Assembly (NCBI GenBank): GCA_963849325.1
Contig: CAWKHF010000001.1
Coordinates: forward strand, 512,001 to 576,000
From: an uncultured Planctomycetota bacterium
GTDB lineage: Bacteria > Planctomycetota > Planctomycetia > Gemmatales > Gemmataceae
DNA: 64,000 bases
Direction of reading: 5' to 3'
The notes under the pieces are model-generated. The model saw only the letters and a list, made by a program, of their open reading frames with translations. It did no database searches and was not told the DNA's origin. This document shows positions 1-64,000 of this stretch, piece after piece. The position numbers were made by a program, and so were the translations under genes. Within the stretch, counting starts at the first letter, position 1. Every line of letters begins with the position of its first letter.

Positions 1-1
1 C

Positions 2-742
2 GAAGGCCGCCACGAACTCGATGCCTCGATCATGGAGGGCAAGGACAAGAAGGCCGGAGCGGTGGCCGGAGTGACGATCGTGAAAAATCCCATCTCGGCG
101 GCTCGCGCCGTCATGGAGCACTCGCCGCACGTCCTGCTGGTCGGCCGCGGGGCCGAGTTGTTCGCCCTCAAGCAGAAACTGGACATCGTTCATCCGGATT
201 ATTTCTGGACCGAACAGCGCTGGAAGGAGCTGCAAGAAGCGCTGCGAAAGGAAGAGAAGGCCCGCAAGGAGAAGGGAGAGACGACGGCCCCGGCGCGTCG
301 CCGGCACTTCGGCACCGTCGGCGCCGTGGCGCGGGACGGCGACGGCAACCTGGCGGCGGGCACCTCGACGGGCGGCATGACCAACAAATGGTCCGGCCGC
401 GTCGGCGACTCGCCCCTCATCGGCGCCGGCACCTACGCCGACAACGAAGCCTGCGCCGTCTCCTGCACCGGCTGGGGCGAATATTTCATTCGCTACGCCG
501 TGGCCCACGACATCACGGCACGAGTGAAGTACGGCCGGCGCTCGGCGAAAGAGGCGGCGGAGACGGTCATCAACGAGCAGCTGCAAAAAGCCGGCGCCGA
601 GGGGGGAGCAATCGTCCTGGGCGCCTCGGGCGATTTCCACATTGTCTACAATCGCCTCGCCGGGCAGATGTCGCGCGGCTACATCACCTCCGACGATGGC
701 AAGCCGCACGTGGCCATCCTCGACAAGCCGCTGCCGAAGTAA
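2..742 (+). CDS. iaaA: Isoaspartyl peptidase/L-asparaginase (Ntn hydrolase), 5'-partial
   Basis: Frame open from position 2 (ELDASIMEG). Motifs KNPISAAR, GTVGAVARD (catalytic Thr), TSTGG, GRVGDSP and TGxGE. Confidence 0.93.
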   Translation, partial: EGRHELDASIMEGKDKKAGAVAGVTIVKNPISAARAVMEHSPHVLLVGRGAELFALKQKLDIVHPDYFWTEQRWKELQEALRKEEKARKEKGETTAPARRRHFGTVGAVARDGDGNLAAGTSTGGMTNKWSGRVGDSPLIGAGTYADNEACAVSCTGWGEYFIRYAVAHDITARVKYGRRSAKEAAETVINEQLQKAGAEGGAIVLGASGDFHIVYNRLAGQMSRGYITSDDGKPHVAILDKPLPK

Positions 743-830
743 CGGTGTAACCAAAGGAACCGCCAAGTCACCACGGTTCCCTTGGTCTCGCACAGGGAGT
801 ATCCTCGTGTCATCTGACGCCAAGGTCGAG

Positions 831-1811
831 ATGGGCTTTTCACGCTTTCTCCCCGAATCCCTCACGCGCCTGGATGATCCCCAGAAGGACATTCCGCGCA
901 TCGCCAAGGATGCCGAACTCACCGCGAAGATCGAGCGTGCCCTCCTTCAGATTCCCACCACGCACGACCTCTATGGCCGGGACGCGCGGGCGATGGAGTT
1001 GCCGCCCGAGAGCGTCCAACTCGTGCTCACTTCCCCGCCTTACTGGACCCTCAAGGAGTATCGGCAAACGGAAGGACAACTCGGTGACATTGCGAATTAT
1101 GATGGCTTTCTGGCGGAGTTGGATAAGGTTTGGCGGCGCTGCTGGCAGGCTCTGGTGCCGGGAGGTCGGCTCATCTGTGTCGTGGGAGACGTGTGCCTTT
1201 CGCGGCGCAAGAATGGCGGGCGGCACACCGTAATTCCCTTACACGCTTCCATTCAAGAACACTGCCGAGCGATCGGCTTCGACAACCTGGCCCCGATTAT
1301 CTGGCACAAAATCGCCAACGCGCAGTTGGAGGCGGAGGGCAACGGCGCCAGCTTCCTGGGCAAGCCGTATGAGCCGAACGCGGTCATCAAGAACGACATC
1401 GAATATCTTCTGATGGAGCGCAAGCCCGGCGGCTATCGCACTCCCGACCTCCCCACGCGCATCCTCAGCATCATTTCCGAAACGAACCACAAGAGTTGGT
1501 TCCAGCAGATCTGGACCGGACTGACCGGCGCCTCGACGCGCCACCACCCCGCGCCTTTCCCGCTGGAGTTGGCCACGCGACTGATCCGCATGTTCTCCTT
1601 CGTCGGAGACACGGTACTCGATCCCTTCCTGGGAACCGGCACGACGACGTTGGCCGCCGCCCAATGTGGACGGAACAGCATCGGCGTCGAAGTGGATCCG
1701 ACTTACTTCGACTACGCACGCCGGCGGATCTCGGCTAAAACATCCGGGTTGTTCGCTACCGCTACCATACAGGTCCACCCGGATGCCGGCACCCATGAGC
1801 GATCTCCTTGA
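831..1811 (+). CDS. Site-specific DNA methyltransferase, N4/N6 beta class
   Basis: Motif IV TSPPY precedes HPAPFP and motif I VLDPFLGTGTT (beta order). Start taken at ATG 831. Confidence 0.92.
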   Translation: MGFSRFLPESLTRLDDPQKDIPRIAKDAELTAKIERALLQIPTTHDLYGRDARAMELPPESVQLVLTSPPYWTLKEYRQTEGQLGDIANYDGFLAELDKVWRRCWQALVPGGRLICVVGDVCLSRRKNGGRHTVIPLHASIQEHCRAIGFDNLAPIIWHKIANAQLEAEGNGASFLGKPYEPNAVIKNDIEYLLMERKPGGYRTPDLPTRILSIISETNHKSWFQQIWTGLTGASTRHHPAPFPLELATRLIRMFSFVGDTVLDPFLGTGTTTLAAAQCGRNSIGVEVDPTYFDYARRRISAKTSGLFATATIQVHPDAGTHERSP

Positions 1812-2601
1812 CGATCTGGATAAGCGTCTCCGCCGGGCGATCGTGTACTTCTGGACGCAGCGCGGATCGCAATCGCGCAAGCAGGGCGGCAAGGGAGGGG
1901 AGAAAGACCGTGGGGACCGCAGTGCCGTCACCGGCGGTAAGCACCTCGACGGTTTCCGCGAACTCGTCTCCGTGCTGCTGGAAGAGGCGGGCTTGCAGCG
2001 GGCCACCATCTACTGGCGCCAGAGGACCGAACTGCCTGGCTGGTTCCGCGCCGAGAAAAACTGGGATCTGCTCATCGTGGCCGACGGCAAGCTGGTGGCC
2101 ATCGTCGAGTTCAAGTCGCAGGTAGGATCGTTCGGCAACAACTTCAACAATCGCACCGAGGAAGCGCTCGGCAATGCGACCGATCTGTGGGCGGCGTATG
2201 AGGAGGGCGCATTTCGCCCTTCCGAGCGCCCGTGGCTGGGATATTTCATGCTGCTCGAAGACGCTCCCGGCGCTAACAGTCCGGTGCGGGTGAAAGAGCC
2301 GCACTTCCAGGTTTTTCCCGAGTTTCGCTCGGCGTCCTATGCCCAGCGCTACGACCTTCTTCTGACGAAGCTGGTACGCTCGCGCCTTTACGATGCCGGT
2401 TGTTTCCTGCTGTCTTCGCGGAAGGGTGGCCTGAGAGGCGAGTACCACGAGCCGAACCCCGAACTCGGCTTTCACAACTTCGTCACGTCCTTGCTGGCCC
2501 GCGCCATCGCCGTAGCTCGCACGCAACCGCCAGGGCCGCCTGCTCCGCCGAAGGTGGAGGCAGGGCCACCATCGGACGAGCCGCCCTCAAAAGACATCTG
2601 A
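1795..2601 (+). CDS. Type II restriction endonuclease, XhoI/PaeR7I family
   Basis: RSAVTGGKHLDGF, LPGWFRAEKNWDLL, EFKSQVGSFGNNFNNRTEEALG and RPWLGYFMLLED. Overlaps the MTase stop. Confidence 0.9.
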   Translation: MSDLLDDLDKRLRRAIVYFWTQRGSQSRKQGGKGGEKDRGDRSAVTGGKHLDGFRELVSVLLEEAGLQRATIYWRQRTELPGWFRAEKNWDLLIVADGKLVAIVEFKSQVGSFGNNFNNRTEEALGNATDLWAAYEEGAFRPSERPWLGYFMLLEDAPGANSPVRVKEPHFQVFPEFRSASYAQRYDLLLTKLVRSRLYDAGCFLLSSRKGGLRGEYHEPNPELGFHNFVTSLLARAIAVARTQPPGPPAPPKVEAGPPSDEPPSKDI

Positions 2602-3516
2602 TCCGTCGAGCCGGGCCAGGACGCGCAGCGCGCCGGGCAGCAGATCGATGTCGAGTTCGCGCACGCCGTCTGCAGGTACGCAGAACAACTCGCCGTCCGT
2701 GTGGACGACCAGGGGCGACTCGGAGCGGAGACGGACGCGGCGGCAGCGGCCCAGCCACAGCTTCGGATGGTCGCACGGCAGTCCCCGGCCCAGAAACAAA
2801 CGCGGCAGAAGGACGGCCAGGTCTCGACGGCGCAGTGGGCCGGCGTGGACGTAGTCGAACCATCCATCGTCCAGCACCGCTGTCGGAGCGACCACGAAGT
2901 TGCCCTCACGCTGCCCCAGGGCCAGCGATAGCGCCAGCGTCGGCATCGCGCGCTCCTCTCCCTCGTCGATGCGGACGGTCATCGGCGACAGCTCGTAGCG
3001 AAAGCAGACGGTGCGCAGGACGGCGAGACCATACAGGGCCAGCCCTTGCAGCCGGCGGATACGGCGAGATTCCAGCGTGACCAGGCCGTTGAAGCCCAAG
3101 CCCAGGCCGTTGACGAAATAACGGCTGCGTCCCGAAGCGCGGACGATTCCGACATCGACGGCACGCGGCCGGATGGCGAGGTCGTCTCGCCGCCACCAGC
3201 GCACGTCCAGGCCGAGGCTGCAAGCGTAGTCGTTGGCCGAGCCGGTGGGGACCACGGCCAGGACGACATCGGGGCGCTCGGCCCGGAGCAGGCCGTTGGC
3301 TACCTCGTGGACCGTGCCGTCGCCGCCGGCGGCGGCCACGATGGCGAAACCCGAATGAGCGGCCCGGAAGGCCAATTCCTCCGCCTGACCGGCGGCGCGG
3401 GTCGGCCAGAAGACGGCGCGCTCCGCCCAGGTCCGGCGCAGGCTGGACAAGCGCTGGGCCGAGCGACCGCGGCCGGATGTCGGGTTGTAGATGACGCACA
3501 TCTCAGACGCCGACAT
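2587..3516 (-). CDS. Diacylglycerol/lipid kinase family protein (YegS/DAGK-like)
   Basis: NPTSG, GGDGTVHEVANG, PTGSANDYA, DDG and TDGE motifs. Confidence 0.92.
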   Translation of the reverse strand: MSASEMCVIYNPTSGRGRSAQRLSSLRRTWAERAVFWPTRAAGQAEELAFRAAHSGFAIVAAAGGDGTVHEVANGLLRAERPDVVLAVVPTGSANDYACSLGLDVRWWRRDDLAIRPRAVDVGIVRASGRSRYFVNGLGLGFNGLVTLESRRIRRLQGLALYGLAVLRTVCFRYELSPMTVRIDEGEERAMPTLALSLALGQREGNFVVAPTAVLDDGWFDYVHAGPLRRRDLAVLLPRLFLGRGLPCDHPKLWLGRCRRVRLRSESPLVVHTDGELFCVPADGVRELDIDLLPGALRVLARLDGSDVF

Positions 3517-3537
3517 GATGCGATCTCACGGCACGCG

Positions 3538-3601
3538 CTGTCCGAGCCTGAAGCGTAAGCGAAGGTTGCCATCTCTTCGCTTACGCTTCAGGCTCGGACA
3601 G
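3538..3601. repeat. REP/REPIN-like inverted repeat, family A
   Basis: Arms GTCCGAGCCTGAAGCGTAAGCGAAG and its reverse complement. Also at 10596 and 54315. Confidence 0.9.
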
Positions 3602-3629
3602 GATATCGTTAGTCTGGGCGCTCGGGAAG

Positions 3630-3702
3630 TGATCTCGGATGGATTTGAACCATCGGTCTCCACCATGTCAAGGTGGCGAGCACTCCGCTGCTCCACGAGA
3701 TC
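3630..3702 (-). tRNA. tRNA-Val(GAC)
   Basis: Acceptor GATCTCG/CGAGATC, anticodon arm CCACC-TTGACAT-GGTGG, T arm GATGG-TTCAAAT-CCATC. No encoded CCA. Confidence 0.9.
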
Positions 3703-3709
3703 CCGAGAG

Positions 3710-3781
3710 TCCAGCCGGTAGGAGTTGAACCTACCTCGACCCGCATATCAGACGGGGGCCTCGCCGCTCGGCCACGGCTGG
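3710..3781 (-). tRNA. tRNA-Ile(GAT)
   Basis: Acceptor CCAGCCG/CGGCTGG, anticodon arm CCCGT-CTGATAT-GCGGG, T arm GTAGG-TTCAACT-CCTAC. Confidence 0.85.
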
Positions 3782-3786
3782 AGAAG

Positions 3787-3873
3787 CGGAAGGGACAGGA
3801 CTCGAACCTGCAAGGGCTTTCGCCTCGCCCGCTTTCCAAGCGGGTGCCATCGGGCCAGTTGGCTCGCCCTTCC
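3787..3873 (-). tRNA. tRNA-Ser(GGA)
   Basis: Acceptor GGAAGGG/CCCTTCC, anticodon arm CCCGC-TTGGAAA-GCGGG, long variable arm, G73. Confidence 0.92.
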
Positions 3874-3880
3874 GATCCAG

Positions 3881-3954
3881 TACCCTCGGCGGGATTTGAA
3901 CCCGCGATCTCCGGATTGAAAGCCCGGCGGCCACTCCGCAGGCACCACGAGGGC
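3881..3954 (-). tRNA. tRNA-Glu(TTC)
   Basis: Acceptor GCCCTCG/CGAGGGT, anticodon arm CCGGG-CTTTCAA-TCCGG, T arm GCGGG-TTCAAAT-CCCGC. Confidence 0.85.
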
Positions 3955-3963
3955 AGTCGTCAG

Positions 3964-4036
3964 TATCCTCGGCGGGATTTGAACCCGCGATCTCCACGCT
4001 GAGAACGTGGCGGCCACTCCGCAGGCCCACGAGGAC
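3964..4036 (-). tRNA. tRNA-Glu(CTC)
   Basis: Acceptor GTCCTCG/CGAGGAT, anticodon arm CCACG-TTCTCAG-CGTGG. Near-duplicate body of the neighbouring Glu(TTC) gene. Confidence 0.85.
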
Positions 4037-4041
4037 GTCAA

Positions 4042-4115
4042 TGGCTCAGGAGGGACTCGAACCCTCAGCATTCCTTGGTTTGAGCAAGGATGGTCTGCCG
4101 ATTGCCTACCGAGCC
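4042..4115 (-). tRNA. tRNA-Leu(CAA) with short variable region
   Basis: Acceptor GGCTCGG/CTGAGCC, anticodon arm CCTTG-CTCAAAC-CAAGG, T arm GAGGG-TTCGAGT-CCCTC. Only ~6 nt of variable region. Confidence 0.85.
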
Positions 4116-4122
4116 GATCCAG

Positions 4123-4193
4123 TTCGGGGAGTTGGAGTCGAACCAACATCGTCTCGTTCAAAGCGAGACAGCCTACCCTTAGCCGATCCCCGA
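4123..4193 (-). tRNA. tRNA-Gln(TTG)
   Basis: Acceptor TCGGGGA/TCCCCGA (U1-A72), anticodon arm TCTCG-CTTTGAA-CGAGA, T arm GTTGG-TTCGACT-CCAAC. Confidence 0.87.
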
Positions 4194-4338
4194 GAGCGTC
4201 CGGACGGCCTGGTCCTTTCCGCCCTGTACACTCTCTAGACGCGCCCTCCCCCGAACGGGTTCACGGATGCCGGCTCCGAAAAGGAAACTTAACGGAAAAG
4301 TAATTCCATTCGGCATGGCGTGCCTGGCAAGTGCATCG

Positions 4339-4350
4339 TAGAATATTCTA
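4339..4350. promoter_or_regulatory. Perfect palindrome TAGAATATTCTA: back-to-back -10-like boxes or an operator
   Basis: 12-bp AT-rich palindrome between the divergent tRNA array and RND operon. Reads TAGAAT on both strands. Confidence 0.45.
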
Positions 4351-4523
4351 GACGAATTGGCGGAACAACGGATGGATCGGGTGAATGATCGCGGATACGG
4401 CCGGCCATCCCTCCATCCGCGCCTACCTGCTACCACGTTAACTCAACCTCGTCATACGAATCGGTCGCGTGGGCTTGTCGGGGCCGGTGCCGCGGCCCCT
4501 CGTTCTCTCGAAAGGACCTTCGG

Positions 4524-7500
4524 ATGTGGCTGATTAAGGCATCGCTGCGTAACCCCTACATGGTGGCGACGATCGTCTTCATGATCCTGTTCCTCGGGAT
4601 CATCTCGCTGTCGCAGCATCCCCGTGGACATTCTGCCGGTCTTCAAGTCGCCGGCCGTGCAGGTCATCACCTACTACCAGGGCATGCCGGCCTCGTCGAT
4701 CGAGAAGACCATCACCAACCGCATCGAGCGCTGGTGCAACCAGTCGCCCGGCGCCGCAACAGGTCGTGTCCAAGTCGGTGCCGGGCGTCAGCATCGTCCG
4801 CATCTATTTCCGCGACGACATCGATCCCAACGGCGCCTTGACCATGACCGGCCAGCTGGCCCTGGGCACCCTGCCGACCATGCCGCCCAACACGCTGCCG
4901 CCCGTCGTGCTGCCGTTCGATCCGACCGGCACCATGCCGCTGGGCGTCCTCACCGTCAGCAACAAGACCCTCAGCGAGGCCGACGTCAAGGACGTCGGCC
5001 GCATCTGGGTGCGCAACAAGCTCGGCTCCGTCAAGGGCTGCGTCGCCCCCGTGGCCGTCGGCGGCAAGGACCGCACCATCCTCGTCTATCTCAAGCCGGC
5101 GGAGATGGAGGCGCGGCACCTGTCCGCCACGCGACGTCGTCGAGGCCATCAAGAAGGGCAACATGATGGTGACGCCCGGCATCGCCTACTTCGGCGACAA
5201 CCAGCTGCTGCTCGACTCCAACATCATGGCCGACAAGATCAGCGAACTGATGGACCTGCCCATCCGCATCGAGCCGGGCAACAACGTCTATCCTGCGCGA
5301 CATCGGCATGCATCGAGGATTCCTCCACCATTCAAACCTCGCGCGTCCGCATCGCCAGCGAGGAGACCGGCTGGGAGGGCCGCAACCAGGTCTACGTGCC
5401 CATCTACCGCCAGCAGGGGGCCAGCTCGCTGGCGGTCGTCGATGACGCTGAAGGCCCACCTCAAGGAGATTCGAGGCCATCTGCCCGGCCGGCACCAAGC
5501 TGAACTTCGTCATGGATCAGACGATCTTCGTCCGCCAGGCCATCCACAGCCTGATTCAGGAAGGCATCGTCGGCGCCATTCTGGTGTCGATCATGATCCT
5601 CATCTTCCTGGGCAACTGGCGCATGACGCTGATCGCCAGCATGTCGATTCCGCTGGCCCTTCTGGGCGCCATCATCGGCCTGTACGTGACGGGCAACACC
5701 ATCAACGCCATGACGCTGGGCGGCCTGGCGCTGGCCATCGGCCCGCTGGTGGATGACGCCATCGTCGAGCTGGAGAACAACCACCGCAACTACGGCCTGG
5801 GCAAATCGCGTATCCGGGCGGCCCTGGACGGCTGCGCCGAGGTCATGATCCCCGTGCTGGTGGCGACGTTCACGACGAACATCGTGCTGGCGCCGGTGGC
5901 CTTGCAGCCGGGCATGGGCGGCTTCTTGTTCCGGCCGCTGGCCCTGGCCGTCGCCTTCGCCATGTTCAGCTCGTTCCTGCTGTCGCGCACCTTCGTGCCG
6001 ATGATGTGCGCCAAGTTCCTGCCCGACGATCACCGTCGCCGCACCGCCGCGGCGGCCGGCAGCCACACGGCGGCGGCCGGCCACGCCGCGGCGCACGCCG
6101 GCCACGGGCACGGACACGACGGCCACGAACCGACCGGCTTCTTCGGCCGCGTTCACCATCGCATCGAGCAGCTTCCTCGACGCCACCACGCAGCGTCGTA
6201 TCAGAACGCTGCTGACCCGGCCCTGCGTCATCGCTTCCTGGTGCTGGGCTGCGTGCTCGCGCTCTTCGTCGGCTCGCTTCGGCTTGACGCCGTGGATCGG
6301 CCGCGAGTTCTTCCCGCAGGTGGACGCCGGCCAGATCACCGTCTACCTCCGCGCCCCCTCGAACATGCGCCTGGACGCCACCACCAAGCGCGTCGCCGAA
6401 GTTCGAGCAGTTCATCAAGGACATCATCCCGACGCGACGAGATGGAGATGATCGTCAGCGAGATCGGCCTCGACCCGGATTGGTCGGCGGCGTACACGGC
6501 CAACTCCGGCCAGCAGGACGCCGTCGTCCGCATCCAGCTCAACGAGGACCGCACGCAAGAGCTCCCAGGAGTGGGCCGCCGTCCTGCGGCATCGCTTCAG
6601 CGAGCAGCCGAAGTTCGCCGACCTGCGCGTCAGCTTCGACACCGGCGGCATGGTGTCCACGGCGCTGAACAACGGCGCCTCCTCGCCCATCGACATCCAG
6701 GTCACCGGCGGCTCGCGCGAGCAGGGGCTGGAGATGGCCCGCATGATCCGTAACCGCGTCTCCGGCATCGCCGGCGTCGCCGACGCCCGCGTCTTGCAGC
6801 GCCTGGACGCTCCCTACCTGATCATCAACGTCAACCGCACCAAGGCCGCCGAGATCGGTTTGACGCCCGCCGAGGTCATCGAGCAGGCGGTGGCGGCCAT
6901 GAACTCCAGCATCTCCATCGACCGCAACTTCTGGATCGACGTCAAGAGCGGCAATCAGTACTTCGTGGCCGTGCAGTATCCGGAGAACCCGGCCATGACC
7001 CTCAACGACCTGCTCAACGTCGATGCCACGCGGCCCCAAGCAGAAATACCCGGTCAAGCTGTCCAGCCTGGCCAGCTTCAAGCGCCGCTCGGGCGCCGTC
7101 GAGATCAACCACGACAGCCTGCAGCGCGTCTTCAACGTGCAGCTGAACCTGGAGGGCCGCGACATCGGCCACGTCGCCAAGGAAATCGAGACGGCCCTGG
7201 ACGGCATGAAGACCCCAGCGGGGATGCACTGGTCCATCGAAAAAACCAAGGAAGGCACGCACCACACGCTCGTCAAAGACGATAGCGGCGCGGCGGGCGC
7301 TCCAAGGCCCCCGGCGGCGACACCCTGGCCGCGGGCATGGCCTGGACGATGCGCGGCGAGTACGAGCGCATGAACGAGTCGTTCGTACAACCTGGCCATC
7401 GGCCTGGCCGGCGCTCGGTGCTGGTCTACCTGCTGCAAGTGGCCCTGTTCCGCTCGTGGGTCGGGCCGTTCATCATCATGTTCACGGTGCCGCTGGGACT

Positions 7501-8017
7501 GATCGGCGTGCTGGCCATGCTGTTCGTCACCAAAACGTCGCTCAACGTGCAGTCGGAAATGGGCGTCATCTTCCTGGTCGGCATCGCCGTCAACAACGGC
7601 GTGCTGCTGGTCGAGTTCGCCAACAAGCAGCGCAAGGCCGGACACAGTGTCCGCGACGCCATCATCTCGGCGGCCGGCCTGCGTTTCCGGCCGATCCTCA
7701 TGACCTTCCTGGCGACGTTCCTCGACCTGATCCCGATGGCGATCGGCCTGGAGCGCGGCAGCGAGGCCAACGTGCCGCTGGCGCGGGCGGTGGTGGGCGG
7801 TCTGTTGACCTCCACCTGCCTGACCTTCTTCGTGGTGCCGATCATGTACACGCTGCTCATCAAGGACGGGCCGGACACCGACCTGGACATCGAGGCGGAG
7901 TTGGCCGACGAGCCAGCCGCGGTGCCCATCCTGGCCGGCGCCGGCAGTCCCGCCGTCGCCCTGGTCACGACCAATGGCACCGAACATGCCGTCGCCGCGG
8001 GCGACGCCGGACGCTAA
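4524..8017 (+). CDS. RND efflux permease (AcrB/CusA/NolG-like), split by several indels
   Basis: IPVDILPVFKSP, DQTIFVRQAI, TINAMTLGGLALAIGPLVDDAIV, FFPQVDAGQI, GIAVNNGVLLV and RFRPILMT lie in successive frames. Confidence 0.9.
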
Positions 8018-8027
8018 GGTCCCTCAC

Positions 8028-8076
8028 GCCGCTTGCGGCTTAGCGGGGCAATGACCAACGCGAAGCCGCAAGCGGC
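8028..8076. repeat. REP-like inverted repeat, family C
   Basis: GCCGCTTGCGGCTTAGCG...CGCGAAGCCGCAAGCGGC. Second copy at 9753. Confidence 0.8.
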
Positions 8077-8158
8077 CACGATCCCGTGGAACTTCCAACC
8101 GAAGGGCCGTCCCTCAACGAACTGGATCGGCCGCGATTAGTCAGGAGACCGACTTCTC

Positions 8159-9733
8159 ATGGACAAAATCATGCCTCGCAGTGGATTGGTGCGGATCAGC
8201 CTCGTGCTCATCCTGGTCGTCGCCATCGTCGCCGTCGGCGCGTTTTTCTACTTTGGCGGGTCGAAGCACGCGCCCAGCAACCCCGTCAGCGCCGGGGAAA
8301 CCAGCGAGCCGGAGCACATCGATATCCTCGTCCGGGCCGTCAAGCCCCATTACGATAAGACCTTCACCATGATCGAGCGCCGGCCCGCCGACGTCGAGCC
8401 GTACTATCGGACGAACCTGGAAACGGCCGTGCCCGGCATGGTGTCCATGATCCGCACCGACGCGGGCGACACCGCCAAGAAAGGCGAGGTCCTGATCGAG
8501 GTGGACGTGCCCGACCTGAAAGCGAAAACCAAGCAGCAGGAGGCGGCCTGGAAACTGGCGGAGGCCCAGGTCGATCAGAAAAAGGCCGCCGTCAAGACCG
8601 CCAAGGCGATGGTGGTGTCCGCCGACGCCAAGATCCGATCGACCACGGCCAAGTTGAAGAGCGACACGGCGTATTACAACTTCCGCGTCAAGCAGGCCGA
8701 GCGCTTCAAACAACTGCTCAACGAGCGCAGCATCGACGCGCGGCTGGTCGATGAGCAGGAGGATCGGCGTGAGGCGGCCTTCGAGGCGGTCAACGCCACC
8801 AAGGAGGCGGTGGAGACGGCCAAGGCCGAGCAGGTGGCCACGGTCGCCCGCGTCGAGCAGGCCGACGCCGACCTGGAGGAGGCCAAGCGAAAAGTCGATG
8901 TCAGCAAGGCCGAGCTGGATTACGCCAAGGCCATGCTCAACTATGCCACCATCAAGGCGCCCTTCGACGGCGTCATCGTCCGTCGCAACGTCGATCCCGG
9001 CTTCTTCGTGCAAAACGCGGGCAACGGCCGCGCCGTGCCCCTGTTGACCATCGAGCGCAACGACATCGTGACGGTGATGATGCGCGTGCCAGACAACTTC
9101 GCGCCTTACGTCACCCCGCAAACGGAGGCCATCTTCGAGACGACGGCGCTGCCGGGCGTAAAGATCCACGGCAAGGTCACGCGCTTCCCCCCGTCGTTGG
9201 TCAATGCCGAGCGCGATCGCACCATGGTGGTCGAGGTCGATTTGTGGAACGGCTCGGCGGAGGAGTACAAGCAGAAGATGGCCGATCCGGAATTCCGCAA
9301 AGGTCTCAAGAAGGGCATGCCGGGCGATCCCCGCAACGGAGCGCCGATCCTGCCGGAGATCAAGGGCAAGCTGGGCGCCGGCCGGCAAATGCGCATGCTG
9401 CCGGGCATGTTCGGCGAGATGACGCTGATTCTCCGCAAGTTCGAGGACGCCTACATGCTGCCCACCGCGGCGATTGTCATGACGGGCGGCAACTCGTATA
9501 TCTATGTGGTCAAGGACGGCAAGGCCCACTTGCAGCCCGTCAAGGTGCAGGTCGATGACGGCCGGCTCGCCAAGGTCGAACGGCTCGACGACAATGGCGA
9601 CGTCCTGGGCGACCTGACGGGCGAGGAGGTCGTCATCATCAGCAACCAGAGCGAGCTGAGCGAAGGCCAGCCCGTCAAGGCGACGGTGGTCACCGATTGG
9701 CGTTCGCTGGAGAAAAAGATCGCCCAGAAGTAA
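8159..9733 (+). CDS. RND periplasmic adaptor (MFP/HlyD family)
   Basis: N-terminal TM helix, long coiled coil, IKAPFDGVIVRRNVDPG and LPGMFG. Confidence 0.92.
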   Translation: MDKIMPRSGLVRISLVLILVVAIVAVGAFFYFGGSKHAPSNPVSAGETSEPEHIDILVRAVKPHYDKTFTMIERRPADVEPYYRTNLETAVPGMVSMIRTDAGDTAKKGEVLIEVDVPDLKAKTKQQEAAWKLAEAQVDQKKAAVKTAKAMVVSADAKIRSTTAKLKSDTAYYNFRVKQAERFKQLLNERSIDARLVDEQEDRREAAFEAVNATKEAVETAKAEQVATVARVEQADADLEEAKRKVDVSKAELDYAKAMLNYATIKAPFDGVIVRRNVDPGFFVQNAGNGRAVPLLTIERNDIVTVMMRVPDNFAPYVTPQTEAIFETTALPGVKIHGKVTRFPPSLVNAERDRTMVVEVDLWNGSAEEYKQKMADPEFRKGLKKGMPGDPRNGAPILPEIKGKLGAGRQMRMLPGMFGEMTLILRKFEDAYMLPTAAIVMTGGNSYIYVVKDGKAHLQPVKVQVDDGRLAKVERLDDNGDVLGDLTGEEVVIISNQSELSEGQPVKATVVTDWRSLEKKIAQK

Positions 9734-9752
9734 TCGAGAGCGTCGGTTGTCG

Positions 9753-9797
9753 AAGCCGCTTGCGGCTTGGCGTTTGCCGCTAAGCCGCAAGCGGCTT
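9753..9797. repeat. REP-like inverted repeat, family C
   Basis: AAGCCGCTTGCGGCTTGGCG...CGCTAAGCCGCAAGCGGCTT. Confidence 0.8.
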
Positions 9798-9829
9798 TCG
9801 TTTTTCCCCCGGTCCAAGGGGAGGTCTCC

Positions 9830-10591
9830 ATGCGCCTGCCCGAACCGCCGCCGGCCCGCTGGGAACTGCATGGACGGATGTTCGGCGCCGGCTTCCGCGT
9901 CCATCCGTTGTTCTGGGTGTCCTGCGCACTGCTGGGGGTGGTCTATTACCAGTACCCGGACATTCGCCAGCAAATGGGCGGTCTCGCCGCCTTTTTGCTG
10001 TGGATGGCCGCCGCCGTGGCGGCGCTGGCGGTACACGAACTCGGCCACGTCCTCGTCAGTCGTCTGTTCGGCGTCCGTCCGCGCCTTGTCGTCTCGGGAC
10101 TTGGCGGTCAGCTATTCGGCTTGGAGGAATTAAGCCGTTGGCGGAGAGTGCTGGTCGCGCTGGCCGGGCCGCTCATGAATGCGTTGCTTTTCGGCGCGAT
10201 GTGGGGAGTGACCGCCCTTCCCTTGCCGCCGGACTGGCGCGTTGCCCTCGCCCCGGCGGTCTGGGTGCTGATGTGGATCAATGCCTTCTGGGGTCTGCTG
10301 AATGTGCTGCCCTTGTGGCCGCTGGATGGAGGCCGAATCGCCGTCGAGCTAGGCATGGCCCTTTTCGGCCGGCACGGCCGGACGCTGGCGCTGTTGCTGT
10401 CCCTGGCCGTCTCCCTTCTGTTGACCGTCTTCGTCATCGCGTGGATGCGCCTCACCCTCTACCCCTTTGACGACCGCTATACGGTCTATTTCACGTATTT
10501 CTGCATTTTGTCGCTGTATTGCTACGTCTTCTGGCTAAGTGCCTTTCGCGCCTTGTGGGACGAATCGGAGCCGCCGAGCGGACAGAAATAA
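9830..10591 (+). CDS. Site-2 protease (peptidase M50)
   Basis: HELGH, ALAGPLMN and NVLPLWPLDGG. Multiple TM segments. Confidence 0.92.
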   Translation: MRLPEPPPARWELHGRMFGAGFRVHPLFWVSCALLGVVYYQYPDIRQQMGGLAAFLLWMAAAVAALAVHELGHVLVSRLFGVRPRLVVSGLGGQLFGLEELSRWRRVLVALAGPLMNALLFGAMWGVTALPLPPDWRVALAPAVWVLMWINAFWGLLNVLPLWPLDGGRIAVELGMALFGRHGRTLALLLSLAVSLLLTVFVIAWMRLTLYPFDDRYTVYFTYFCILSLYCYVFWLSAFRALWDESEPPSGQK

Positions 10592-10595
10592 CCTG

Positions 10596-10671
10596 GTCCG
10601 AGCCTGAAGCGTAAGCGAAGAGATGACAACCGAAGGTTGTCGTTCTCTTCGCTTACGCTTCAGGCTCGGAC
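10596..10671. repeat. REP/REPIN-like inverted repeat, family A
   Basis: Same arms as 3538. Lies between convergent genes. Confidence 0.9.
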
Positions 10672-10681
10672 GGTCAACTTA

Positions 10682-11272
10682 TCAATGTTTCTCCGCCGCC
10701 GGCTTGGTGACGTCCTTGTCCTTGCTCGCCGGTTTGGGGGGCGGGTTATCGCCGAGCATCGTCTCCAGGACGCTGACCAGCGCTTGCAAGCTGGCCTGAC
10801 CCTCCTTGTCGGCGGCGTGGGTGTGCTCGCGCAGACTGGCGATCTCCTGACGACAACGGTTGATCTCCTGACGGGCCCGCGCCACTTCCTGGGCGGCGGT
10901 CTGCGCCTCGCCGCGCGCGGCGAGCACGGTGCGCTCGCGTTCCTCCAGCAGAGCTTGCAAGCCTTGCAGGCGCGCCATCAGCGACTTATTTTCATCTTGC
11001 AACTCCGCGATCTTCTGCGATAGGTCGGCGGCCTGGTACTCGGCCAGCTGGTTGTAGCCGGCGAGATTGACCGGGCCGGGCGGCCCACCCGCCGCGCCGG
11101 GCGGCGTCGGCCCTCCAGGACCGACCGGCCCGAACCCGCCCTGCGGACGGGAACTGAGGGCGGCGCCACCCGAGCCGACGCCGGCCAATCCCGACGAGCC
11201 GATACAGCCGCAGACCAGCAGTCCCGACAGGCCGGACGCCGCCAACACTCGTCGCCATCTCCTCTCCGACAT
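10682..11272 (-). CDS. Hypothetical lipoprotein with coiled coil, at the end of the flagellar operon
   Basis: Basic N-terminus, hydrophobic stretch and LVCGC lipobox-like motif, Gly/Pro linker, heptad coiled coil. SD AGAGAGGTG. Confidence 0.6.
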   Translation of the reverse strand: MSERRWRRVLAASGLSGLLVCGCIGSSGLAGVGSGGAALSSRPQGGFGPVGPGGPTPPGAAGGPPGPVNLAGYNQLAEYQAADLSQKIAELQDENKSLMARLQGLQALLEERERTVLAARGEAQTAAQEVARARQEINRCRQEIASLREHTHAADKEGQASLQALVSVLETMLGDNPPPKPASKDKDVTKPAAEKH

Positions 11273-11294
11273 GATTCACCTCTCTCGTCCTCCT

Positions 11295-11350
11295 CGTTTA
11301 GCCGCGACGCGCAGCGGAGCGCGCGCTCCGCTGCGCGTCGCGGCTAAACG
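11295..11350. repeat. REP/REPIN-like inverted repeat, family B
   Basis: CGTTTAGCCGCGACGCGCAGCGGAGCGC plus its exact reverse complement. Eight copies in the window. Confidence 0.92.
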
Positions 11351-11610
11351 GTCGCCGTGTAATGGCAGTGCAGGCGAATGTGCTGCCCGCAGCCGCAGAG
11401 AATGTCGATGGCCTGGATCACGTCGCCGCTGCGGACCATCTCGATCCGCGGTTCTCCGCCCTTATCTCCCGCGCTGGCGGGAGAGACAACGGAGGGTTGG
11501 CCGGGCACGGCCACGCGCGCCGGGTCGCCGCTGACGCGCACGCAGCCGCCGCGCACCACCGTGCCGACGTGAAACTCCCCCGACCCCTTGCCCCCTTGTT
11601 CGCCGTGCAT
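11344..11610 (-). CDS. Small hypothetical protein downstream of fliA, with C-terminal CGCG-x-C motif
   Basis: GGAGG SD inside the fliA 3' end. Ends IEMVRSGDVIQAIDILCGCGQHIRLHCHY. Confidence 0.6.
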   Translation of the reverse strand: MHGEQGGKGSGEFHVGTVVRGGCVRVSGDPARVAVPGQPSVVSPASAGDKGGEPRIEMVRSGDVIQAIDILCGCGQHIRLHCHYTATV

Positions 11611-11612
11611 GA

Positions 11613-12320
11613 TTAACCTCCATGAGTCCGCATGTACTCGCCCAGGTGGAACAACGCCGCGCTCAGCAACCGCGACACGCGCGATTCCGACAGATGCACG
11701 ACTTCGCCGATCTCTTTCAGCCGCAGGTCTTCCAGATAATACAGCGTCACGATCAATCGTTCGCGCTCCTCCAGGGCGGCGAGCGCCTCGACCAGCAAAC
11801 GTTTCTCTTCTTCCTTCTCCGCCAGCAGGTCCGGGCGGCGCGGATCGTCCAGGCGCGTGCCGATCGGCTCGCCGTGTTCCTCCCACGACAGCAGGCGCGT
11901 CATGCGGACGGCGGCCAGGCAGTCGGCCACCTCTTCTTCGCTCAGGCCGGTGGCCTGCGCCAAGGCTTGCGTCGTCACCGGCGGCGGCAGGGCGTCGTAG
12001 GCGCGGCGGACACGGGCCACTTGCCGGAGCACCTGCTGCGGCAGCGGACAGTTGCGCCGCAGTTCGTCGAGGACGGCGCCGCGAATGCGCGTATAGGCGT
12101 AGGTCTTGAACTGCGCGCCGCGCTCCGGGTCGAAATGGTGGGCCGCCTCAACCAGGCCGAGGACGCCCGCCGATTCCAGGTTCTCCACGTCCACGCCGGG
12201 CGGCAGCTCGGCCACCAGCTTGCCGACCAGGTGCCGTACCAGCGTCAGATGTTCGAGGATGAGCCGGTCGCGCCGGCCCTTCTGGGCGATGGCATCATAA
12301 GCCTGCAGTGCTTGCTGCAT
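11613..12320 (-). CDS. fliA: Sigma-28 RNA polymerase sigma factor
   Basis: GVLGLVEAAHHFDPERG, FKTYAYTRIRGAVLDELR and LYYLEDLRLKEIG..LSESRVSRL. Confidence 0.95.
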   Translation of the reverse strand: MQQALQAYDAIAQKGRRDRLILEHLTLVRHLVGKLVAELPPGVDVENLESAGVLGLVEAAHHFDPERGAQFKTYAYTRIRGAVLDELRRNCPLPQQVLRQVARVRRAYDALPPPVTTQALAQATGLSEEEVADCLAAVRMTRLLSWEEHGEPIGTRLDDPRRPDLLAEKEEEKRLLVEALAALEERERLIVTLYYLEDLRLKEIGEVVHLSESRVSRLLSAALFHLGEYMRTHGG

Positions 12321-12353
12321 GTCCCCTCACCCCACGAGAAATTCACCAACGAC

Positions 12354-14461
12354 TCACGCCGACGCCCGCGCCGGCAGAACGGCCGCCGACCCCGGCCCGA
12401 GGTCTTCCGGCTTGAGCATGGCCACCGGCTCCAGCAGCAGATCGCCGGGCACCTCCTGATAGGCGATCACGGCCAGGTCCGGCAGGCCGCGCATCAGGGC
12501 GTGGCGCAGCGGCCGGCGCAGGCTGCCATCGGTCAACAGGGCGACCTCCTGTCCGCGCGCGCTGGCCTTGCGCCATTCGTTGAGCAGGAACACGATCAGC
12601 TTTCTCCAGCCGTCCCGGATCGAGGACCAGCGTCTTGTCGTGCAGCTGCACGCCGCAGCTCCATCTCCAACCGCGGATCGAGGACGACGGCATGCAGCCG
12701 GCCCTGCTCGTCGCGGTAACGGTCGCACAGGACGCGGCCGAGGTCGGCCCGGATGCGCTCGGTCAACTCAACCGGATCCTTCGTCGCCGGTGCATGATGG
12801 GCCAGCCCCTCCAGGATGCGCGGCAGGTTCGAGATCGGCACGTGTTCCTCCAGCAGCAGACACAGGATGCGGTGCAGCGTGCCCATCGTCAGCACGTTGG
12901 GCAACAGTTCATCGACCACGGACGGATTCGATTCGCGGGCCTTGTCGATGAGCAGCTTGAGGTCCTCGCGGCTGAACAGCTCGTGAGCGTGCTTGCGGAC
13001 GATCTCGCCGAGGTGCGTGATGAGTACGCTGGGCGCATCGACGACGGTGAAGCCGCCCAGCTCGGCGCGTTGGCGGTCGTTCTCGCTGATCCAGCGAGCG
13101 GCCAGGCCGAAGGCCGGATCCTTGGTCGCCTCGCCTTCGAGCTGGATGTGTGTCTTGCCGGGGTCGATGGCCAGCAGGCGCTCCGGCCGCAGTCGGCCGC
13201 GCGCCACCTCGCGGCCGCCGATGAGGATGCGATAGGCGTCCGGCTTCGAGCTGGATGTTGTCGCGCAGACGGATGGGCGGCACCCACAGGCCGTTTTTGC
13301 GCGCCAGGTCGCGGCGCAGGCCGGCGATGCGGTCGAGCAGGCCGTTGCCGCGACGCGGATCGACCAGTGGGATGAGCCGAGCGCCGATCTCGACCGTGGC
13401 GCGGTCGGTTTGCAGGAAATCGTCGAGGTGCATCTCCGCCGGCTTGGCCGGGCTTGACGGCTCCTTCCCCTTGGCCGGCGCCGCCGGCGCCGGCGCTGTC
13501 AGACGGCGGGCGCCGAAGTACAGCAGCACGGCCAGGCCGGCGAACGGCAGCATGGGCAAGCCCGGCGTCAGGGCCAGGCCGAGCAGGATCAGGGCGCCGA
13601 CGAACAGAGGTCGAGGATTCATCGTCATCTGGGCGCCGATTTCCACACCCAGGCTGGTCTGCGTCGTCGCCTTGGTCACGAGCATACCGGAGGCCGTGGC
13701 GATGATGAGGGCCGGCACCTGCGAGATCAGACCATCGCCGACGGTGAGGATCGAGTAAGTCCGAAAAGATTGCGCGATGCTCATGTTGCGCGTCAGGCCG
13801 AGGACGAAGCCGCCGACGAGGTTGATGGCCGGTGATGATGAGGGCGGCGATGGCGTCGCCGCGCACGAACTTGCTGGCCCCGTCCATCGCCCCGTAAAAC
13901 TCGGCCTCGCGCAGCAGCTGCTGCCGGCGCCGCCGCGCCTCGGCCTCGTCGATGGCGCCGGAGTTCAGCTCGGCGTCGATGGCCACCTGCTTGCCCGGCA
14001 TGGCGTCGAGGGTGAAGCGCGCCGCCACTTCCGAGACGCGGCCGGCACCCTTGGTGATGACCACGAACTGAATGATGATGAGGATGAGGAAGATGACCAG
14101 GCCGACGACGAGGCTGCCGCCGACCACGAAGCCGCCGAACGTGGCGACGATGTGTCCGGCGCTGCCCTTGAGCAGAATGAGCCGCGTCGTGGCCACGTTG
14201 AGCGCCAGCCGGAACAGCGTCATGAGCAACAGCAGCGACGGAAACACCGAGAAATCGAGAGCCTTGCGTGGCGCCGAGCGTGACGAGCAGCAGCAGGATG
14301 GTCAGGCCGAGGTTCAACGCCAGCAGCAGGTCGAGCAGCGGCGGCGGCAGCGGCACGAGCAGGACGACCAGCACGCCCAGCAGCGCGACGGAGAGCACCA
14401 GCTCGCTCCGCTGCGCGAAGGGCAGGTTGGAATCGCCGGAAAGTGCCATTGCCTTGGCCAT
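12354..14461 (-). CDS. flhA: Flagellar export protein FlhA (indel-split)
   Basis: [52 protein letters not shown] and DPAFGL. Confidence 0.95.
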
Positions 14462-14486
14462 AGGGACACTCTTCACCCTCAATAAC

Positions 14487-14556
14487 TTCGTTTAGCCGCG
14501 ACGCGCAGCGGAGCACGGGACTGCCGCGCTCCGCTGCGCAGTCGCGGCTAAACGAA
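14487..14556. repeat. REP/REPIN-like inverted repeat, family B
   Basis: Family B arms between flhB and flhA. Confidence 0.9.
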
Positions 14557-14563
14557 ATGATTG

Positions 14564-15633
14564 TCACGCTACACCCCGCAGCCGATACACGTACGCCAAT
14601 ACCTCGGCGACGGCGTGATACAGCGCCGCCGGAATCTCCTGACCGATCTGCACCGCCTTGTACAGCGCCTGCGCCACCGGCTTGCGCTCCACCACGGGAA
14701 CGCCGTGCCGCCGCGCCGTCTCGACGATGCGGCGAGCGACGTGGCCCGCGCCCTTGGCCACGACACGCGGCGCCGCCAGCGCCCCCTTGTCGTAGCGCAG
14801 GGCGATGGCCAAGTGCGTCGGGTTGGTGATGACGACTGTCGCTCGTGGCACGTCGACGCATCATGCGTCGCTGGCTCAATTCGCGGCCAGCTTGCGCATG
14901 CCGCGCCTTGACCTGCGGATCGCCCTCCTCGCGCTTGATTTCTTCCTTCAGCTCGTCCCGCGTCATCCGCAGCGACCGTCTCGAAGCGCAGCCGCTGCAA
15001 GACGTAATCGACCACGCCGACCACGACGAAGGCGGCGGCGACGATCAGGCCCAGACGCAGGACGATGTCCCACGTTTGACTGGCGGCGCCGGCCAGGTCG
15101 TGCCGGTCCAGCTCGGCGAGGCGGGCGAAGCGTCCCTTGATGAGCAACACCGCCAGCACAGCGGTAACGCTCGCCTTGGCAACGGCCACCCCGCCGCGCA
15201 GCAGCGCCGCCAGCGAGAACATGCGTCCCAGCCCAGCCATCGGATCGATGCGCTCCCAGTTCGGCGCCGCCAGTGCCGGGCGTGACCGCGAAAGCCGACC
15301 TGCCCGACCATCACGGCCAGGGCGGCCACGAACAGCACGCCGAGCAACAGCCCCATCAACTGCAACCCCCGCGTCAGACAACGCGGTCAGCAACTCATGC
15401 GTCTGCTCCGGTCCCAGCTCGTGGACGGCACAGCGCAGCACCCCCTGCCGCACCGTCTCCAGCAAGCCGGCCCCCAGCGTCCGCGAGCCGAACCACAGCA
15501 CGCCGACGGCGGCCAGAAGCAGCAGTCCGGTCGTCAGTTCCGTGCTGACGGCGACGCGGCCCTGCAACCGGGCTTCCTCGCGCCGGCGCGGCGTCGGGGC
15601 TTCCGTCTTGGACTGGTCGAAGTCTTCCGCCAT
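14564..15633 (-). CDS. flhB: Flagellar export protein FlhB (indel-split)
   Basis: [34 protein letters not shown] and the NPTH autocleavage motif. Confidence 0.95.
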
Positions 15634-16406
15634 GCAGGTACACCAACCGTTCCATCAAGGCGCTCAGGCTGCGCCAGCGTCCGCACCAGGGCGGCGACGA
15701 AGTCGGGCAGAGCACAAACACCGCGGCCAGGCCGATGCCGACGCGCAGACCGAAGCCGACCGAGAAGAGGTTCATCTGCGGCGCCGCTCGCGTCAGCAGG
15801 GCCAGCACGACCGAGGTGAGGAACAGGACGGCGCCGACCGGGGCGGCCAACATCAGTCCCCATTCCTGGGCTTGCCCCAGTCCCGTCACCATCGACCCGC
15901 GGACGACAGCCCCGACCAGCCGCCGAGGGGGACGCGCAGAAACGTGCTGTGCAGGGCCGCCAGAAACAGGTGATGTCCGTCGAGTCCGAGGAACAGGACG
16001 CCGGCCAACATCTGAAAGAGCTGGGTGACGACGAGCGACGGGTTCGTCGCTCGCCGGATCGGACTGCGCGGCCAGGGCCAGGCCCATTTCCTGTCCCAGG
16101 TAATCTCCCGCGATCTGCACCGGCAGCAGGACCAGGCCCATCGACGTAACCGAGGAAAGCACCCAGCACGGTCTCCTTTATCAGCACGAGGGCGAACGCC
16201 ACCCACGACACCGGGCCGTCACTCGTGAGGCTCGCCGGCGCCGCCGAGCCGCCGAGCAGCATGAAGTACAGCACGGCCAGCGCCACCGACAGGCCGACCT
16301 TGACGGTGCGCGGCGTCGTGGCGCCGCCCAGCAGCGGCAGCACCGCCACGAAGGCGCCGACCCGCGCCAGGATCAGACTGAACGACAGCACCAGCGTTTC
16401 GATCAC
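15634..16406 (-). CDS. fliR: Flagellar export protein FliR (indel-split, 3' end approximate)
   Basis: LILARVGAF, KETVLG, QEMGL, GLDGHHL and TRAAPQMNLFSVGF. Confidence 0.9.
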
Positions 16407-16673
16407 CGGCCCACCCCCGCGGCGCGTTCGAGCATGCGCATCGTGAAATGGATGGCGAGCTGCATGGTCCACGGCATCGCCAGCACCAGGACCAGCCCCG
16501 CCGCCAACAGGCGCGGCACGAAGCGCCAGCGTCTGCTCCTGGATGCTGGTGATCGCCTGCAAAATGCTGACGAGGAGGCCGACGAGGAGGCTGGCGGCCA
16601 GCGTCGGCAGCGCCAGCAGCAGGGCCGTGTACAGCAGATCGCGGCCAATCTCGATGACTTGTGCCATCGACAT
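16403..16673 (-). CDS. fliQ: Flagellar export protein FliQ (one indel)
   Basis: GLLVSILQAITSIQEQTL-(A)FVPRL. Confidence 0.92.
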
Positions 16674-16692
16674 GAGAGCGTCCCTTTCCTGC

Positions 16693-16793
16693 TCTCCCCT
16701 CTCCCCCGCTTCGGGGGAGAGGGGTAGGGGGTGAGGGGGCGGCGTCTCCCCCTCACCCCCTACCCCTCTCCCCCGAACGGGGGAGAGGGGAGA
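16693..16793. repeat. Inverted repeat, family D (CCCTCACCCC/CCCCTCTCCC type)
   Basis: CCCCTCTCCCCCG..GGGGGAGAGGGGTAGGGGGTGAGGGGG followed by its reverse complement. Confidence 0.88.
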
Positions 16794-16797
16794 ACAA

Positions 16798-17478
16798 TCA
16801 ACCGAAACTCATGCTCAGCGCTCGCGCCACCAGGTGCCAGCCGTCGGCCAGCACGAACAGAAGGATCTTGAACGGCGCCGAGATGATGACGGGCGGCATC
16901 ATCATCATGCCCATCGCCGTGAGGATGCTGGCCACCACCAGGTCCACCAGCAGGAACGGCACATAAATGCAGAAGCCCATGATGAACGCCGTCTTCAGCT
17001 CGCTGATGACGTAGGCCGGCACCAGGACGTGCCAGGGCGTATCCGCGGGCTGCTGCAACGATTTCAACCCGGCCAGGTGGATGAAGAGCGCCAGATCCTG
17101 TCGCCGGGTGTGTCGCAGCATGAACTGGTGCAGGGCGGCGCCGCCGGCGCGGGCGGCCTCCACCCCGCTAATCGTCTTGTCCAGATACGGCGTGACGGCC
17201 TTGGCGTTGATCTCGTCGAGCGTCGGCCCCATGACGAACAGGCTCAGGAACATCGACAGGCCCAGAAGGACGGTGTTGGGCGGAATGTCCTGCGACGTGA
17301 CGGCCCGGCGCACGAACGACAGGACGATGATGATGCGCGTGAAGGGCGTCAGGCACACGAGCAGCGCCGGCAGCAGCACCATGCCGCCCAGAAACAGGGC
17401 CGTCTGCAACGGCGCGGACAGGTTCTGCAAACCGCCCGACTCGCCGAGGCGCTCGACCACCGACAGCGGATCGGCCAT
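16798..17478 (-). CDS. fliP: Flagellar export protein FliP
   Basis: TPFTRIIIVLS, PPNTVL, LVPAYVISELKTAF, GMMMMPP and FKILLFVLADGW. Confidence 0.96.
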   Translation of the reverse strand: MADPLSVVERLGESGGLQNLSAPLQTALFLGGMVLLPALLVCLTPFTRIIIVLSFVRRAVTSQDIPPNTVLLGLSMFLSLFVMGPTLDEINAKAVTPYLDKTISGVEAARAGGAALHQFMLRHTRRQDLALFIHLAGLKSLQQPADTPWHVLVPAYVISELKTAFIMGFCIYVPFLLVDLVVASILTAMGMMMMPPVIISAPFKILLFVLADGWHLVARALSMSFG

Positions 17479-17515
17479 GACGACTCCCTTCCACCACGAA
17501 CAACGCCCCGTCCAC

Positions 17516-18058
17516 TCAGGCCGCTTCCGCGCTCTCGTTGGCCGGCTTTTCCAGTTCGGCCAGCGTGCCGTCGAAGGTTGGCGGCAACGTCAGCAGCGCC
17601 TTGAGTCCCGCCGGGTCCACCCCGGCGAGCACCTTCGTCTCGCCCGCCTGGAGTAGATAGACCGAGCAGCGACCGCCCAGCACCAGAGCTTCGACGACAC
17701 GCAATTGTTTGTTCTCACCCGGCGGCCCAGCCAGCGGCCGTACCCAGCGCTTGCCGATCCAGAGCGTGATCCCACACAGTATAAGGACAAAAATAGTCCC
17801 TAGAGTGAGGCGCAGAAACATCGCTTGTGGCGAGGGCACGTCCGGCAGAGATGGCGGCTGATACTCCAGCAAGTTCTTCTCCGCCGTCGGCGGAGGCGCG
17901 GGCACGGCCGCCGCCGGCACCTCGGCGCTCTTGTTCAGGCTGCGCGGCAGGAAAATGCCGCCGGCCGTGGCCACGAGGCCGAGCACGCCTAGCACCAGCC
18001 AGCTCGGCAATCCGCCCTTGCGCGTCGCACCCTTGTCGGATGGGACCATGATCTGCAT
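17516..18058 (-). CDS. fliO: FliO-like flagellar biosynthesis protein
   Basis: TM helix followed by LRVVEALVLGGRCSVYLLQAG..VLAGVD. Directly upstream of fliP. Confidence 0.8.
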   Translation of the reverse strand: MQIMVPSDKGATRKGGLPSWLVLGVLGLVATAGGIFLPRSLNKSAEVPAAAVPAPPPTAEKNLLEYQPPSLPDVPSPQAMFLRLTLGTIFVLILCGITLWIGKRWVRPLAGPPGENKQLRVVEALVLGGRCSVYLLQAGETKVLAGVDPAGLKALLTLPPTFDGTLAELEKPANESAEAA

Positions 18059-18128
18059 ACTCCGAACCGTCCGCACCGCGAAGCCGAGGAAATCGGCTTC
18101 GCCGGCCGGCAGACAGGGGTATTGCAGA

Positions 18129-18157
18129 CTATCGTCCCGAAGAAGGGCAAACCTTGA
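18129..18157 (-). promoter_or_regulatory. Sigma28-like promoter (long spacer) for fliOPQR-flhBA-fliA
   Basis: TCAAG-N16-GACGATAG. Confidence 0.6.
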
Positions 18158-18220
18158 GGAGCTTTCCGAATGGGAGGGGAATAACGAATATGCCGTCAAG
18201 CGGTGAGCGGCCCGCTTCGA

Positions 18221-19002
18221 TCATTGCTTGCTGCCGTCCACGTTGGCCGGCGTCCGCCGCAGTCCCTTCAGCTTCTCGACCAGCTGGGCCGCCAGGCCGG
18301 CGTCGGTCAACTCGGCCAGCACCTTCGCCGCTTGCCTCTCCTGCATCAGTCCGAGCACCTTGACCGCCGTGTCCATCTTGCCCGTGTCCGCCAGGTTCTG
18401 CAAAATCTTGGCCGCGCTCTCCGGCGCCATCGAATTGTACATGCCGCTCATCTTCTTCAAATTGTCGTGCTCTTCCTTCTGGAGTTGCAAGACCCGTCCT
18501 TCCATCTCCTGCGTATTTCGGCTGATTTTCTGGCGTTCCTCATCGAGATTGCTGCGCTGCTTCTCGACGCCCTGGATGGCCTCGTTCAACGCTTCCAACT
18601 CGCTCTTGACCTGCGTGCGCAGCTCGTCGAGGGCGGAGCGTTCGCCGCGGATGTCTTCCTGGATCAGCTCGATTTGCTTCTTGCGCGGCCAACTGTTCCT
18701 CGCGCTCGCGCACGGCGGCGAGACGGGTACGCAGCTCGCTGGTCATGCGGGCGATTTCCTCGGTGCCGGCGTTGTAGGTGGGACGAACGGCGGCGCGCGG
18801 GGCGGCGTCGCTTGCGCCGGACTCGTGGGCCGGCTCGGCGGCGGCGCTCGGCTTGCCGCTGTCGTGGGCCTTGACCTCGATTTTCTCCGTCTTCTCCGGA
18901 GCGTGGCCGTCGGTTCGGCTTCTGTTGCCAGAAATACGACACCGACGCCGACACCGCGAACAGGACCAGGCTCGTCGCGCCGACGATCAGCAATTGCTTC
19001 AT
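18221..19002 (-). CDS. FlbB/MotE/YlxF-like protein (TM, coiled coil, MgtE-N-like domain; indel-split)
   Basis: MYNSMAPESAAKIL..AVKVLGLMQERQAAKVLAEL. Canonical position after fliJ. Confidence 0.8.
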
Positions 19003-19490
19003 GGCTCGCCTCCTTCCGGGGCGTCGGGACTGCCGAACGGTCCCGCGTCCTGTGCCGCCAGCCAGCGCTGCAAGCCCAGCTCATCCAGATTGTTTTGCTG
19101 CTGCCGGGCCGCTTCTCGACGATAGTTTTGCCATTCGCGCGCGCGGAGGGCGCGCAGCGCCTCGGCCTCCAGGGAAGCCTGTATACGCAGACGGTCGGCT
19201 TCCTGCAACAGCTTCTCGGCCTCGTCGGCCTGTCGCCGAGCCGCGTTCAGCCGTTCGCCCAGGGCCATCGTCTGCTCGTAAGGGATCTGCCAGGTCCCCA
19301 GGGCCGCCGCCTCGCGCAGCCGCGCCGCTGCGGACGCGGCCGTGCGGGTCATCTGCTCCTCGATCCGCGCGCACTCGGCTCGCGCTTCCTCCCACCGCGC
19401 CCGCGCCTGCTGTTGCCGTACCTCGGCCAACCGCTCGCGCTGTTCCTTCAGCGCCAACACACGCTCCAGGCGGAAATGAAATCGCTTCAT
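18999..19490 (-). CDS. fliJ: Flagellar export chaperone FliJ
   Basis: MKRFHFRLERVL N-terminus, coiled coil, QNNLDE. Follows fliI. Confidence 0.9.
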   Translation of the reverse strand: MKRFHFRLERVLALKEQRERLAEVRQQQARARWEEARAECARIEEQMTRTAASAAARLREAAALGTWQIPYEQTMALGERLNAARRQADEAEKLLQEADRLRIQASLEAEALRALRAREWQNYRREAARQQQNNLDELGLQRWLAAQDAGPFGSPDAPEGGEP

Positions 19491-19505
19491 CGATAAACCA
19501 CCGCA

Positions 19506-20825
19506 TCAAAACGGCCATGCCGCCGCGATCTTCTCCATCCGCTCGCGTGTCTCGGCCAGGGTGTTGCGCTCGCCGACGCCTTGACGCAAGAACGCCAGCA
19601 CCGACGGCATCAGCTCGATGGCGCGATCGACCTGCGGGCTGCTGCCGCGCGCGTAGGCGCCGATGCGGATGAGGTCTTCCGCCTCGGCATGGATGGCCAG
19701 GATCTCGCGCACCTTGCGGGCCGCCTGCTGATGGTCGGCGTCCGTCACTTCGCGCGCCACGCGGCTGATGCTCCGCGCGATGTTGATGGCCGGGTAGTGG
19801 CCGCGCTCGGCCAACCGGCGGTCCAGGACGATGTGGCCGTCGAGCAGGCCGCGCGTCGCGTCGGCGATCGGCTCGTCGAGGTCGTCGCCATCGACCAGTA
19901 CGGTCAGGATGCCGGTGATGCTGCCGGAGGCGGCGTTGCCGAGTTGCTCGACCGTGTTGGCCAGCACCTGGAACACCGACGGCGTGTAGCCGCGCGCGCT
20001 GGGCGGCTCGCCCAGCGCCAGGCCAAGTTCGCGCTGGGCCATCGCCAGGCGCGTCAGGCTGTCGAGCAGAAACAGCACGTTGGCAGCCGCGAGCGCGGAA
20101 GTGGTCGGCCATGGTGATCGCCACCTGCGCCGCGCGGCGCGCAGCAGCGGCGCCTGGTCGCAGGTGGCCACCACGACCACCGACCGCGCCAACCCCTCCG
20201 GCCCGAGGCAGTCCTCCAGGAACGAGCGCACCTCGCGGCCACGCTCGCCGATGAGGGCGAGGACGTTGACGTCGGCGCGCGAACCCTTGGCGATCTCGCC
20301 CAGCAGCGTGCTCTTGCCGACGCCGCTGCCGGCGAAGATGCCGAGACGCTGGCCCTGGCCGCACGTCAGCAGGGCGTCGATGGCGCGCTGCCCGGTGACG
20401 AACGGTCGGCGGATGCGCGCTCGCTCCAGCGGCGGCGGCGTGCCGCGCCGCACCGGCAACAGGTCGCAGCCGCTCAGCGGGCCACGACCGTCGAGCGGCC
20501 GGCCCAGCCCGTCCACGATGCGGCCCAGCAGCCCGTCGCCCACCGGCGCGATCAGACCACGGCCCAGGTGCGTCACGCGCATGCCCGAGTGGACCTCCTC
20601 GGCATGTTCGTAAGGGACGACGTAGGCCACGCCACTCTGAAAGCCGATCGCCTCGGCCAGCAGCGATCCGCCGTCGCCGGTGTCGATGGCGCACTGATCG
20701 CCGACCGCCGCCGGCAGGCTGCACGACAACAGCAGCCCGGTGGCGCTGCGGAGCACGCCGCTGGTGCGAAACAGATCGTGCCGGACGATGTCACGGCGCA
20801 GACGAGCCAGGTCCAGATCGAGCAT
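19506..20825 (-). CDS. fliI: Flagellar export ATPase FliI
   Basis: GQRLGIFAGSGVGKS, LIGERGREV, DSLTRLAMAQRE and LDGHIVL. Confidence 0.96.
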   Translation of the reverse strand: MLDLDLARLRRDIVRHDLFRTSGVLRSATGLLLSCSLPAAVGDQCAIDTGDGGSLLAEAIGFQSGVAYVVPYEHAEEVHSGMRVTHLGRGLIAPVGDGLLGRIVDGLGRPLDGRGPLSGCDLLPVRRGTPPPLERARIRRPFVTGQRAIDALLTCGQGQRLGIFAGSGVGKSTLLGEIAKGSRADVNVLALIGERGREVRSFLEDCLGPEGLARSVVVVATCDQAPLLRAARRRWRSPWPTTSALAAANVLFLLDSLTRLAMAQRELGLALGEPPSARGYTPSVFQVLANTVEQLGNAASGSITGILTVLVDGDDLDEPIADATRGLLDGHIVLDRRLAERGHYPAINIARSISRVAREVTDADHQQAARKVREILAIHAEAEDLIRIGAYARGSSPQVDRAIELMPSVLAFLRQGVGERNTLAETRERMEKIAAAWPF

Positions 20826-21407
20826 GACCGGCGCTCCAGAGAAGATGCTGGCGCAGCTCGGCCAGCTGGTTGGCCAGGTCGGCGAGGACGTGGATCTCTC
20901 CCGCCTCGGCTCGGCAGCCGCCGCGTTTCAGCGTCGCGTCGGCCTCGATGCGCAGCGCCGGCTCCCGCGCCGGCAACAGCGGCTGATCCGCGAGTCGGCG
21001 CCGCAACAGGGCCAGGTCTTCGGGGTGCAAGTACACCGTCATCGCCGGCGCCGCCGGCAGACGCGCCACGGCTTGCCGCACCATCTCCTCGATGGGGAAG
21101 TCGCCGGCTTGTAGTTTGTCGAAGACGAGCCGACCGGCGACCGCCACCGCCAGCTCGACCGCTGCTTGCCGCATCTCGGCGAGCAAGGAGTCGTGCCGCG
21201 TCGCCAGACGCTCCGCCGCGCCACGCAACTCCGCCAGCACCTGCTCGATCCTTTGTCGTTCCTCTGCGCCTCCCGCTCGGGGTCCGGTTGGACCCGCGGC
21301 GCCGGAACCGCGACGGCAGGCACCGGCGGCAGAGGGAGCTGACGGCCGGCGCGGACGACATGGCGCAGGCGCGGCGGCGAGCGAAAGGTGATCTCGAACA
21401 CGCGCAT
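20791..21407 (-). CDS. fliH: FliH (indel-split)
   Basis: VELAVAVA..TVYLHPEDL..ADATLKRGGCR. Lies between fliG and fliI. Confidence 0.85.
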
Positions 21408-21445
21408 GCCGGACCTCCATCCGCCGCTGCCGGGCTAGTGGGAAA

Positions 21446-22443
21446 TCACTCGTCCATCATCAACTCGCCCGCCTGATCGAGACGTTGGATCACGTCCACC
21501 AGCGCCTTCTGCGCCTGCCGCACCTGGGCGAGGGGCACCATGCCCAAAAACGCCATTTCCTCGGTCAGCGTCTCGCGCGCCCGCTTGGACAGGTTGTTCA
21601 GCACCTTCTCGCTGATGGCCTCGGTGGCGCCCTTGAGGGCCACGCCGAGCGTCTTGGAATCGATCTCGGACAGCAGTTTTTGCATCGAGCGATCGTGGAT
21701 GCGCAGCAGATCCTCGAACTGATACAGCAGTTCCTTGACGTGCCGGGCCATGTCCGGCTCGTTCTCCTCCAGGGCGGCGAGCACTTCCATGCGCTCGGTC
21801 TTTTCCAGGCAGCGCAGCATGGCGGCCATCTTCTCGTACTTGGCGTCGGCGCGGGTGTCGCCGCGATTGCCGGCGAGCGTTCGGCTCTTTTGCACCAAGG
21901 CGCGAGCGATGCGTTCGAGCAGGTCCGGGGGCGTGGCACCGAGCCGGCTGAGACGCACCGAAACGTCGCGGCGCATGTCCGGCTTGAGCTGGCGGAGGAC
22001 ATCGCCGGCCTTCTCCGCCGACAGGCAGTTGAGCACCAGCGAGACGGTGTGCGCCTGCTCGCCCTGTAATACCGCGGCCAGCATGTCGGGCGAGAAGCCC
22101 GTCAGCGCCCGCACGGGATCGGCGGGCAACGGCCCCATCTCCGGGACCGGAATTTCCGCGTCGGACGGCGGACGGTAGGCGGCAAGTTGTCGCGGCGTCG
22201 GCGCACCTCCGGGGGACGCGGGATCGACGTCCGGTTGCCGCAGCATCTCCTCGAATTCGCGGACCACGTCGCCCAGGTCGTCGGGCTTTTCGCTCTGCCG
22301 GCGCAGCTTGTCCAACTCCGGCCGCAGGCGGGCGCCGCGCGCCGGCCCAGCTCGGCCAGCACTTTCTCCGCCGTCTCCGCCGGCAGACTGTGCAGCAGAA
22401 GGGCGGCTTTCTCGATCCCCGTTCGCGTGGCCATGCCCGTCAT
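21446..22443 (-). CDS. fliG: Rotor protein FliG (one indel)
   Basis: GIEKAALLL, YQFEDL, LGVALKG and the torque helix NLSKRARETLTEE. Confidence 0.93.
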
Positions 22444-22453
22444 CCATCCTCGA

Positions 22454-23991
22454 TTATGCCGCCGCCTGTGCGGCCGGCTGCTCCGTCGCCGTCTCCGCCT
22501 GGTCGATCCAGCTGGGCCAGCGCCTTGGCCAATCGCTCGGGTTCCTTCCTGCGCCAGCTCGGCCAGCACATCGCCCTCCGGCCGCTCCTCGCCGGCTGGA
22601 GACGGGGCCGGCGCCTTCGGTCGCAGACGCCGGTAGTAGAGCACGCCGATCAGCAGCCCCACCAGCGACCGCCACGCCCAGCGAGCGTTGCGGGCCAGCG
22701 ACAAGTACCAGCGCCATGCGCTGCGCCTGCTGATACTCCGCCTCGACGCCCTCCAGCGTCGCTCCGCTGGCCAGCTTGACGTCGTTGACCTTGATCTCAT
22801 CGCGGCCCTTCTTGAAGCCGACCGCCTGCTTGATGATCTCCTCCGCCTCCGTCACCGTCAGGCCCGGCCCGGCGGCGCCGTCCGGCCGCGATAGGTCGAG
22901 CAGGGCCGCCACCGTCAGCCGTTCGACGTTGCCGCGCCCCTCCTCCATCTCCTGCTCGATCTTCGTCGCCCGCCATTCCGAATCGGTGTTTTCTTCGTTG
23001 TCGTTGCTGTGGTGCGTCGCTGCCGTGGACGCCGCTGCTCCGCCTTGCCCGGCAGGTTGCTGACCGCGCCGGCCGTGCCTCGGTTGGCCGGCGTGCCCGT
23101 GGTGGACTTGCGATTGGTGATCGTCTCCTTGACCAGCACGCGCTGCTCGGGATCGTAGGTCTCGTTGTTCGTCTTCTGGCGCTGGAAGTTGACCTCGGCC
23201 GTCACGCGCACCACGGCCCGGCCGGGACCGAGCACCTGGGACAGCATCTCCTCGGCGCGCGTGGACAGGTAGGTCTCCATCTCGCGGCGATACTCCATCT
23301 GCGTCGTCACCGGCGCCGGCGTGTCGCCGTGCGTCTCGCTGAGGACGCGGCCGCTCGTGTCCACCAGCGTCACGTTCTCCGCCGTCAGTCCCTCGACGCT
23401 GCGCGACACCAGGGCGACGATGCCCTGCGCCGTGCTGCGCGACAGCACGGCGCCGGGCTTGAGCTTGAGGACGACGCTGGCCGTCGCCGGTTTCTGCTCG
23501 CGGACGAACGGCGTCGGCTCCGGCCGCACCAGATGCACGCGCGCCTGCACGACCGGCTCGACCTGCATGATGGTCCGCGCCAGCTCCGCTTGCAGAGCGC
23601 GATCGAGGTTGACGTGCTGCAAGAACGGCGTCATGCCCACGTTCATTTCGTCGAACAGCTCGAAGCCCTTGCCCTTGCTGGGCACGCCCTCCACGGCCAG
23701 GTCGAGACGCAGCTGATGGACGCGCTCGGCCGGCACCAGGATCGTTGTCCCGCCCGCGCCGAGGCGAAACGGCACACCCTGGGCTTGCAGCTTGGCGGTG
23801 ACGGCGCCGGCGTCCTCGGCGCCGAGGCCGGAATACAGCACCTGATAATCGGTCTGGAAGGCGAAGAAGCCGACGGCCAGGACCACCGCCACGCACACGC
23901 CGGCCAGGACCAGCAGGGCGATGCGGCGCGGCCGGCTCATGCCCTGGTAGATGGCGCGCAACTGTTCGAGCAACTGACGAACAAATCGCAT
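22454..23991 (-). CDS. fliF: MS-ring protein FliF (indel-split)
   Basis: LYSGL..DAG, GFELFD, RALQAELARTI, ARVHL, TASVVL and VEGL..NVTLVD. Confidence 0.95.
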
Positions 23992-24019
23992 GGCCGTGGA
24001 CCTGAGTCTAACTCTATTC

Positions 24020-24081
24020 GTTTAGCCGCGACGCGCAGCGGAGCGCGAGACCTCGCGCTCCGCTGCGCGTCGCGGCGAAAC
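24020..24081. repeat. REP/REPIN-like inverted repeat, family B
   Basis: Family B arms between fliE and fliF. Confidence 0.9.
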
Positions 24082-24090
24082 AAGGGATTT

Positions 24091-24399
24091 CTACACCTGC
24101 ATCCGCATGATTTCCTGATAGGCGTCGCTGAGCCGATTGCGGATCTCCAGCACGAGATGGAAGCTCAGGTCCGCCTTGGCCATCGACAGCATCACGTTAT
24201 GCACGTTGTCGGCCTTTCCGGCGGCGAGGTTGTGTACCGCCTGTTCCGCATGGGCCTGCTGCGCGCCGGCATCGCCGAGGAAATTCGTGAGCAAGCGAGC
24301 GAAGCCGCCCGCGCCCGAACCCGGCACCGGCGCGGTCCCGCCACGCATACTTGCGGCCGCGCCGCTCGACGCGGCGGAGGATACGGGAGATAGGTTCAT
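24091..24399 (-). CDS. fliE: FliE
   Basis: VHNVMLSMAKADLSFHLVLEIRNRLSDAYQEIMRMQV. Confidence 0.95.
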   Translation of the reverse strand: MNLSPVSSAASSGAAASMRGGTAPVPGSGAGGFARLLTNFLGDAGAQQAHAEQAVHNLAAGKADNVHNVMLSMAKADLSFHLVLEIRNRLSDAYQEIMRMQV

Positions 24400-24435
24400 G
24401 TCTTCATCCTCGCATGATTAGGTCCAACCACCGGG

Positions 24436-24895
24436 TCATCCGCCCTGGCCGCGCAGCAGGCTGTACGACTGCTCGGTCATCTGGCGGAAGAATTGCATGG
24501 CCCGCAGGTTGGCCTCGTAGGCCCGGCTGGCCGTAATCATGTTCACCATCTCGACGGGCAGATCGACGTTGGGCATGCTCACGTAGCCGTCCTTGTCGGC
24601 GTCGGGATGGCCGGGGTTGATGGACGCGGTGAAAGTCGGACATGTCGTCGGCGATGCCCGTGACCTGCACGCCGCCCACAGGGGCGGCGGCGGCGCCGCG
24701 GCCCGCGCCGCGACGCACGCTCTGGTTGAGCACCGCCGAAAAGACCACATCCTGGCGCCGATACGGCCCGCCGTTGGCCGAGCGCGTCGAAAAGGCGTTG
24801 GCGATGTTGTTGGCCACCACTTCCAGACGCAGCCGCTCGGCGGCCAGGCCCGACGAGCTGATGTCCGCCGCGGCGAACAGAGGGTTTCCGTGCAT
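24436..24895 (-). CDS. flgC: Rod protein FlgC (one indel)
   Basis: [32 protein letters not shown] and [19 protein letters not shown]. Confidence 0.95.
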
Positions 24896-24922
24896 GAAAC
24901 ATCTCCTGCGAGCGCCAGAGGT

Positions 24923-25281
24923 TCAGTGCCCCGTGATGGCGCTGCGCATCATGTTGATGCGGCTGGTCAGCATTTGCGCGGCCATGCTGAAGGCAGCGAA
25001 TTCTTGTTCAGATTGCCCAGCTCTCGATCGAGGTCCACCGTGTTGCCGTCCTGCCGGGCCACGCCGCCCTGGGCCTCGACCACGCGCGGCGCGACCTGCA
25101 ACGCGCCCTTCTCTCCCTGTTTGCCCAAGGCCCGCGCGAAAGCGTCCTCGAAGGACACTTCCCGCTGGTGGTAGCCGGGCGTGTTGACGTTGGCGAGGTT
25201 CTGCGAAATGACGCGATGGCGCAGCTGGGCCACGTCCATCAGGCGGGCCAGCAGGTCGGATTGAGGGATGGTGAGACTCAT
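24923..25281 (-). CDS. flgB: Rod protein FlgB (one indel)
   Basis: [17 protein letters not shown] and [10 protein letters not shown]. Confidence 0.94.
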
Positions 25282-25288
25282 GCCGGTT

Positions 25289-25317
25289 GTATCGGTCGTA
25301 GCCGCCGCCGACCTTGA
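25289..25317 (-). promoter_or_regulatory. Sigma28-like promoter (long spacer) for the flgB operon
   Basis: TCAAG-N16-ACCGATAC, 7 nt before the flgB ATG. Confidence 0.6.
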
Positions 25318-25390
25318 ACCGTTCCGTCGTCGCATCCTCCGCGAGCGACCGGCTGCTCTCGGGCGGAATGAGGCGAGTGCGCGAAAGCCG

Positions 25391-25419
25391 TCAAGTGCGC
25401 GGACGCCCGGCGTCGATAA
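25391..25419 (+). promoter_or_regulatory. Sigma28-like promoter (long spacer) for motA
   Basis: TCAAG-N16-GTCGATAA. Confidence 0.6.
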
Positions 25420-25457
25420 GAAGGCGCTGTGTCCTCGGCTATCGACAAGGAGCGTCC

Positions 25458-26235
25458 ATGGACACCGGAACCATCGCTCGGCGCCTTGCTGGGCTTCGCG
25501 TTCATCGCCACGGCCATCCTCATGCACGGCAAGCTGTCCGACTTCGTGGACGTGCCCGGCGCCCTCGTCGCCTTCGGCGGTTCGTTCTCGGCGCTGTTCA
25601 TTTTCTTCCCCGCCAAGAAAGTGCTCGGCGTCTTCGGCGTGGTCAAGAACTGCGTCCTGCACAAGCTGCCCGACCCGCGCGCCGAGATTCGCCGCCTGAC
25701 CGACCTGGCCACGGTGGCGCGGCGCGACGGCTTGCTGGCCCTGGAAAAACGCTTGCCGGAAGTCACCGACCCCTTCCTCATCCGCGGCCTGGAGATGGTC
25801 ATCGACGGCACGTCGCGGGAGAAGGTCGAAGAGGTGCTGCAAATCGAGTTGCAGTACATCGAGGAGCGGCACGCCGTCGGCAAGAAGATGTTCGACCAGC
25901 TCGGCGCCTCGCTGCCGGCCTTCGGCATGGTCGGCACGCTCATCGGCCTGATCCAGATGCTGCACGAGCTGGACGATCCCAGCAAGATCGGGGCCGGCAT
26001 GGCCGTGGCGATGGTCACGACCTTCTATGGGGCCTTCGTGGCCAACATGATCTTTCTGCCGCTGGCCGGCAAGCTGGAGAACCGCAGCAAGGAGGAAGCC
26101 CTGCTCCGCGAGCTGATGATCCAGGGTCTGGTGGCCCTGATCGAGGGCGAAGCGCCGCGGTCGATGGAAGCCAAGCTCAAGGCCTTCCTGGCGCCCAAGG
26201 CGCGGAAGATCGAGGTCGAGACCGAGGCCGCGTAA
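25458..26235 (+). CDS. motA: Stator protein MotA (indel near the 5' end)
   Basis: ARRDGLLALE, PAFGMVGTLIGLIQML and MAVAMVTTFYG..AN. Confidence 0.95.
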
Positions 26236-26250
26236 CCCAGAGGCGCTACC

Positions 26251-27018
26251 ATGTCCACGCATCCGCACGCCGAAGCGGAGGCCGGATCGCCGCCGGACCA
26301 CCACGAAAAGCACGAGGCCGAGCACGTTGGCGGCCATCACGGCGGACGGGGCCAACACAAAAAAGGCCACGGCGATCACGGCGGCCACGGCGGAGGCGGG
26401 CACGGCGGCAGCTGGATCGTCACCTACAGCGACATGATCACGCTGCTGATGGCCTTCTTCATCTGCATCATCACCTTTGCCTCGAAAGAAACCGAGAAAT
26501 TCGATCCCAAAAAGGACTCGCTCATCGGCAACGCGGGCGGCTCCGGCATCGCCAGCACCGCTTCCAAGGGCACGTTGGAGCAGGACTCGGCCGTGTGGCG
26601 CCTTCGCATCCGCCAGGCGCGAGCCAGCGAATCCGGGGCGGAAATGGCGCCGCTGTACCAGAACCCCTCGCTGCAAACGACCGCCCACATCCTGCAAGCC
26701 CTGGACGAGGCCGAAGCAGGGCGGATGCGCGACGACTTCGCCGTCCGTCTGCCGCGCAGCCTGCTGTTCGAGAAAGACGATCGGCTGTCGTCCTCCGGCG
26801 TGCGTCTGCTGCATGCCTTGGCCGTCAACCTGCGCGATCTGCCCTACGATCTGCAATTCCAGGTCGGCCGCGACGACCACGTCGGGCAAGCGGTCAAGCT
26901 GTGCGGTTTCCTGGCGTCGCAGGAAGGGTATGAGCCGGCCCGGCTGGCCGTCGGCGGCCGGCCGCCGCGGGCCGGCGACGGCGATACCATCTGGCTCGTC
27001 CTGGTCCGGCAATTCTGA
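26251..27018 (+). CDS. motB: MotB-like stator protein 1 (His/Gly-rich N-terminus)
   Basis: WIVTYSDMITLLMAFFI TM with the conserved Asp. Degenerate OmpA-like C-terminus. Confidence 0.85.
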   Translation: MSTHPHAEAEAGSPPDHHEKHEAEHVGGHHGGRGQHKKGHGDHGGHGGGGHGGSWIVTYSDMITLLMAFFICIITFASKETEKFDPKKDSLIGNAGGSGIASTASKGTLEQDSAVWRLRIRQARASESGAEMAPLYQNPSLQTTAHILQALDEAEAGRMRDDFAVRLPRSLLFEKDDRLSSSGVRLLHALAVNLRDLPYDLQFQVGRDDHVGQAVKLCGFLASQEGYEPARLAVGGRPPRAGDGDTIWLVLVRQF

Positions 27019-27029
27019 AGGGCGTCTCC

Positions 27030-27738
27030 ATGAAACGCAAGCGAGCCGGCGGACACATCAACACCGAAGGTTGGATGATGTCCTACGCGGACATGGCCAC
27101 CATCCTGCTGGCCATGTTCATCGTCCTGAGCACGCTGGGCAAGGACCAGACCGGCATCAGCCTGGCCAACGGCACCGGCTCGTTCGTCAACGCCATGAGT
27201 TCCTTCGGCCTGGCCGGCCTGTTCCGCACTTCCGCCCGGCCCATCCCCATGAACAACCCAACGCCCCATTATCTCTATCATCCTCCGCCGACGAGGACAG
27301 CGGCCCGACGCGACCGCCGCCGCGTCATCGACGGCGAGGAGGAGCACCTGCAGCGCTTCTTGCGCGAACTCCAGCGTCAGTTTCCGGTCGAGCGTCCGTC
27401 GCGGCAGGTCGGCCAGGTGATCGATCGACCTGTACGAGCCGCTGCACAAGGAAGCACCCTACCTGGCGCCGCGCCACCTCGACGTACTCGATCAGGTGCG
27501 GCCGCTGCTGGAACGATCGAGCTTTCGCCTGTACCTGGTGGTGTGGACGCCGACGCCGAGTCCGTCGGCATGGACGCGCACCGCCGTCCTGGCTCGCCTG
27601 GTCGCCGCCGAGTTCGCCGCCAACTCGCACCTGCGGCCAGCCGCTGGCGAACGTCTCATCCCGCTCGCCCAGCCCTGGCGCTACCGCGACATCCGCCGGC
27701 CGGTCCTGTCGCTGGTCGTCGTCAAGACGGAGGAATAG
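27030..27738 (+). CDS. MotB-like stator protein 2 (indel-split)
   Basis: WMMSYADMATILLAMFIVLS TM with the conserved Asp. Divergent C-terminus. Confidence 0.8.
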
Positions 27739-27751
27739 CCGCACCTGTTCT

Positions 27752-27818
27752 CGTTTCGCCGCGACGCGCAGCGGAGCGCGGGATGCTCCCGCGCTCCGCT
27801 GCGCGTCGCGGCTAATCG
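27752..27818. repeat. REP/REPIN-like inverted repeat, family B
   Basis: Family B arms. Confidence 0.88.
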
Positions 27819-27935
27819 GGCAAGTCGGGGCGCAAAATTCCTCTCTCGACCCAACATCTTTTGACGAACCGGCTCTTATGAGCCAGATTATGAACAGCAA
27901 TGGTGCTCTCCGAGGCATTATCGAGATAACAAGCA

Positions 27936-29959
27936 ATGTCGATCCGGATGGCCGCAGCCCTCAAGGACGACGCCGCGATCGCCTCGAACGGGCGCGTGGC
28001 CGACCGCGATTCGCGGGAGGCGCTGCTGGCCCGCATCGCCGACCATCCCCACTTGCCCAGTCCGCCGGGCGTCGTCTTGCAGGTCCTGGAACGGGCCAGC
28101 CGCCTGGACAGCACGCCGGCCGACCTGGCCGCGGTCATTCACCGCGATCCCGCCCTGTGCGGCCAAATCCTCAAGGTCGTCAACTCGGCGCTGTACACCC
28201 TGCCGCGACCGACCACGTCCATCGAGCGGGCGGTGGCCCTGCTCGGCTTCAAGCCGGTTCGTTCGTTGGTGCTCAGCCTATCTCTGCCGGCCATGCAGCG
28301 GCAAACGTCCGGCCCACTGCCGCTGGAGACGTTCTGGAAGGAGTCGGTGGCCGGCGCCATCGTCGCTCACGAGCTGGCCCTGCACCTGGGCCGAACCAAT
28401 CCCGAAGATGATCTGGTGGCCGGTCTGCTGCGCGACCTCGGCACCCTGGCCTTGCAGCAAGTACGCCCCGCCGATTACGCCCGGCTGCTGGCCCATCCGT
28501 TCGAGGAGCGGAGCCTCCGTCCGTGCCAGCTGGAGGAGCAGCTGCTGGGGTTGAATCACGCCGAGGTCAGCGCCTTCCTGCTGCGCCGCTGGCGGCTGCC
28601 GGAGGACATCATCGAATCCGTCCGCTACCACCATGCTCCCGAGCAGGCGGCCGGACTGCCGCGGCCGGTGGTCGAGCGTGCTCGGCTGCTGGCCTTCGCC
28701 AGCCGGGTGGCCCTGCTGCAACTGGCCGCCGCCGGCGCCGAGTTGCTGCGCGAAATTCTCGCTCAGGCTCGGGAAGATTACGGCATGGACGAGGCCGCCT
28801 TGACGGCCTTCCTCGAACCGCTGGCCGAGAAAATCCAGGAGTTCGCCGCCGTCATGGACATCGACATCGGCGCCTGCGATCATTATCCCCGCGTCCTCGC
28901 TCGCGCCGCCGAGGAGCTGGTCAAGCTGACCGTCGAAACCAGCGTGGACAAGCTGCGCATCCTCGAACAGAAGCGACAGGCCGAAGAACAGACGCAACAC
29001 TGGCGCGAACAGGCCGATCGCCTGCGTCACGAGGTGGTGCGCGACAGCCTGACCGATGCCTTCAACCGCGGCTGCTTCGAGGAAGAACTAACGCTGGCCT
29101 TCCGGCGGGCCCGGCGGCGCGGCACCGTCCTGGGCCTGGTCTTTCTCGACCTCGACGACTTCAAGAGCATCAACGACCGCTTCGGCCATCCCTTCGGTGA
29201 TCGTGTCCTCAAGCGAGACGGCCGACAATCTGTTCGCCGCCGTGCGCCACGGCGACATCGTGGCCCGCTACGGCGGCGACGAATTTTGCGTCCTGGTGCA
29301 AAACACCTCGCCGGATGGACTGCGGGCCATGACCGAGCGGCTGTGGCAGGATCTCAACGCACCGGACCATCCGCGGCGACGGCCACACCGTCTCCGTCCG
29401 TGCCTCGATCGGCGCCGGCCGTGTGCTTGCCGCGCACCTACCCGCACTCGGCGGCGGAGTTCCTGGCCAGCCGTGGACCAGGCCATGTACGCCGCCAAGA
29501 CCACGGGAAAAAATCAGGTCGCGCTTCATCTCGCTGCTCGGATGAGGCGGACCTTTGCTTTCTCGGCGCGGTGCGAGCGCCGGCTGTTCAGCGTCTGGCT
29601 GGCCGAGCGCGGCGTCGGGCAAGCCGCAGGACGTGGGCATCGGCGTGCGCCGCGCCGGTTCGTGCTTCGAGGGACTGGGCCGACTGGCCCGCCGTCTCGG
29701 CTGGTTGACGACGGCCCAGCTGCGCGATCTGCTGCGCGAACGGCGGGCGACGCGGCGACGCTTCGGCGACGTCGCCCTCGCCCGAGGGTCCTTGACCGCC
29801 GAGCACCTGCACGTCTTGTTGGCCTTGCAGCTGGAGCCGCCCGAGGAGATCGCCGCGAACCTGGTCAATCAAGGGATCGCGGGAGAACCGGCGATGCGGG
29901 ACAATCTGCGCAAGTATTATCAATGGTTGCGGACTACACTCGACCAGCCGCAAGCGTAA
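27936..29959 (+). CDS. HDOD-GGDEF diguanylate cyclase with C-terminal MshEN-like repeats (indel-split)
   Basis: HDOD: DPAL..ILKVVNS, AGLLRDLG, WRLP..RYHH. GGDEF: DSLT, DLDDFKSINDRFGH, RHGD I-site, RYGGDEF. Confidence 0.9.
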
Positions 29960-29960
29960 G

Positions 29961-30028
29961 GGGCGAACGGCCGGCGTAAGCCGGCTGGTGCTGGTCCGCA
30001 CCAGCCGGCTTACGCCGGCCGTTCGCCC
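29961..30028. repeat. REP-like inverted repeat, family F
   Basis: GGGCGAACGGCCGGCGTAAGCCGGCTGGTGC plus its reverse complement. Confidence 0.85.
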
Positions 30029-30051
30029 TCCCCGCAAATTCCGAGTAATCC

Positions 30052-30080
30052 TCAAGGCCCGCCGGCCCACGAGCCGATGT
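30052..30080 (+). promoter_or_regulatory. Sigma28-like promoter (long spacer) for fliLMN
   Basis: TCAAG-N16-GCCGATGT. Confidence 0.58.
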
Positions 30081-30135
30081 TGAGTCGGGTGTCCTCACGA
30101 CCGCCGAGTCGCGAGACGCCGGAGAAGTGTTCGTC

Positions 30136-30637
30136 ATGGCGAAAGAAACCAACCCGGCACCACCGACCAAGGGCGGCGGCAAAAAAACGCTGCTGCTGCT
30201 CGGGGCGTGCGGCCTGCTGGCGCTGGCCGCCGGCGTGGCCGTGCCCTTCTTCCTGCTGCACGAGTCGGCCAAGGGCGGCCACGCCAAGGACGACGGCGGT
30301 CACGATCAGGCCGCCAAGCACGCCTACGTCCCCTTCGGCGATGTCATCGTCAATCTCAATGAAGATCGTCTTGACTCGCTATTTGAAGGTCAAGCTCCTG
30401 CTGGTGGTCGCCGCCCGCGACGAGAAGTCGATGACCGAGCTGATCGGAAAGAAGAAGCCGGCGCTGAAGAACTGGCTGATCGGTCATTTGTCGGACAAGT
30501 CGCTGCAAGAGGTCAGCGGGGCCTCGGGCGTCAACAAGCTGCGCCGCGAAATTTGGCACGAGTTTAACAAGGAACTCTTCCCCGACGGCTCGGAGAAGGT
30601 CCTGGACATCTTCTTTGAAGAATTCGTGGTGCAATGA
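30136..30637 (+). CDS. fliL: FliL (one indel)
   Basis: N-terminal TM, VIVNL..RYLKVK, and C-terminal IFFEEFVVQ. Confidence 0.9.
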
Positions 30638-31494
30638 CGCTCAAGCCCTACAACTTCCGCAAACCGGATCGTCCCGCCGGGACGCTGGAACACCGGCTGA
30701 CGGCCTGGCTGCGGGCGGCCGGGCCGCTGGCCGCGGAGAGGGGAGCGCAGCACCTGCCTTTCCGAATCGAAATGGCGCTGCGCGGCGTCGAGAGCGTGGC
30801 GCCGTCCGAGGCGCTGGGGCGTTTGCCCGACGCCGCCGTTGGCTATCGCGTCGCCTTCGCCGGCGAAGCGCCGAGCATGTTGTTCGTCCTGGCCGCGGCC
30901 GTTGGCCCTGGCCCTGGTCAACGGCGCCCTGGGCGAGACGCCCACCGAGCTGCCGGCCGACCGCACCTGACCGTCGTCGAGCAATCGCTGTGCGAATACC
31001 TGATGCAAAACCTGTTGGCCGCCGTCCTGCAGAGACGTGGACCGGGACGGCGCCGCTGGCGCTGACCGTGAGCGAACGCGAGCCGTCGCCGCGCTGGACA
31101 AGGCTGTTCGTCAAGGCGGAGCAGGTCGTGCAATGCACCTTTAGCCTGCGCGGCCCGTTCGGCGAGCAGGATTGGTGCTGGCTGGCCCCCTACCAGGCGC
31201 TGCACGAGCGCGTCAACCGCGCCGACGCCGTCGTCCAGGGACAGGCCGAGCAGGACATGCCGCGCAAGCTGGAATCGCTGGTCCGCGAATTGCCGGTCGA
31301 GGTGATGGTGGAGCTGGGCATGGTCGAGTTGCCGATCGCGCAGCTGGCGGCCTGGCGCCAGGGGACTTGCTCCTGCTTAACCAGCGCGTCGGCGAGCCGC
31401 TGACGGCGCGCGTGGATGGGCGTCCGAAGTTCCGCGGTTGGCCCGGCCGGGTCGGCTCGCGGCAATCCTGCAGATCGAATCCGCCCGCGAGTGA
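30634..31494 (+). CDS. fliM: Switch protein FliM, short form (indel-split)
   Basis: KPYNFRKP, LTVVEQ and a C-terminal SpoA domain (LAPGDLLLL..KFRGWPG). Lies between fliL and fliN. Confidence 0.85.
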
Positions 31495-31503
31495 GGGGAC
31501 ACA

Positions 31504-31911
31504 ATGACCGAGAGCGAAAGCCGTGTCGCGCAAGCGGCCAGCGTCGTCCACCCCTCCGCCGCCTTCAAGGGCGCGGAGCCTACCGCTCGCCCGGCCCGTT
31601 CCGACGTGGTGGCGCGCGTCGCCGATTTCGCGGAGTTGACCGCGCCCGCGACGCCGGGTACGCCCGCGCCGCTGGACCGCCTTCTCGACGTCACCGTCAC
31701 CGTCACCGCCGAGCTGGGCCGCGTCACGCTGCCGATCAGCGAGGTCCTCAATCTCAACGTCCATTCGGTCCTGGAGCTGAATCGTTCGGTGTCCGAACCC
31801 GTGGATCTGATGGTCCAGGGCGTGCTGCTGGCGCGCGGCGAGGTCGTCGTCGTCGACGATTGCTTCGCCGTCCGCATCAAGGAGATCGCGGAGCCGAAAA
31901 AACGCGGTTGA
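31504..31911 (+). CDS. fliN: Switch protein FliN
   Basis: LLDVTVTVTAELGR..SVLEL..EPVDL..ARGEVVVVD..FAVRI. Confidence 0.95.
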   Translation: MTESESRVAQAASVVHPSAAFKGAEPTARPARSDVVARVADFAELTAPATPGTPAPLDRLLDVTVTVTAELGRVTLPISEVLNLNVHSVLELNRSVSEPVDLMVQGVLLARGEVVVVDDCFAVRIKEIAEPKKRG

Positions 31912-31940
31912 TCGTACGTCCCATCGTCCCCGCCAAGTTG

Positions 31941-31999
31941 GTTTAGCCGCGACGCGCAGCGGAGCGCGACCTGCGCTCCGCTGCGCGTCGCGGCTAAAC
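31941..31999. repeat. REP/REPIN-like inverted repeat, family B
   Basis: Family B arms between the convergent fliN and flgE. Confidence 0.9.
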
Positions 32000-32016
32000 G
32001 GAGAACTTGCCGCGGC

Positions 32017-33688
32017 TCAATGAATGAGATTGGCCAGGTCTTGCATCACCTGGCTGCTGATGGAGATGGAGCGTGAGTTGGCCTCGAAGCTCTGCTGCGC
32101 CGTGATGAGCTGCGTGAACGACTGCGACACGTCCACGTTCGACGATTCCAGGGAGCCGCCCTGGACGGAGCCACGTCCGCCGGCTTGCCCGCCCGCGACC
32201 TGGCGGCAGTCCCGAATTGATGGTCTGGCTGTAGTAATTGCTGCCGTCGAGGCTCAGGCCGGCCGGGTTGCTGAATTGAGCGATGGCCAGCTGCGCCAAC
32301 GGGAAAATCTGGCCGTTGGTGAAGACGCCATTGATGGTGCCGTCCTGGGCCACCGACACGCTGGACAGCGTGCCGGCGGCGTAGCCGTCCTGGTTCGTCG
32401 CCGCCGCCGACGATTGCCCGCCGAACTGCGTCAGGCCGTTGAAGCCGTTGGCCGAGCCGAAATTGAAGGACACCGTCTGCGGCGCCGACAGGCCGTTGAT
32501 CTGGAAGGAAACGGTGCCGCTGCCGCTGACCTGGCGGAACGAGCCGTTGTCGTTGAAAGTGATGCCCGTGACCGTGCTGTTGATCATGGTGCCGTCCGTG
32601 GACGGCAGCGATGCGGTCATGTTCCAGGTGTTGTCGGCCTGCTTCTGGAACGTCAGCGACAGGTTGTGCGCCGTACCTTGCGTGTCGAAAATCTGGATGG
32701 TGCCGTTGACGATGGCGCCGTCCTCGCCGGCCGTCGTCGCTTGCATGGCGTGATTGCTCCAGCTCGTCGCCCCCGTGTCGCTGGCGCCGTCGCTGACGGA
32801 CACCTGGAGCTTGGACGGTCCCGTGGTCGCGGATTGCACGACCAGGTTACCGTTGACGATCGAGCGGCCTGGGCGCCGGCGAAGTCCGTGTTGATGGCGG
32901 TGACGACGTCCCCTAGCTTGGTGCTCGGACTGACGTTCAGCGTGGCATTGACGGCGTTGCCCGCCGCGTCGGTGCCCTGCAGGACGAGCGTGTCCGTGCT
33001 CGTGGCCACGGGCGGATAGGGCGTCTGGTTGTCGGCGAGGTTGTTCAGGAGCGTCGCGGAGGTAGCGTCGCTGGTGACGCCGCCGCTCGTGGTCTGGAAG
33101 GGCGACGCCGAGGTCAGGGTTTGGGCCACCGGGCCGGCGGCCGTGGCACTGAGGTTGCCTTGCAAGGTGACGTTGGCCGTCGCCTGGCCGGCGACGCCGG
33201 TCCCCAGGGGGATTTTGATGTCGCTGGTGCCGGGCGTCTGGAAGCCGGGACTGGTCGCGGTCGCCTCGCCGACCGCGCCGTGCGCTGGATTGCATAGCCG
33301 GTCGCCGGATCGACCAGATAGCCGTTGGCGTCGATGCTGAAGGCGCCGGCGCGGGTGTACACGTCCTGGCTGCCGTTGTTGGCCACGAAAAAGCCCGAGC
33401 CTTGGATGGCCATGTCCAGCGGGATTGCCGGTCGTCGTCAACGCGCCCTGCGTGAAGTTGGTGTCCATGCTCGAGGTCTTGGTGCCGAAGCCGGCTTGGA
33501 CGGGGTTGGTGCCGCCCGTGCTGGACAACGAGGCCGGCGACAGCGTCTGATAGAGCAGGTCCGAAAACAACGGCGTCTGCGACTTGAAGCCGGTCGTGTT
33601 GAGGTTGGCGAGATCGTTGCCCACCACGTCGAGCATCTGCTGGCTGGCCAGCAAACCGGACACGCCCGGCTAACAGAGAACTGGACAT
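32017..33688 (-). CDS. flgE: Hook protein FlgE (indel-split)
   Basis: DVVGNDLANLNTTGFK, MAIQGSGFF, YTRAGAF, DGYAAG and LESSNVD..AQQSFEAN. Confidence 0.93.
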
Positions 33689-33729
33689 CGATGCTATCTC
33701 CTGTTGCGATTCCTTGACTCGTCGTACTC

Positions 33730-33793
33730 CCGAGCGGGGGGCGTCAGCCCCCTGAATGTTCGCGGACTCAGGAGGCTGACGCCCCCCGCTCGG
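33730..33793. repeat. REP-like inverted repeat, family G
   Basis: CCGAGCGGGGGGCGTCAGCCCCCTGA...TCAGGAGGCTGACGCCCCCCGCTCGG. Confidence 0.85.
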
Positions 33794-33802
33794 CGTTTGT
33801 TC

Positions 33803-34223
33803 TTAGCTGGCCCCCTGGACGATGCCGGTGACCTGGGCGACCGGCACCTGCTGGTTGCCGACCTGGACTTGCAGCTGTCCATTCTGCACGCTGACCCCCT
33901 GCACGACGCCCTGGCTGTTCGGGCTGGAACCCGATTGCGTGAACGTCACCGTCTTGCCCATCAGGGCGGCCCCCTGAGCGAGTTGCTGCAACTGGAGCAT
34001 CTGCTGCACGGTGGTATTGAGCTGCTCGATGCCGCTCATGGTGGACATCTGGGCCAGCTGCGAGGTGAAGTCCGTGGCGCTGACCGGGTTGAGGGGGTCT
34101 TGCGCCTTCAGCTGCGCCGTGAGCAGTTGCAAAAATTGCTGCTGGTTGAGCATCGCTGGCGAGGACGTTCCACTCGCGGACGACGACGATGAGGTTGCGT
34201 TCGATACGCCGGAGATCGGCCAT
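33803..34223 (-). CDS. flgD: Hook cap protein FlgD (indel near the 5' end)
   Basis: FLQLLTAQLKAQDPLNP..FTSQLAQ and LMGKTV. Confidence 0.93.
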
Positions 34224-34257
34224 AACTCTTCTCCTGTCTCGTTGCCGACATCCCGGC

Positions 34258-35697
34258 TCAGGCCAGGACGTTGATTCCATTCGTGGGGGCGAGCGCGGCG
34301 CCGCTACGGCGGCGGCGGGGCGCACCGGCGGAGAGACCGGGGCGACGGTCTGGGTCGGCGCTGGGGCGGCGGTTGCTGTCCGCCACGGGAGCCACTGCCG
34401 CCGCTGCTCACGTCGAAGCCGGTCAGCGACACGCCGGCTTGCGCCAGGGACTGGCGCAGGTGGTGAGCCTGGTCTTGCAGCAGTTGCCGCGTCCCATCCT
34501 GGGCGGTCACGATGCGGGCCGAGATCGTGTGGTCGGTGGCGCGAAGGTGGATCTGCACCGTGCCCAGCTGCGGCGGCTCCAGGCGCAGGTGGAAAACGGT
34601 CTGTCCGTCGCGGTGGACCACGTCGGCCTGGGCGACGAACGCTCGCGTCAGCTGGTCGGCAACCGGAGCGGCCGGCTGGTTGTCGGCAGGTCCGGGCGAC
34701 GGGGGGGCCGACGGGGCGGCGATCCCGACGGCAGCCACGGCCGGCGGCGGAGGCGTGGAGACGGTCGCGTCGGACGTTTGCGGGGGTCCGTCGTGTCGTT
34801 CGGGAGTGGACACCGAGGCCGCGACGGCCGGCGCGGCCTTCTCGACCTGGCCGGTCGTCGCCATCCCGATCGTCTGCCGCAGCACGGTCGAGGGAAGGCT
34901 TTCCGCGACAGTCGATGACAATGGGATGTCACTGATTGCCTCGGAGGTCGCAGCGGGGTGAACCGCCGTCGTTTCGTGAGTGCTTGCACTCGGGCGCTCG
35001 CGGCGACGGCAGACTCGCCCGGAGCGATGGTCCCGAACGCCGCCGCGACACCGGAGCCCTCCGGCGTTCCTTGCGGATTCGGGCCACGGACGCCAAGCAG
35101 AGACGGAGCGGAACTGTTGGTTCCCGGCTCTTCGTGCTCCGCCGCCGACACCGATGTCGGGGTCGTTTCCGGAGACCCCACGGGTCGGGCGACGGGAAGG
35201 CTTGGGGACGCCGTTGCCGCCCTGGCCGCCTGCGCTCGCGCGGCCATCGCCCCGGAGGGTGCCGGGGAGGACGGCCGGATGGAAGCCGCCGCCGGGGCCG
35301 CCGCTGTCGATGCGGAGGGTGCCACCCGCTTCACCGCCACGGCCGTGGCCACGGCCAGGGCCGAAGCGGCCGGTGGCGCGGCGACGGCGATCGTCGAACC
35401 GGAAGCCGACCCGCTCGGCGTATCCTTGCCGATTTTCGGCGTCCCCTTCTTGGCGCGGAGGCGGGAACGATGGTGGACGCCGCCGGTGGGATGATCGCGT
35501 GCGAGGCGCTGACAGCGGCCAGGCAGGCCGCGAAGGCATTCGCGGGGTTCGTCGGGTCCGTGGCGGTCTTGTCCGCGTCCGGCGGCTTGACCGGCGCCGT
35601 GCTTGCCGGCGCCGGTTGAGGCGGAGGAATGAGCGAGACCGATCGCCGTGCCGACGATGCTGACGAGCTTGCTGGGCACGAAGGCAATGGCGGGCAT
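34258..35697 (-). CDS. fliK: Hook-length control protein FliK (indel-split)
   Basis: Long A/P/T/S-rich region, LRLEPPQLGTVQI..LRQSLAQAGV and C-terminal GINVLA. Upstream of flgD. Confidence 0.88.
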
Positions 35698-35789
35698 GGC
35701 GACCGAGTCCGTGGTGCGGTGCGGAGAGCAATCCCGATGCATCCTACCACACGCCGCTTCGCGGCGCGGCCGGTCGTGGCGACAGCGCT

Positions 35790-36164
35790 TCACGATTTCC
35801 TCAGGTAAGCGCGTTGCATTTGGCGCCGACGGTTGCAGGCGTCAAGTTCGGCCGCCAGGACGTCGCGGCGAGCGCGAGCCGACTCCTCGATGGTCCGCAG
35901 GTGGCCGGCCAACTGTCGAATGAGGTCGGCGGCGCGGGCCATGACGCCGCGCAAGGCGACGCCGGCGCGGCGGCCCTCCTGCTCCCAACGACGCTTCTCC
36001 GATGCGATGCCGGCCTCCGAAGCGGCAACCTCGTCGAGCAGCTCCAGCACCCGGCGCAAGCGGTCGTCGGGGTGCTCGCCCCGGCCGCACGCCTCGGCCA
36101 ACTCGGCGGCCAGCGGCACGGCCCGCGCGTAACAGTCCGCCTGCCGCACGAAGGCCGCGTGCAA
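35790..36164 (-). CDS. FlgN/FliT-like helical chaperone (true start uncertain, possibly 36259 or 36223)
   Basis: All-helical ~125 aa ending in QMQRAY. Flagellar context. Confidence 0.55.
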   Translation of the reverse strand: MHAAFVRQADCYARAVPLAAELAEACGRGEHPDDRLRRVLELLDEVAASEAGIASEKRRWEQEGRRAGVALRGVMARAADLIRQLAGHLRTIEESARARRDVLAAELDACNRRRQMQRAYLRKS

Positions 36165-36174
36165 GACAACTTCC

Positions 36175-36250
36175 AGTTCTGAGTTCTGAGTTCTGAGTTC
36201 TGAGTTCTGAGTTGGGTCTTCACTCAGAACTCGGAACTCAGAACTCAGGA
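36175..36250. repeat. Inverted heptamer tandem repeat (AGTTCTG)5 / (CAGAACT)n
   Basis: Five perfect AGTTCTG units at 36175-36209, then about four degenerate inverted units. Confidence 0.9.
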
Positions 36251-36255
36251 TTCGC

Positions 36256-37265
36256 TCATGGCTTCCTCGGAGTCACGGCCTGGCGTCGCGGCCGCAGCTC
36301 GTCCAGCTGCCCTTCCAGCTCGCGCCGCTCTTTCATCGCCCGTAGATACCAACGGGCGTTCTCGACCAGAACGTCGTTGCCGTCGGAGTTGGCCACTTCG
36401 CGGTACAGCATCGACGCCTCGTCCGTCTTGCCCAGCTTGCGCAGACAGCAAGCCATCATGTACTGGATGGTGACCCGAGCGTCCGTCCGCTGCTCGTCCT
36501 GCTGGAGCTGACGATACTGCTGCAGGGCGGCGGCGTGATCGCCCGCCAGGAAGAGCGACTGGGCCAACGACAGCGGATCGACCGGGGCGGTTGTCAATAA
36601 CTTGGCCGAAGCGTCCGCCTGTTTCGCGGGCGGCCCGGATGGCAGAGGTTGCGCCGAATGGGCCGACGAGGCCGACGACGGTGATGGCGCGACAGAGGTG
36701 GTTGGCGGTTTGACGGCCGTTTGCGGATTGGGCGGGGTTTTCTTGTCCTCGTTCGGTTTCGCGGATGGCGCCGGTGCCAGCCCTTTGTTGTTCATGCGGA
36801 CGGCCTTGCCCACCAGCTCGGTGATGCGGCGGCGCAGCCGGGCGGCATCGTCGCCGCCGGCGCGAGACTCCCGAACGGTGAGCAAAGACATCTCCTCGTT
36901 GAGCATCGCCTCGCGCTCCATGCGCAGACCCTCGATCTCGCGGTGTAGACCCTGGATTTCGGCCGGAGGAGCGGTGCGGAGGTAGCCCGGTAGGGCCAGG
37001 CGCGGCGGGGCCGGCGTCTGCTCGTGCGGCATGGGCGCGGCCTCCTCGCCGGGCGACGACGGCGGCATCGGGACGCCGCCTGCCGGACCAGGCAGCTCCC
37101 GAGGAGCGGGCGCCGGCTCTTCGCGCGGCGTCGATGCGGGCACCGGCCGCGGCGCGGGCAAGGCATCCTCGCCGGGCGCAGCGCCGGCGGCGCCCCGGGC
37201 GGCGGCTCCGCCGCCAGCAGACCGACACCCACGAGTACGACCAGACATCTCGCCGACCTGTGCAT
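36256..37265 (-). CDS. Exported Pro-rich coiled-coil TPR protein (indel near the 5' end)
   Basis: Signal-like CLVVLVGVGLLAA. C-terminal TPR LAQSLFLAGD..ALQQY..YMMACCLRKLGK. Confidence 0.75.
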
Positions 37266-37388
37266 GGTTGTTCGATCCCGCTTGACGGCGGAGGGAGGAC
37301 CGGCTTCAATTGGGCCGCCACGGTTGGCGTGGCTGGAAGTCCCTCACCCCTCGCCTTGGTTGGGGGCTGTCGAAATAACAGGTTCTTC

Positions 37389-37446
37389 GTTTAGCCGCGA
37401 CGCGGAGCGCGTCTGTCTCGCGCTCCGCTGCGCGTCGCGGCTAAAC
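37389..37446. repeat. REP/REPIN-like inverted repeat, family B
   Basis: Family B arms. The left arm has a 5-bp deletion. Confidence 0.85.
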
Positions 37447-37468
37447 TTACCCGGATGTCCCCCCAGTC

Positions 37469-37885
37469 ATGGAAAACCGACGCCAGACCTATCGCCACTC
37501 CTTCGTCCCCGCGGAAGCTCTGCGCGTGGAACTCTACCGGCCGGGAACGCAGGACAAGATCGACTGCGATTTGCTGGACCTCTCTCTCGGCGGCATGCGG
37601 GTGCGGCTGCGGAACGCGGTCCAGCGCCTCCGCGCCGGCGACTCGGTCATCACCCATCTGCTCGGCCGCGAGGCGCCGTCGCCGGTGGAGCTGAGCCTGT
37701 CCCTGCCTTCCTGCGTCGCCCACGTGGACCGGCACCGCGATGGCATCATCTACGGCGTCCAATTTCTGCCCAGCGCCAACCCCGGCGCCAACGAGAAGGT
37801 CGAGAAGACGCTGGCGCGTTTTCTCATCGCGGAGCAACGGCGGTTGCGACGGCAGGCGCAAGCCACGGATGACGCGGAGGCGTAA
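37469..37885 (+). CDS. PilZ-domain protein
   Basis: RRQTYR (RxxxR), DLSLGG (DxSxxG) and YGVQF. Confidence 0.9.
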   Translation: MENRRQTYRHSFVPAEALRVELYRPGTQDKIDCDLLDLSLGGMRVRLRNAVQRLRAGDSVITHLLGREAPSPVELSLSLPSCVAHVDRHRDGIIYGVQFLPSANPGANEKVEKTLARFLIAEQRRLRRQAQATDDAEA

Positions 37886-37889
37886 CGCT

Positions 37890-38011
37890 CTCGTTCCCAA
37901 GCTCTGCTTGGGAACGTACGGTTGCGAAGCTCTGCTTCGCGGACTGTCCCTGACCGAGCGGGAAGCAGAGCTTCCCAGACCTGCGTTCCCAAAGCAGAGC
38001 TTGGGAACGAG
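37890..38011. repeat. Four-hairpin inverted repeat element, family E
   Basis: CTCGTTCCCAAGCTCTGCTTGGGAACG and GCGAAGCTCTGCTTCGC, followed by their inverted counterparts. Confidence 0.88.
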
Positions 38012-38027
38012 GATTCTCCGAGACCCA

Positions 38028-40188
38028 TCACGGCGGCAATTCGCCGGATAGACAGCGGATGGCCTTGTCGCGCTCGCCGATCTGTTCGTAGGCGCCGGCC
38101 ATGAGACGCAGCACGGCCGGCACGTCCACGCCGCTGGACTGCTGTAACAATTCTCGACAGCACTTCAGACAATCTTGCGGTTTTTTTTCGCGCAGGGCGA
38201 TCTCGGCCAGGCGCAACCGGGCGCGTGTCGCCTCCGTCCGACGGCCCGGCGGCGATCAGCTTGCGGTACAGCGCGACGGCATCGTCGCGGCGGTCGGCCG
38301 CCGTGTACGCCTCGGCCAGGGACATCGACACCTCCGCCGCTAGCGGGCCGCCCATCCGGGGCAGGGCCTTCTCGTATAGCCGCACCATCTCCTCGTGCAT
38401 GCCCATCTCTTGATACGCCTGGCCGCGGAGCACCAGTCCCGCGGGGCCGAGAATGGGATCGTCGCGCACGGCCAGAAGGGCGGCCAGCAGGTCGGCCGCC
38501 TCGCGCTGACGACGGCGGCGGTCGGTGGTGACGGCACGGAAGCGGGCCAGGGTATCCAGGAAGGCGGCGGCGTTGCGGTAACGGTCCTGGCCGACCAGTT
38601 CGCGGTGTTCCAGCAGGACGGCGTTGGCGGCGCGCGGGTTGTCGGTCAGCAGGTGAGCGGCGGCCATGGTGATCGCCGCCGCCGCGTGGGCCGGCGAACC
38701 GGGACCGCTGCCCAGTCCACGCCGCAATGGCGACAACGCCTGTTCGGGATCGCCTTCCTCCAGATAGATGCGGCCGACGCGCCAGTAGGCCAACGGCGCC
38801 AGCTCGTGGGCCGGCGCCCGATCGACGACCCGGTAGAACGCCTGGCGCGCCCCGGCCGATCGCCCTGACGGCCGCGCAGCAGGCCGAGATTGTAATGGGC
38901 CTCGATGGCCAGCGGCGAACGCGGCCATTCGCGGACCAGTCGGCCGTACCAGGTGATGGCCTCGTCGAGCCGGCCGTCCAGCGCCTCCAGGTCGCCCAGT
39001 TCGAGATAGGCCGCCGGCGTCAGCGGATGGCGCGAGTAGGTCAGCACCGCCTCGCGCAGCGCCCGCCGAGCGTTGCTGGCCCGCAGCGTCTTGAGTTCCT
39101 CCGCCGACGTTTCCTCCTCGCTGGCAAACGTCAGCCGATCGCCGCGAATGTGCCACACCAGCCCCAACGATTCGGCCAGGACGCGCAGGGCGTCCGGCAG
39201 CGACGTGCGCTCCAGGGCGACTACCACGCTGCGCCCCTCCACCTGCTGGCGGGCGCGGGGCGTCCATTCGATGCGCAAACGGGCCTGCTCGGCCAGGCGA
39301 TCAAGCAGGCCGGTGACGGCCATTTGATGCACGCAAACGCGGACCAGGGCGACGGCGCCTGGCTGGACCTCGATGACCTCCTCGCCCTCCGCCGCCTCGA
39401 CCTCCGGCTCGCGGCCTGGTCCCCCCCAGTCCACGGCGCGCTCCAGGCACCAGTCGGAGGTGAAGGGGCTGACCGGGTCGTCGCGGAACGGTCCCGGCGG
39501 CTCGTTGGGCAAGATCTCCAGCGGGCCGGCCAGGGCGAGCAGGTAACGAGCGTCGGCCAGGAACGGTTGACCGCGCAGGTTCGGCGCGGCGGAGCGGCGG
39601 ATCAAATCGCACAACAGCGCCTTGGCCTCGGCCGGTCGGCGCAGTGCGCAGCCACACCCGCGCCTGTCCCAGAAGGGCGATGGCGGCGGTTCGCGCCGAC
39701 GGCGTGCGGCCGGCCAGCTTCCGGTAGGCCGTCAGCGCCTCGTCCCAGTGGCCGATTCCCTCCAGCGACAGACCGAGACGATACTGAAAGGCGTCGCGCA
39801 GCTCGGCGGCGGCGCGGTCGCTGAAGGAGCGACACAGGACCAGGGCCAGCTCGAATCGAGACACGCGGAGGAGACGGTCCACCTCGTCCAACTCGGCCTG
39901 GGCGGCGCGGCCCTCCGCCGGCGCCGGAGCCGCCGGCGGCTGAAGAACGGCGGCTTGCGGATGCTCGGCTGACACCGACGGCTCGGGCGTCTCGGGCAAG
40001 ACCAGGCGCGAGCCGAGACGGAACGTGCCGGCGACCAGGCCCAGCTGAAACAGACACACCAACGGCCAGCCGAACGAGCGCAGCCAGCCGCGTACCCCGC
40101 GCCGGAGCGGCCGGGGCGGATCGGGCGCATCGTCGGCCGTCGGGGCGTTGCCACGGCCAACCTCATCGGGGGCCTTCCCGGGCCGCAT
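38028..40188 (-). CDS. Membrane-anchored multi-TPR protein with STN/secretin-N0-like domain (indel-split)
   Basis: N-terminal TM and TPRs (YRLGLSLE.GHWDEAL, AYLELGDLE, AHYNLG, AYWRVGRIY). Middle region LLDRLAEQARLRIEW..SLPDALRVLAESLGLVW. Confidence 0.75.
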
Positions 40189-40234
40189 GATCGATTCAAC
40201 CCTTCAAACCGTTAGACTCTGCCTCTTCCACCCT

Positions 40235-40262
40235 TTATCGGCACACGGAAAATCACTCTTGA
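40235..40262 (-). promoter_or_regulatory. Sigma28-like promoter for the TPR gene
   Basis: TCAAG-N15-GCCGATAA with a perfect -10. Confidence 0.65.
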
Positions 40263-40275
40263 GGTTGAAAGGGAA

Positions 40276-40302
40276 GCAACTTTCCGCCGGGCCGTTCGAT
40301 AA
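40276..40302 (+). promoter_or_regulatory. Sigma28 promoter (canonical spacing) for flgM
   Basis: GCAACTTT-N11-TTCGATAA versus the consensus TAAAGTTT-N11-GCCGATAA. Confidence 0.6.
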
Positions 40303-40348
40303 GGAGAGAGAGGGAATGGAGTTTCCTCGCACGACGAAGGAGTTCCAG

Positions 40349-40654
40349 ATGCGGATTACCAACTCGACGAACCAGACCGCGGGCAGTCCGGCCGACGGCG
40401 CGACGCCGCCAACCCCGCGTACCGACGCGGCCACGTCGGCCCTCGCGGGCACCCATCTGTCGTCGTCGTCCGTCTCCGCACCGGCCTCTAGCCTGGCGCC
40501 GTCCTTCGATCTGCTCCGCCTGAATACTCTCTTGCAGCAGATCCCGCCGGCCCGTCCCGACGCGATCGCCGAAATCCTCCAGCGGCTCACTTCCGGTCAG
40601 CTGAACACGCCGGACGCCCTCGATTCGACTGCTCGCGCCATGCTGGGAATTTGA
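40349..40654 (+). CDS. flgM: Anti-sigma28 factor FlgM-like
   Basis: MRI start, low-complexity N-terminus and P.R.D.IAEILQRLTSGQL..ARAML. Upstream of fliC. Confidence 0.75.
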   Translation: MRITNSTNQTAGSPADGATPPTPRTDAATSALAGTHLSSSSVSAPASSLAPSFDLLRLNTLLQQIPPARPDAIAEILQRLTSGQLNTPDALDSTARAMLGI

Positions 40655-40789
40655 TCACCAAGCCTGAAGCGTCCTGGCCTCTGCGTCCGCGCCTTTCCGT
40701 CCCCTCCTCCCGATTTTTCCGAATGCGCCTATCGCAGCGATCGCGCCCAAGGCGCCGGCGCGGGAAAAATCGTCCCCCTGCCTTTTCGG

Positions 40790-40816
40790 GCAAGTTCGCG
40801 GAGTAAAGATCGATAA
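40790..40816 (+). promoter_or_regulatory. Sigma28 promoter (canonical spacing) for fliC
   Basis: GCAAGTTC-N11-ATCGATAA. Confidence 0.65.
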
Positions 40817-40890
40817 GACAGGACAACCACGCTGACGTGGCGGGTTACGCAAGGTCCCCTCATCTTCCCATGTAGGAGAGGCAACACGGT

Positions 40891-43092
40891 ATGCTGTCCC
40901 TTGTCAACAATCTGTCGGCGTTGACCGCCGAGAACAACCTGAACAACGCGAACAGCGCGCTGAGCACCTCGCTGCAGCGTTTGTCGTCGGGCTTGCGCAT
41001 CAACAGCGGAGCGGACGACCCGGCCGGCCTGGTCATTAGCCAGGAGCAGCAGGCGCAGATGAGCGGCCTGCAAACGGCCATCTCCAACACCTCCACGGCC
41101 ACCAACGTGGTGCAGATCGCCGACGGGGCGCTCAACGAGACCAGCTCACTGCTGCTGCAGATCCGCGGCCTGGCGGTCAGCGCCGCCAACTCCGGCACCA
41201 ACGATGCTACCAGCTTGGCCGCCGACCAGGCCCAGATCGCCAACGCCCTCCAGACCATCGACAGCATCGCCAACACGACGCGGTTCGGTAGCACGACCCT
41301 GCTCGACGGCAGCCACAACGGGACGGCCGGCGCGACGACCAGCGGCAATACGACCGGAGTGACCGCCACGGCCACGGGTGCGACTGCCGGCACCTATACG
41401 ATTAGCGGCGTGACGCTGGCTACCGCGGCGACCGTCAAGGGAAGTGTCTCCGGTGGTGGATACGCCAGCACCGTTAGTACGGCCCTGGCTGTCGGTCAGA
41501 AGGAAACCTTCAACATTTCCGTCGGTAGTGCCCCGAACTCGGCGATCACGGTCGACAACAGCAGTGGCACGACGGCCATGACCGTCCAGAATGTCATGGA
41601 CGCGATCAACACGCAGTTAACCTCGGATTCCATCGCTGCCAAGGCTTCCTTCGCCTCCAATCAGATCGAAATCACGTCCACGGCCACGGGCAGCAGCGCT
41701 AGCGTCGCGATTTCGAATGATAACGTGAGCGGTACTCTCCCGGCAGGTACAGCATTAGGTGGAGGAGTATCGACCAACTCGGTCTTCGGTACGGATGCTA
41801 CCGCAGCTACCATCACCGGAAGCACCACCTACGGCGCCACCACTAGCACTGCCCTGACTTCCAGTCAGACGGAATCCTTCACGATTACAGACGGGAATGG
41901 CAACTCTACCACTGTCAGTCTCAACGGCAGTACCCAGAGCACCGTCGGGCAGATCATCACCGCGATCAACAACGATGCTACCACTAACAACGTCGGCGTC
42001 TCGGCTTCGTTTTTAGGCGGCCACATCGTACTTACGTCCACGGCTACCGGCAGCAGCGCCAGCATCTCGATTTCGAGTGATACCCCTCCCTCCTCGGGAG
42101 GTACCGGGTTCACGAACACCGGCACCCCGGTCACCGGTACGAATGCTAGCAAAGCTACCCTCACCGGAAGCGTCCCCGGTGGATACACCAACGTTAATAG
42201 CGCTGCCCTGAATGCCGGTCAGAAGGAAACATTCACGATTTCCGACGGAACCAACACGGCCTCTGTCAATCTCGACAACACAGCCGGCACGAGCGCCATG
42301 ACCGTCCAGGACGTCATCAACCAGATCAACTCCGATGCTACCACTCACAGCGTCGGTCTCAAGGCTTCGTTTGCAGGCAACCAAATCGTACTTACGTCCA
42401 CGGCCACCGGCAGCACTGCCAATGTTCAGGTTCAAAATGATACTCTTACCAACCCGGCAGGTACAGGATTCACAGCCACATCGACGACGGGAGCGGATAT
42501 CAAGGCCACGGTCAACAATGGCACCACCAGCAGCAGCGTGACGGGAACCGGCAACACGCTGACGGTCGCCACGGGCCTCACCTTCACGGCGGATCCGACC
42601 ACGTATAACACCGGCGGTGGCAACACGACGATAACGGTGGCGGCCTCCAACGCCCTCGTCTTCCAGATCGGCGCCAACGCCGGCGACACGGCCAGCCTGT
42701 CCATCGCCAGCGCCCTGAGCACGGCGCTGGGCAAGAACGCCTCCGCCACGCCCGGCAGCGGCGAAACGACAAATCAATTCTCCAGCCTCAATACCATCGA
42801 CGTCACCAAGAATGCCTCGGACGTCATCGAGGTGGTGGACAAGGCGATCAGCGACGTCTCGAGCTTGCAAGGCAATCTTGGCGCCTTCCAGGACAATACG
42901 CTGCAGGCGACCTCCGCGAATCTGCAGTCGGCCTTGCAGAACACCACGGCGGCCGATTCGACCATCCGGGACACCAACTTCGCCACGGAGACGGCCAACT
43001 TCACCCAGGACCAGGTGCTGGTGCAGGCGGGCACGCAAGTGCTCAAGAACGCCAACCAACTCCCGCAGCTGGTGCTGACCCTGTTGCAGTAA
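40891..43092 (+). CDS. fliC: Flagellin (733 aa)
   Basis: RLSSGLRINSGADDPAGL, QIADGALNE, FQIGAN, LGAFQ, STIRDTNFA and ANQLPQLVL.LL. Confidence 0.97.
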   Translation: MLSLVNNLSALTAENNLNNANSALSTSLQRLSSGLRINSGADDPAGLVISQEQQAQMSGLQTAISNTSTATNVVQIADGALNETSSLLLQIRGLAVSAANSGTNDATSLAADQAQIANALQTIDSIANTTRFGSTTLLDGSHNGTAGATTSGNTTGVTATATGATAGTYTISGVTLATAATVKGSVSGGGYASTVSTALAVGQKETFNISVGSAPNSAITVDNSSGTTAMTVQNVMDAINTQLTSDSIAAKASFASNQIEITSTATGSSASVAISNDNVSGTLPAGTALGGGVSTNSVFGTDATAATITGSTTYGATTSTALTSSQTESFTITDGNGNSTTVSLNGSTQSTVGQIITAINNDATTNNVGVSASFLGGHIVLTSTATGSSASISISSDTPPSSGGTGFTNTGTPVTGTNASKATLTGSVPGGYTNVNSAALNAGQKETFTISDGTNTASVNLDNTAGTSAMTVQDVINQINSDATTHSVGLKASFAGNQIVLTSTATGSTANVQVQNDTLTNPAGTGFTATSTTGADIKATVNNGTTSSSVTGTGNTLTVATGLTFTADPTTYNTGGGNTTITVAASNALVFQIGANAGDTASLSIASALSTALGKNASATPGSGETTNQFSSLNTIDVTKNASDVIEVVDKAISDVSSLQGNLGAFQDNTLQATSANLQSALQNTTAADSTIRDTNFATETANFTQDQVLVQAGTQVLKNANQLPQLVLTLLQ

Positions 43093-43100
43093 CACCGGCC

Positions 43101-43161
43101 GGGGAGGGTGGAGGGTGGAAGGTGAATTCTTCCCTCCACCCTCCATCCTTCACCCTCCACC
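43101..43161. repeat. Inverted heptamer repeat (GGAGGGT / ACCCTCC) hairpin after fliC
   Basis: GGAGGGTGGAGGGTGGAAGGTG...CCCTCCACCCTCCATCCTTCACCCTCCACC. Confidence 0.8.
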
Positions 43162-43250
43162 GTATGCTATAGTTCGGCAGAGGAACAGTCGTCCGACGGC
43201 CGCGCCCGACGGAGGCTGGCACCGTGTAACGGTCGATCAGGAGTACAGCC

Positions 43251-45696
43251 ATGTCCGCCATCTCGTCGGCCGGCAGCAGTTCGCCCGCTAGCAGCCTCAG
43301 CAGTAGCACCGGCACGAACAGCAACTCCATCACCGGCCTGAATACCAGCGGCATCTCCTTCCAGGGTCTGGTCAGCGGATTGAACACCGACCAGATTGTC
43401 CAAGCCCTGCTCGCTCCCGAGCAACAGCAGATAACCGACCTGCAAAATCAGCAGGCCCAGATTACGCAGCAAGAATCGGCCTACAACAACATCCAGTCGT
43501 ACTTGACGGCCCTGCAAACGTCGCTGAGCGGTCTGTCGTCCACGACCAACAGCGTCTTCGACGGCCGAACGGCCACTTCCAGCAACAGCAGCGTGGCGAC
43601 GGCCTCCGCCAGCAGCGGCGCCGCGCCCGGCGTGTACAATTTCACCGTCAACAGCCTGGCCCAGGCACAAGAAATCTCGTCGCAGGGCTTCGACTCGTCC
43701 AGCAGCGCCATCACGCAGGGGACGTTCCAGTTCCAGGTCGGCAGCGGCGCCGTCAACACCATCACCATCGACGGCAGCAACGACACGCTGCAAGGCTTGG
43801 CCAACGCCATCAACAGCGACAACGCCGGCGTGACCGCTTCCATCGTCAACGACGGCAGCGCCTCCCAGGGCAACCACCTGCTGCTGACCTCGGATAACAG
43901 CGGCACCGCCAACGACATCACCATCACCAACAACCTGGCCGCCGACGGCAGCGGCGCCATGCGTCCGGAGTTCAACGCCACCTACGTCGGCGCCGCCGTC
44001 ACCGGCTCGAATTGGAGCGGCACGTCCACGCCGACTTCCAACGCCGGCAGCGGCAACTACACGGGAACGAGCAACGACACCTTCACCTTCACCGTCACCA
44101 ACGGCGGCAACTTCAACGATCCGGCGACGCAGATCACCTACAGCAACAGCAACGGCTCCATCACCGGCACGATCACCGGCTCTCAGCTCCAGGCCGGCCA
44201 ACCAGTCAACGTCGCCGAGGCCGTCCAGGTTTCCTTCAGCAGCGGAACACTGACGACAGGGCAGAGTTTCACCATCAAGGCGTTCGATCCCAACACGCAG
44301 GCGGCGGCCGACGCCTCCGTGACGGTCGGCTCCGGCAGCGGCGCCTTGACCGTCACCAGCTCGAGCAACCAAGTACAAAATCTGTTCAACGGCATCACGC
44401 TGAACCTTGTTGGCACCAGCTCCACGCCGGTCAGCGTCACCGTGGCCAACAACGCTTCAGTCCGCCGCCACCAGCATCGACAATTTCGTCAGTGCCTACA
44501 ATCAGCTCATCGGCTACATCAATCAGAACGATAGTTACAATGCGCAGACCAACCAGGCCGGCATCCTGCTCGGCGATTTCAACGCCACCAGCATTAACTA
44601 TCGCCTCGGCGAAGCCGTCACCAGCGCCGTGTCCGGCGTCAACCAGCTGGCGGACTCGCTCGGCGCCGTCGGCATCACGGTGAACGCCGACGGCACGCTG
44701 TCGGTGAACAACACCACGCTCAACCAGGCGTTGAGCGGCCAGGTCGCCGGCGTCTCGGCCAACGACGTGCGCCGCCTGTTCGTGCAGGACGGTCAATCGT
44801 CCAATCCGCAGGTGCAGTACGTCTACGCTCCCAGCACCCTCCAGGCGGTCGGCGGCCCGGTCCAGGTGCAGATCACGCAGGCGGCCACGCAGGGCGCCGC
44901 CACGGCCACCAACGCCCTCGCCGCCTCCACGACCCTTTCCTCCAGCAATGACACCTTCAGCGTCACCGTGGACGGTCACACGTCCGGGACGATCACGCTG
45001 GCCGACGGGACGTACACATCCGCGCAGCTGGCCCAGCAGGTGCAATCGGCCATCAACGCCGACAGCCAGCTCGACGGCGCCTCGGTGACGGCCACGGTCA
45101 ACGGCAGCGGCCAGCTCGTGCTGACCTCGGCCAGCTACGGCTCGCAATCGCAGGCGTCCATCGGCAGCGGCACCGCCCTGTCGGCGCTGGGATTCACTGG
45201 CAGCGAGTCGGGCCAGGGACAGGACGTGGCCGGGAATTTCATCTACAACGGCGTCACCGAGACGGCCACCGGCAACGGGCAAGTCCTGACCGGCAATTCA
45301 GGCAATCAATACACCAGCGGCCTGGTCGTACTCTCCACCTTGACGCCGGCGCAGGTCAGCGGTAGTCCCGAGGCCAACGTCACGGTCACCCAGGGCGTCG
45401 CCGCTCAGCTCGGCAACGTGCTCAACCAGATGCTCGATCCGGCCACCGGCCAGATCCCGACCGCCACCCAGGGCTTGCAGGCCCAGTCCACCAACATCGG
45501 CCAGGCCATCACGCGGCAGCAGCAGCAAATGCAGCAGATGCAGCAGGCCTTACTCGCAGAGTTCACCAACATGGAGACGGTGCTGGCGCAGCTGCAGTCC
45601 GCCGGCAATAGCCTGAACGCCTCGCTGACCGGCCTGAACTCCTCAAGCGGGTCGAGCAACAGCAGCAGCAGCGGCAACAGCAGCACTACCCTCTAA
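43251..45696 (+). CDS. fliD: Filament cap protein FliD, ~815 aa (one indel near 44455)
   Basis: GLVSGLNTDQIV, LAQA, GITLNL, FVSAYN, GILLGD and C-terminal FTNMETVLAQL. Confidence 0.92.
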
Positions 45697-45727
45697 CCGC
45701 GTCCCTCGGCTCCCGCGAAGAAGGTGC

Positions 45728-46144
45728 ATGATGAACCCCTATGCGAAATATCAGCAGCTCACCCCCAGTTGGACGCGCATCGACATGCTCCTGGCCCTGT
45801 ACGATGGGGCCGTCGAGCGCGGCGAGCAAGCCCTGGCCGCGCTGGAGCGCCAGGACCAGGCGGCCGCCCGCAAGCTGCTCGTCAAGGCCCGCTTGATCGT
45901 GATGGGCCTGGCCTCCGGCGTCATCCCCGACGGCGATCCGGTGACGACGAACATGCTGCGGCTCTACGAGTTCGCCCAGCACGCGCTGGAGCAGGGGAGC
46001 GTCGAGGACGTGCGCGGGGCGCTGAAGGTGCTGCGTATCCTGCGTGAAGGGTTTCAAAAAGTCCGTCCCGAGGTCGTCGCCCTGGAGCGCAGGCGGGGCG
46101 CTCCCGCCGATCCCATCCGAATCGACGCTGCGAATGTTGGCCTG
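45728..46144 (+). CDS. fliS: Flagellin chaperone FliS (indel near the 3' end)
   Basis: NPYAKY, LLALYDGAV, LRLYEF and LREGF. Follows fliD. Confidence 0.88.
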
Positions 46145-46151
46145 ACGCCGG

Positions 46152-46226
46152 CATCCGTTTAGCCGCGACGCGCAGCGGAGCGCGGGAGAGTCCCGCGCTC
46201 CGCTGCGCGTCGCGGCTAAACGGATG
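46152..46226. repeat. REP/REPIN-like inverted repeat, family B
   Basis: Family B arms. Supplies the psd stop codon. Confidence 0.92.
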
Positions 46227-47187
46227 GCCCTTTGAGGCGCAGCAAAATCGTGCTGCCGCCGTGGACCGTATCGCCCACCTTGACGTCCACCTTCTCAACC
46301 AGCTCCACCGGCACCGATACCTCGGTGCGCGAGCCGAACTTGATCATGCCCAGCCGTTCGCCGGCGCGTACCTCCTCGTCCGGTTTGAGCCAGCACACGA
46401 TCCGCCGGGCGATGGCGCCGGCGATCTGCTTGACGCGCACCCGGCCGCCGGTTCGCGCATCGATGAGGTCGATCCAGAACTGCTCGTTGCGGACGGCGCA
46501 GTCGGCGGCGCGGGCGTCGAGAAATTCGCCGGGATAGTAGCGCAGGGCGGCAACGCGGCCGGCGCGCGGCAGACGGTTGACGTGGACGTTGAACACCGAC
46601 AGGAAGATGCTGATAGTGAAGGCACGGCCGCCGGGGAAGTCGGCGTCGGCCGTTTCGCCAACGTGTGTCACGGTGCCGTCGGCGGGGCTGAGCAGGGCGT
46701 CCGCGTCGGTGGGGATGGTTCGCTCCGGATCGCGGAAGAAGGACAACACGAACAGCCACGGCGCCAGCACCAGGACCAGCAGGAAAAAGAGCGCGGGGTG
46801 TACCAGGACGCCGAGCAGGACGGCACCGGCGGCGACGAGGAGAAAGACGCCGCTGAAGACGAGCAGCTCGGCCAGGCCGGCGCGGGCGAGGCGGAGCCGG
46901 CCGCGCCAGGCGAACGGATCGTCCTCCGGTCGAAACCAGTAGCCGCACACATTGCGGTAGAGCTTCACGTCGCGCGGATCGAGGATGTCGTGGGGGCAGT
47001 TAGGACAATGGCCCTGACGGCGCTCGGCCATGCGGCGGACGTAACCCGGCCGAAAGCGGCGCAGCCAGGCACGGCGGCAGCGGCCCCAGGCGCGTTCGAG
47101 TCCGAAGCAGAAGCCGCCACCGGGCTGGATGCTGGTTATGGGGGCGCTCTGGAGGGAAGTCGGAAGCGGTGCGATCGTCGTTGCCAT
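46216..47187 (-). CDS. psd: Phosphatidylserine decarboxylase proenzyme
   Basis: FFRDPER, SPADG, IFLSVFNVHVNR, QIAG.IARRI and the FGSR cleavage motif. Confidence 0.93.
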   Translation of the reverse strand: MATTIAPLPTSLQSAPITSIQPGGGFCFGLERAWGRCRRAWLRRFRPGYVRRMAERRQGHCPNCPHDILDPRDVKLYRNVCGYWFRPEDDPFAWRGRLRLARAGLAELLVFSGVFLLVAAGAVLLGVLVHPALFFLLVLVLAPWLFVLSFFRDPERTIPTDADALLSPADGTVTHVGETADADFPGGRAFTISIFLSVFNVHVNRLPRAGRVAALRYYPGEFLDARAADCAVRNEQFWIDLIDARTGGRVRVKQIAGAIARRIVCWLKPDEEVRAGERLGMIKFGSRTEVSVPVELVEKVDVKVGDTVHGGSTILLRLKGPSV

Positions 47188-47220
47188 ACCCGACAGGATA
47201 GCAACGAAGCGGTGCCGCGC

Positions 47221-47712
47221 CTATTCGTCTGGAGGTGGCCGCAGCTGCGTGCCGGAGTTCGTGACCGAGCGCGAGCGGAATTTTTCCAGCACGCTCGATT
47301 TGATGGCCAGCGGATTGCGCGGTGTCGGCGCGGCCGTCGCGCTCGGCGCGACTGGCGGGGCGGCCGTGGTCGATTCCGTCTCGGCAGGCGTCGCCGCGGC
47401 AGGGGCAACCGGCGAGGGAACGGCGACGGCCGCGCCGCTGGGGATGTCCAGGCTGCCGAACAACTCGTGGAACTCGGCCTCCTTGACCGGCTGCTGGAAG
47501 CCGAAATAGTCGATGTGCGAGTAGGGGATGAAAAAAACACGGCCGGCGTCCGTGCTGCCGGCCAGGCGTCCCCGAATGGCCAGGCACTCCGGGTCGATGC
47601 GCAGCAGGCACTGGATGGCGATCTCGGTGCCGCTGACCGTCATCAGCATCAACTTGTCCTGCTGCGCGGCCGGAATGTGGCGCAGCAGTTTCATCCACGC
47701 GGCACTGTGCAT
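47221..47712 (-). CDS. Hypothetical protein
   Basis: Globular N-half (RGRLAGSTDAGRVFFIPY) with an A/P tail. GAGG SD. Confidence 0.7.
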   Translation of the reverse strand: MHSAAWMKLLRHIPAAQQDKLMLMTVSGTEIAIQCLLRIDPECLAIRGRLAGSTDAGRVFFIPYSHIDYFGFQQPVKEAEFHELFGSLDIPSGAAVAVPSPVAPAAATPAETESTTAAPPVAPSATAAPTPRNPLAIKSSVLEKFRSRSVTNSGTQLRPPPDE

Positions 47713-47825
47713 GGTACCCCTCGGCGGGAACTCGCCCTCCGTCCGGGCGCAGCGCTCTCGACGAGGCGCCGGCGGCGACTATTCCCTGCCCAATCCTAGC
47801 TCACAAATCGTCCAACAAAAAGTTC

Positions 47826-47889
47826 CCCGTTTAGCCGCGACGCGCAGCGGAGCGCTCTCGCGCTCCGCTGCGCGTCGCGGCTAAACGGG
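47826..47889. repeat. REP/REPIN-like inverted repeat, family B
   Basis: Family B arms. Supplies the HAD-ATPase stop codon. Confidence 0.92.
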
Positions 47890-49610
47890 ACCCACCGCGT
47901 TGACCGGGACGGTGTAGTGCTTCTCGACGGCCGCGCGGATGCGCGTGCGACTGTCGGCGGCGGACAGACTCGTCTCCCGTTCGACGGACTCCACCTCGTC
48001 GGCCAGGGTCTTGTCGCCGATGCTGTCGCGGAACCAGCGCGAGTATTCGCCGCCGCGGAGATGGTGCAGCCAGGTATCGTCGTCCACGCCGTCGGCCAGC
48101 GCCAGAAACATCCACAAGTTATGGGCGCGCAAATTGAGCTTCTGGTCCGGCCCCCGAAAGTAGAAGCTGCGCTCGGGGACCAGCACGCCCTCGGCGTATT
48201 TCCGGCTGTGACGGCGGCGCTCGGTTCGCGCCGGCTCCACTTCGACGACAAACGGCGGTCGGCCGTCGGGTTGACGATACCAGGCCGCCACCTCTCCCTT
48301 CTTCAACGCCGCCGGCACGTCGCGCGGCGGCGCTTCGCCGAACGCCTCGGTGAACTCGCGCAGCGTAGCGCCGGGGTTTTCGCCCACGGCCAACGCGATG
48401 TTGACTTGCTGGAGCACTCCCGGCGACACCATGCCGGGATGGACCGTAATGAGCAGGGTCGAGTTGAGCTGCTGCGGCAGGGCGTCGGGGGCCAGCTGCC
48501 CCGCCGTCGGGCACAGGTGATGCGCCTCGTCCAGAATGAGCCAGTGCGGCCGGCCGATGGTCGCCCGCAGTTCCTGCAAGCGCGGCAGCAAACCGGCGAA
48601 AAACGCCGGCCGATCGGTCAGCGGCACGTCCAGCAGGTTGACGACCACGTTCTGCCGCGATTGACGTAACAGCTGCAACACCTCGTCGGTGCCGGGCACG
48701 CGCTTGGGGTCGCCCAGGACGATGGCCTCCTCCAAATTCTGGTAATCGCCCTCGGGATCGATGACGCAGAACTGGTAGCCGGCCCCGGCCAGGCGTTCCA
48801 TCAAGCCGGTCGTCACCGTCGATTTGCCGCTGCCGGACGGCCCGGCGACGAGGAGGGTGCTGCCGTAGGGCGGCACGCCCACTTCGTCGCCGTCCGGCCG
48901 CCGGCCCAGCAGGACGTGATGGCGCGTCAACCGCTCGTCGCGGTCGCGCAGGTCGTCGTCGAGCAGCTCGTCGATCAGCTCGACCACTCCCCGGCCGTGA
49001 TCGGCCGCGGTGACGAAGTCGGCGGTCTCCTTGAGCTTGGGCAGAGCGTTGGACACGGCCGCCGAGCACTCGCACAGCGACAGGAACGCATGGTCGTTCT
49101 CGGCATCGCCGATGCCGACGACGTTGTGCGCGGACAGGCCCATCTCTTTCAGCGCCGCTTTCAGGCCGGTCGCCTTGTTGACGCCGGTGGGCAAGACCAT
49201 GACCGCGTCCTTATTGAAGATGACGTGCATCTCCAATCCCAGGTCGCGGATCACTTCTAGCACGGAGACCTCGTGCGGCCGCCAGGTCGCCACGATGCTA
49301 CGGCCGACGGAGATCGGCAGTCGGCGGGCGCGCAGGCGCGGACGAAGTCTTCCGGCGGGGCAGGCGCCAGGATCTTTTCCTCGCGGCGGCCCGGGTAGTA
49401 GAGCAGACCGCCATTCTCGGCGACAATGGTGTCGAACAGCTCCAGATGGGAGCAGACGGTTTTCAGGTCGTCCAGCTCGCGGCCGGTGACGAGGAAGACC
49501 TTGCGTCCCGAAGCGCGCAGCCGCCGCACGGCGTCCCAGATGTCGTCGGACACCCGGCCGTCGGTGGCGAGAGTGCCGTCGTAATCCGTCGCCAGGACGA
49601 GGTAACGCAT
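47881..49610 (-). CDS. HAD-IIB hydrolase fused to a P-loop ATPase (one indel)
   Basis: ATDYDGTLA, VTGR, ENG, NKATG and GDAENDH, then GPSGSGKST, IDPEGDY and ILDEAHH. Confidence 0.88.
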
Positions 49611-49678
49611 ACACACCTCCGGCGTGGCCGAACGAGGAGAATTCGTCCACAACAGAGGTAGGCAATTGTCGTGCCGAT

Positions 49679-49888
49679 CTAGTTGAGCGAGAAGCGAAGG
49701 TCGAACGCGGGGGTGGGGCGGAGCAGGGTGCGAAGACTACCGGACACCGCGAGGACTTCCATCTGCCGCAGGCGTGTGCCGCCCGTCGAGGCAGGTTCCG
49801 AAACCGAGGAGCGAACTCCTCGAGTGGCCGAGGCCAGGGCGACCAAACCCGCGGCCACGACCAGGGCGCCGACCAGACAACGAGCCAT
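49679..49888 (-). CDS. Small hypothetical exported protein
   Basis: GGAG SD and hydrophobic N-terminus. Short, with no recognised family. Confidence 0.3.
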   Translation of the reverse strand: MARCLVGALVVAAGLVALASATRGVRSSVSEPASTGGTRLRQMEVLAVSGSLRTLLRPTPAFDLRFSLN

Positions 49889-50106
49889 ATTGTTCTCCGA
49901 GTTGGTGCGACGTTGCACACGGCGGACCAGGACACCAATGTCCCGGAATCGCCCCAAGCCCAACCCTGACCGGCATTACCGGCGGGCGAGCTTGTCTTCA
50001 GGCCGAAGAAGCCTGAATAATATAATTTTACGCCGAAAGGCCAAATTGTGACAAGAACAGATTTCGATGTGTTCGCCTGTGCGAACATGGATAGAAGGGA
50101 GAATGT

Positions 50107-50493
50107 ATGTCCGGGCCGTTCATCGTGCATCTGGACCACTGCTCCGTCATCATCACGGATGTGGAGCGCAGCCGGCGTTTTTACGGAGAGTTGCTCGGCC
50201 TGCGCGAGATCGCCAAGCCGCGCACCTTCGATTTCGTGGTGATCTGGTACGACCTGGGCAATCAGCACCTGCACCTGCTGCTCAAGGACGAAGCGGACAG
50301 GCTCAGCGCCCGCCACTTCGCCCTGCGCGTGGCCGACATCCGCGCCGCCCGCGCTCACTTTGCCGCTCGCGGTGTAGCGATGCAGGAGACGACGCCCATT
50401 CCCGGCGCCGACCGTTTCTTCATCCACGATCCGGACGGCAACCGCATCGAGATCATCCAGTGGTTGCGACCCTATGATCCCTCCGAGCAATGA
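50107..50493 (+). CDS. VOC/glyoxalase family protein
   Basis: LDHCSV..DVERSRRFY, HFALRV.D and DPDGNRIE. Confidence 0.92.
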   Translation: MSGPFIVHLDHCSVIITDVERSRRFYGELLGLREIAKPRTFDFVVIWYDLGNQHLHLLLKDEADRLSARHFALRVADIRAARAHFAARGVAMQETTPIPGADRFFIHDPDGNRIEIIQWLRPYDPSEQ

Positions 50494-50508
50494 GGTGCGA
50501 GCGGACGG

Positions 50509-50862
50509 TCACTTGGGGGCCGGTTGTTCGGCCGGCAGCGCGGCGCCAGGACCGTTCGACGGCCTGGGACCGCAAGGTTGCCGCAAAATGTCGTTCAAAA
50601 CATCCACGGCCCAGCGATCCTCGAATCGTGACAGGTCAGCCACAAGGTCGATCATTCTCTGGAGCAGGGCACCTTCATCGGTTTGGAGCGGCAACAGAAT
50701 GGTCGGCGCATCCTCATCCTCTCCAGGAGCTTCAAACAGCAGCATCACGGAATTGACGGCCGGGCCAAGGAGTTTCCAGCCGTGGCTAAGCAGGTAAGCC
50801 TGCGCCGCTTCCGGCCGAACCTGGGTGATGCGCGGATCAATCCAACGATTGTGGAACTTCAT
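50509..50862 (-). CDS. Hypothetical protein coupled to the DUF4365 gene
   Basis: ATGA overlap with the upstream gene. Contains AYLLSHGW and ends ..LSRFEDR..VLNDI. Confidence 0.7.
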   Translation of the reverse strand: MKFHNRWIDPRITQVRPEAAQAYLLSHGWKLLGPAVNSVMLLFEAPGEDEDAPTILLPLQTDEGALLQRMIDLVADLSRFEDRWAVDVLNDILRQPCGPRPSNGPGAALPAEQPAPK

Positions 50863-51365
50863 GAACGTCTCCTTTTCCGGGCTTGGCGCAGCAAGGTTCG
50901 CACCGTTTCGCTGGTGAAGCGATTCGCCAACGGGATGGTCACACGGATCGAGCGACGCGCGGCGAGTGGCGGCGCTCCTTCCAGCGATAACCAGTAGGCA
51001 CAGTGCCGAATCGATAATTCGTTCGGCGATTGACTCAACCAGTGTTCCTCTTCTTTCGGTAAGACAAGGACGACGAGGAGGCGCGGGCATCCCGCGGAGA
51101 CAATCCGCAAGTCATTATACGTATCCATGTCGAGGTCATAGTTCAGGGTGGTATCTGTCCGGTTTGCGCGGGTCGTGCCGCGCAATTGGAGATCGATCTG
51201 GACGCTCGTGTCGTGATAGCGTCGGTCTCGGACAGCGATCTCTCGCAAGGAGAGATCAATGCCGTAGTCCGGCTCGGGCTTGGAAGAGGTCGCGCCCGCC
51301 AACGCCGCGACGGCCTGCACGTAGGCCCGGCACAATGCTTCCTGCCGATGATTCCGCGTCATCAT
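50859..51365 (-). CDS. DUF4365 (PD-(D/E)xK-like) protein
   Basis: QEALCRAYVQAVAA, PDYGIDL, QLRGT, YNDLR, LLVVLVLP and AYWLSL. Confidence 0.8.
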   Translation of the reverse strand: MMTRNHRQEALCRAYVQAVAALAGATSSKPEPDYGIDLSLREIAVRDRRYHDTSVQIDLQLRGTTRANRTDTTLNYDLDMDTYNDLRIVSAGCPRLLVVLVLPKEEEHWLSQSPNELSIRHCAYWLSLEGAPPLAARRSIRVTIPLANRFTSETVRTLLRQARKRRRS

Positions 51366-51385
51366 CCTTCGGCCTCCTGCCCTCG

Positions 51386-52124
51386 CTATCGGACCCGGCG
51401 CGGCGGTTTCGGCTGGGGCGGCGGCCATTGCTGGACCGGCGGCGCCGGCTGGATCGTGGGCCGCGTATTGAGCGGACGGTTGTTCTCGGTCGTACCAGAA
51501 GAGGCCGATGAAGCCCAGACAGCCGAGTGTCAGCAGACCGTTGAGGAGAGTGCCGAGGATGCCGCAGATCCAGCCGGCCTGCGTGATGCCCTGGCCGTTA
51601 ACGTCCATGTCGCCGCGCTTCATCTTGCGCAGGTCGGCCTGGCCCATGATCCACGAAAATAGACCCAGGATCAGCCCGATGGGGACACAGGAGAGGGTCA
51701 GGCAAGCCAGGCTGAGGATGCCCAGCGTCAGGACCAGGGGACCGCGATCCGGTTCGGCGTCGCGCCGCCGGCCGCGATGGCGGAACGACGGCAGATCCTC
51801 GTCCGCGTCGTCGGACAGGCGCGGCGGCAGCGTCCTTTTGGGCGGCCCCGAGCGCGGCGGCTCGGACGGAGAGGACGCTTCGTCGTCCCGCGACCGTTTC
51901 AACTCGACGGCGCCGATCAGGCCAGGCGTGCCGCCTGCCGGCGCGGGACGCGGCTGCGAAGGCTCGTCGAGCGCCAGCTGGAGCGGCAGGTCCGGCGGCG
52001 GGTCGTTCGCCGGGTCCGTGTCAAAGGTGTGGCCGCACGCCGGACAGCGAACCGATCGTCCGCGCAGCTCGTCGGCGACGCGCAGCTTCCCTCCGCAGGA
52101 CGGACACGCAACGATGCTTGGCAT
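51386..52124 (-). CDS. Zinc-ribbon plus DUF4190-like membrane protein (indel near the 3' end)
   Basis: CPSC..CPAC zinc ribbon, acidic/Arg linker, RG..VLTLGILS and G.TQAGWICGI. Confidence 0.8.
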
Positions 52125-52151
52125 GAACACCTCAACCGATGAATTCAGCGT

Positions 52152-52761
52152 TTATCTGTCGAAATAATCTTTTACTTCCGGATCGCCCAGGAAGACCAGG
52201 ACCAGGATACCCAGCGTCAGGTTGATGAGGTCGCAATTAATGGCATTGATAATCATCATGATAGCGATGCCCTGCGGCGGGGCCTCCTTGTGGGCCTGCT
52301 CGCCCATCAAGTGGACGCCCTTGATGAGGCCCATGATGCCCAGCACGAGGGCGTAATAGGTGCCCGGCCACAGCAGCCCGACGCAGGACACGGCCCCGAT
52401 GGCCAACCCCGCCAGGCCGGAGATGAGGGCGAGGATACCGCCAATCAAAATCATGATGCCGATGGCCTGCACCTTGCTCGGCTTCGCGCGGCGGCGACGA
52501 CGCGGGCGGTCCTCAGAATCGTCGTCGCGCGGCCAGCGCTTCGAGGGTCGCGGCTCGTCGTCATAATCGTCGTCCGGCGGCGGAGCGGTGCGGCGCGAGG
52601 AGCGCTCCGGGGGCGGCGCGGCCGGCGCGGCGCTTCCTCCTCGGCCTCATCCGGGGCCGTGAAGTTGTGCGCGCAGGACGGACACTTGACCGCTTGGCCG
52701 AGTAAATTCTCGGGGACGCGCAGAGGCGCTCGCAGGAGGGACAGGAGATCGTGGTACTCAT
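52152..52761 (-). CDS. Zinc-ribbon plus membrane domain protein (indel-split)
   Basis: CPSC..VKCPSC, KPSKVQAIGIM and 3-4 TM segments. Confidence 0.75.
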
Positions 52762-52843
52762 GGGGATGCTTCCCGGAAGGAGGTCGTTCTCACGTCGAGG
52801 GCCGCCCTTGGCTGGCACCGAATACTTCGTTGTACCGCCCCGC

Positions 52844-53470
52844 TCATTTGGCCAGGTAGACGAAGGTGTAGAAAGCGGCGAAAATCAATCCCAGGAGGAG
52901 GCCGGCGATGGCGCCGCTTCGGCCGGTCTCCGTCTGCGCCTTGCCGCGCGGGTCCATGCGGCCGTCGCGCATGTGTTCCAGGTCGCGGTTGGCCATCAGC
53001 CAGACCAGCACGCCGACGGGCACGCTGACCAGGGCGCCGATGCCGAACGTGCAGAGGGTCAGCCCGCCGACGATCATGCTGAAGTTGCCGAGGCCGACGA
53101 GGAGCGGCCCGCGGTGCGGCTCGCAATCGCGGCGGATCTCGTCGGCGGCGCGGCGTCGCCCGCTCGGGAGGTCGTCTTCCGGCTCCAACTCCTCGCCGCA
53201 GTGCGGACAACACGGGTCTTCCCAGGTGATGCGCCGGCCGCAGCCCGGACAATAGGGACCGCGCCTTCGGTCCCCTGCTTCGTCGTCGGCGGGTGGTTCC
53301 AGGGGAGACCGAGGAACGGCTGGCACCGAGCGCCAGGACGGCGGGCCAGGCCGAGCCGGGGTGGCGACGAAGGGGTAATGACACCCGAAGCAACGGACGC
53401 GCCGCCCCAGCAGGGCGTCGGCCACCTGGACGCTACATCCGCAGGCCGGACAGGTGACGAGTTCAGGCAT
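52844..53470 (-). CDS. Double zinc-ribbon plus DUF4190-like membrane protein
   Basis: CPAC..CFGC, CPGC..CPHC, EPHRG and DL..M..G.MD..G..T..G. Confidence 0.8.
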   Translation of the reverse strand: MPELVTCPACGCSVQVADALLGRRVRCFGCHYPFVATPARPGPPSWRSVPAVPRSPLEPPADDEAGDRRRGPYCPGCGRRITWEDPCCPHCGEELEPEDDLPSGRRRAADEIRRDCEPHRGPLLVGLGNFSMIVGGLTLCTFGIGALVSVPVGVLVWLMANRDLEHMRDGRMDPRGKAQTETGRSGAIAGLLLGLIFAAFYTFVYLAK

Positions 53471-53584
53471 GATTCCATCCCGCCGGGGGTCCGGCACCGG
53501 CAATCCGGCTTGAGTTTATCGCATGGATGGCCGCCTGTATAGGGAGTCGCGCTCGTTTTTCCGCTGCTGTATCAAGGTGGAGTC

Positions 53585-54341
53585 ATGACGTTGCGAGGGG
53601 ATCGACCGGGAAGACGGGTGCAGCTGCATCGGGCCGTGTCGAAGCTGGGCTGGGGTTCGCGCGGCCAGGCGTGGGCGTGGATTCGGGCTGGCGAGGTGCG
53701 CGTCGATGATCGCGTCGTCACTGAGCCGCTGACGTGGGTGGACCTGGATCGCCAACGGATCACGCGCCACGAGCAGTCCGCTCCGGCGTCGGCCGGCCCG
53801 CTGACGTTGGCCCTGCACAAGCCGCGCGGTGTTGTCACCACGCGCCGCGATGAGCGCGGCCGACAGACGGTTTACGACCTGCTGCCGCCGGGCCTGCCCT
53901 GGATCTTCCCGGCTGGCCGTCTCGACGCCGATTCCGAGGGTCTGCTGATCCTGACCAGCGACGCCGCCCTGGCCATGCGCCTGACCGAGCCGGAGCACCA
54001 CGTCGCCAAGACGTATCACGTCACCGTCTCGGGCCGGCCGACCGCGGACGTGCTCGATCGGCTCCGTCGCGGCGTCGATCTTGCCCGATGGCCGCACGCG
54101 CCCCGCTCGCGCGCGGCTGCTCCAGGCGGGAGAGAAGAGCAGCGTGGTCGAAATCGTTTTGACCGAGGGGCGCAATCGCCAGGTTCGCCGCATGGCCGCC
54201 GCCGTGGGTCATCGCGTGCGCCGGCTGGTGCGCGTGGCGATCGGCGCGTATCGGCTGGGCGACTTGCCGCCGGGAGCGCATCGGACCCTGGACGAAGTGG
54301 ATCGGGAACGGTTGCTCGGCTCGTCCGAGCCTGAAGCGTAA
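53585..54341 (+). CDS. rRNA pseudouridine synthase (RsuA/RluB/E family; one indel)
   Basis: S4 domain, HKPRGVVTT, GRLDADSEGL and EGRNRQVRRM. Confidence 0.93.
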
Positions 54342-54427
54342 GCGAAGGAACGACAATCCTCTCGGCTCGTCCGAGCCTGAAGCGTAAGCGAAGGAACGAC
54401 AATCCTCTTCGCTTACGCTTCAGGCTC
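54315..54427. repeat. Family A REP with a perfect 46-bp tandem duplication
   Basis: 54315-54360 is identical to 54361-54406, followed by the inverted arm. Confidence 0.9.
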
Positions 54428-54449
54428 CGATGGGTTTGGTCTGATGGCC

Positions 54450-55128
54450 CTAAAGGGCCTTCCGGCCGTTGAAGCCACCCATGCCTTTGCCGGCGAAGCC
54501 GCCCATGCCCATGCCACCCATCATCATGCCGCCCATGCCCATGCCACCCATGCCGCCCATGCCGCCCATGCCCATCATGCCGCCACGCATGCCCATGCCG
54601 CCCATCATGGACATGCCGCCGCCCATCATGCCCATGCCGCCGCCCATCATCATGCCGCCCATCATGCCCATGCCGCCGCCCATCATGCCCATGCCGCCGC
54701 CCATCATGCCCATGCCGCCCATCATGCCCATGCCGCCGCCCATCATGCCCATGCCGCCCATCATACCGCCGCCGCATGCCCATCATGCCCATGCCGCCGC
54801 CCATCATGCCACCCATCATGCCCATGCCGCCGCCCATCATGCCGCCGCGCATGCCCATCATGCCGCCGCGCATGCCCATGCCGCCGCCCATCATGCCCAT
54901 GCCGCCGCCCATCATGCTGCCGAGGCCACCCATGCCGCCGCCGATGCCGCCGCTGGCGAAACCGCCCGTGGAGTCGGTCATGGCGTTATGCATCGCCGGC
55001 ATCATCGGCAGGGGGGGCATGGCGCCGCGGAACTGGCCCCTCGACAGGCTCGGTCGCAGCAGGAAAGCAAGGAACAGGGACAGAGCCAGGACGTAGCCCA
55101 GGCGCGTCCAACGAATCGTTGAGAACAT
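54450..55128 (-). CDS. Exported Gly/Met-rich repeat protein (one indel)
   Basis: AGGAG SD, signal-peptide-like N-terminus, then ~150 aa of GGMGMM-type repeats. Confidence 0.75.
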
Positions 55129-55404
55129 GACGGGTCTCCTGAGAGGATGAGACAAAGCGTGACCGGGACGGCACCTCCAACCGCCGCGTCGGCATCGACG
55201 TCACGGCGGGCAGGGAAGGGACGACCGTGATTCGCTCGCCGGACCATCGACAAGCGACGACCGGCGGCTTGCGCGGACGTGCTGTGGAGGAGGGCTTCGT
55301 GGACGACCCGCGGGCCGCGCAAAACGGACCCCGGATCCAGACCGGCCGCTTTGACCCATTCGAGGAAGGAGGTCCCAATCGCGGGAATTGGAAAGTCTAG
55401 AATC

Positions 55405-55433
55405 AGTATGAGAACTTATGAAATCGATGTCAA
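55405..55433 (-). promoter_or_regulatory. Sigma70-type promoter upstream of the Gly/Met gene
   Basis: TTGACA-N17-CATACT in an AT-rich patch. Confidence 0.6.
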
Positions 55434-55579
55434 GTAACTGTCGAACAATTAATCTCCCGGCCCTCTGCGCCAATGTCAAGGAGATGTCGTGACGATGGGC
55501 TGACAGTAGTTTGGCCGCTTGCGGTCAAGCGTTCCCGTGCTACAAAGGCTGTATAAGAGAGGACGGGGCATAAACCATC

Positions 55580-56104
55580 ATGACGGTACAAGAACTGCCG
55601 ATCGTCCGCCGGACGTTCGGGTTTGAGCGAACCCAATGCGGTTGTGAATATTGCAAGGCTTATTGCCGGCACCTGCCGGGCGCACTGGATCCGTCCGATC
55701 TAACACGCCTGGGCCCGGACGGCCCGAACGTCTTCGCCTGGGCGGAACACCATCTGCGCGCCTTGATCCAGCAACCGTATCCTTTGCTGGTGCCCGCCCG
55801 CAACGAACAAGGTCCTTGTCACTGGTACTTCGACGGCCAATGCGCCGTGCATGAAAACGCCCCCTATAGCTGCGCTTTTTTCGACGCCCACATGCCCGAT
55901 GCCGAGGTGGGCCGGCGAGCGGCCGCGACGATCCAGGCGTGCAAGGACGATGCGGCGGCGAACGGGTTGTACCATCGCGTCTGGCTCCATCTGTGGCGGA
56001 GGGGGTTGGTCGGCCAACCGGGAGACCGGGAGGCGCTGCTCGCCGAGGTCCGCAAGAGGAGCCGCAGGGCCGAGGGTCGTTTGCGGAGAATGCGACAGGG
56101 ATGA
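55580..56104 (+). CDS. YkgJ-like Cys-cluster protein
   Basis: CGCEYCKAYC and C.W...CAVH..P..C..F. Confidence 0.7.
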   Translation: MTVQELPIVRRTFGFERTQCGCEYCKAYCRHLPGALDPSDLTRLGPDGPNVFAWAEHHLRALIQQPYPLLVPARNEQGPCHWYFDGQCAVHENAPYSCAFFDAHMPDAEVGRRAAATIQACKDDAAANGLYHRVWLHLWRRGLVGQPGDREALLAEVRKRSRRAEGRLRRMRQG

Positions 56105-56209
56105 GCGGGCCGAGAGAACCGTGGCCCCGAAGAAGACATCGAACAAGTGGCCGCCGGGTGGATATAATCGGCGTTAGCGCGTCATTCTCGTTGCCTGGAG
56201 GAGGTAGCC

Positions 56210-56956
56210 ATGCCCATCCACGACTGGACCCGTGTCGATGCGGGATTGTTTCACGACTTTCACCAGAGTTGGATAGTCGCCCTGTGCAACTCTCTTAACA
56301 CGGGCCACCTGCCGTCGAACTACTTCGCCCTCGTGGAGCAAAGAATCCGGGGGCCGATCCCGGACGTCTTGACCTTGCAGCTGCCGCCGGGGTCACAAGG
56401 GCCGAGCAACGGCAGCGTTGGCCTGGCGGTGGCGACGGCGCCGCCCCGAACACGCCTGGTCCGGCGGAGTGAAGCGGAAATCTATGCCGGCAAGGCCGAT
56501 CGCATCACCGTCCGGCATCGACACGGCGATGTCGTCGCCATCATCGAGATCGTCTCGCCGGGCAACAAGGCCAGCCGCGCCGAGATGCGCGCGTTTGTGG
56601 AGAAGGCGGCGAAGCTGATCCAGCAGGGCGTTCATCTGCTGGTGATCGACCTCTTTCCACCGGGCCGCCATGATGGGGGCGGCATCCACAAGGCCATCTG
56701 GGACGAATTTGAGGATGAGGATTTCGAGTTCCCACCGGGCAAGTCGCTCATCCTGGCGGCCTACGACGCGGGGCCGGAATACGTGGCCTACGTCGAACCG
56801 GTCGCGGTCGGCGATGTCCTGCCCGACATGCCGTTGTTTTTACGACCGGATTTCTACGTCCCGACTCCTCTGGAATCGACCTATCAGCAGACGTGGAGCG
56901 GTTTCCCTGCCGCCCTGAAACGATTGCTGGAGGGACCGGCCGCATCGCCCCCGTGA
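56210..56956 (+). CDS. DUF4058 family (Uma2/PDDEXK-like) protein
   Basis: MPIHDWTRV..FHDFHQ.W, IEIVSPGNK, VHLLVIDL and LPDMPLFL. Confidence 0.85.
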   Translation: MPIHDWTRVDAGLFHDFHQSWIVALCNSLNTGHLPSNYFALVEQRIRGPIPDVLTLQLPPGSQGPSNGSVGLAVATAPPRTRLVRRSEAEIYAGKADRITVRHRHGDVVAIIEIVSPGNKASRAEMRAFVEKAAKLIQQGVHLLVIDLFPPGRHDGGGIHKAIWDEFEDEDFEFPPGKSLILAAYDAGPEYVAYVEPVAVGDVLPDMPLFLRPDFYVPTPLESTYQQTWSGFPAALKRLLEGPAASPP

Positions 56957-57019
56957 GCGTGAATGTTGAAACGCTCGCCGCGATGGCTACCATCCCGCCG
57001 ACTCCCCGGAGACCGCCGC

Positions 57020-60000
57020 ATGACACGTTTGACCCTGGCCGGTGTTGCCCTGTCCGTCATCCTCCTCGCCGCCGTAACCGCCGCAGCCGACCCGGAAGTC
57101 CGCAAGACACACCAGGTCGAGCTGAACGGCCACACCTTTACGCTGCCGGCCGACTTCGACATCGAGCTGGCCGCCGGGCCGCCGTTGATCGATCGACCCA
57201 TCGTCGCCGACTTGGATGACGAGGGACGACTCTACGTCGCCGATTCGTCCGGCTCCAACGAGCCGACGGCCGTGCAGGTCGTCAAGAGGCCGCACCGCAT
57301 CGTCCGCCTGGAGGACGCCGACGGCGATGGCCGCTTCGACCGCCGCACCGTCTTCGCCGACAAGATGATGTTCCCCGAGGGGTGTATGTGGCTGGCGGGA
57401 TCGCTGTACGTGGCGGCGCCGCCGTCGATCTGGAAGCTGACCGACGCCGACGGCGACGGCGTGGCCGAGCGGCGCAGCGAGTGGTTCCAGGGCAAGACGC
57501 TCACCGGCTGCGCCAACGACCTGCATGGACCCTACCTTGGACCGGACGGCTGGGTCTACTGGTGCAAGGGGGCATTCGCCAAACAGACCTACGAGCGGCC
57601 CCCCTCACCCCAACCCTCTCCCCCCTCCGGGGGGAGAGGGAGTAAGGGTGAGGGGGGCAAGCCGCCGTTGGTGACACGGGCATCGCACATCTTCCGTTGC
57701 CGTCCTGATGGCTCGGGCATCGAGCCGGTGATGACCGGCGGCATGGACAATCCGGTCGATGTCGTTTTCACGCCCGGCGGCGAGCGCATCTTCACCACGA
57801 CGTTCTTCCAGCATCCCGGCGGCGGCCGCCGCGATGGACTCATCCACGCCGTTTACGGCGGCATCTACGGCAAGGACCACGACGTCATCCACGATCCCGT
57901 CCACAAGTGGACCAGTCCCGCACTCATGCCCGTGTTGACGCATCTCGGCGCCGCGGCGCCGTGCGGCTTGACCCGCTATGAATCGCGCGTCTTCGGCGCC
58001 GACTACCAGGACAACCTGTTCGCCTGCCTGTTCAACATGCACAAGGTAACGCGGCACGTCCTCATCCCCGACGGCGCCACCTTCCGCACGCGCGACGAGG
58101 ACTTTCTGGTCTCCAGCAATCTCGACTTCCATCCGACCGACGTACACGAGGACGCCGACGGCAGCCTGTTGGTGATCGACACGGGCGGCTGGTACAAGCT
58201 ATGCTGCCCGACCTCGCAGCTGCACAAGCCGGACGTTCTGGGGGCGATTTATCGCATTCGCCGCAAGGGAGCGCCTCGCCTCAACGACCCGCGCGGCCGC
58301 AAGCTGGCGTGGGCGAAGATGTCGCCCGCCGAGCTGGCGGGGTTGCTCGGCGACGCGCGGCCGGCCGTGCGGCGGCGCGCCGTGGAGACACTGGGGCGAA
58401 ATGGGGCGGAGGCGGTGCCGGCCTTGGCGGACGTGATTCGTTCGGGGAAATCGGCCGAGGCGCGGCGCAATGCCGTGTGGGCGGCGACGCGCATCAACGA
58501 TGCCGCCGCTCGCGCCGCGGTGCGGCGAGCGCTGACTGATGCCGACGAGACCACCCGGCAGGCAGCGATTCATTCGATCAGTGTTCGCCGCGACCGTGAG
58601 GCCGTGCCGTCGCTGCGCAAGCTGCTGGAAACCACCTCGCCGCACAACCGCCGTGCCGCCGCCGAAGCGCTCGGCCGCCTCGGCGACAAGTCCGCCGTGC
58701 CGGATCTGCTCGATGTGTTCGCCGGGGCGGACGATCGCGCTCTGGAGCATTCGTTGATATTCGCCCTCATCGAAATCGCCGATGCCGAAGCGACCTGGGG
58801 CGGATTGAACGACACGACCGCCCGCGTTCACCGAGCGACCCTCGTCGCCCTCGATCAGATGGAGGGCGGCGGACTGAGGGCGGAGACGGTCGCCGACAAA
58901 CTCGCCTCGACCGATGCGGCGTTGAAGGAAACCGCCTGGTGGATCGCCGGCCGTCATCCGGAATGGGCCGAAACCATGACGGGGTTCCTGCGCGATCGAC
59001 TGTTTACCGCGGAGAGTCTGTCCCCGGCCGCGCGCGACGAGTTGGTGCAGCACTTGACGCGCTTCGCCGCGGCACGCCCATCCAGCAGTTGCTCGCCGAG
59101 CGTCTGCGCGATCGCTCCGCCGGCGGCAACGTCCGCCGCGTCGCCCTGCGCGCCATGGCCGCGTCGAACCTGAAAGAAGCGCCGGCAATCTGGATCACCA
59201 CCCTGGCGGATGTCCTCGCCGAGGATAACGCCGAGTTGCGAGCCGAGGCGATCGCCACCGCCAGAGCCTTGCGTGTTCCGTCGAAAGGTGCCGCCAAGCT
59301 CAATGCGGCCCTGCTCCGGATTGGGGAGGACGTCCAGACCGAGGACAAGGCGCGAGTCGCCGCCCTCGCTGCCGTACACGGCGGGCTGACGAAGGTTGAT
59401 CCGTCGCTGTTCGTCTTCCTGCGTTCGCACCTGGATTCGGCGCAGTCGGTCGCCGTCCGCACGGCGGCGGCCGAGGTGCTGGCGCGGGCCAGGCTGGACG
59501 CGGGGCAGCTCACGGCCCTGGCCGAAACGCTGAAAACGGTCGGGCCGCTGGAGGTGAACCGTCTGCTGGACGCCTTCGTGCAATCGACCGACGACAAGGT
59601 AGGCCGCAGCCTCATCGCCGCCTTGCAGACGTCATCGTCCCGCTCGGGCCTGCGCGCCGAGACGCTCCGGCCGCGCCTGGCGAAGTACGGACCCAACGTC
59701 CAGCGTCCGGCCGAAGAGCTGTACGCGGCCCTGGACGTGGACACGGCCAAGCAGAAGGGACGATTGGAGCAGCTGCTGTCTTCGCTCAAGGACGGCGACG
59801 TGCGCCGCGGTCAGGCCGTGTTCAACGGCAGCAAGGCGGCGTGCTCGTCGTGTCACGCCATCGGCTACCTCGGCGGCAAGGTCGGACCCGACCTGACGCA
59901 CATCGGCAAGGTCCGCAACGAGCGCGACCTGCTGGAGTCGATCGTCTTCCCCAGCGCCAGTTTCGTGCGCAGTTATGAGCCGGTGCAGGTGACGACCAAA

Positions 60001-60210
60001 TCCGGCAAGGTGTACAACGGCCTGGTGCGCACGGACGCGGCGGACGAGGTTGTGTTGGTGACGGGGGCCAACCAGGAGACGCGCATCGCCCGCGACGACA
60101 TCGATGATATGCAGCCCAGCAAGGTGTCGGTGATGCCGGCGGGACTCGATCAACAGTTGACGCCGCGCGAGTTGGCCGATTTGGTGGCGTTCCTGAAAGC
60201 GTGTCGGTGA
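57020..60210 (+). CDS. PVC-type heme-binding CxxCH protein (propeller, HEAT repeats, cytochrome c; one indel)
   Basis: Signal peptide, DADGDG repeats, HEAT repeats and CSSCH..GPDL..MPAG. Confidence 0.92.
57598..57658. repeat. Family D palindrome inserted in-frame in the CxxCH gene
   Basis: CCCCTCACCCCAACCCTCTCCCCC..GGGGGAGAGGGAGTAAGGGTGAGGGG, matching the element at 16693. Confidence 0.85.
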
Positions 60211-60231
60211 TAGGGAATCGAAGGTCGTGTC

Positions 60232-60576
60232 ATGGATTACTATCGTCTTGGGCTGGGGAGCGCTTCCTCGCTCATCCAATCGGTCCACGTCGCTGACTGG
60301 GGAGCCAGCGTGCTGGTGGACTGCATCTACGACCCGCTGGGCGAACGCCGGGCGTATCAGCTGTCGTTCCGGGGTTGTTCGCAACTGCGGATCGATATGA
60401 TCCCTGACGCGCCCATCCAGGAACCGCAGGCGGATCTGCTCGGCATCCGCCTCGGACAAGAGGGCGGTCGCCAACCAGCAGTCCTGACCACGGATTTATT
60501 CGAGATGCACATCACGTATCAGCAGTTTCAGTGCATCAAGCCAGGGCAAACCGTGGGGGTTGCCCGACGGGGTTGA
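60232..60576 (+). CDS. Hypothetical protein
   Basis: 114-aa beta-rich-looking ORF with AAGG SD and somewhat lower GC. Confidence 0.6.
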   Translation: MDYYRLGLGSASSLIQSVHVADWGASVLVDCIYDPLGERRAYQLSFRGCSQLRIDMIPDAPIQEPQADLLGIRLGQEGGRQPAVLTTDLFEMHITYQQFQCIKPGQTVGVARRG

Positions 60577-60631
60577 CCAGGCATTGCCACGAACTGAGCC
60601 GACCCGTCGGCTATGGGGCCGAGGAGCAGCC

Positions 60632-60874
60632 ATGATCGACCTGCCTTATTCCTTGGTCATTGAGGCCACACAAGAGCCGGATTTCTTCGGCTTCTATTCC
60701 GAGGAGTTGGAGGGTTTCGCGGGAGTCGGTCACTCGGTCGAAGACTGCCTCTACCAGGCGAAGTGGGCCATGAAGGAGCACATGGAATTGCTGGCAGAGC
60801 GAGGTCTGCCGGTCCCGCCGCGCAACCCCGACCCGGTTGTCACGATCCGTAACGAGCACGAGGAAGCGGCCTAA
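60632..60874 (+). CDS. HicB-like antitoxin domain protein
   Basis: YSLVIE..F..ELEGFAGVGHSVEDCL..AM..H...L..G..VP. GAGGAG SD. Confidence 0.8.
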   Translation: MIDLPYSLVIEATQEPDFFGFYSEELEGFAGVGHSVEDCLYQAKWAMKEHMELLAERGLPVPPRNPDPVVTIRNEHEEAA

Positions 60875-60894
60875 CTATTTCCGGAGAAATCTTC

Positions 60895-61839
60895 ATGACA
60901 CAGGAATGGACGCGGCGCGGCTGGTTGACGGCAACCACGGCGGCGGCCGGCGCTGGTTTATCGCTGGAGCCATCCGCGATCGCGGAGCAAAGCAAGCCGG
61001 ACGAGACGTTCCGTTACGGCCTGAACACGGCCACGCTCATGGGCCAGAAGCTGTCGATCGTCGAGGAGGTCGAGATCGCCAGTCGCGCCGGCTATCAAGC
61101 CCTCGAACCGTGGGTGCGCGAGCTGGATTCCTACGTCAAGAGCGGCGGCAGTTTGAAGGATCTCGGCAAGCGCATCGCCGACCGCGGCCTCCGCGTCGAG
61201 AGCGCCATCGACTTCCCCGAGTGGATCGTGGACGACGACGCCCGCCGCAAGAAGGGTCTGGAGAACGCCCGTCGCGGCATGGACATGGTGAAGCAGATCG
61301 GCGGTACACGGATCGCCGCGCCTCCCGCCGGCGCGACCGATCGGGCCAACATCCCGCTGCTGACCGTGGCCCAGCGCTATCAGGCGCTGCTCGACATCGG
61401 CACGCCAATCGGCGTCGTCCCGCAGGTCGAGGTGTGGGGGCACTCGAAGTTGCTCGGCCGGCTGGGCGAGGCGGCGCTCGTCGCCGTCGAGAGCGGCCAC
61501 AAAGACGCCTGCATCCTGCCGGACGTTTATCATCTCTACAAGGGCGGCTCCGGCTATTCGGGTTTCCATCTGCTCGCTCCATCGGCCGTACACGTCCTGC
61601 ACATGAACGACTATCCCGCCGATCCGCCGCGCGCCGCCATCACCGACGCGCACCGCGTCTATCCCGGCGAAGGCGTCGCGCCGCTGAAAACACTGCTGCG
61701 CGACCTGCGCCGCAGCGGCTTTCGCGTCGTGCTGTCGCTGGAGCTGTTCAACCGCGAATACTGGAAGCGCGACGCCCTGACCGTCGCCCGTACCGGCCTG
61801 GAGAAGATGCGCGCCGTCGTGGCGAGCAGCCTGGGATAG
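60895..61839 (+). CDS. Sugar-phosphate isomerase/epimerase TIM-barrel protein with a Tat-like signal
   Basis: TRRGWL, PDVYH, HMNDY, PGEG and SLELFN. Confidence 0.9.
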   Translation: MTQEWTRRGWLTATTAAAGAGLSLEPSAIAEQSKPDETFRYGLNTATLMGQKLSIVEEVEIASRAGYQALEPWVRELDSYVKSGGSLKDLGKRIADRGLRVESAIDFPEWIVDDDARRKKGLENARRGMDMVKQIGGTRIAAPPAGATDRANIPLLTVAQRYQALLDIGTPIGVVPQVEVWGHSKLLGRLGEAALVAVESGHKDACILPDVYHLYKGGSGYSGFHLLAPSAVHVLHMNDYPADPPRAAITDAHRVYPGEGVAPLKTLLRDLRRSGFRVVLSLELFNREYWKRDALTVARTGLEKMRAVVASSLG

Positions 61840-61840
61840 T

Positions 61841-62851
61841 TCATGCCTCGCGCCATTCTTCGGGCGTCACCAGGTTGAGCAGCGGCCGGCCGGCCAGATA
61901 GCGCTCGACGTTCTGTGCGAACAGGTCCGCCATGCGTCCGGGAAAGGCCCGGCTGTGATCGGCGCCGGAGACGTGCGGCGTCAGGATCACGTTGGGCATG
62001 CGCCACAGCGGATGCTGTGGCGGCAGCGGGTAGGCGAAGTGCGTGTCGAGGGCGGCCCCGGCGATCCAGCCCTCGCGCAGGGCCGTCAGAAGCGCCGCCT
62101 CGTGAACGATCGGACCCCGAGCCGGGTTCAGCAGGAACGCCGTCTCGGGCAGCGCTTGCAGCTCGCGGGCGCCGATCCGGCCCGTGGTCCGCTGCGTGTG
62201 CGGCAGGGCGAGGACGAGGAAATCCAGGCCGGCGAGAAAGTCCAGTTCCTGACCCGGCGTGAAGAAGCGGTCGGGCAGAACGCCCTCCGGGTCGCCGCTG
62301 CCGGGCAGCGTGTAGGCGTCGTGGCGCGGGCCGCCGCCCGAACGCGACATCGCATACACGGTCAGGCCGAACGCCTTCGCCAGACGCGCCGTCTCGCGGC
62401 CGATGCCGCCATAGCCCCACAGGCCAACCACCCGGCCGCGCACCTCCTGCTGAAAGCGCGCGTCCCGGTCCCAGACAGCGCGGTCCTGATTGTGCATCAG
62501 GCCGCGTAGGTCGCGCGTCAGGTTAATCATCATCGCCAGGTTCCACTCGGCGATGGCCGTGTCGAACAGGCCGCGCGCGTTGCAGACACGCACGCGGCGG
62601 TCGGCCAACCCCAGATGGCGCAGGTGCTCGTAACCGACGGTGGCCAGTTGCATCAACTCCAGGTCGGTCAGATCCTCGAAGTTTTTCGGCGGCCTCTTGC
62701 ACAGCAGCACATGCGCGCCGCGCAGCAGATCGGCGGCGACCGGCTCGTCGGCGGCGCGAGGCGGCAGCGCTTCCACCGTCACGCCGGGCAGTTCGCGCAA
62801 GCGCCGAAGGCCGGCTTCGTCGAGGGCGAGGTCGAGGAGGATTTTCTTCAT
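61841..62851 (-). CDS. D-2-hydroxyacid dehydrogenase
   Basis: GYGGIG, LPHT..T, NPARG, GAALD and ILTPHVSG. Confidence 0.93.
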   Translation of the reverse strand: MKKILLDLALDEAGLRRLRELPGVTVEALPPRAADEPVAADLLRGAHVLLCKRPPKNFEDLTDLELMQLATVGYEHLRHLGLADRRVRVCNARGLFDTAIAEWNLAMMINLTRDLRGLMHNQDRAVWDRDARFQQEVRGRVVGLWGYGGIGRETARLAKAFGLTVYAMSRSGGGPRHDAYTLPGSGDPEGVLPDRFFTPGQELDFLAGLDFLVLALPHTQRTTGRIGARELQALPETAFLLNPARGPIVHEAALLTALREGWIAGAALDTHFAYPLPPQHPLWRMPNVILTPHVSGADHSRAFPGRMADLFAQNVERYLAGRPLLNLVTPEEWREA

Positions 62852-62959
62852 CGCACGTCGGTCATTGGTCCAGGGGATCGAAAAATATATTCTACGTTTA
62901 GCAGCGGCACCGATTCGACAACCTACCTGGACCGGCCCACCACCCCGAGAGTACCCCCC

Positions 62960-64000
62960 ATGATACGACAAGCGTTTGCCGTAATGGCCCTGCTCGTTCC
63001 GTGTCTCTGCGCCGCGATCCGCGCCGACGACTGGCCCGAGTTCCGCGGGCCGACCGGACAGGGACTTGTCCCCAAGGGCGATCTGCCCCTCTCCTGGGGC
63101 AAGGACAAGAACGTCGCATGGAAGCAGACCATCCCCGGCCGAGGATGGTCTTCGCCGGTCGTGGTCGGAGGACGAGTTTACCTGACGACGAGCGTGCCGG
63201 CCCGCGACGGCAGCGATCAGCTGCTCGAAGCCATCTGTCTGAATGCGGACAAGGGCGAGGTGCTTTGGGAGAAAGAAGTCTTCCGCCAGGACGGCAAGAA
63301 ATCGCCGCGCATCCACGCCAAGAACAGCCACGCCAGTCCGACGCCGATCGTGCGCGGCGATCGGCTGTTCGTCCACTTCGGCCACCAGGGGACCGCCTGC
63401 CTCGACCTGCAAGGCAAGGTGCTGTGGCGCAACACCAGCCTCCGCTACGCGCCGGTACACGGCAACGGCGGTTCGCCGATCCTCGTCGGCGACGCGCTGG
63501 TCTTCAGCTGCGACGGCGGCGACAAGCGTTTTGTCGCGGCGCTGAACGTCGCCGACGGCAAGGTACTCTGGAAGACCGAACGCACCGGCGAGGCGGCCAA
63601 AAAGTTCTCCTTCAGCACGCCGCTGTTGATCGAGGTCAAGGGACACAAGCAGATCATCAGTCCGGGCAGCAACGTCGTCTGCGCCTACGACCCGGCGGAC
63701 GGCCGTGAAATCTGGCGCGTGCGCTACGACGGTTATTCGGTCATCCCGCGTCCGGTGTACGGTCACGGACTGCTGTTCATCAGCACCGGCTACGACCGGC
63801 CGAGCCTGCTGGCGATCCGCGCCGACGGCAACGGCGATGTCACCGATACGCACGTCGTCTGGAGGACGAACAAGGCGGTGCCGCACGCGCCGTCGCCGCT
63901 GCTGGTCGGCGACGAGCTGTACCTGGTGTCGGACAACGGCCAGGCCAGCTGCCGCGATGCCCGGACGGGCCGGATATACTGGCAGGAACGGATCGGCGGC
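62960..64000 (+). CDS. PQQ-like beta-propeller repeat protein, 3'-partial
   Basis: Signal peptide, DWPEFRGPTG, G.SSPVV and repeated G..W motifs. Confidence 0.92.
   Translation, partial: MIRQAFAVMALLVPCLCAAIRADDWPEFRGPTGQGLVPKGDLPLSWGKDKNVAWKQTIPGRGWSSPVVVGGRVYLTTSVPARDGSDQLLEAICLNADKGEVLWEKEVFRQDGKKSPRIHAKNSHASPTPIVRGDRLFVHFGHQGTACLDLQGKVLWRNTSLRYAPVHGNGGSPILVGDALVFSCDGGDKRFVAALNVADGKVLWKTERTGEAAKKFSFSTPLLIEVKGHKQIISPGSNVVCAYDPADGREIWRVRYDGYSVIPRPVYGHGLLFISTGYDRPSLLAIRADGNGDVTDTHVVWRTNKAVPHAPSPLLVGDELYLVSDNGQASCRDARTGRIYWQERIGG

What the first reader, a model, noticed from the sequence alone, without database searches (positions are those of the whole stretch)
18129..40816. Sigma28-like promoters with different spacer lengths appear to drive both early and late flagellar genes
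Seen: one bipartite motif (CAA[G/C]...CGAT) sits before seven flagellar transcription units. fliC (40790) and flgM (40276) have the canonical sigma28 geometry (5-mer-N14-8-mer). flgB (25289, minus), fliO (18129, minus), motA (25391) and fliL (30052) all read TCAAG-N16-[G/A]NCGAT, exactly 2 bp longer. The TPR gene (40235, minus) has N15. Known: in enterobacteria sigma28 drives only late genes, and basal-body/export operons use FlhDC-sigma70, or FleQ-sigma54 in other lineages. No such regulator is in this cluster. Inference: the hierarchy may be encoded by spacer length. Either a second FliA-like sigma prefers long spacers, or an activator or supercoiling corrects them. fliA may autoregulate through the fliO promoter.
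Basis: partly seen in the sequence, partly recalled or inferred. Interest (0 to 1): 0.8.

Follow-up and report, generated by a model that had tools for sequence, protein, structure and literature searches.

The report
Two-step sigma-28 relay builds planctomycete flagella
Early and late flagellum genes of this planctomycete carry two different conserved promoter-like sequences, and two distinct flagellar-type sigma factors likely read them in turn, so one sigma-28 would switch on the next in place of the master regulators of model bacteria.

Summary
All seven motifs are real and conserved. They form two classes that differ in sequence, not just spacer. Long: (C)TCAAG-N15/16-R[AC]CGAT at fliO, flgB, motA, fliL, TPR and non-flagellar genes. 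Short: RRGCAAnTTT, N14, TTCGATAA, twice in the genome, at fliC and a FlgM-like gene. The genome has two FliA-family sigmas: a canonical orphan (40 of 41 genomes, flagellated or not) and a divergent one behind flhA (13 of 41) lacking both base-reading residues (Q228R, R97Q). Out of sample, flagellin loci carry the short site in 15 of 17 cases where that sigma exists; where it was not found, 0 of 29 are short and 17 are long. Best reading: the orphan sigma drives basal-body/export operons including the second fliA, which with FlgM drives flagellin. Limits: no start-site or in vitro data; long sites at early genes are shown only within this order. The scan earlier noted sigma28-like regulons in planctomycete phages, not this relay. 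Not found in nine literature searches.

The parts
11613..12320 (-). Cluster fliA, 235 aa, divergent FliA-family sigma directly behind flhA; R at the P. aeruginosa Q228 position and Q at R97; predicted reader of the short promoters
11613..18058 (-). fliO-P-Q-R-flhB-flhA-fliA run (several frameshifts, likely assembly errors); predicted to be one unit from the fliO long-type promoter
18129..18157 (-). Long-type promoter-like site, gap 18, before fliO
   Evidence: gap 18 in 7 of 7 same-genus genomes; gap 17 in G038 and G034
25289..25317 (-). Long-type site, gap 18, before flgB; the flgB ATG (25281) lies 13 nt after the C of CGAT, the predicted +1 (leaderless)
25391..25419 (+). Long-type site, gap 18, before motA
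   Evidence: also in G009; no such site in G007
29869..29895 (+). Extra long-type match, gap 18, 183 nt upstream of the fliL site; not seen at this place in relatives
30052..30078 (+). Long-type site, gap 18, before fliL-fliM-fliN
   Evidence: 4 of 4 same-genus genomes covering fliL
40235..40262 (-). Long-type site, gap 17, before the TPR gene; back to back with the flgM site
   Evidence: 7 genomes
40276..40302 (+). Short-type site (GCAACTTT, gap 16, TTCGATAA) before the FlgM-like gene
40349..40654 (+). FlgM-like anti-sigma candidate, 101 aa
   Evidence: profile of 9 orthologues; best PDB hit P. aeruginosa FlgM 9wsf_B, E 0.0015; TIGR03824 E 0.034; PF04316 weak in 2 of 9
40790..40816 (+). Short-type site (GCAAGTT, gap 16, ATCGATAA) before fliC
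40891..46162 (+). fliC-fliD-fliS, late genes

Best explanation
This genome carries two FliA-family sigma factors and two distinct conserved promoter-like motifs, and they likely work as a relay in which the canonical orphan sigma reads the long motif at early flagellar operons (including the one ending in the second fliA) and the divergent cluster sigma, likely checked by FlgM, reads the short motif at flagellin and flgM. Shown: the motifs, their conservation, the two sigmas, their residue differences, and the co-occurrence of motif type with sigma type across genomes. Inferred: that the motifs are active promoters; which sigma reads which (short with cluster sigma about 0.9, long with orphan about 0.8); that fliO to fliA is one transcript; and that FlgM is exported after hook completion, as in enteric bacteria (established knowledge, not tested here). 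The orphan sigma is predicted to have a wider regulon of envelope genes and to be kept when flagella are lost.
For: (1) Classes differ in sequence: of 53 curated orthologous flagellar sites, 31 long start with T and 22 short with G; the position two before CGAT is G in 21 of 31 long and 0 of 22 short; the next is T in 4 of 31 and 20 of 22 (these sets were partly picked by class-specific patterns). (2) The strict short motif occurs twice in 8.16 Mb, at fliC and flgM; across 41 genomes 17 of 24 matches fall in the 13 genomes with the cluster sigma, 15 of those 17 at fliC, flgM or fliJ. (3) Out-of-sample test with matrices trained on the sites, on 46 of the 48 flagellin matches: with cluster sigma 15 short, 1 long, 1 none of 17; without it 0 short, 17 long, 12 none of 29; within family f4, 7 of 9 short versus 0 of 7; antisense control 3 long and 1 short of 46. 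(4) G023 (99% complete) has flhA and fliC but no sigma behind flhA, no flgM match and no short site at fliC. (5) In P. aeruginosa sigma28, Q228 reads -36/-35 and R97 reads -15/-14 (PMC12784957 sections 19, 20); cluster sigmas have R and Q there in 12 of 12, 20 of 20 and 68 of 68 parsed of 80 (the sets overlap), while orphan-type sigmas keep Q and R in 40 of 40. These are the positions where the motifs differ. (6) Long sites exceed same-phase control gaps in 17 same-family genomes without the cluster sigma: 179 at gap 18 versus 108 and 102, higher in 14 of 17; 4 of 36 comparable sites recur before the G000 orthologue, control gaps 0 of 36. (7) The flgB ATG sits at the predicted +1 in 6 of 7 genomes with a site.
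Against: No start-site, expression or binding data. Long sites at flgB are seen only in this order: TCAAG box in 5 of 5 family-f1 genomes, but 0 of 8 f4 genomes with the cluster sigma and 0 of 17 without reach the threshold (30 of 38 flgB matches); the fliL-to-fliA region of 4 f4 genomes and the region before fliP in G177 have none. The flgF-flgL operon of this genus has a conserved -10 but a third upstream box. G023's fliC has no long site either, and most of its early genes lack one. G006 (91% complete) has gap-18 sites (13 versus 9 and 4) but no orphan sigma was found. Enrichment is weak in family f2 (77 versus 57 and 60). The orphan was not listed in 8 of the 25 genomes without the cluster sigma, at a threshold set for the other type. 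Genomes are related, so the contrasts amount to a few independent events. Three genomes have the cluster sigma but no flagellin match (G168, G195, G230).
Confidence: 0.63

Rival explanations
1. The two sigmas read their own motifs, but in parallel or under a further activator: the orphan gives basal or cell-cycle expression and an unidentified activator, not the sigma order, sets the early-late timing.
For: The flgF operon has a sigma28-type -10 with a different conserved upstream box in 8 same-genus genomes; 4 of 8 f4 flgB genes have CGATA exactly 13 nt before ATG with no TCAAG; Actinoplanes uses the activator TcrA on FliA-type promoters (PMC13083903).
Against: In this genus the only conserved site found before the fliO-to-fliA run is long type, so cluster fliA should depend on its reader; only chance-level terminator matches were found in that region (10 versus 7.5), though one lies just before fliA.
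Confidence: 0.18
2. The long motif is read by some other sigma (for example the RpoD-like group-2/3 protein at G000:C12:183467-184303 or an ECF sigma), and the orphan FliA does something else.
For: The genome has 71 sigma region-4 matches; G006 has long sites with no orphan found.
Against: The long motif matches the WhiG consensus XT(C/A)AX-N16-GCCGA (PMC13595943) at gap 17; the orphan keeps Q228 and R97; where no cluster sigma was found flagellin carries the long motif, the classical FliA role.
Confidence: 0.09
3. One sigma (the cluster FliA) reads both classes, and spacer length, supercoiling or an activator tunes the order, with autoregulation through the fliO site.
For: Both classes share CAA and CGAT; a short-type site before fliJ in G007, G008 and G004 could feed back on fliA there.
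Against: Long sites persist in genomes lacking this sigma and flhA; classes overlap at gap 17 and differ in sequence; this sigma lacks both residues that read the long-type bases.
Confidence: 0.08
4. The spacer differences are chance or assembly errors in an indel-rich genome.
For: Many window genes are frameshifted against G009; flgB is gap 18 here and 17 in three relatives.
Against: Gaps are conserved across 7 (fliO), 4 (fliL), 7 (TPR) and 10 (fliC) genomes.
Confidence: 0.02

Closest known systems
Enteric and Pseudomonas FliA-FlgM late-gene checkpoint (P. aeruginosa sigma28, PDB 9wsm/9wsf; PMC12784957, passages and sections 19-20 read)
   Same: A fliA behind flhA, a FlgM-like gene, and an N14 promoter geometry at fliC and flgM.
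   Different: The -35 box is RRGCAAnTTT instead of TCTAAAG, the extended -10 GC is lost, Q228 and R97 are replaced, and the early genes carry a second sigma28-type motif instead of sigma54 or sigma70 sites.
Actinoplanes missouriensis FliA1/FliA2/FliA3 (PMC13083903, passages read; primary paper PMC4966450 not held)
   Same: All flagellar units are under FliA-family promoters, and several paralogues exist.
   Different: There the reported targets resemble the common FliA consensus (PMC13595943 section 8); here the paralogues appear to have separate motifs, split by early and late genes.
Actinobacterial WhiG1 (flagellar-cluster-linked) and WhiG2 clades (PMC13595943, passages and section 8 read; Fig S1 not seen)
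   Same: A cluster-linked and a stand-alone sigma28 clade; the long motif at gap 17 equals the WhiG consensus and spacing; the stand-alone sigma is kept without flagella.
   Different: WhiG1 and WhiG2 keep the DNA-reading residues and recognise similar promoters; here the cluster clade has changed both. No RsiG match in G000 (control genomes did not ring, so inconclusive).
Dual flagellar systems with two sigma28s (Vibrio LafS/FliA) and Bacillus sporulation sigma cascades (both recalled, not from a call)
   Same: Two related sigmas with different regulons; sigma-to-sigma relay.
   Different: Vibrio's two sigmas serve two separate flagella; G000 has one flagellin and one flgB match at the thresholds. 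Sporulation cascades use other sigma subfamilies.

Membership tests
FliA/WhiG (sigma28) family, orphan sigma | Scores above the TIGR02479 cut-off and keeps the base-reading residues | tested here: met
   258.1 bits versus 189.6; Q228 and R97 kept
FliA/WhiG (sigma28) family, cluster sigma | Scores above the TIGR02479 cut-off | tested here: inconclusive
   Best family of 93 but 182.3 bits, just under 189.6; best PDB matches are FliA and WhiG
FliA/WhiG (sigma28) family, cluster sigma | Canonical -35 and extended -10 readers (Q228, R97) | tested here: not met
   R and Q in every parsed member: a divergent subfamily
FliA-FlgM late checkpoint | FlgM-family anti-sigma next to the late genes | tested here: met
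   Profile match to P. aeruginosa FlgM, E 0.0015; below curated cut-offs
FliA-FlgM late checkpoint | FlgM binds this sigma and is exported after hook completion | not testable with these tools
sigma28 promoter | -35 T(C/A)AAG and -10 CGAT at fixed spacing, upstream and sense to genes | tested here: met
   for the long class; the short class has the -10 and spacing but a different -35
sigma28 promoter | Transcription starts at the predicted +1 and needs the sigma | not testable with these tools
   Only a proxy: flgB ATG at +1 in 6 of 7 genomes
sigma54/FleQ-type early control | -24/-12 motif before early operons | tested here: not met
   0 of 17 upstream regions in 4 genomes, although 16 activator-domain matches exist in G000
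WhiG-RsiG c-di-GMP switch | RsiG homologue | tested here: inconclusive
   No PF22802 match in an 85% complete genome; controls did not ring
FlhDC-sigma70 early control | flhD and flhC genes | not tested
   No family search was run; no sigma70-like site was found in window 10500-25600

The most novel reading that the evidence does not exclude
Gemmataceae-related planctomycetes run flagellar assembly on a sigma28-to-sigma28 cascade with orthogonal promoter codes. A phylum-wide core sigma28, which drives flagellin where it is alone, acts as the master regulator of a swarmer-cell or envelope programme once a second sigma28-FlgM pair with rewritten DNA-reading residues rides with the flagellar cluster. 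Two amino acids would account for much of the specificity switch.
Probability: 0.5. Interest if true: 0.85.

Novelty: new variant of a known kind. Interest (0 to 1): 0.72.

Why it matters
Planctomycetes build a flagellum only in the released daughter cell (stated as an assumption in PMC11958385), and my searches found no account of how. This gives a concrete, testable circuit, the first candidate promoter motif for a sigma factor found in 113 of 121 sampled genomes of the phylum, and a natural case of a sigma28 paralogue whose specificity change maps onto two structurally defined residues. It also offers a near-orthogonal sigma-promoter pair (two strict sites in 8 Mb) for a phylum short of genetic tools. 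Cultured strains carry the divergent sigma.

Tried and rejected
Sequencing runs: no RNA holder listed. Complex prediction of cluster sigma with the FlgM-like protein: tool not available, no verdict. Raw genome-wide spacer histograms are dominated by codon-phase noise, so only same-phase gaps were used as controls; the matrix scan of upstream regions gives 16 and 13 sites at gaps 17 and 18 against 1 to 10 at other gaps, but also 10 antisense at gap 18, so the non-flagellar target list is noisy. No genome-wide excess of leaderless geometry. No long site before the orphan gene in 25 same-order or near genomes, so no sign of its autoregulation. Sigma54 and sigma70 motifs not found. RsiG search inconclusive. 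The tree is the quick version, unrooted, with long branches and without 15 unparsed rows; it shows the cluster sigmas as one side of a branch and was not used for origin or order of events. Rows left out: G000 and one 304-aa FlgL-like match; 8 flgB matches; 13 of 73 matches; 12 of 80 unparsed. Literature searches listed no paper on planctomycete FliA promoters or a serial two-sigma28 hierarchy (listings only; the library lacks most subscription papers; no supplements were read).
Full report
Observation. The seven sites are present as described and the genes are the flagellar genes named. The gap-18 motif occurs 5 times in the window against 0.30 expected, and before 13 of 6354 other predicted genes. 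The genome is 85% complete and frameshift-rich, so I tested conservation. The closest records of the window's sigma are titled Planctomycetota or Gemmataceae.

Two classes. Orthologous clusters show fliO at gap 18 in 7 of 7 same-genus genomes and 17 in two genomes of a sister family, fliL at 18 in 4 of 4, motA at 18 in 2 (none in G007), flgB at 18 here but 17 in three relatives, and the TPR gene at 17 in 7. The fliC and flgM sites are gap 16 in 10 and 9 genomes, and a like site precedes fliJ in three. In the curated set the 31 long sites read (C)T(C/A)AAG...R(A/C)CGAT and the 22 short sites read RRGCAAnTTT...(T)TCGATAA. So gaps 17 and 18 are one class, and the classes differ in sequence. The strict short motif occurs only at fliC and flgM in G000, while strict long sites number 16 at gap 18 and 15 at gap 17, 10 of each intergenic and mostly before non-flagellar genes. 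Top targets include a secretin, a polysaccharide-export protein, an FHA protein, an outer-membrane-efflux-like protein (my reading) and several apparent lipoproteins; this list is noisy.

Two sigmas. Besides the 235-aa sigma behind flhA, G000 has a stand-alone 258-aa FliA/WhiG sigma at C7:11387-12163, 39% identical. The stand-alone type was found in 40 of 41 genomes and the cluster type in 13. A family member was found in 113 of 121 phylum genomes, and the cluster type in 21 of 81 class genomes, behind flhA in 17 of 20 checked. The alignment to P. aeruginosa FliA and the open-complex paper (PMC12784957) place Q228 on bases -36/-35 and R97 on the -15/-14 GC. Every parsed cluster sigma has R and Q at these positions and every stand-alone one keeps Q and R. 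The motifs differ in the same places: pyrimidine-TCAAG versus purine-purine-GCAA, and G(A/C) versus (T)T before CGAT. That link is an inference. The E. coli structure paper (10.1101/2020.01.02.893370, passages) reports weak -35 contacts, so the -35 argument rests on the Pseudomonas structure.

Natural experiment. Matrices built only from the sites were applied to 750 nt before 46 flagellin loci of 41 other genomes. With the cluster sigma, 15 of 17 loci had a short site, 1 a weak long site and 1 neither. Without it, 0 of 29 had a short site, 17 a long site and 12 neither. The contrast holds inside family f4. G023 has lost or lacks the cluster sigma, the FlgM-like gene and the short site together. 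Long sites are in excess in same-family genomes without the cluster sigma (179 versus 108 and 102), and three G000 sites recur before orthologues in non-flagellated genomes. These genomes are kin, so this is a handful of independent contrasts.

FlgM and start sites. The ORF at 40349 has orthologues after each flgM-type short site; their profile finds P. aeruginosa FlgM as best PDB match. The flgB start codon lies exactly at the +1 predicted from the Pseudomonas numbering in 6 of 7 genomes and in 4 of 8 f4 genomes, which supports the -10 register.

Mechanism. Likely: the stand-alone sigma transcribes flgB-fliJ, motAB, fliLMN, the TPR gene and fliO-flhA-fliA; the cluster sigma then makes FlgM and is held until FlgM is exported, after which fliC-fliD-fliS is expressed. 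All steps are inferred from sequence. What controls the stand-alone sigma is unknown.

Against. Long sites at early genes are shown for this order only. The flgF-flgL operon on contig C2 has a third box in this genus, though long-type sites in the sister family. G023's fliC has neither site. G006 has long sites without a detected stand-alone sigma. There are no expression data.

Known systems. Sigma28 control of early flagellar genes and multiple paralogues are known in Actinoplanes, and cluster-linked and stand-alone clades in Actinomycetota, where they read similar promoters. A serial pair with separate motifs was not found in searches; supplements and subscription papers were not seen. Earlier scan notes describe sigma28-like regulons in two probable planctomycete phages; I did not test them, but they would fit a host sigma of the stand-alone type. 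Verdict: real, a new variant of the sigma28 flagellar hierarchy, interest 0.72.

Noticed in passing
window 25281 (-) and orthologues: flgB looks leaderless: ATG exactly 13 nt after the C of CGAT in 6 of 7 genomes and 4 of 8 f4 genomes.
   Followed up: partly
G000:C2:773538-781802 (-): flgF-to-flgL operon; its upstream region has a conserved TTCCGATAAC and a T(A/G)TTCGCC box instead of TCAAG in 8 same-genus genomes, a possible activator-dependent third type.
   Followed up: partly
window 40235-40302: The TPR long site and the flgM short site sit back to back, 14-15 nt apart, in 7 genomes; the two polymerases could exclude each other.
   Followed up: no
window 12354-45696: Frameshifts in flhA, flhB, fliR, fliQ, fliF, flgC, flgE, fliM, fliD and the TPR and HDOD-GGDEF genes relative to G009; probably assembly errors.
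   Followed up: partly
window 27936-29708 (+): HDOD-GGDEF gene between motB and fliL, kept in relatives; a possible c-di-GMP input to motility.
   Followed up: no
G168:C7:38053, G195:C106:64264, G230:C56:19980: Cluster-type sigma present with no flhA beside it and no flagellin match in the genome.
   Followed up: no
G007:C4:371424, G008:C64:38188, G004:C22:1760: Short-type site before fliJ, upstream of and co-directional with fliO-to-fliA; could give positive feedback on the cluster sigma in these genomes.
   Followed up: no
window near 11280, 27760, 37300-37440: Repeated intergenic palindromic elements of about 40 nt.
   Followed up: no
window 26251-27815 (+): Two tandem MotB-plug genes after motA; a FlbB-collar-like gene before fliO (weak).
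   Followed up: no

What the first reader, a model, noticed from the sequence alone, without database searches (positions are those of the whole stretch)
25458..27738. One MotA with two tandem MotB paralogs, both lacking the peptidoglycan-binding signature
Seen: both B subunits keep the Trp..Y(S/A)D TM motif with the ion-binding Asp, and MotA keeps its rotor-contact R..E. Neither C-terminus shows the OmpA-like GHTD..N..LS..RA motif. MotB1 also has a His/Gly-rich cytoplasmic N-terminus. Known: stators are A5B2 and anchor to peptidoglycan through MotB's OmpA-like domain. Dual-stator bacteria usually duplicate both A and B. Inference: this may be a heterodimeric B1/B2 stator anchored to a protein scaffold instead of peptidoglycan.
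Basis: partly seen in the sequence, partly recalled or inferred. Interest (0 to 1): 0.75.

Follow-up and report, generated by a model that had tools for sequence, protein, structure and literature searches.

The report
Planctomycete flagellar stator with two MotBs
A planctomycete flagellar gene cluster encodes one MotA motor protein and two very different MotB partners whose cell-wall-anchoring domains keep their fold but have lost the usual wall-binding residues, which suggests an unusual mixed stator.

Summary
Window 25458-27738 encodes motA, motB1 and motB2 inside a large flagellar cluster. Both B proteins match MotB_plug, keep the channel Asp, and give no OmpA Pfam match at E<=1.

Three corrections apply:
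- motA and motB2 each carry one frameshift. At least ten frame changes occur in neighbouring flagellar genes, and relatives have intact motB2. These look like assembly errors, not decay.
- The C-termini are not domain-less. AlphaFold2 plus Foldseek and profile comparison show degenerate OmpA-like folds. B1 lacks 14 residues of the binding loop. In B2 the Asp is deleted and the Arg is replaced.
- B1 and B2 are old, divergent paralogs.

The trio is a Gemmatales-type trait. The order motA-B1-B2 is seen in 10 of 12 related loci. One locus has motA-B2 only. Three Pirellulales loci have a single OmpA-positive motB.

A modelled B1:B2 periplasmic heterodimer scored 0.89 against a best control of 0.01. 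Homodimers were not tested.

The heteromeric reading is plausible and unproven. A protein scaffold in place of peptidoglycan is untested. This is a new variant of a known kind.

The parts
25458..26235 (+). motA, a PomA/MotP-like A subunit. It has one frame change at about 25476 in this assembly: codons 1-6 are in one frame and 25477-26235 in the next.
   Evidence: PF01618 E 5.7e-29. NCBIfam best hit is PomA at 232 bits, below the cut-off of 341. PomA 8bri_A E 1.2e-49, with R-R...E aligned to PomA R88/K89/E96. The N-terminus was compared with L001 and L003 MotA. 87.5% identity to L001 MotA.
26251..27018 (+). motB1, 255 aa. It has a His/Gly-rich cytoplasmic N-terminus, a TM helix with D61, a canonical-looking plug, a linker, and a degenerate OmpA-like domain (about 134-255) that lacks 14 residues of the binding loop.
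   Evidence: PF13677 E 4.3e-14, profile positions 9-54 of 58. AF2 C-domain pLDDT above 90. Foldseek gave 35 PDB hits at E<=1e-3, led by OmpA-like, MotS and MotB domains. hhalign against canonical MotBs: probability 99.8, E 3e-30, with a 14-column gap.
27030..27738 (+). motB2, about 236 aa when read through. It has a TM helix with D21, a family-specific juxtamembrane motif, a linker, and a degenerate OmpA-like domain. One frame change lies at 27420-27426: 27030-27422 is in one frame and 27424-27738 in the next.
   Evidence: PF13677 E 1.9e-9, profile positions 3-39 of 58. Read-through gives P0001. 120 listed relatives at E<=2.1e-51, most near 240 aa. The junction lies in a conserved block. AF2 of ortholog P0122. 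Foldseek gave 12 PDB hits at E<=1e-3, all OmpA-like. hhalign probability 97.9, E 6e-13.
27758..27812 (.). A perfect 26-bp-stem palindrome (REP-like element) 20 nt after the motB2 stop. [quoted passage not shown]
   Evidence: RNA fold -74.5 kcal/mol, z -9.75. The same 24-mer occurs 13 times in the window at up to 3 mismatches, against 0.01 expected. Its role as a terminator is inferred.
26236..26250 (+). A 15-nt gap between motA and motB1. The motB1-motB2 gap at 27019-27029 is 11 nt. Such short spacers are consistent with one operon.
   Evidence: Co-transcription is inferred.

Best explanation
This is the flagellar stator operon of a Gemmataceae-type planctomycete: one PomA-like MotA and two anciently diverged MotB-type subunits, transcribed together.

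Shown
- Both B proteins keep the single TM helix with the ion-coupling Asp.
- Both end in a compact domain with the OmpA-like fold.
- The canonical peptidoglycan-binding Asp and Arg are not conserved in either. B1 has lost 14 residues of the binding loop. B2 has lost the Asp-bearing stretch, and the Arg position is Gln in most of its family (Leu in the window).

Inferred as most likely
- B1 and B2 pair through their periplasmic domains and sit together inside one MotA pentamer as an A5:B1:B2 unit. The two B chains would then differ in plug and in anchor.
- Anchoring would rest on non-canonical contacts. The candidates are the conserved B2 pocket residues W175, R186 and R226, whose ligand is unknown (wall or protein), and possibly other motor proteins.

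The frame changes in motA and motB2 are most likely sequencing or assembly errors, not gene decay.

The confidence given is for the whole statement, including the heteromer. The 'shown' part alone I rate at about 0.9.
For: Gene identity and context
- Pfam and NCBIfam matches and PomA alignment.
- The trio lies between flgB and an HDOD-GGDEF gene, fliL, fliM and fliN, within a flagellar cluster at 11.6-46 kb.

Fold
- AF2 C-domains have pLDDT above 90 with a helix/strand order like OmpA-like domains.
- Foldseek top hits are OmpA-like, MotB, MotS and PomB periplasmic domains: 35 and 12 hits at E<=1e-3.
- hhalign against 25 OmpA-positive MotBs: E 3e-30 for B1 and E 6e-13 for B2.

Lost signature
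- At the Arg column, canonical MotBs have R in 25 of 25. The B1 family has R in 29 of 64 (Q in the window). The B2 family has Q in 81 of 114 and R in 3 of 114.
- The Asp column is D in 10 of 64 B1 proteins and is deleted in B2.

Conservation
- 12 genome loci hold a full-length B2. Ten show motA-B1-B2. In one a contig edge cuts motA but B1 and B2 are present.
- B1 and B2 trees group the same loci together.
- Three Pirellulales loci have motA plus one motB with PF00691 above its cut-off.

Pairing
- The modelled complex of the B1 and B2 periplasmic domains (the P0003/P0122 pair; their contigs have the same length) scored 0.89, with the best of 3 controls at 0.01.
- That mark was reached by 116 of 157 solved complexes and 2 of 215 mismatched pairs. 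My own alignments were used, so these counts hold only roughly.
- The runs agree in at least 82% of their contacts, and the partner's pLDDT is at least 87.

Asymmetry
- B1 and B2 share only 39% identity over 36 aa of the TM region. Nothing else is detectable pairwise.
- B1 matches the plug part of PF13677. B2 does not.

Frameshifts as errors
- fliG, fliF, flgC, motA, motB2, the HDOD-GGDEF gene, fliL and fliM all change frame relative to L001 proteins.
- B2 identity to L001 is 69% before the break and 70% after it.
Against: - L005 (a Gemmataceae MAG) has motA followed after about 50 nt by motB2, with no motB1 in 12.7 kb. B2 may therefore work without B1.
- Homodimers B1:B1 and B2:B2 were not modelled. 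Solved MotB-C homodimers exist, so the heterodimer pass may only reflect that likeness (caveat printed).
- In Aquifex, each MotB was tested with MotA separately, and each N-terminal chimera gave some motility in E. coli (PMC4525482). This is a precedent for alternative stators that share one MotA.
- Contig-length matching of the protein hits found a B1 partner for only about 20 of 33 B2 proteins on contigs of 10 kb or more. This is a lower bound, because the lists are truncated and pre-filtered.
- The A5:B1:B2 unit itself could not be modelled.
- Loss of wall binding is inferred from residues only.
Confidence: 0.45

Rival explanations
1. There are two alternative stators that share one MotA. 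A5:B1(2) and A5:B2(2) would form separately and be exchanged at the motor according to load, ion or growth stage, as proposed for bacteria with several stator sets.
For: - Aquifex has the same gene order, and each of its B proteins was tested separately with MotA (PMC4525482).
- L005 keeps motA-motB2 without motB1.
- Both B proteins keep the Asp and a full domain set.
- Canonical MotB-C domains crystallise as homodimers (entries listed).
Against: - In Aquifex the two TM regions are 97% identical. Here they share 39% identity over 36 aa, yet both would have to fit the same MotA pore.
- The modelled B1:B2 interface is confident: 0.89 against 0.01.
- B1 and B2 stay adjacent, with 11-15 nt spacers, in 11 of 12 loci.
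Confidence: 0.33
2. Only one B (B2, the better conserved) is the torque-generating, anchoring subunit. B1 is an accessory or regulatory B-like protein, for example a non-anchoring competitor or brake.
For: - B2 is more conserved: mean column identity 48% over 114 sequences, against 35% over 64 for B1.
- B1 has the larger loss in the binding loop.
- B1 is absent from L005.
- An HDOD-GGDEF gene and a PilZ gene in the cluster suggest motor regulation.
Against: - B1 is the one closer to canonical MotB: E 3e-30, with the plug retained.
- B1 keeps D61 nearly invariant.
- No data bear on regulation.
Confidence: 0.1
3. The locus is decaying. motB2 and motA would be real pseudogenes, and the odd C-termini would reflect relaxed selection.
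For: Frame changes occur in motA and motB2 in this window.
Against: - At least ten frame changes hit core flagellar genes in 10 kb while amino-acid identity to relatives stays at 60-90% on both sides. This is the pattern of indel errors.
- B2 is intact in 11 of 12 related loci, and the twelfth (L008) is also split.
- The C-domain features are family-wide and conserved.
Confidence: 0.05

Closest known systems
Aquifex aeolicus motA/motB1/motB2 operon (PMC4525482; passages read)
   Same: One motA is followed by two motB genes in one operon. The periplasmic regions of the two B proteins differ strongly.
   Different: [quoted passage not shown]
- Here the TM regions share 39% identity over 36 aa.
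- B2 sits on a very long branch apart from B1 and canonical MotBs.
- Neither B matches PF00691.
PomAB / MotPS / Clostridium MotAB-type stator units (solved A5B2 structures 8bri, 6ysf, 6ysl)
   Same: - MotA aligns end to end with PomA and C. sporogenes MotA at E about 1e-49.
- The B1 profile aligns with C. sporogenes MotB from the TM helix into the first strand-helix-strand of the OmpA-like domain, E 2.9e-10.
- The TM Asp is present in both B proteins.
   Different: Solved units hold two identical B chains with a canonical PG-binding motif. Here there are two different B genes, and the motif is lost.
Pirellulales motA-motB (loci L020, L027, L033)
   Same: They belong to the same phylum and have a similar MotA (phmmer E 1e-51 to 1e-53). 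The MotB N-terminus resembles B2, and fliL lies downstream.
   Different: They have a single motB with PF00691 above its cut-off (32-41 bits against 27.2) and keep the Arg-bearing helix.
One A subunit with two different B-type subunits in non-flagellar 5:2 motors (Myxococcus AglR-AglQ-AglS; exbB-exbD1-exbD2). Recalled knowledge, apart from the AglRS mention in PMC12505986.
   Same: One MotA/TolQ/ExbB-type gene is followed by two distinct B-type genes, and neither B anchors through a canonical OmpA motif.
   Different: Those systems are not flagellar, and their B subunits lack the plug, the linker and the OmpA-like fold. Here both B proteins keep them, inside a flagellar cluster.

Membership tests
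Flagellar stator B subunit (MotB/PomB/MotS) | N-terminal single TM helix with the conserved ion-coupling Asp (PF13677) | tested here: met
   B1 E 4.3e-14 and B2 E 1.9e-9. D61 is nearly invariant in 64 B1 sequences, and D21 is invariant in 114 B2 sequences.
Flagellar stator B subunit (MotB/PomB/MotS) | Plug segment directly after the TM helix | tested here: inconclusive
   The B1 match covers profile positions 9-54 of 58. The B2 match stops at position 39 of 58, and B2 has its own invariant juxtamembrane motif instead.
Flagellar stator B subunit (MotB/PomB/MotS) | Encoded next to a MotA/PomA gene within flagellar genes | tested here: met
   motA lies directly upstream. flgB, flgC, fliE, fliF and fliG lie on one side, and fliL, fliM and fliN on the other.
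Flagellar stator B subunit (MotB/PomB/MotS) | C-terminal OmpA-like domain | tested here: met
   The feature is met at fold and profile level only. The Pfam model PF00691 gives no match at E<=1.
OmpA-like peptidoglycan-binding domain (PF00691) | Sequence signature with the ligand-binding Asp and Arg (the motif named in the finding) | tested here: not met
   B1 has a 14-column deletion. Its Arg column is R in 29 of 64 (Q in the window), and its Asp column is D in 10 of 64. In B2 the Asp stretch is deleted, and the Arg column is Q in 81 of 114 and R in 3 of 114. Canonical MotBs have R in 25 of 25.
OmpA-like peptidoglycan-binding domain (PF00691) | Binding of peptidoglycan | not testable with these tools
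   This needs pull-downs with purified domains. B2 keeps W175 and R226 invariant and R186 in 108 of 114, so a non-canonical site cannot be excluded.
Aquifex-type motA/motB1/motB2 operon | Two motB genes with near-identical TM regions behind one motA | tested here: not met
   The gene order is the same, but TM identity is 39% over 36 aa, against 97% in Aquifex.
Heteromeric B dimer in one 5:2 unit | B1 and B2 in the same complex | tested here: inconclusive
   The periplasmic-domain model passed: 0.89 against a best control of 0.01. Homodimers and the full unit were not modelled, and there are no biochemical data.

The most novel reading that the evidence does not exclude
Gemmatales flagella are driven by an obligately heteromeric stator, MotA5:MotB1:MotB2.
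- The built-in 5:2 asymmetry would be matched by two non-equivalent B chains: one with the canonical plug (B1) and one with a new juxtamembrane motif (B2).
- Their degenerate OmpA-like domains would form a single composite anchor. That anchor would no longer use the canonical peptidoglycan pocket, and may bind a lineage-specific periplasmic partner or an unusual wall feature.
Probability: 0.3. Interest if true: 0.75.

Novelty: new variant of a known kind. Interest (0 to 1): 0.55.

Why it matters
Every flagellar stator unit solved so far holds two identical B chains, which lock onto peptidoglycan through a conserved OmpA-type pocket.

A lineage-wide stator with two different B chains and no canonical pocket would be informative in two ways:
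- It would be a natural experiment on how the two B chains divide labour, in plugging and in anchoring, inside an asymmetric 5:2 motor.
- It would show how a motor is held in place in planctomycetes, whose cell envelope has long been debated.

It also bears on annotation. These proteins carry MotB_plug only and are often labelled 'hypothetical', so the planctomycete stator is easy to mis-count.

Tried and rejected
- I asked whether the frame changes cluster at GATC sites, which would suggest methylation-linked base-calling errors. 4 of 10 junction windows hold GATC against 2.2 expected, because GATC is common here at 5.9 per kb. I dropped the idea.
- I tried contig-length matching of B1 and B2 protein hits to count co-occurrence. 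It gives only a lower bound, about 20 of 33, because the lists are truncated or pre-filtered. I did not use it as a rate.
- The listing of cluster members, meant to name the organisms of the closest orthologs, was not available. The identities of the 9.33-Mb and 1.76-Mb contigs stayed unchecked.
- The full A5:B1:B2 model and the homodimer models were not possible, given limits of 6 chains and 1000 residues and one job.
- The Atlas look-up only repeated that the nearest clusters are Planctomycetota MotB_plug clusters, some with OmpA in 67-79% of members.
- Six literature searches found no paper describing a planctomycete two-MotB stator or its lost PG motif. PMC12505986 places Planctomycetota stators in its TGI4 and TGI5 groups but, in the passages I read, says nothing on this. 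Its supplements were not opened.
- The closed collections (metagenome contigs, viral contigs) were not searched.
Full report
WHAT IS THERE

The window is GC-rich (0.62-0.71). Its closest named protein relatives are from Gemmataceae.

Positions 25458-27738 hold three co-oriented genes:
- motA, ATG 25458 to stop 26235.
- motB1, 26251-27018, 255 aa.
- motB2, 27030-27738.

The spacers are 15 and 11 nt. Twenty bases after the motB2 stop lies a perfect 26-bp-stem palindrome (-74.5 kcal/mol, z -9.75). It belongs to a repeat found 13 times in the window, against 0.01 expected. I read it as the 3' end of a three-gene unit; this is inferred.

The trio sits inside a flagellar cluster spanning about 11.6-46 kb:
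- A sigma factor, flhA, flhB, fliP, fliO, fliI, fliH, fliG, fliF, fliE, flgC and flgB on the minus strand.
- Then motA-B1-B2, an HDOD-GGDEF gene, fliL, fliM and fliN.
- Then hook genes, flagellin, fliD and fliS.

GENE IDENTITIES

- MotA matches PF01618 at E 5.7e-29. Its best NCBIfam model is PomA, at 232 bits against a cut-off of 341.
- MotA aligns end to end with Vibrio PomA (8bri_A, E 1.2e-49) and Clostridium MotA. The window's R-R...E falls on the residues I count as PomA R88, K89 and E96. Their role in rotor contact is recalled knowledge.
- Both B proteins match PF13677 MotB_plug (E 4.3e-14 and 1.9e-9) and keep the Trp...Tyr-x-Asp TM motif.
- Neither matches PF00691 OmpA at E<=1.
- The B1 N-terminus holds 13 His and 16 Gly in 54 residues. 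A shorter Gly/His run precedes the TM helix in the OmpA-positive MotBs closest to B1 (consensus of A5). The window's tract is therefore an expansion of a common feature.

FRAMESHIFTS

- motB2 changes frame at 27420-27426. Fourteen aligned sequences show the break inside a conserved block that relatives read straight through.
- motA changes frame at about 25476, after its first six codons.
- Compared with the intact proteins of locus L001, fliG, fliF, flgC, the HDOD-GGDEF gene (several times), fliL and fliM (twice) also change frame. That is at least ten changes in about 10 kb.
- Identity to L001 is the same on both sides of the motB2 break: 69% and 70%.
- I conclude that the assembly is indel-rich and that motB2 is not a pseudogene. 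A link to GATC sites was tested and not supported.

THE C-TERMINAL DOMAINS

- AlphaFold2 with family alignments (64 and 114 sequences) gives confident C-domains with pLDDT above 90. Both show the same helix/strand order.
- Foldseek against the PDB returns OmpA-like domains first. For B1 these are PA0833, B. subtilis MotS, H. pylori MotB and others, with 35 hits at E<=1e-3. For B2 they are Salmonella OmpA-C, OprF, A. baumannii OmpA, MotS and Salmonella MotB, with 12 hits at E<=1e-3.
- Profile comparison with 25 OmpA-positive MotBs gives probability 99.8, E 3e-30 for B1, and probability 97.9, E 6e-13 for the B2 C-domain.
- So the fold is kept and the signature is lost.
- In B1, 14 columns that carry the Asn-Trp-Glu-Leu part of the loop are deleted. 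The Arg column is R in 29 of 64 family members (Q in the window). The Asp column is D in only 10 of 64.
- In B2, the stretch that bears the Asp is deleted, Asn and Ser become Ala, and the Arg column is Q in 81 of 114 and R in 3 of 114 (Leu in the window).
- In the canonical set the Arg is R in 25 of 25.
- One caveat applies. B2 keeps W175, W219, R226 and P227 invariant, and R186 in 108 of 114. R186 lies one helical turn before the lost Arg and outside the modelled dimer interface. A non-canonical binding site is therefore possible.

RELATION OF B1 TO B2

- They are homologous over TM and C-domain only at profile level: probability 94.5, E 7.6e-8, 19% identity.
- Pairwise BLASTP finds only the TM segment, at 39% over 36 aa.
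- In a tree of 52 B subunits, B2 forms a fully supported clade on a very long stem. B1 falls on the side of the canonical MotBs. The canonical rows were chosen by similarity to B1, which biases this placement.
- They are old paralogs, not a recent tandem duplicate.

DISTRIBUTION

- A scan of one genome per species (185,579 species) found 98 confirmed stretches. The best 80 were kept as loci. Twelve of these hold a full-length B2, and all 12 are Planctomycetota MAGs except L011. L011 is labelled Alcaligenaceae but is nearly identical to the Gemmataceae locus L012.
- Profile searches of those 12 loci show motA-B1-B2 in 10. In L004 a contig edge removes motA while B1 and B2 are present. L005 has motA-B2 with no B1.
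- B2 is a single ORF in 11 of 12 loci and is split in L008.
- Three Pirellulales loci have motA and one motB with PF00691 above its cut-off, followed in L027 by a fliL-like gene.
- In the protein collection, 108 B1-type proteins (E<=1e-20) and 120 listed B2-type proteins (of 160 hits at E<=1e-3; the listed ones have E<=2.1e-51) all lack PF00691.
- The two-B, signature-less stator is thus a trait of the Gemmatales-type lineage.

HOW IT MAY WORK

- A model of the two periplasmic domains was run on the pair P0003/P0122, whose contigs have the same length, each with its family alignment.
- It scored 0.89, with the best of 3 controls at 0.01. That mark was reached by 116 of 157 solved complexes and 2 of 215 mismatched pairs. 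My own alignments were used, so these counts hold only roughly.
- The three runs agree in at least 82% of their contacts, and the partner's pLDDT is at least 87.
- The interface pairs the third strands and the long helices of the two domains. I recall the solved MotB-C homodimers as using similar elements, so the pass may reflect that likeness.
- Together with the tight operon, the shared tree pattern, and the non-equivalent TM and plug segments, I rate a mixed A5:B1:B2 unit as the single most likely reading (about 0.45).
- Two alternative homodimeric stators sharing MotA come next (about 0.33). That reading is supported by the Aquifex precedent (PMC4525482) and by L005.
- Whether the unit is held by peptidoglycan through a new site or by a protein partner is open. 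Nothing here tests it.

COMPARISON WITH WHAT IS KNOWN

- One motA with two motB genes is in print for Aquifex aeolicus. There the TM regions are 97% identical, and both B proteins are described with an OmpA-like PG-binding domain.
- A 2025 survey of MotAB across 205 genomes lists Planctomycetota among its stator groups but, in the passages I read, does not describe this arrangement.
- Six full-text searches found no description of it.
- I file it as a new variant of a known kind.

Noticed in passing
window 21400-31500: At least ten frame changes relative to intact relatives hit fliG, fliF, flgC, probably flgB, motA, motB2, the HDOD-GGDEF gene, fliL and fliM. fliE, motB1 and fliN read through. 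The assembly looks indel-rich.
   Followed up: partly
window 11303, 14497, 24027, 27760, 31948, 37416, 46164, 47856: A GC-rich palindromic repeat gives 13 matches to its 24-base arm (up to 3 mismatches), mostly as inverted pairs, at eight intergenic sites, against 0.01 expected by chance. The copy after motB2 folds into a 26-bp stem.
   Followed up: partly
window 27936-29979 (+) and 37445-37882 (+): An HDOD-GGDEF protein is encoded directly after motB2, and also in L001. A PilZ-domain protein lies within the flagellar cluster. This hints at c-di-GMP control of the motor.
   Followed up: no
window 36259-37305 (-) and 38649-39731 (-): Two TPR-repeat ORFs lie inside the flagellar cluster. They are possible periplasmic scaffold candidates. 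Their location and relatives were not examined.
   Followed up: no
L001 6711-8250 (-): Right after motB2, on the other strand, lies a second stator-like pair: a MotA with MotA_N plus MotA_ExbB domains, and a 192-aa MotB_plug-only protein without any OmpA-like part. It was not found in the window (20-32 kb examined) or in the 14 other loci searched.
   Followed up: partly
L005 5173-6756: motA is followed after about 50 nt by motB2, with no motB1 in the 12.7-kb locus. fliQ, fliR and flhB-like genes follow. motA in this locus also shows a frame change near its 3' end.
   Followed up: partly
L011 versus L012: The L011 contig is labelled Alcaligenaceae, but its B1 and B2 are almost identical to those of the Gemmataceae locus L012. 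It is probably a mis-binned contig.
   Followed up: no
window 27285-27335: The basic stretch in the B2 linker differs from the acidic linkers of relatives. Another reading frame of the same bases gives an acidic stretch. This could be a pair of compensating indels, but it is unverified.
   Followed up: no
window 40876-43089 (+): There is a long flagellin of 738 aa, with the Flagellin_N and Flagellin_C domains at its two ends.
   Followed up: no
window, whole: Among 117 ORFs scanned at E<=1e-5, none matched OmpA, FlgH or FlgI families. P-ring and L-ring genes and any OmpA-type anchor protein, if present, lie outside this window.
   Followed up: no
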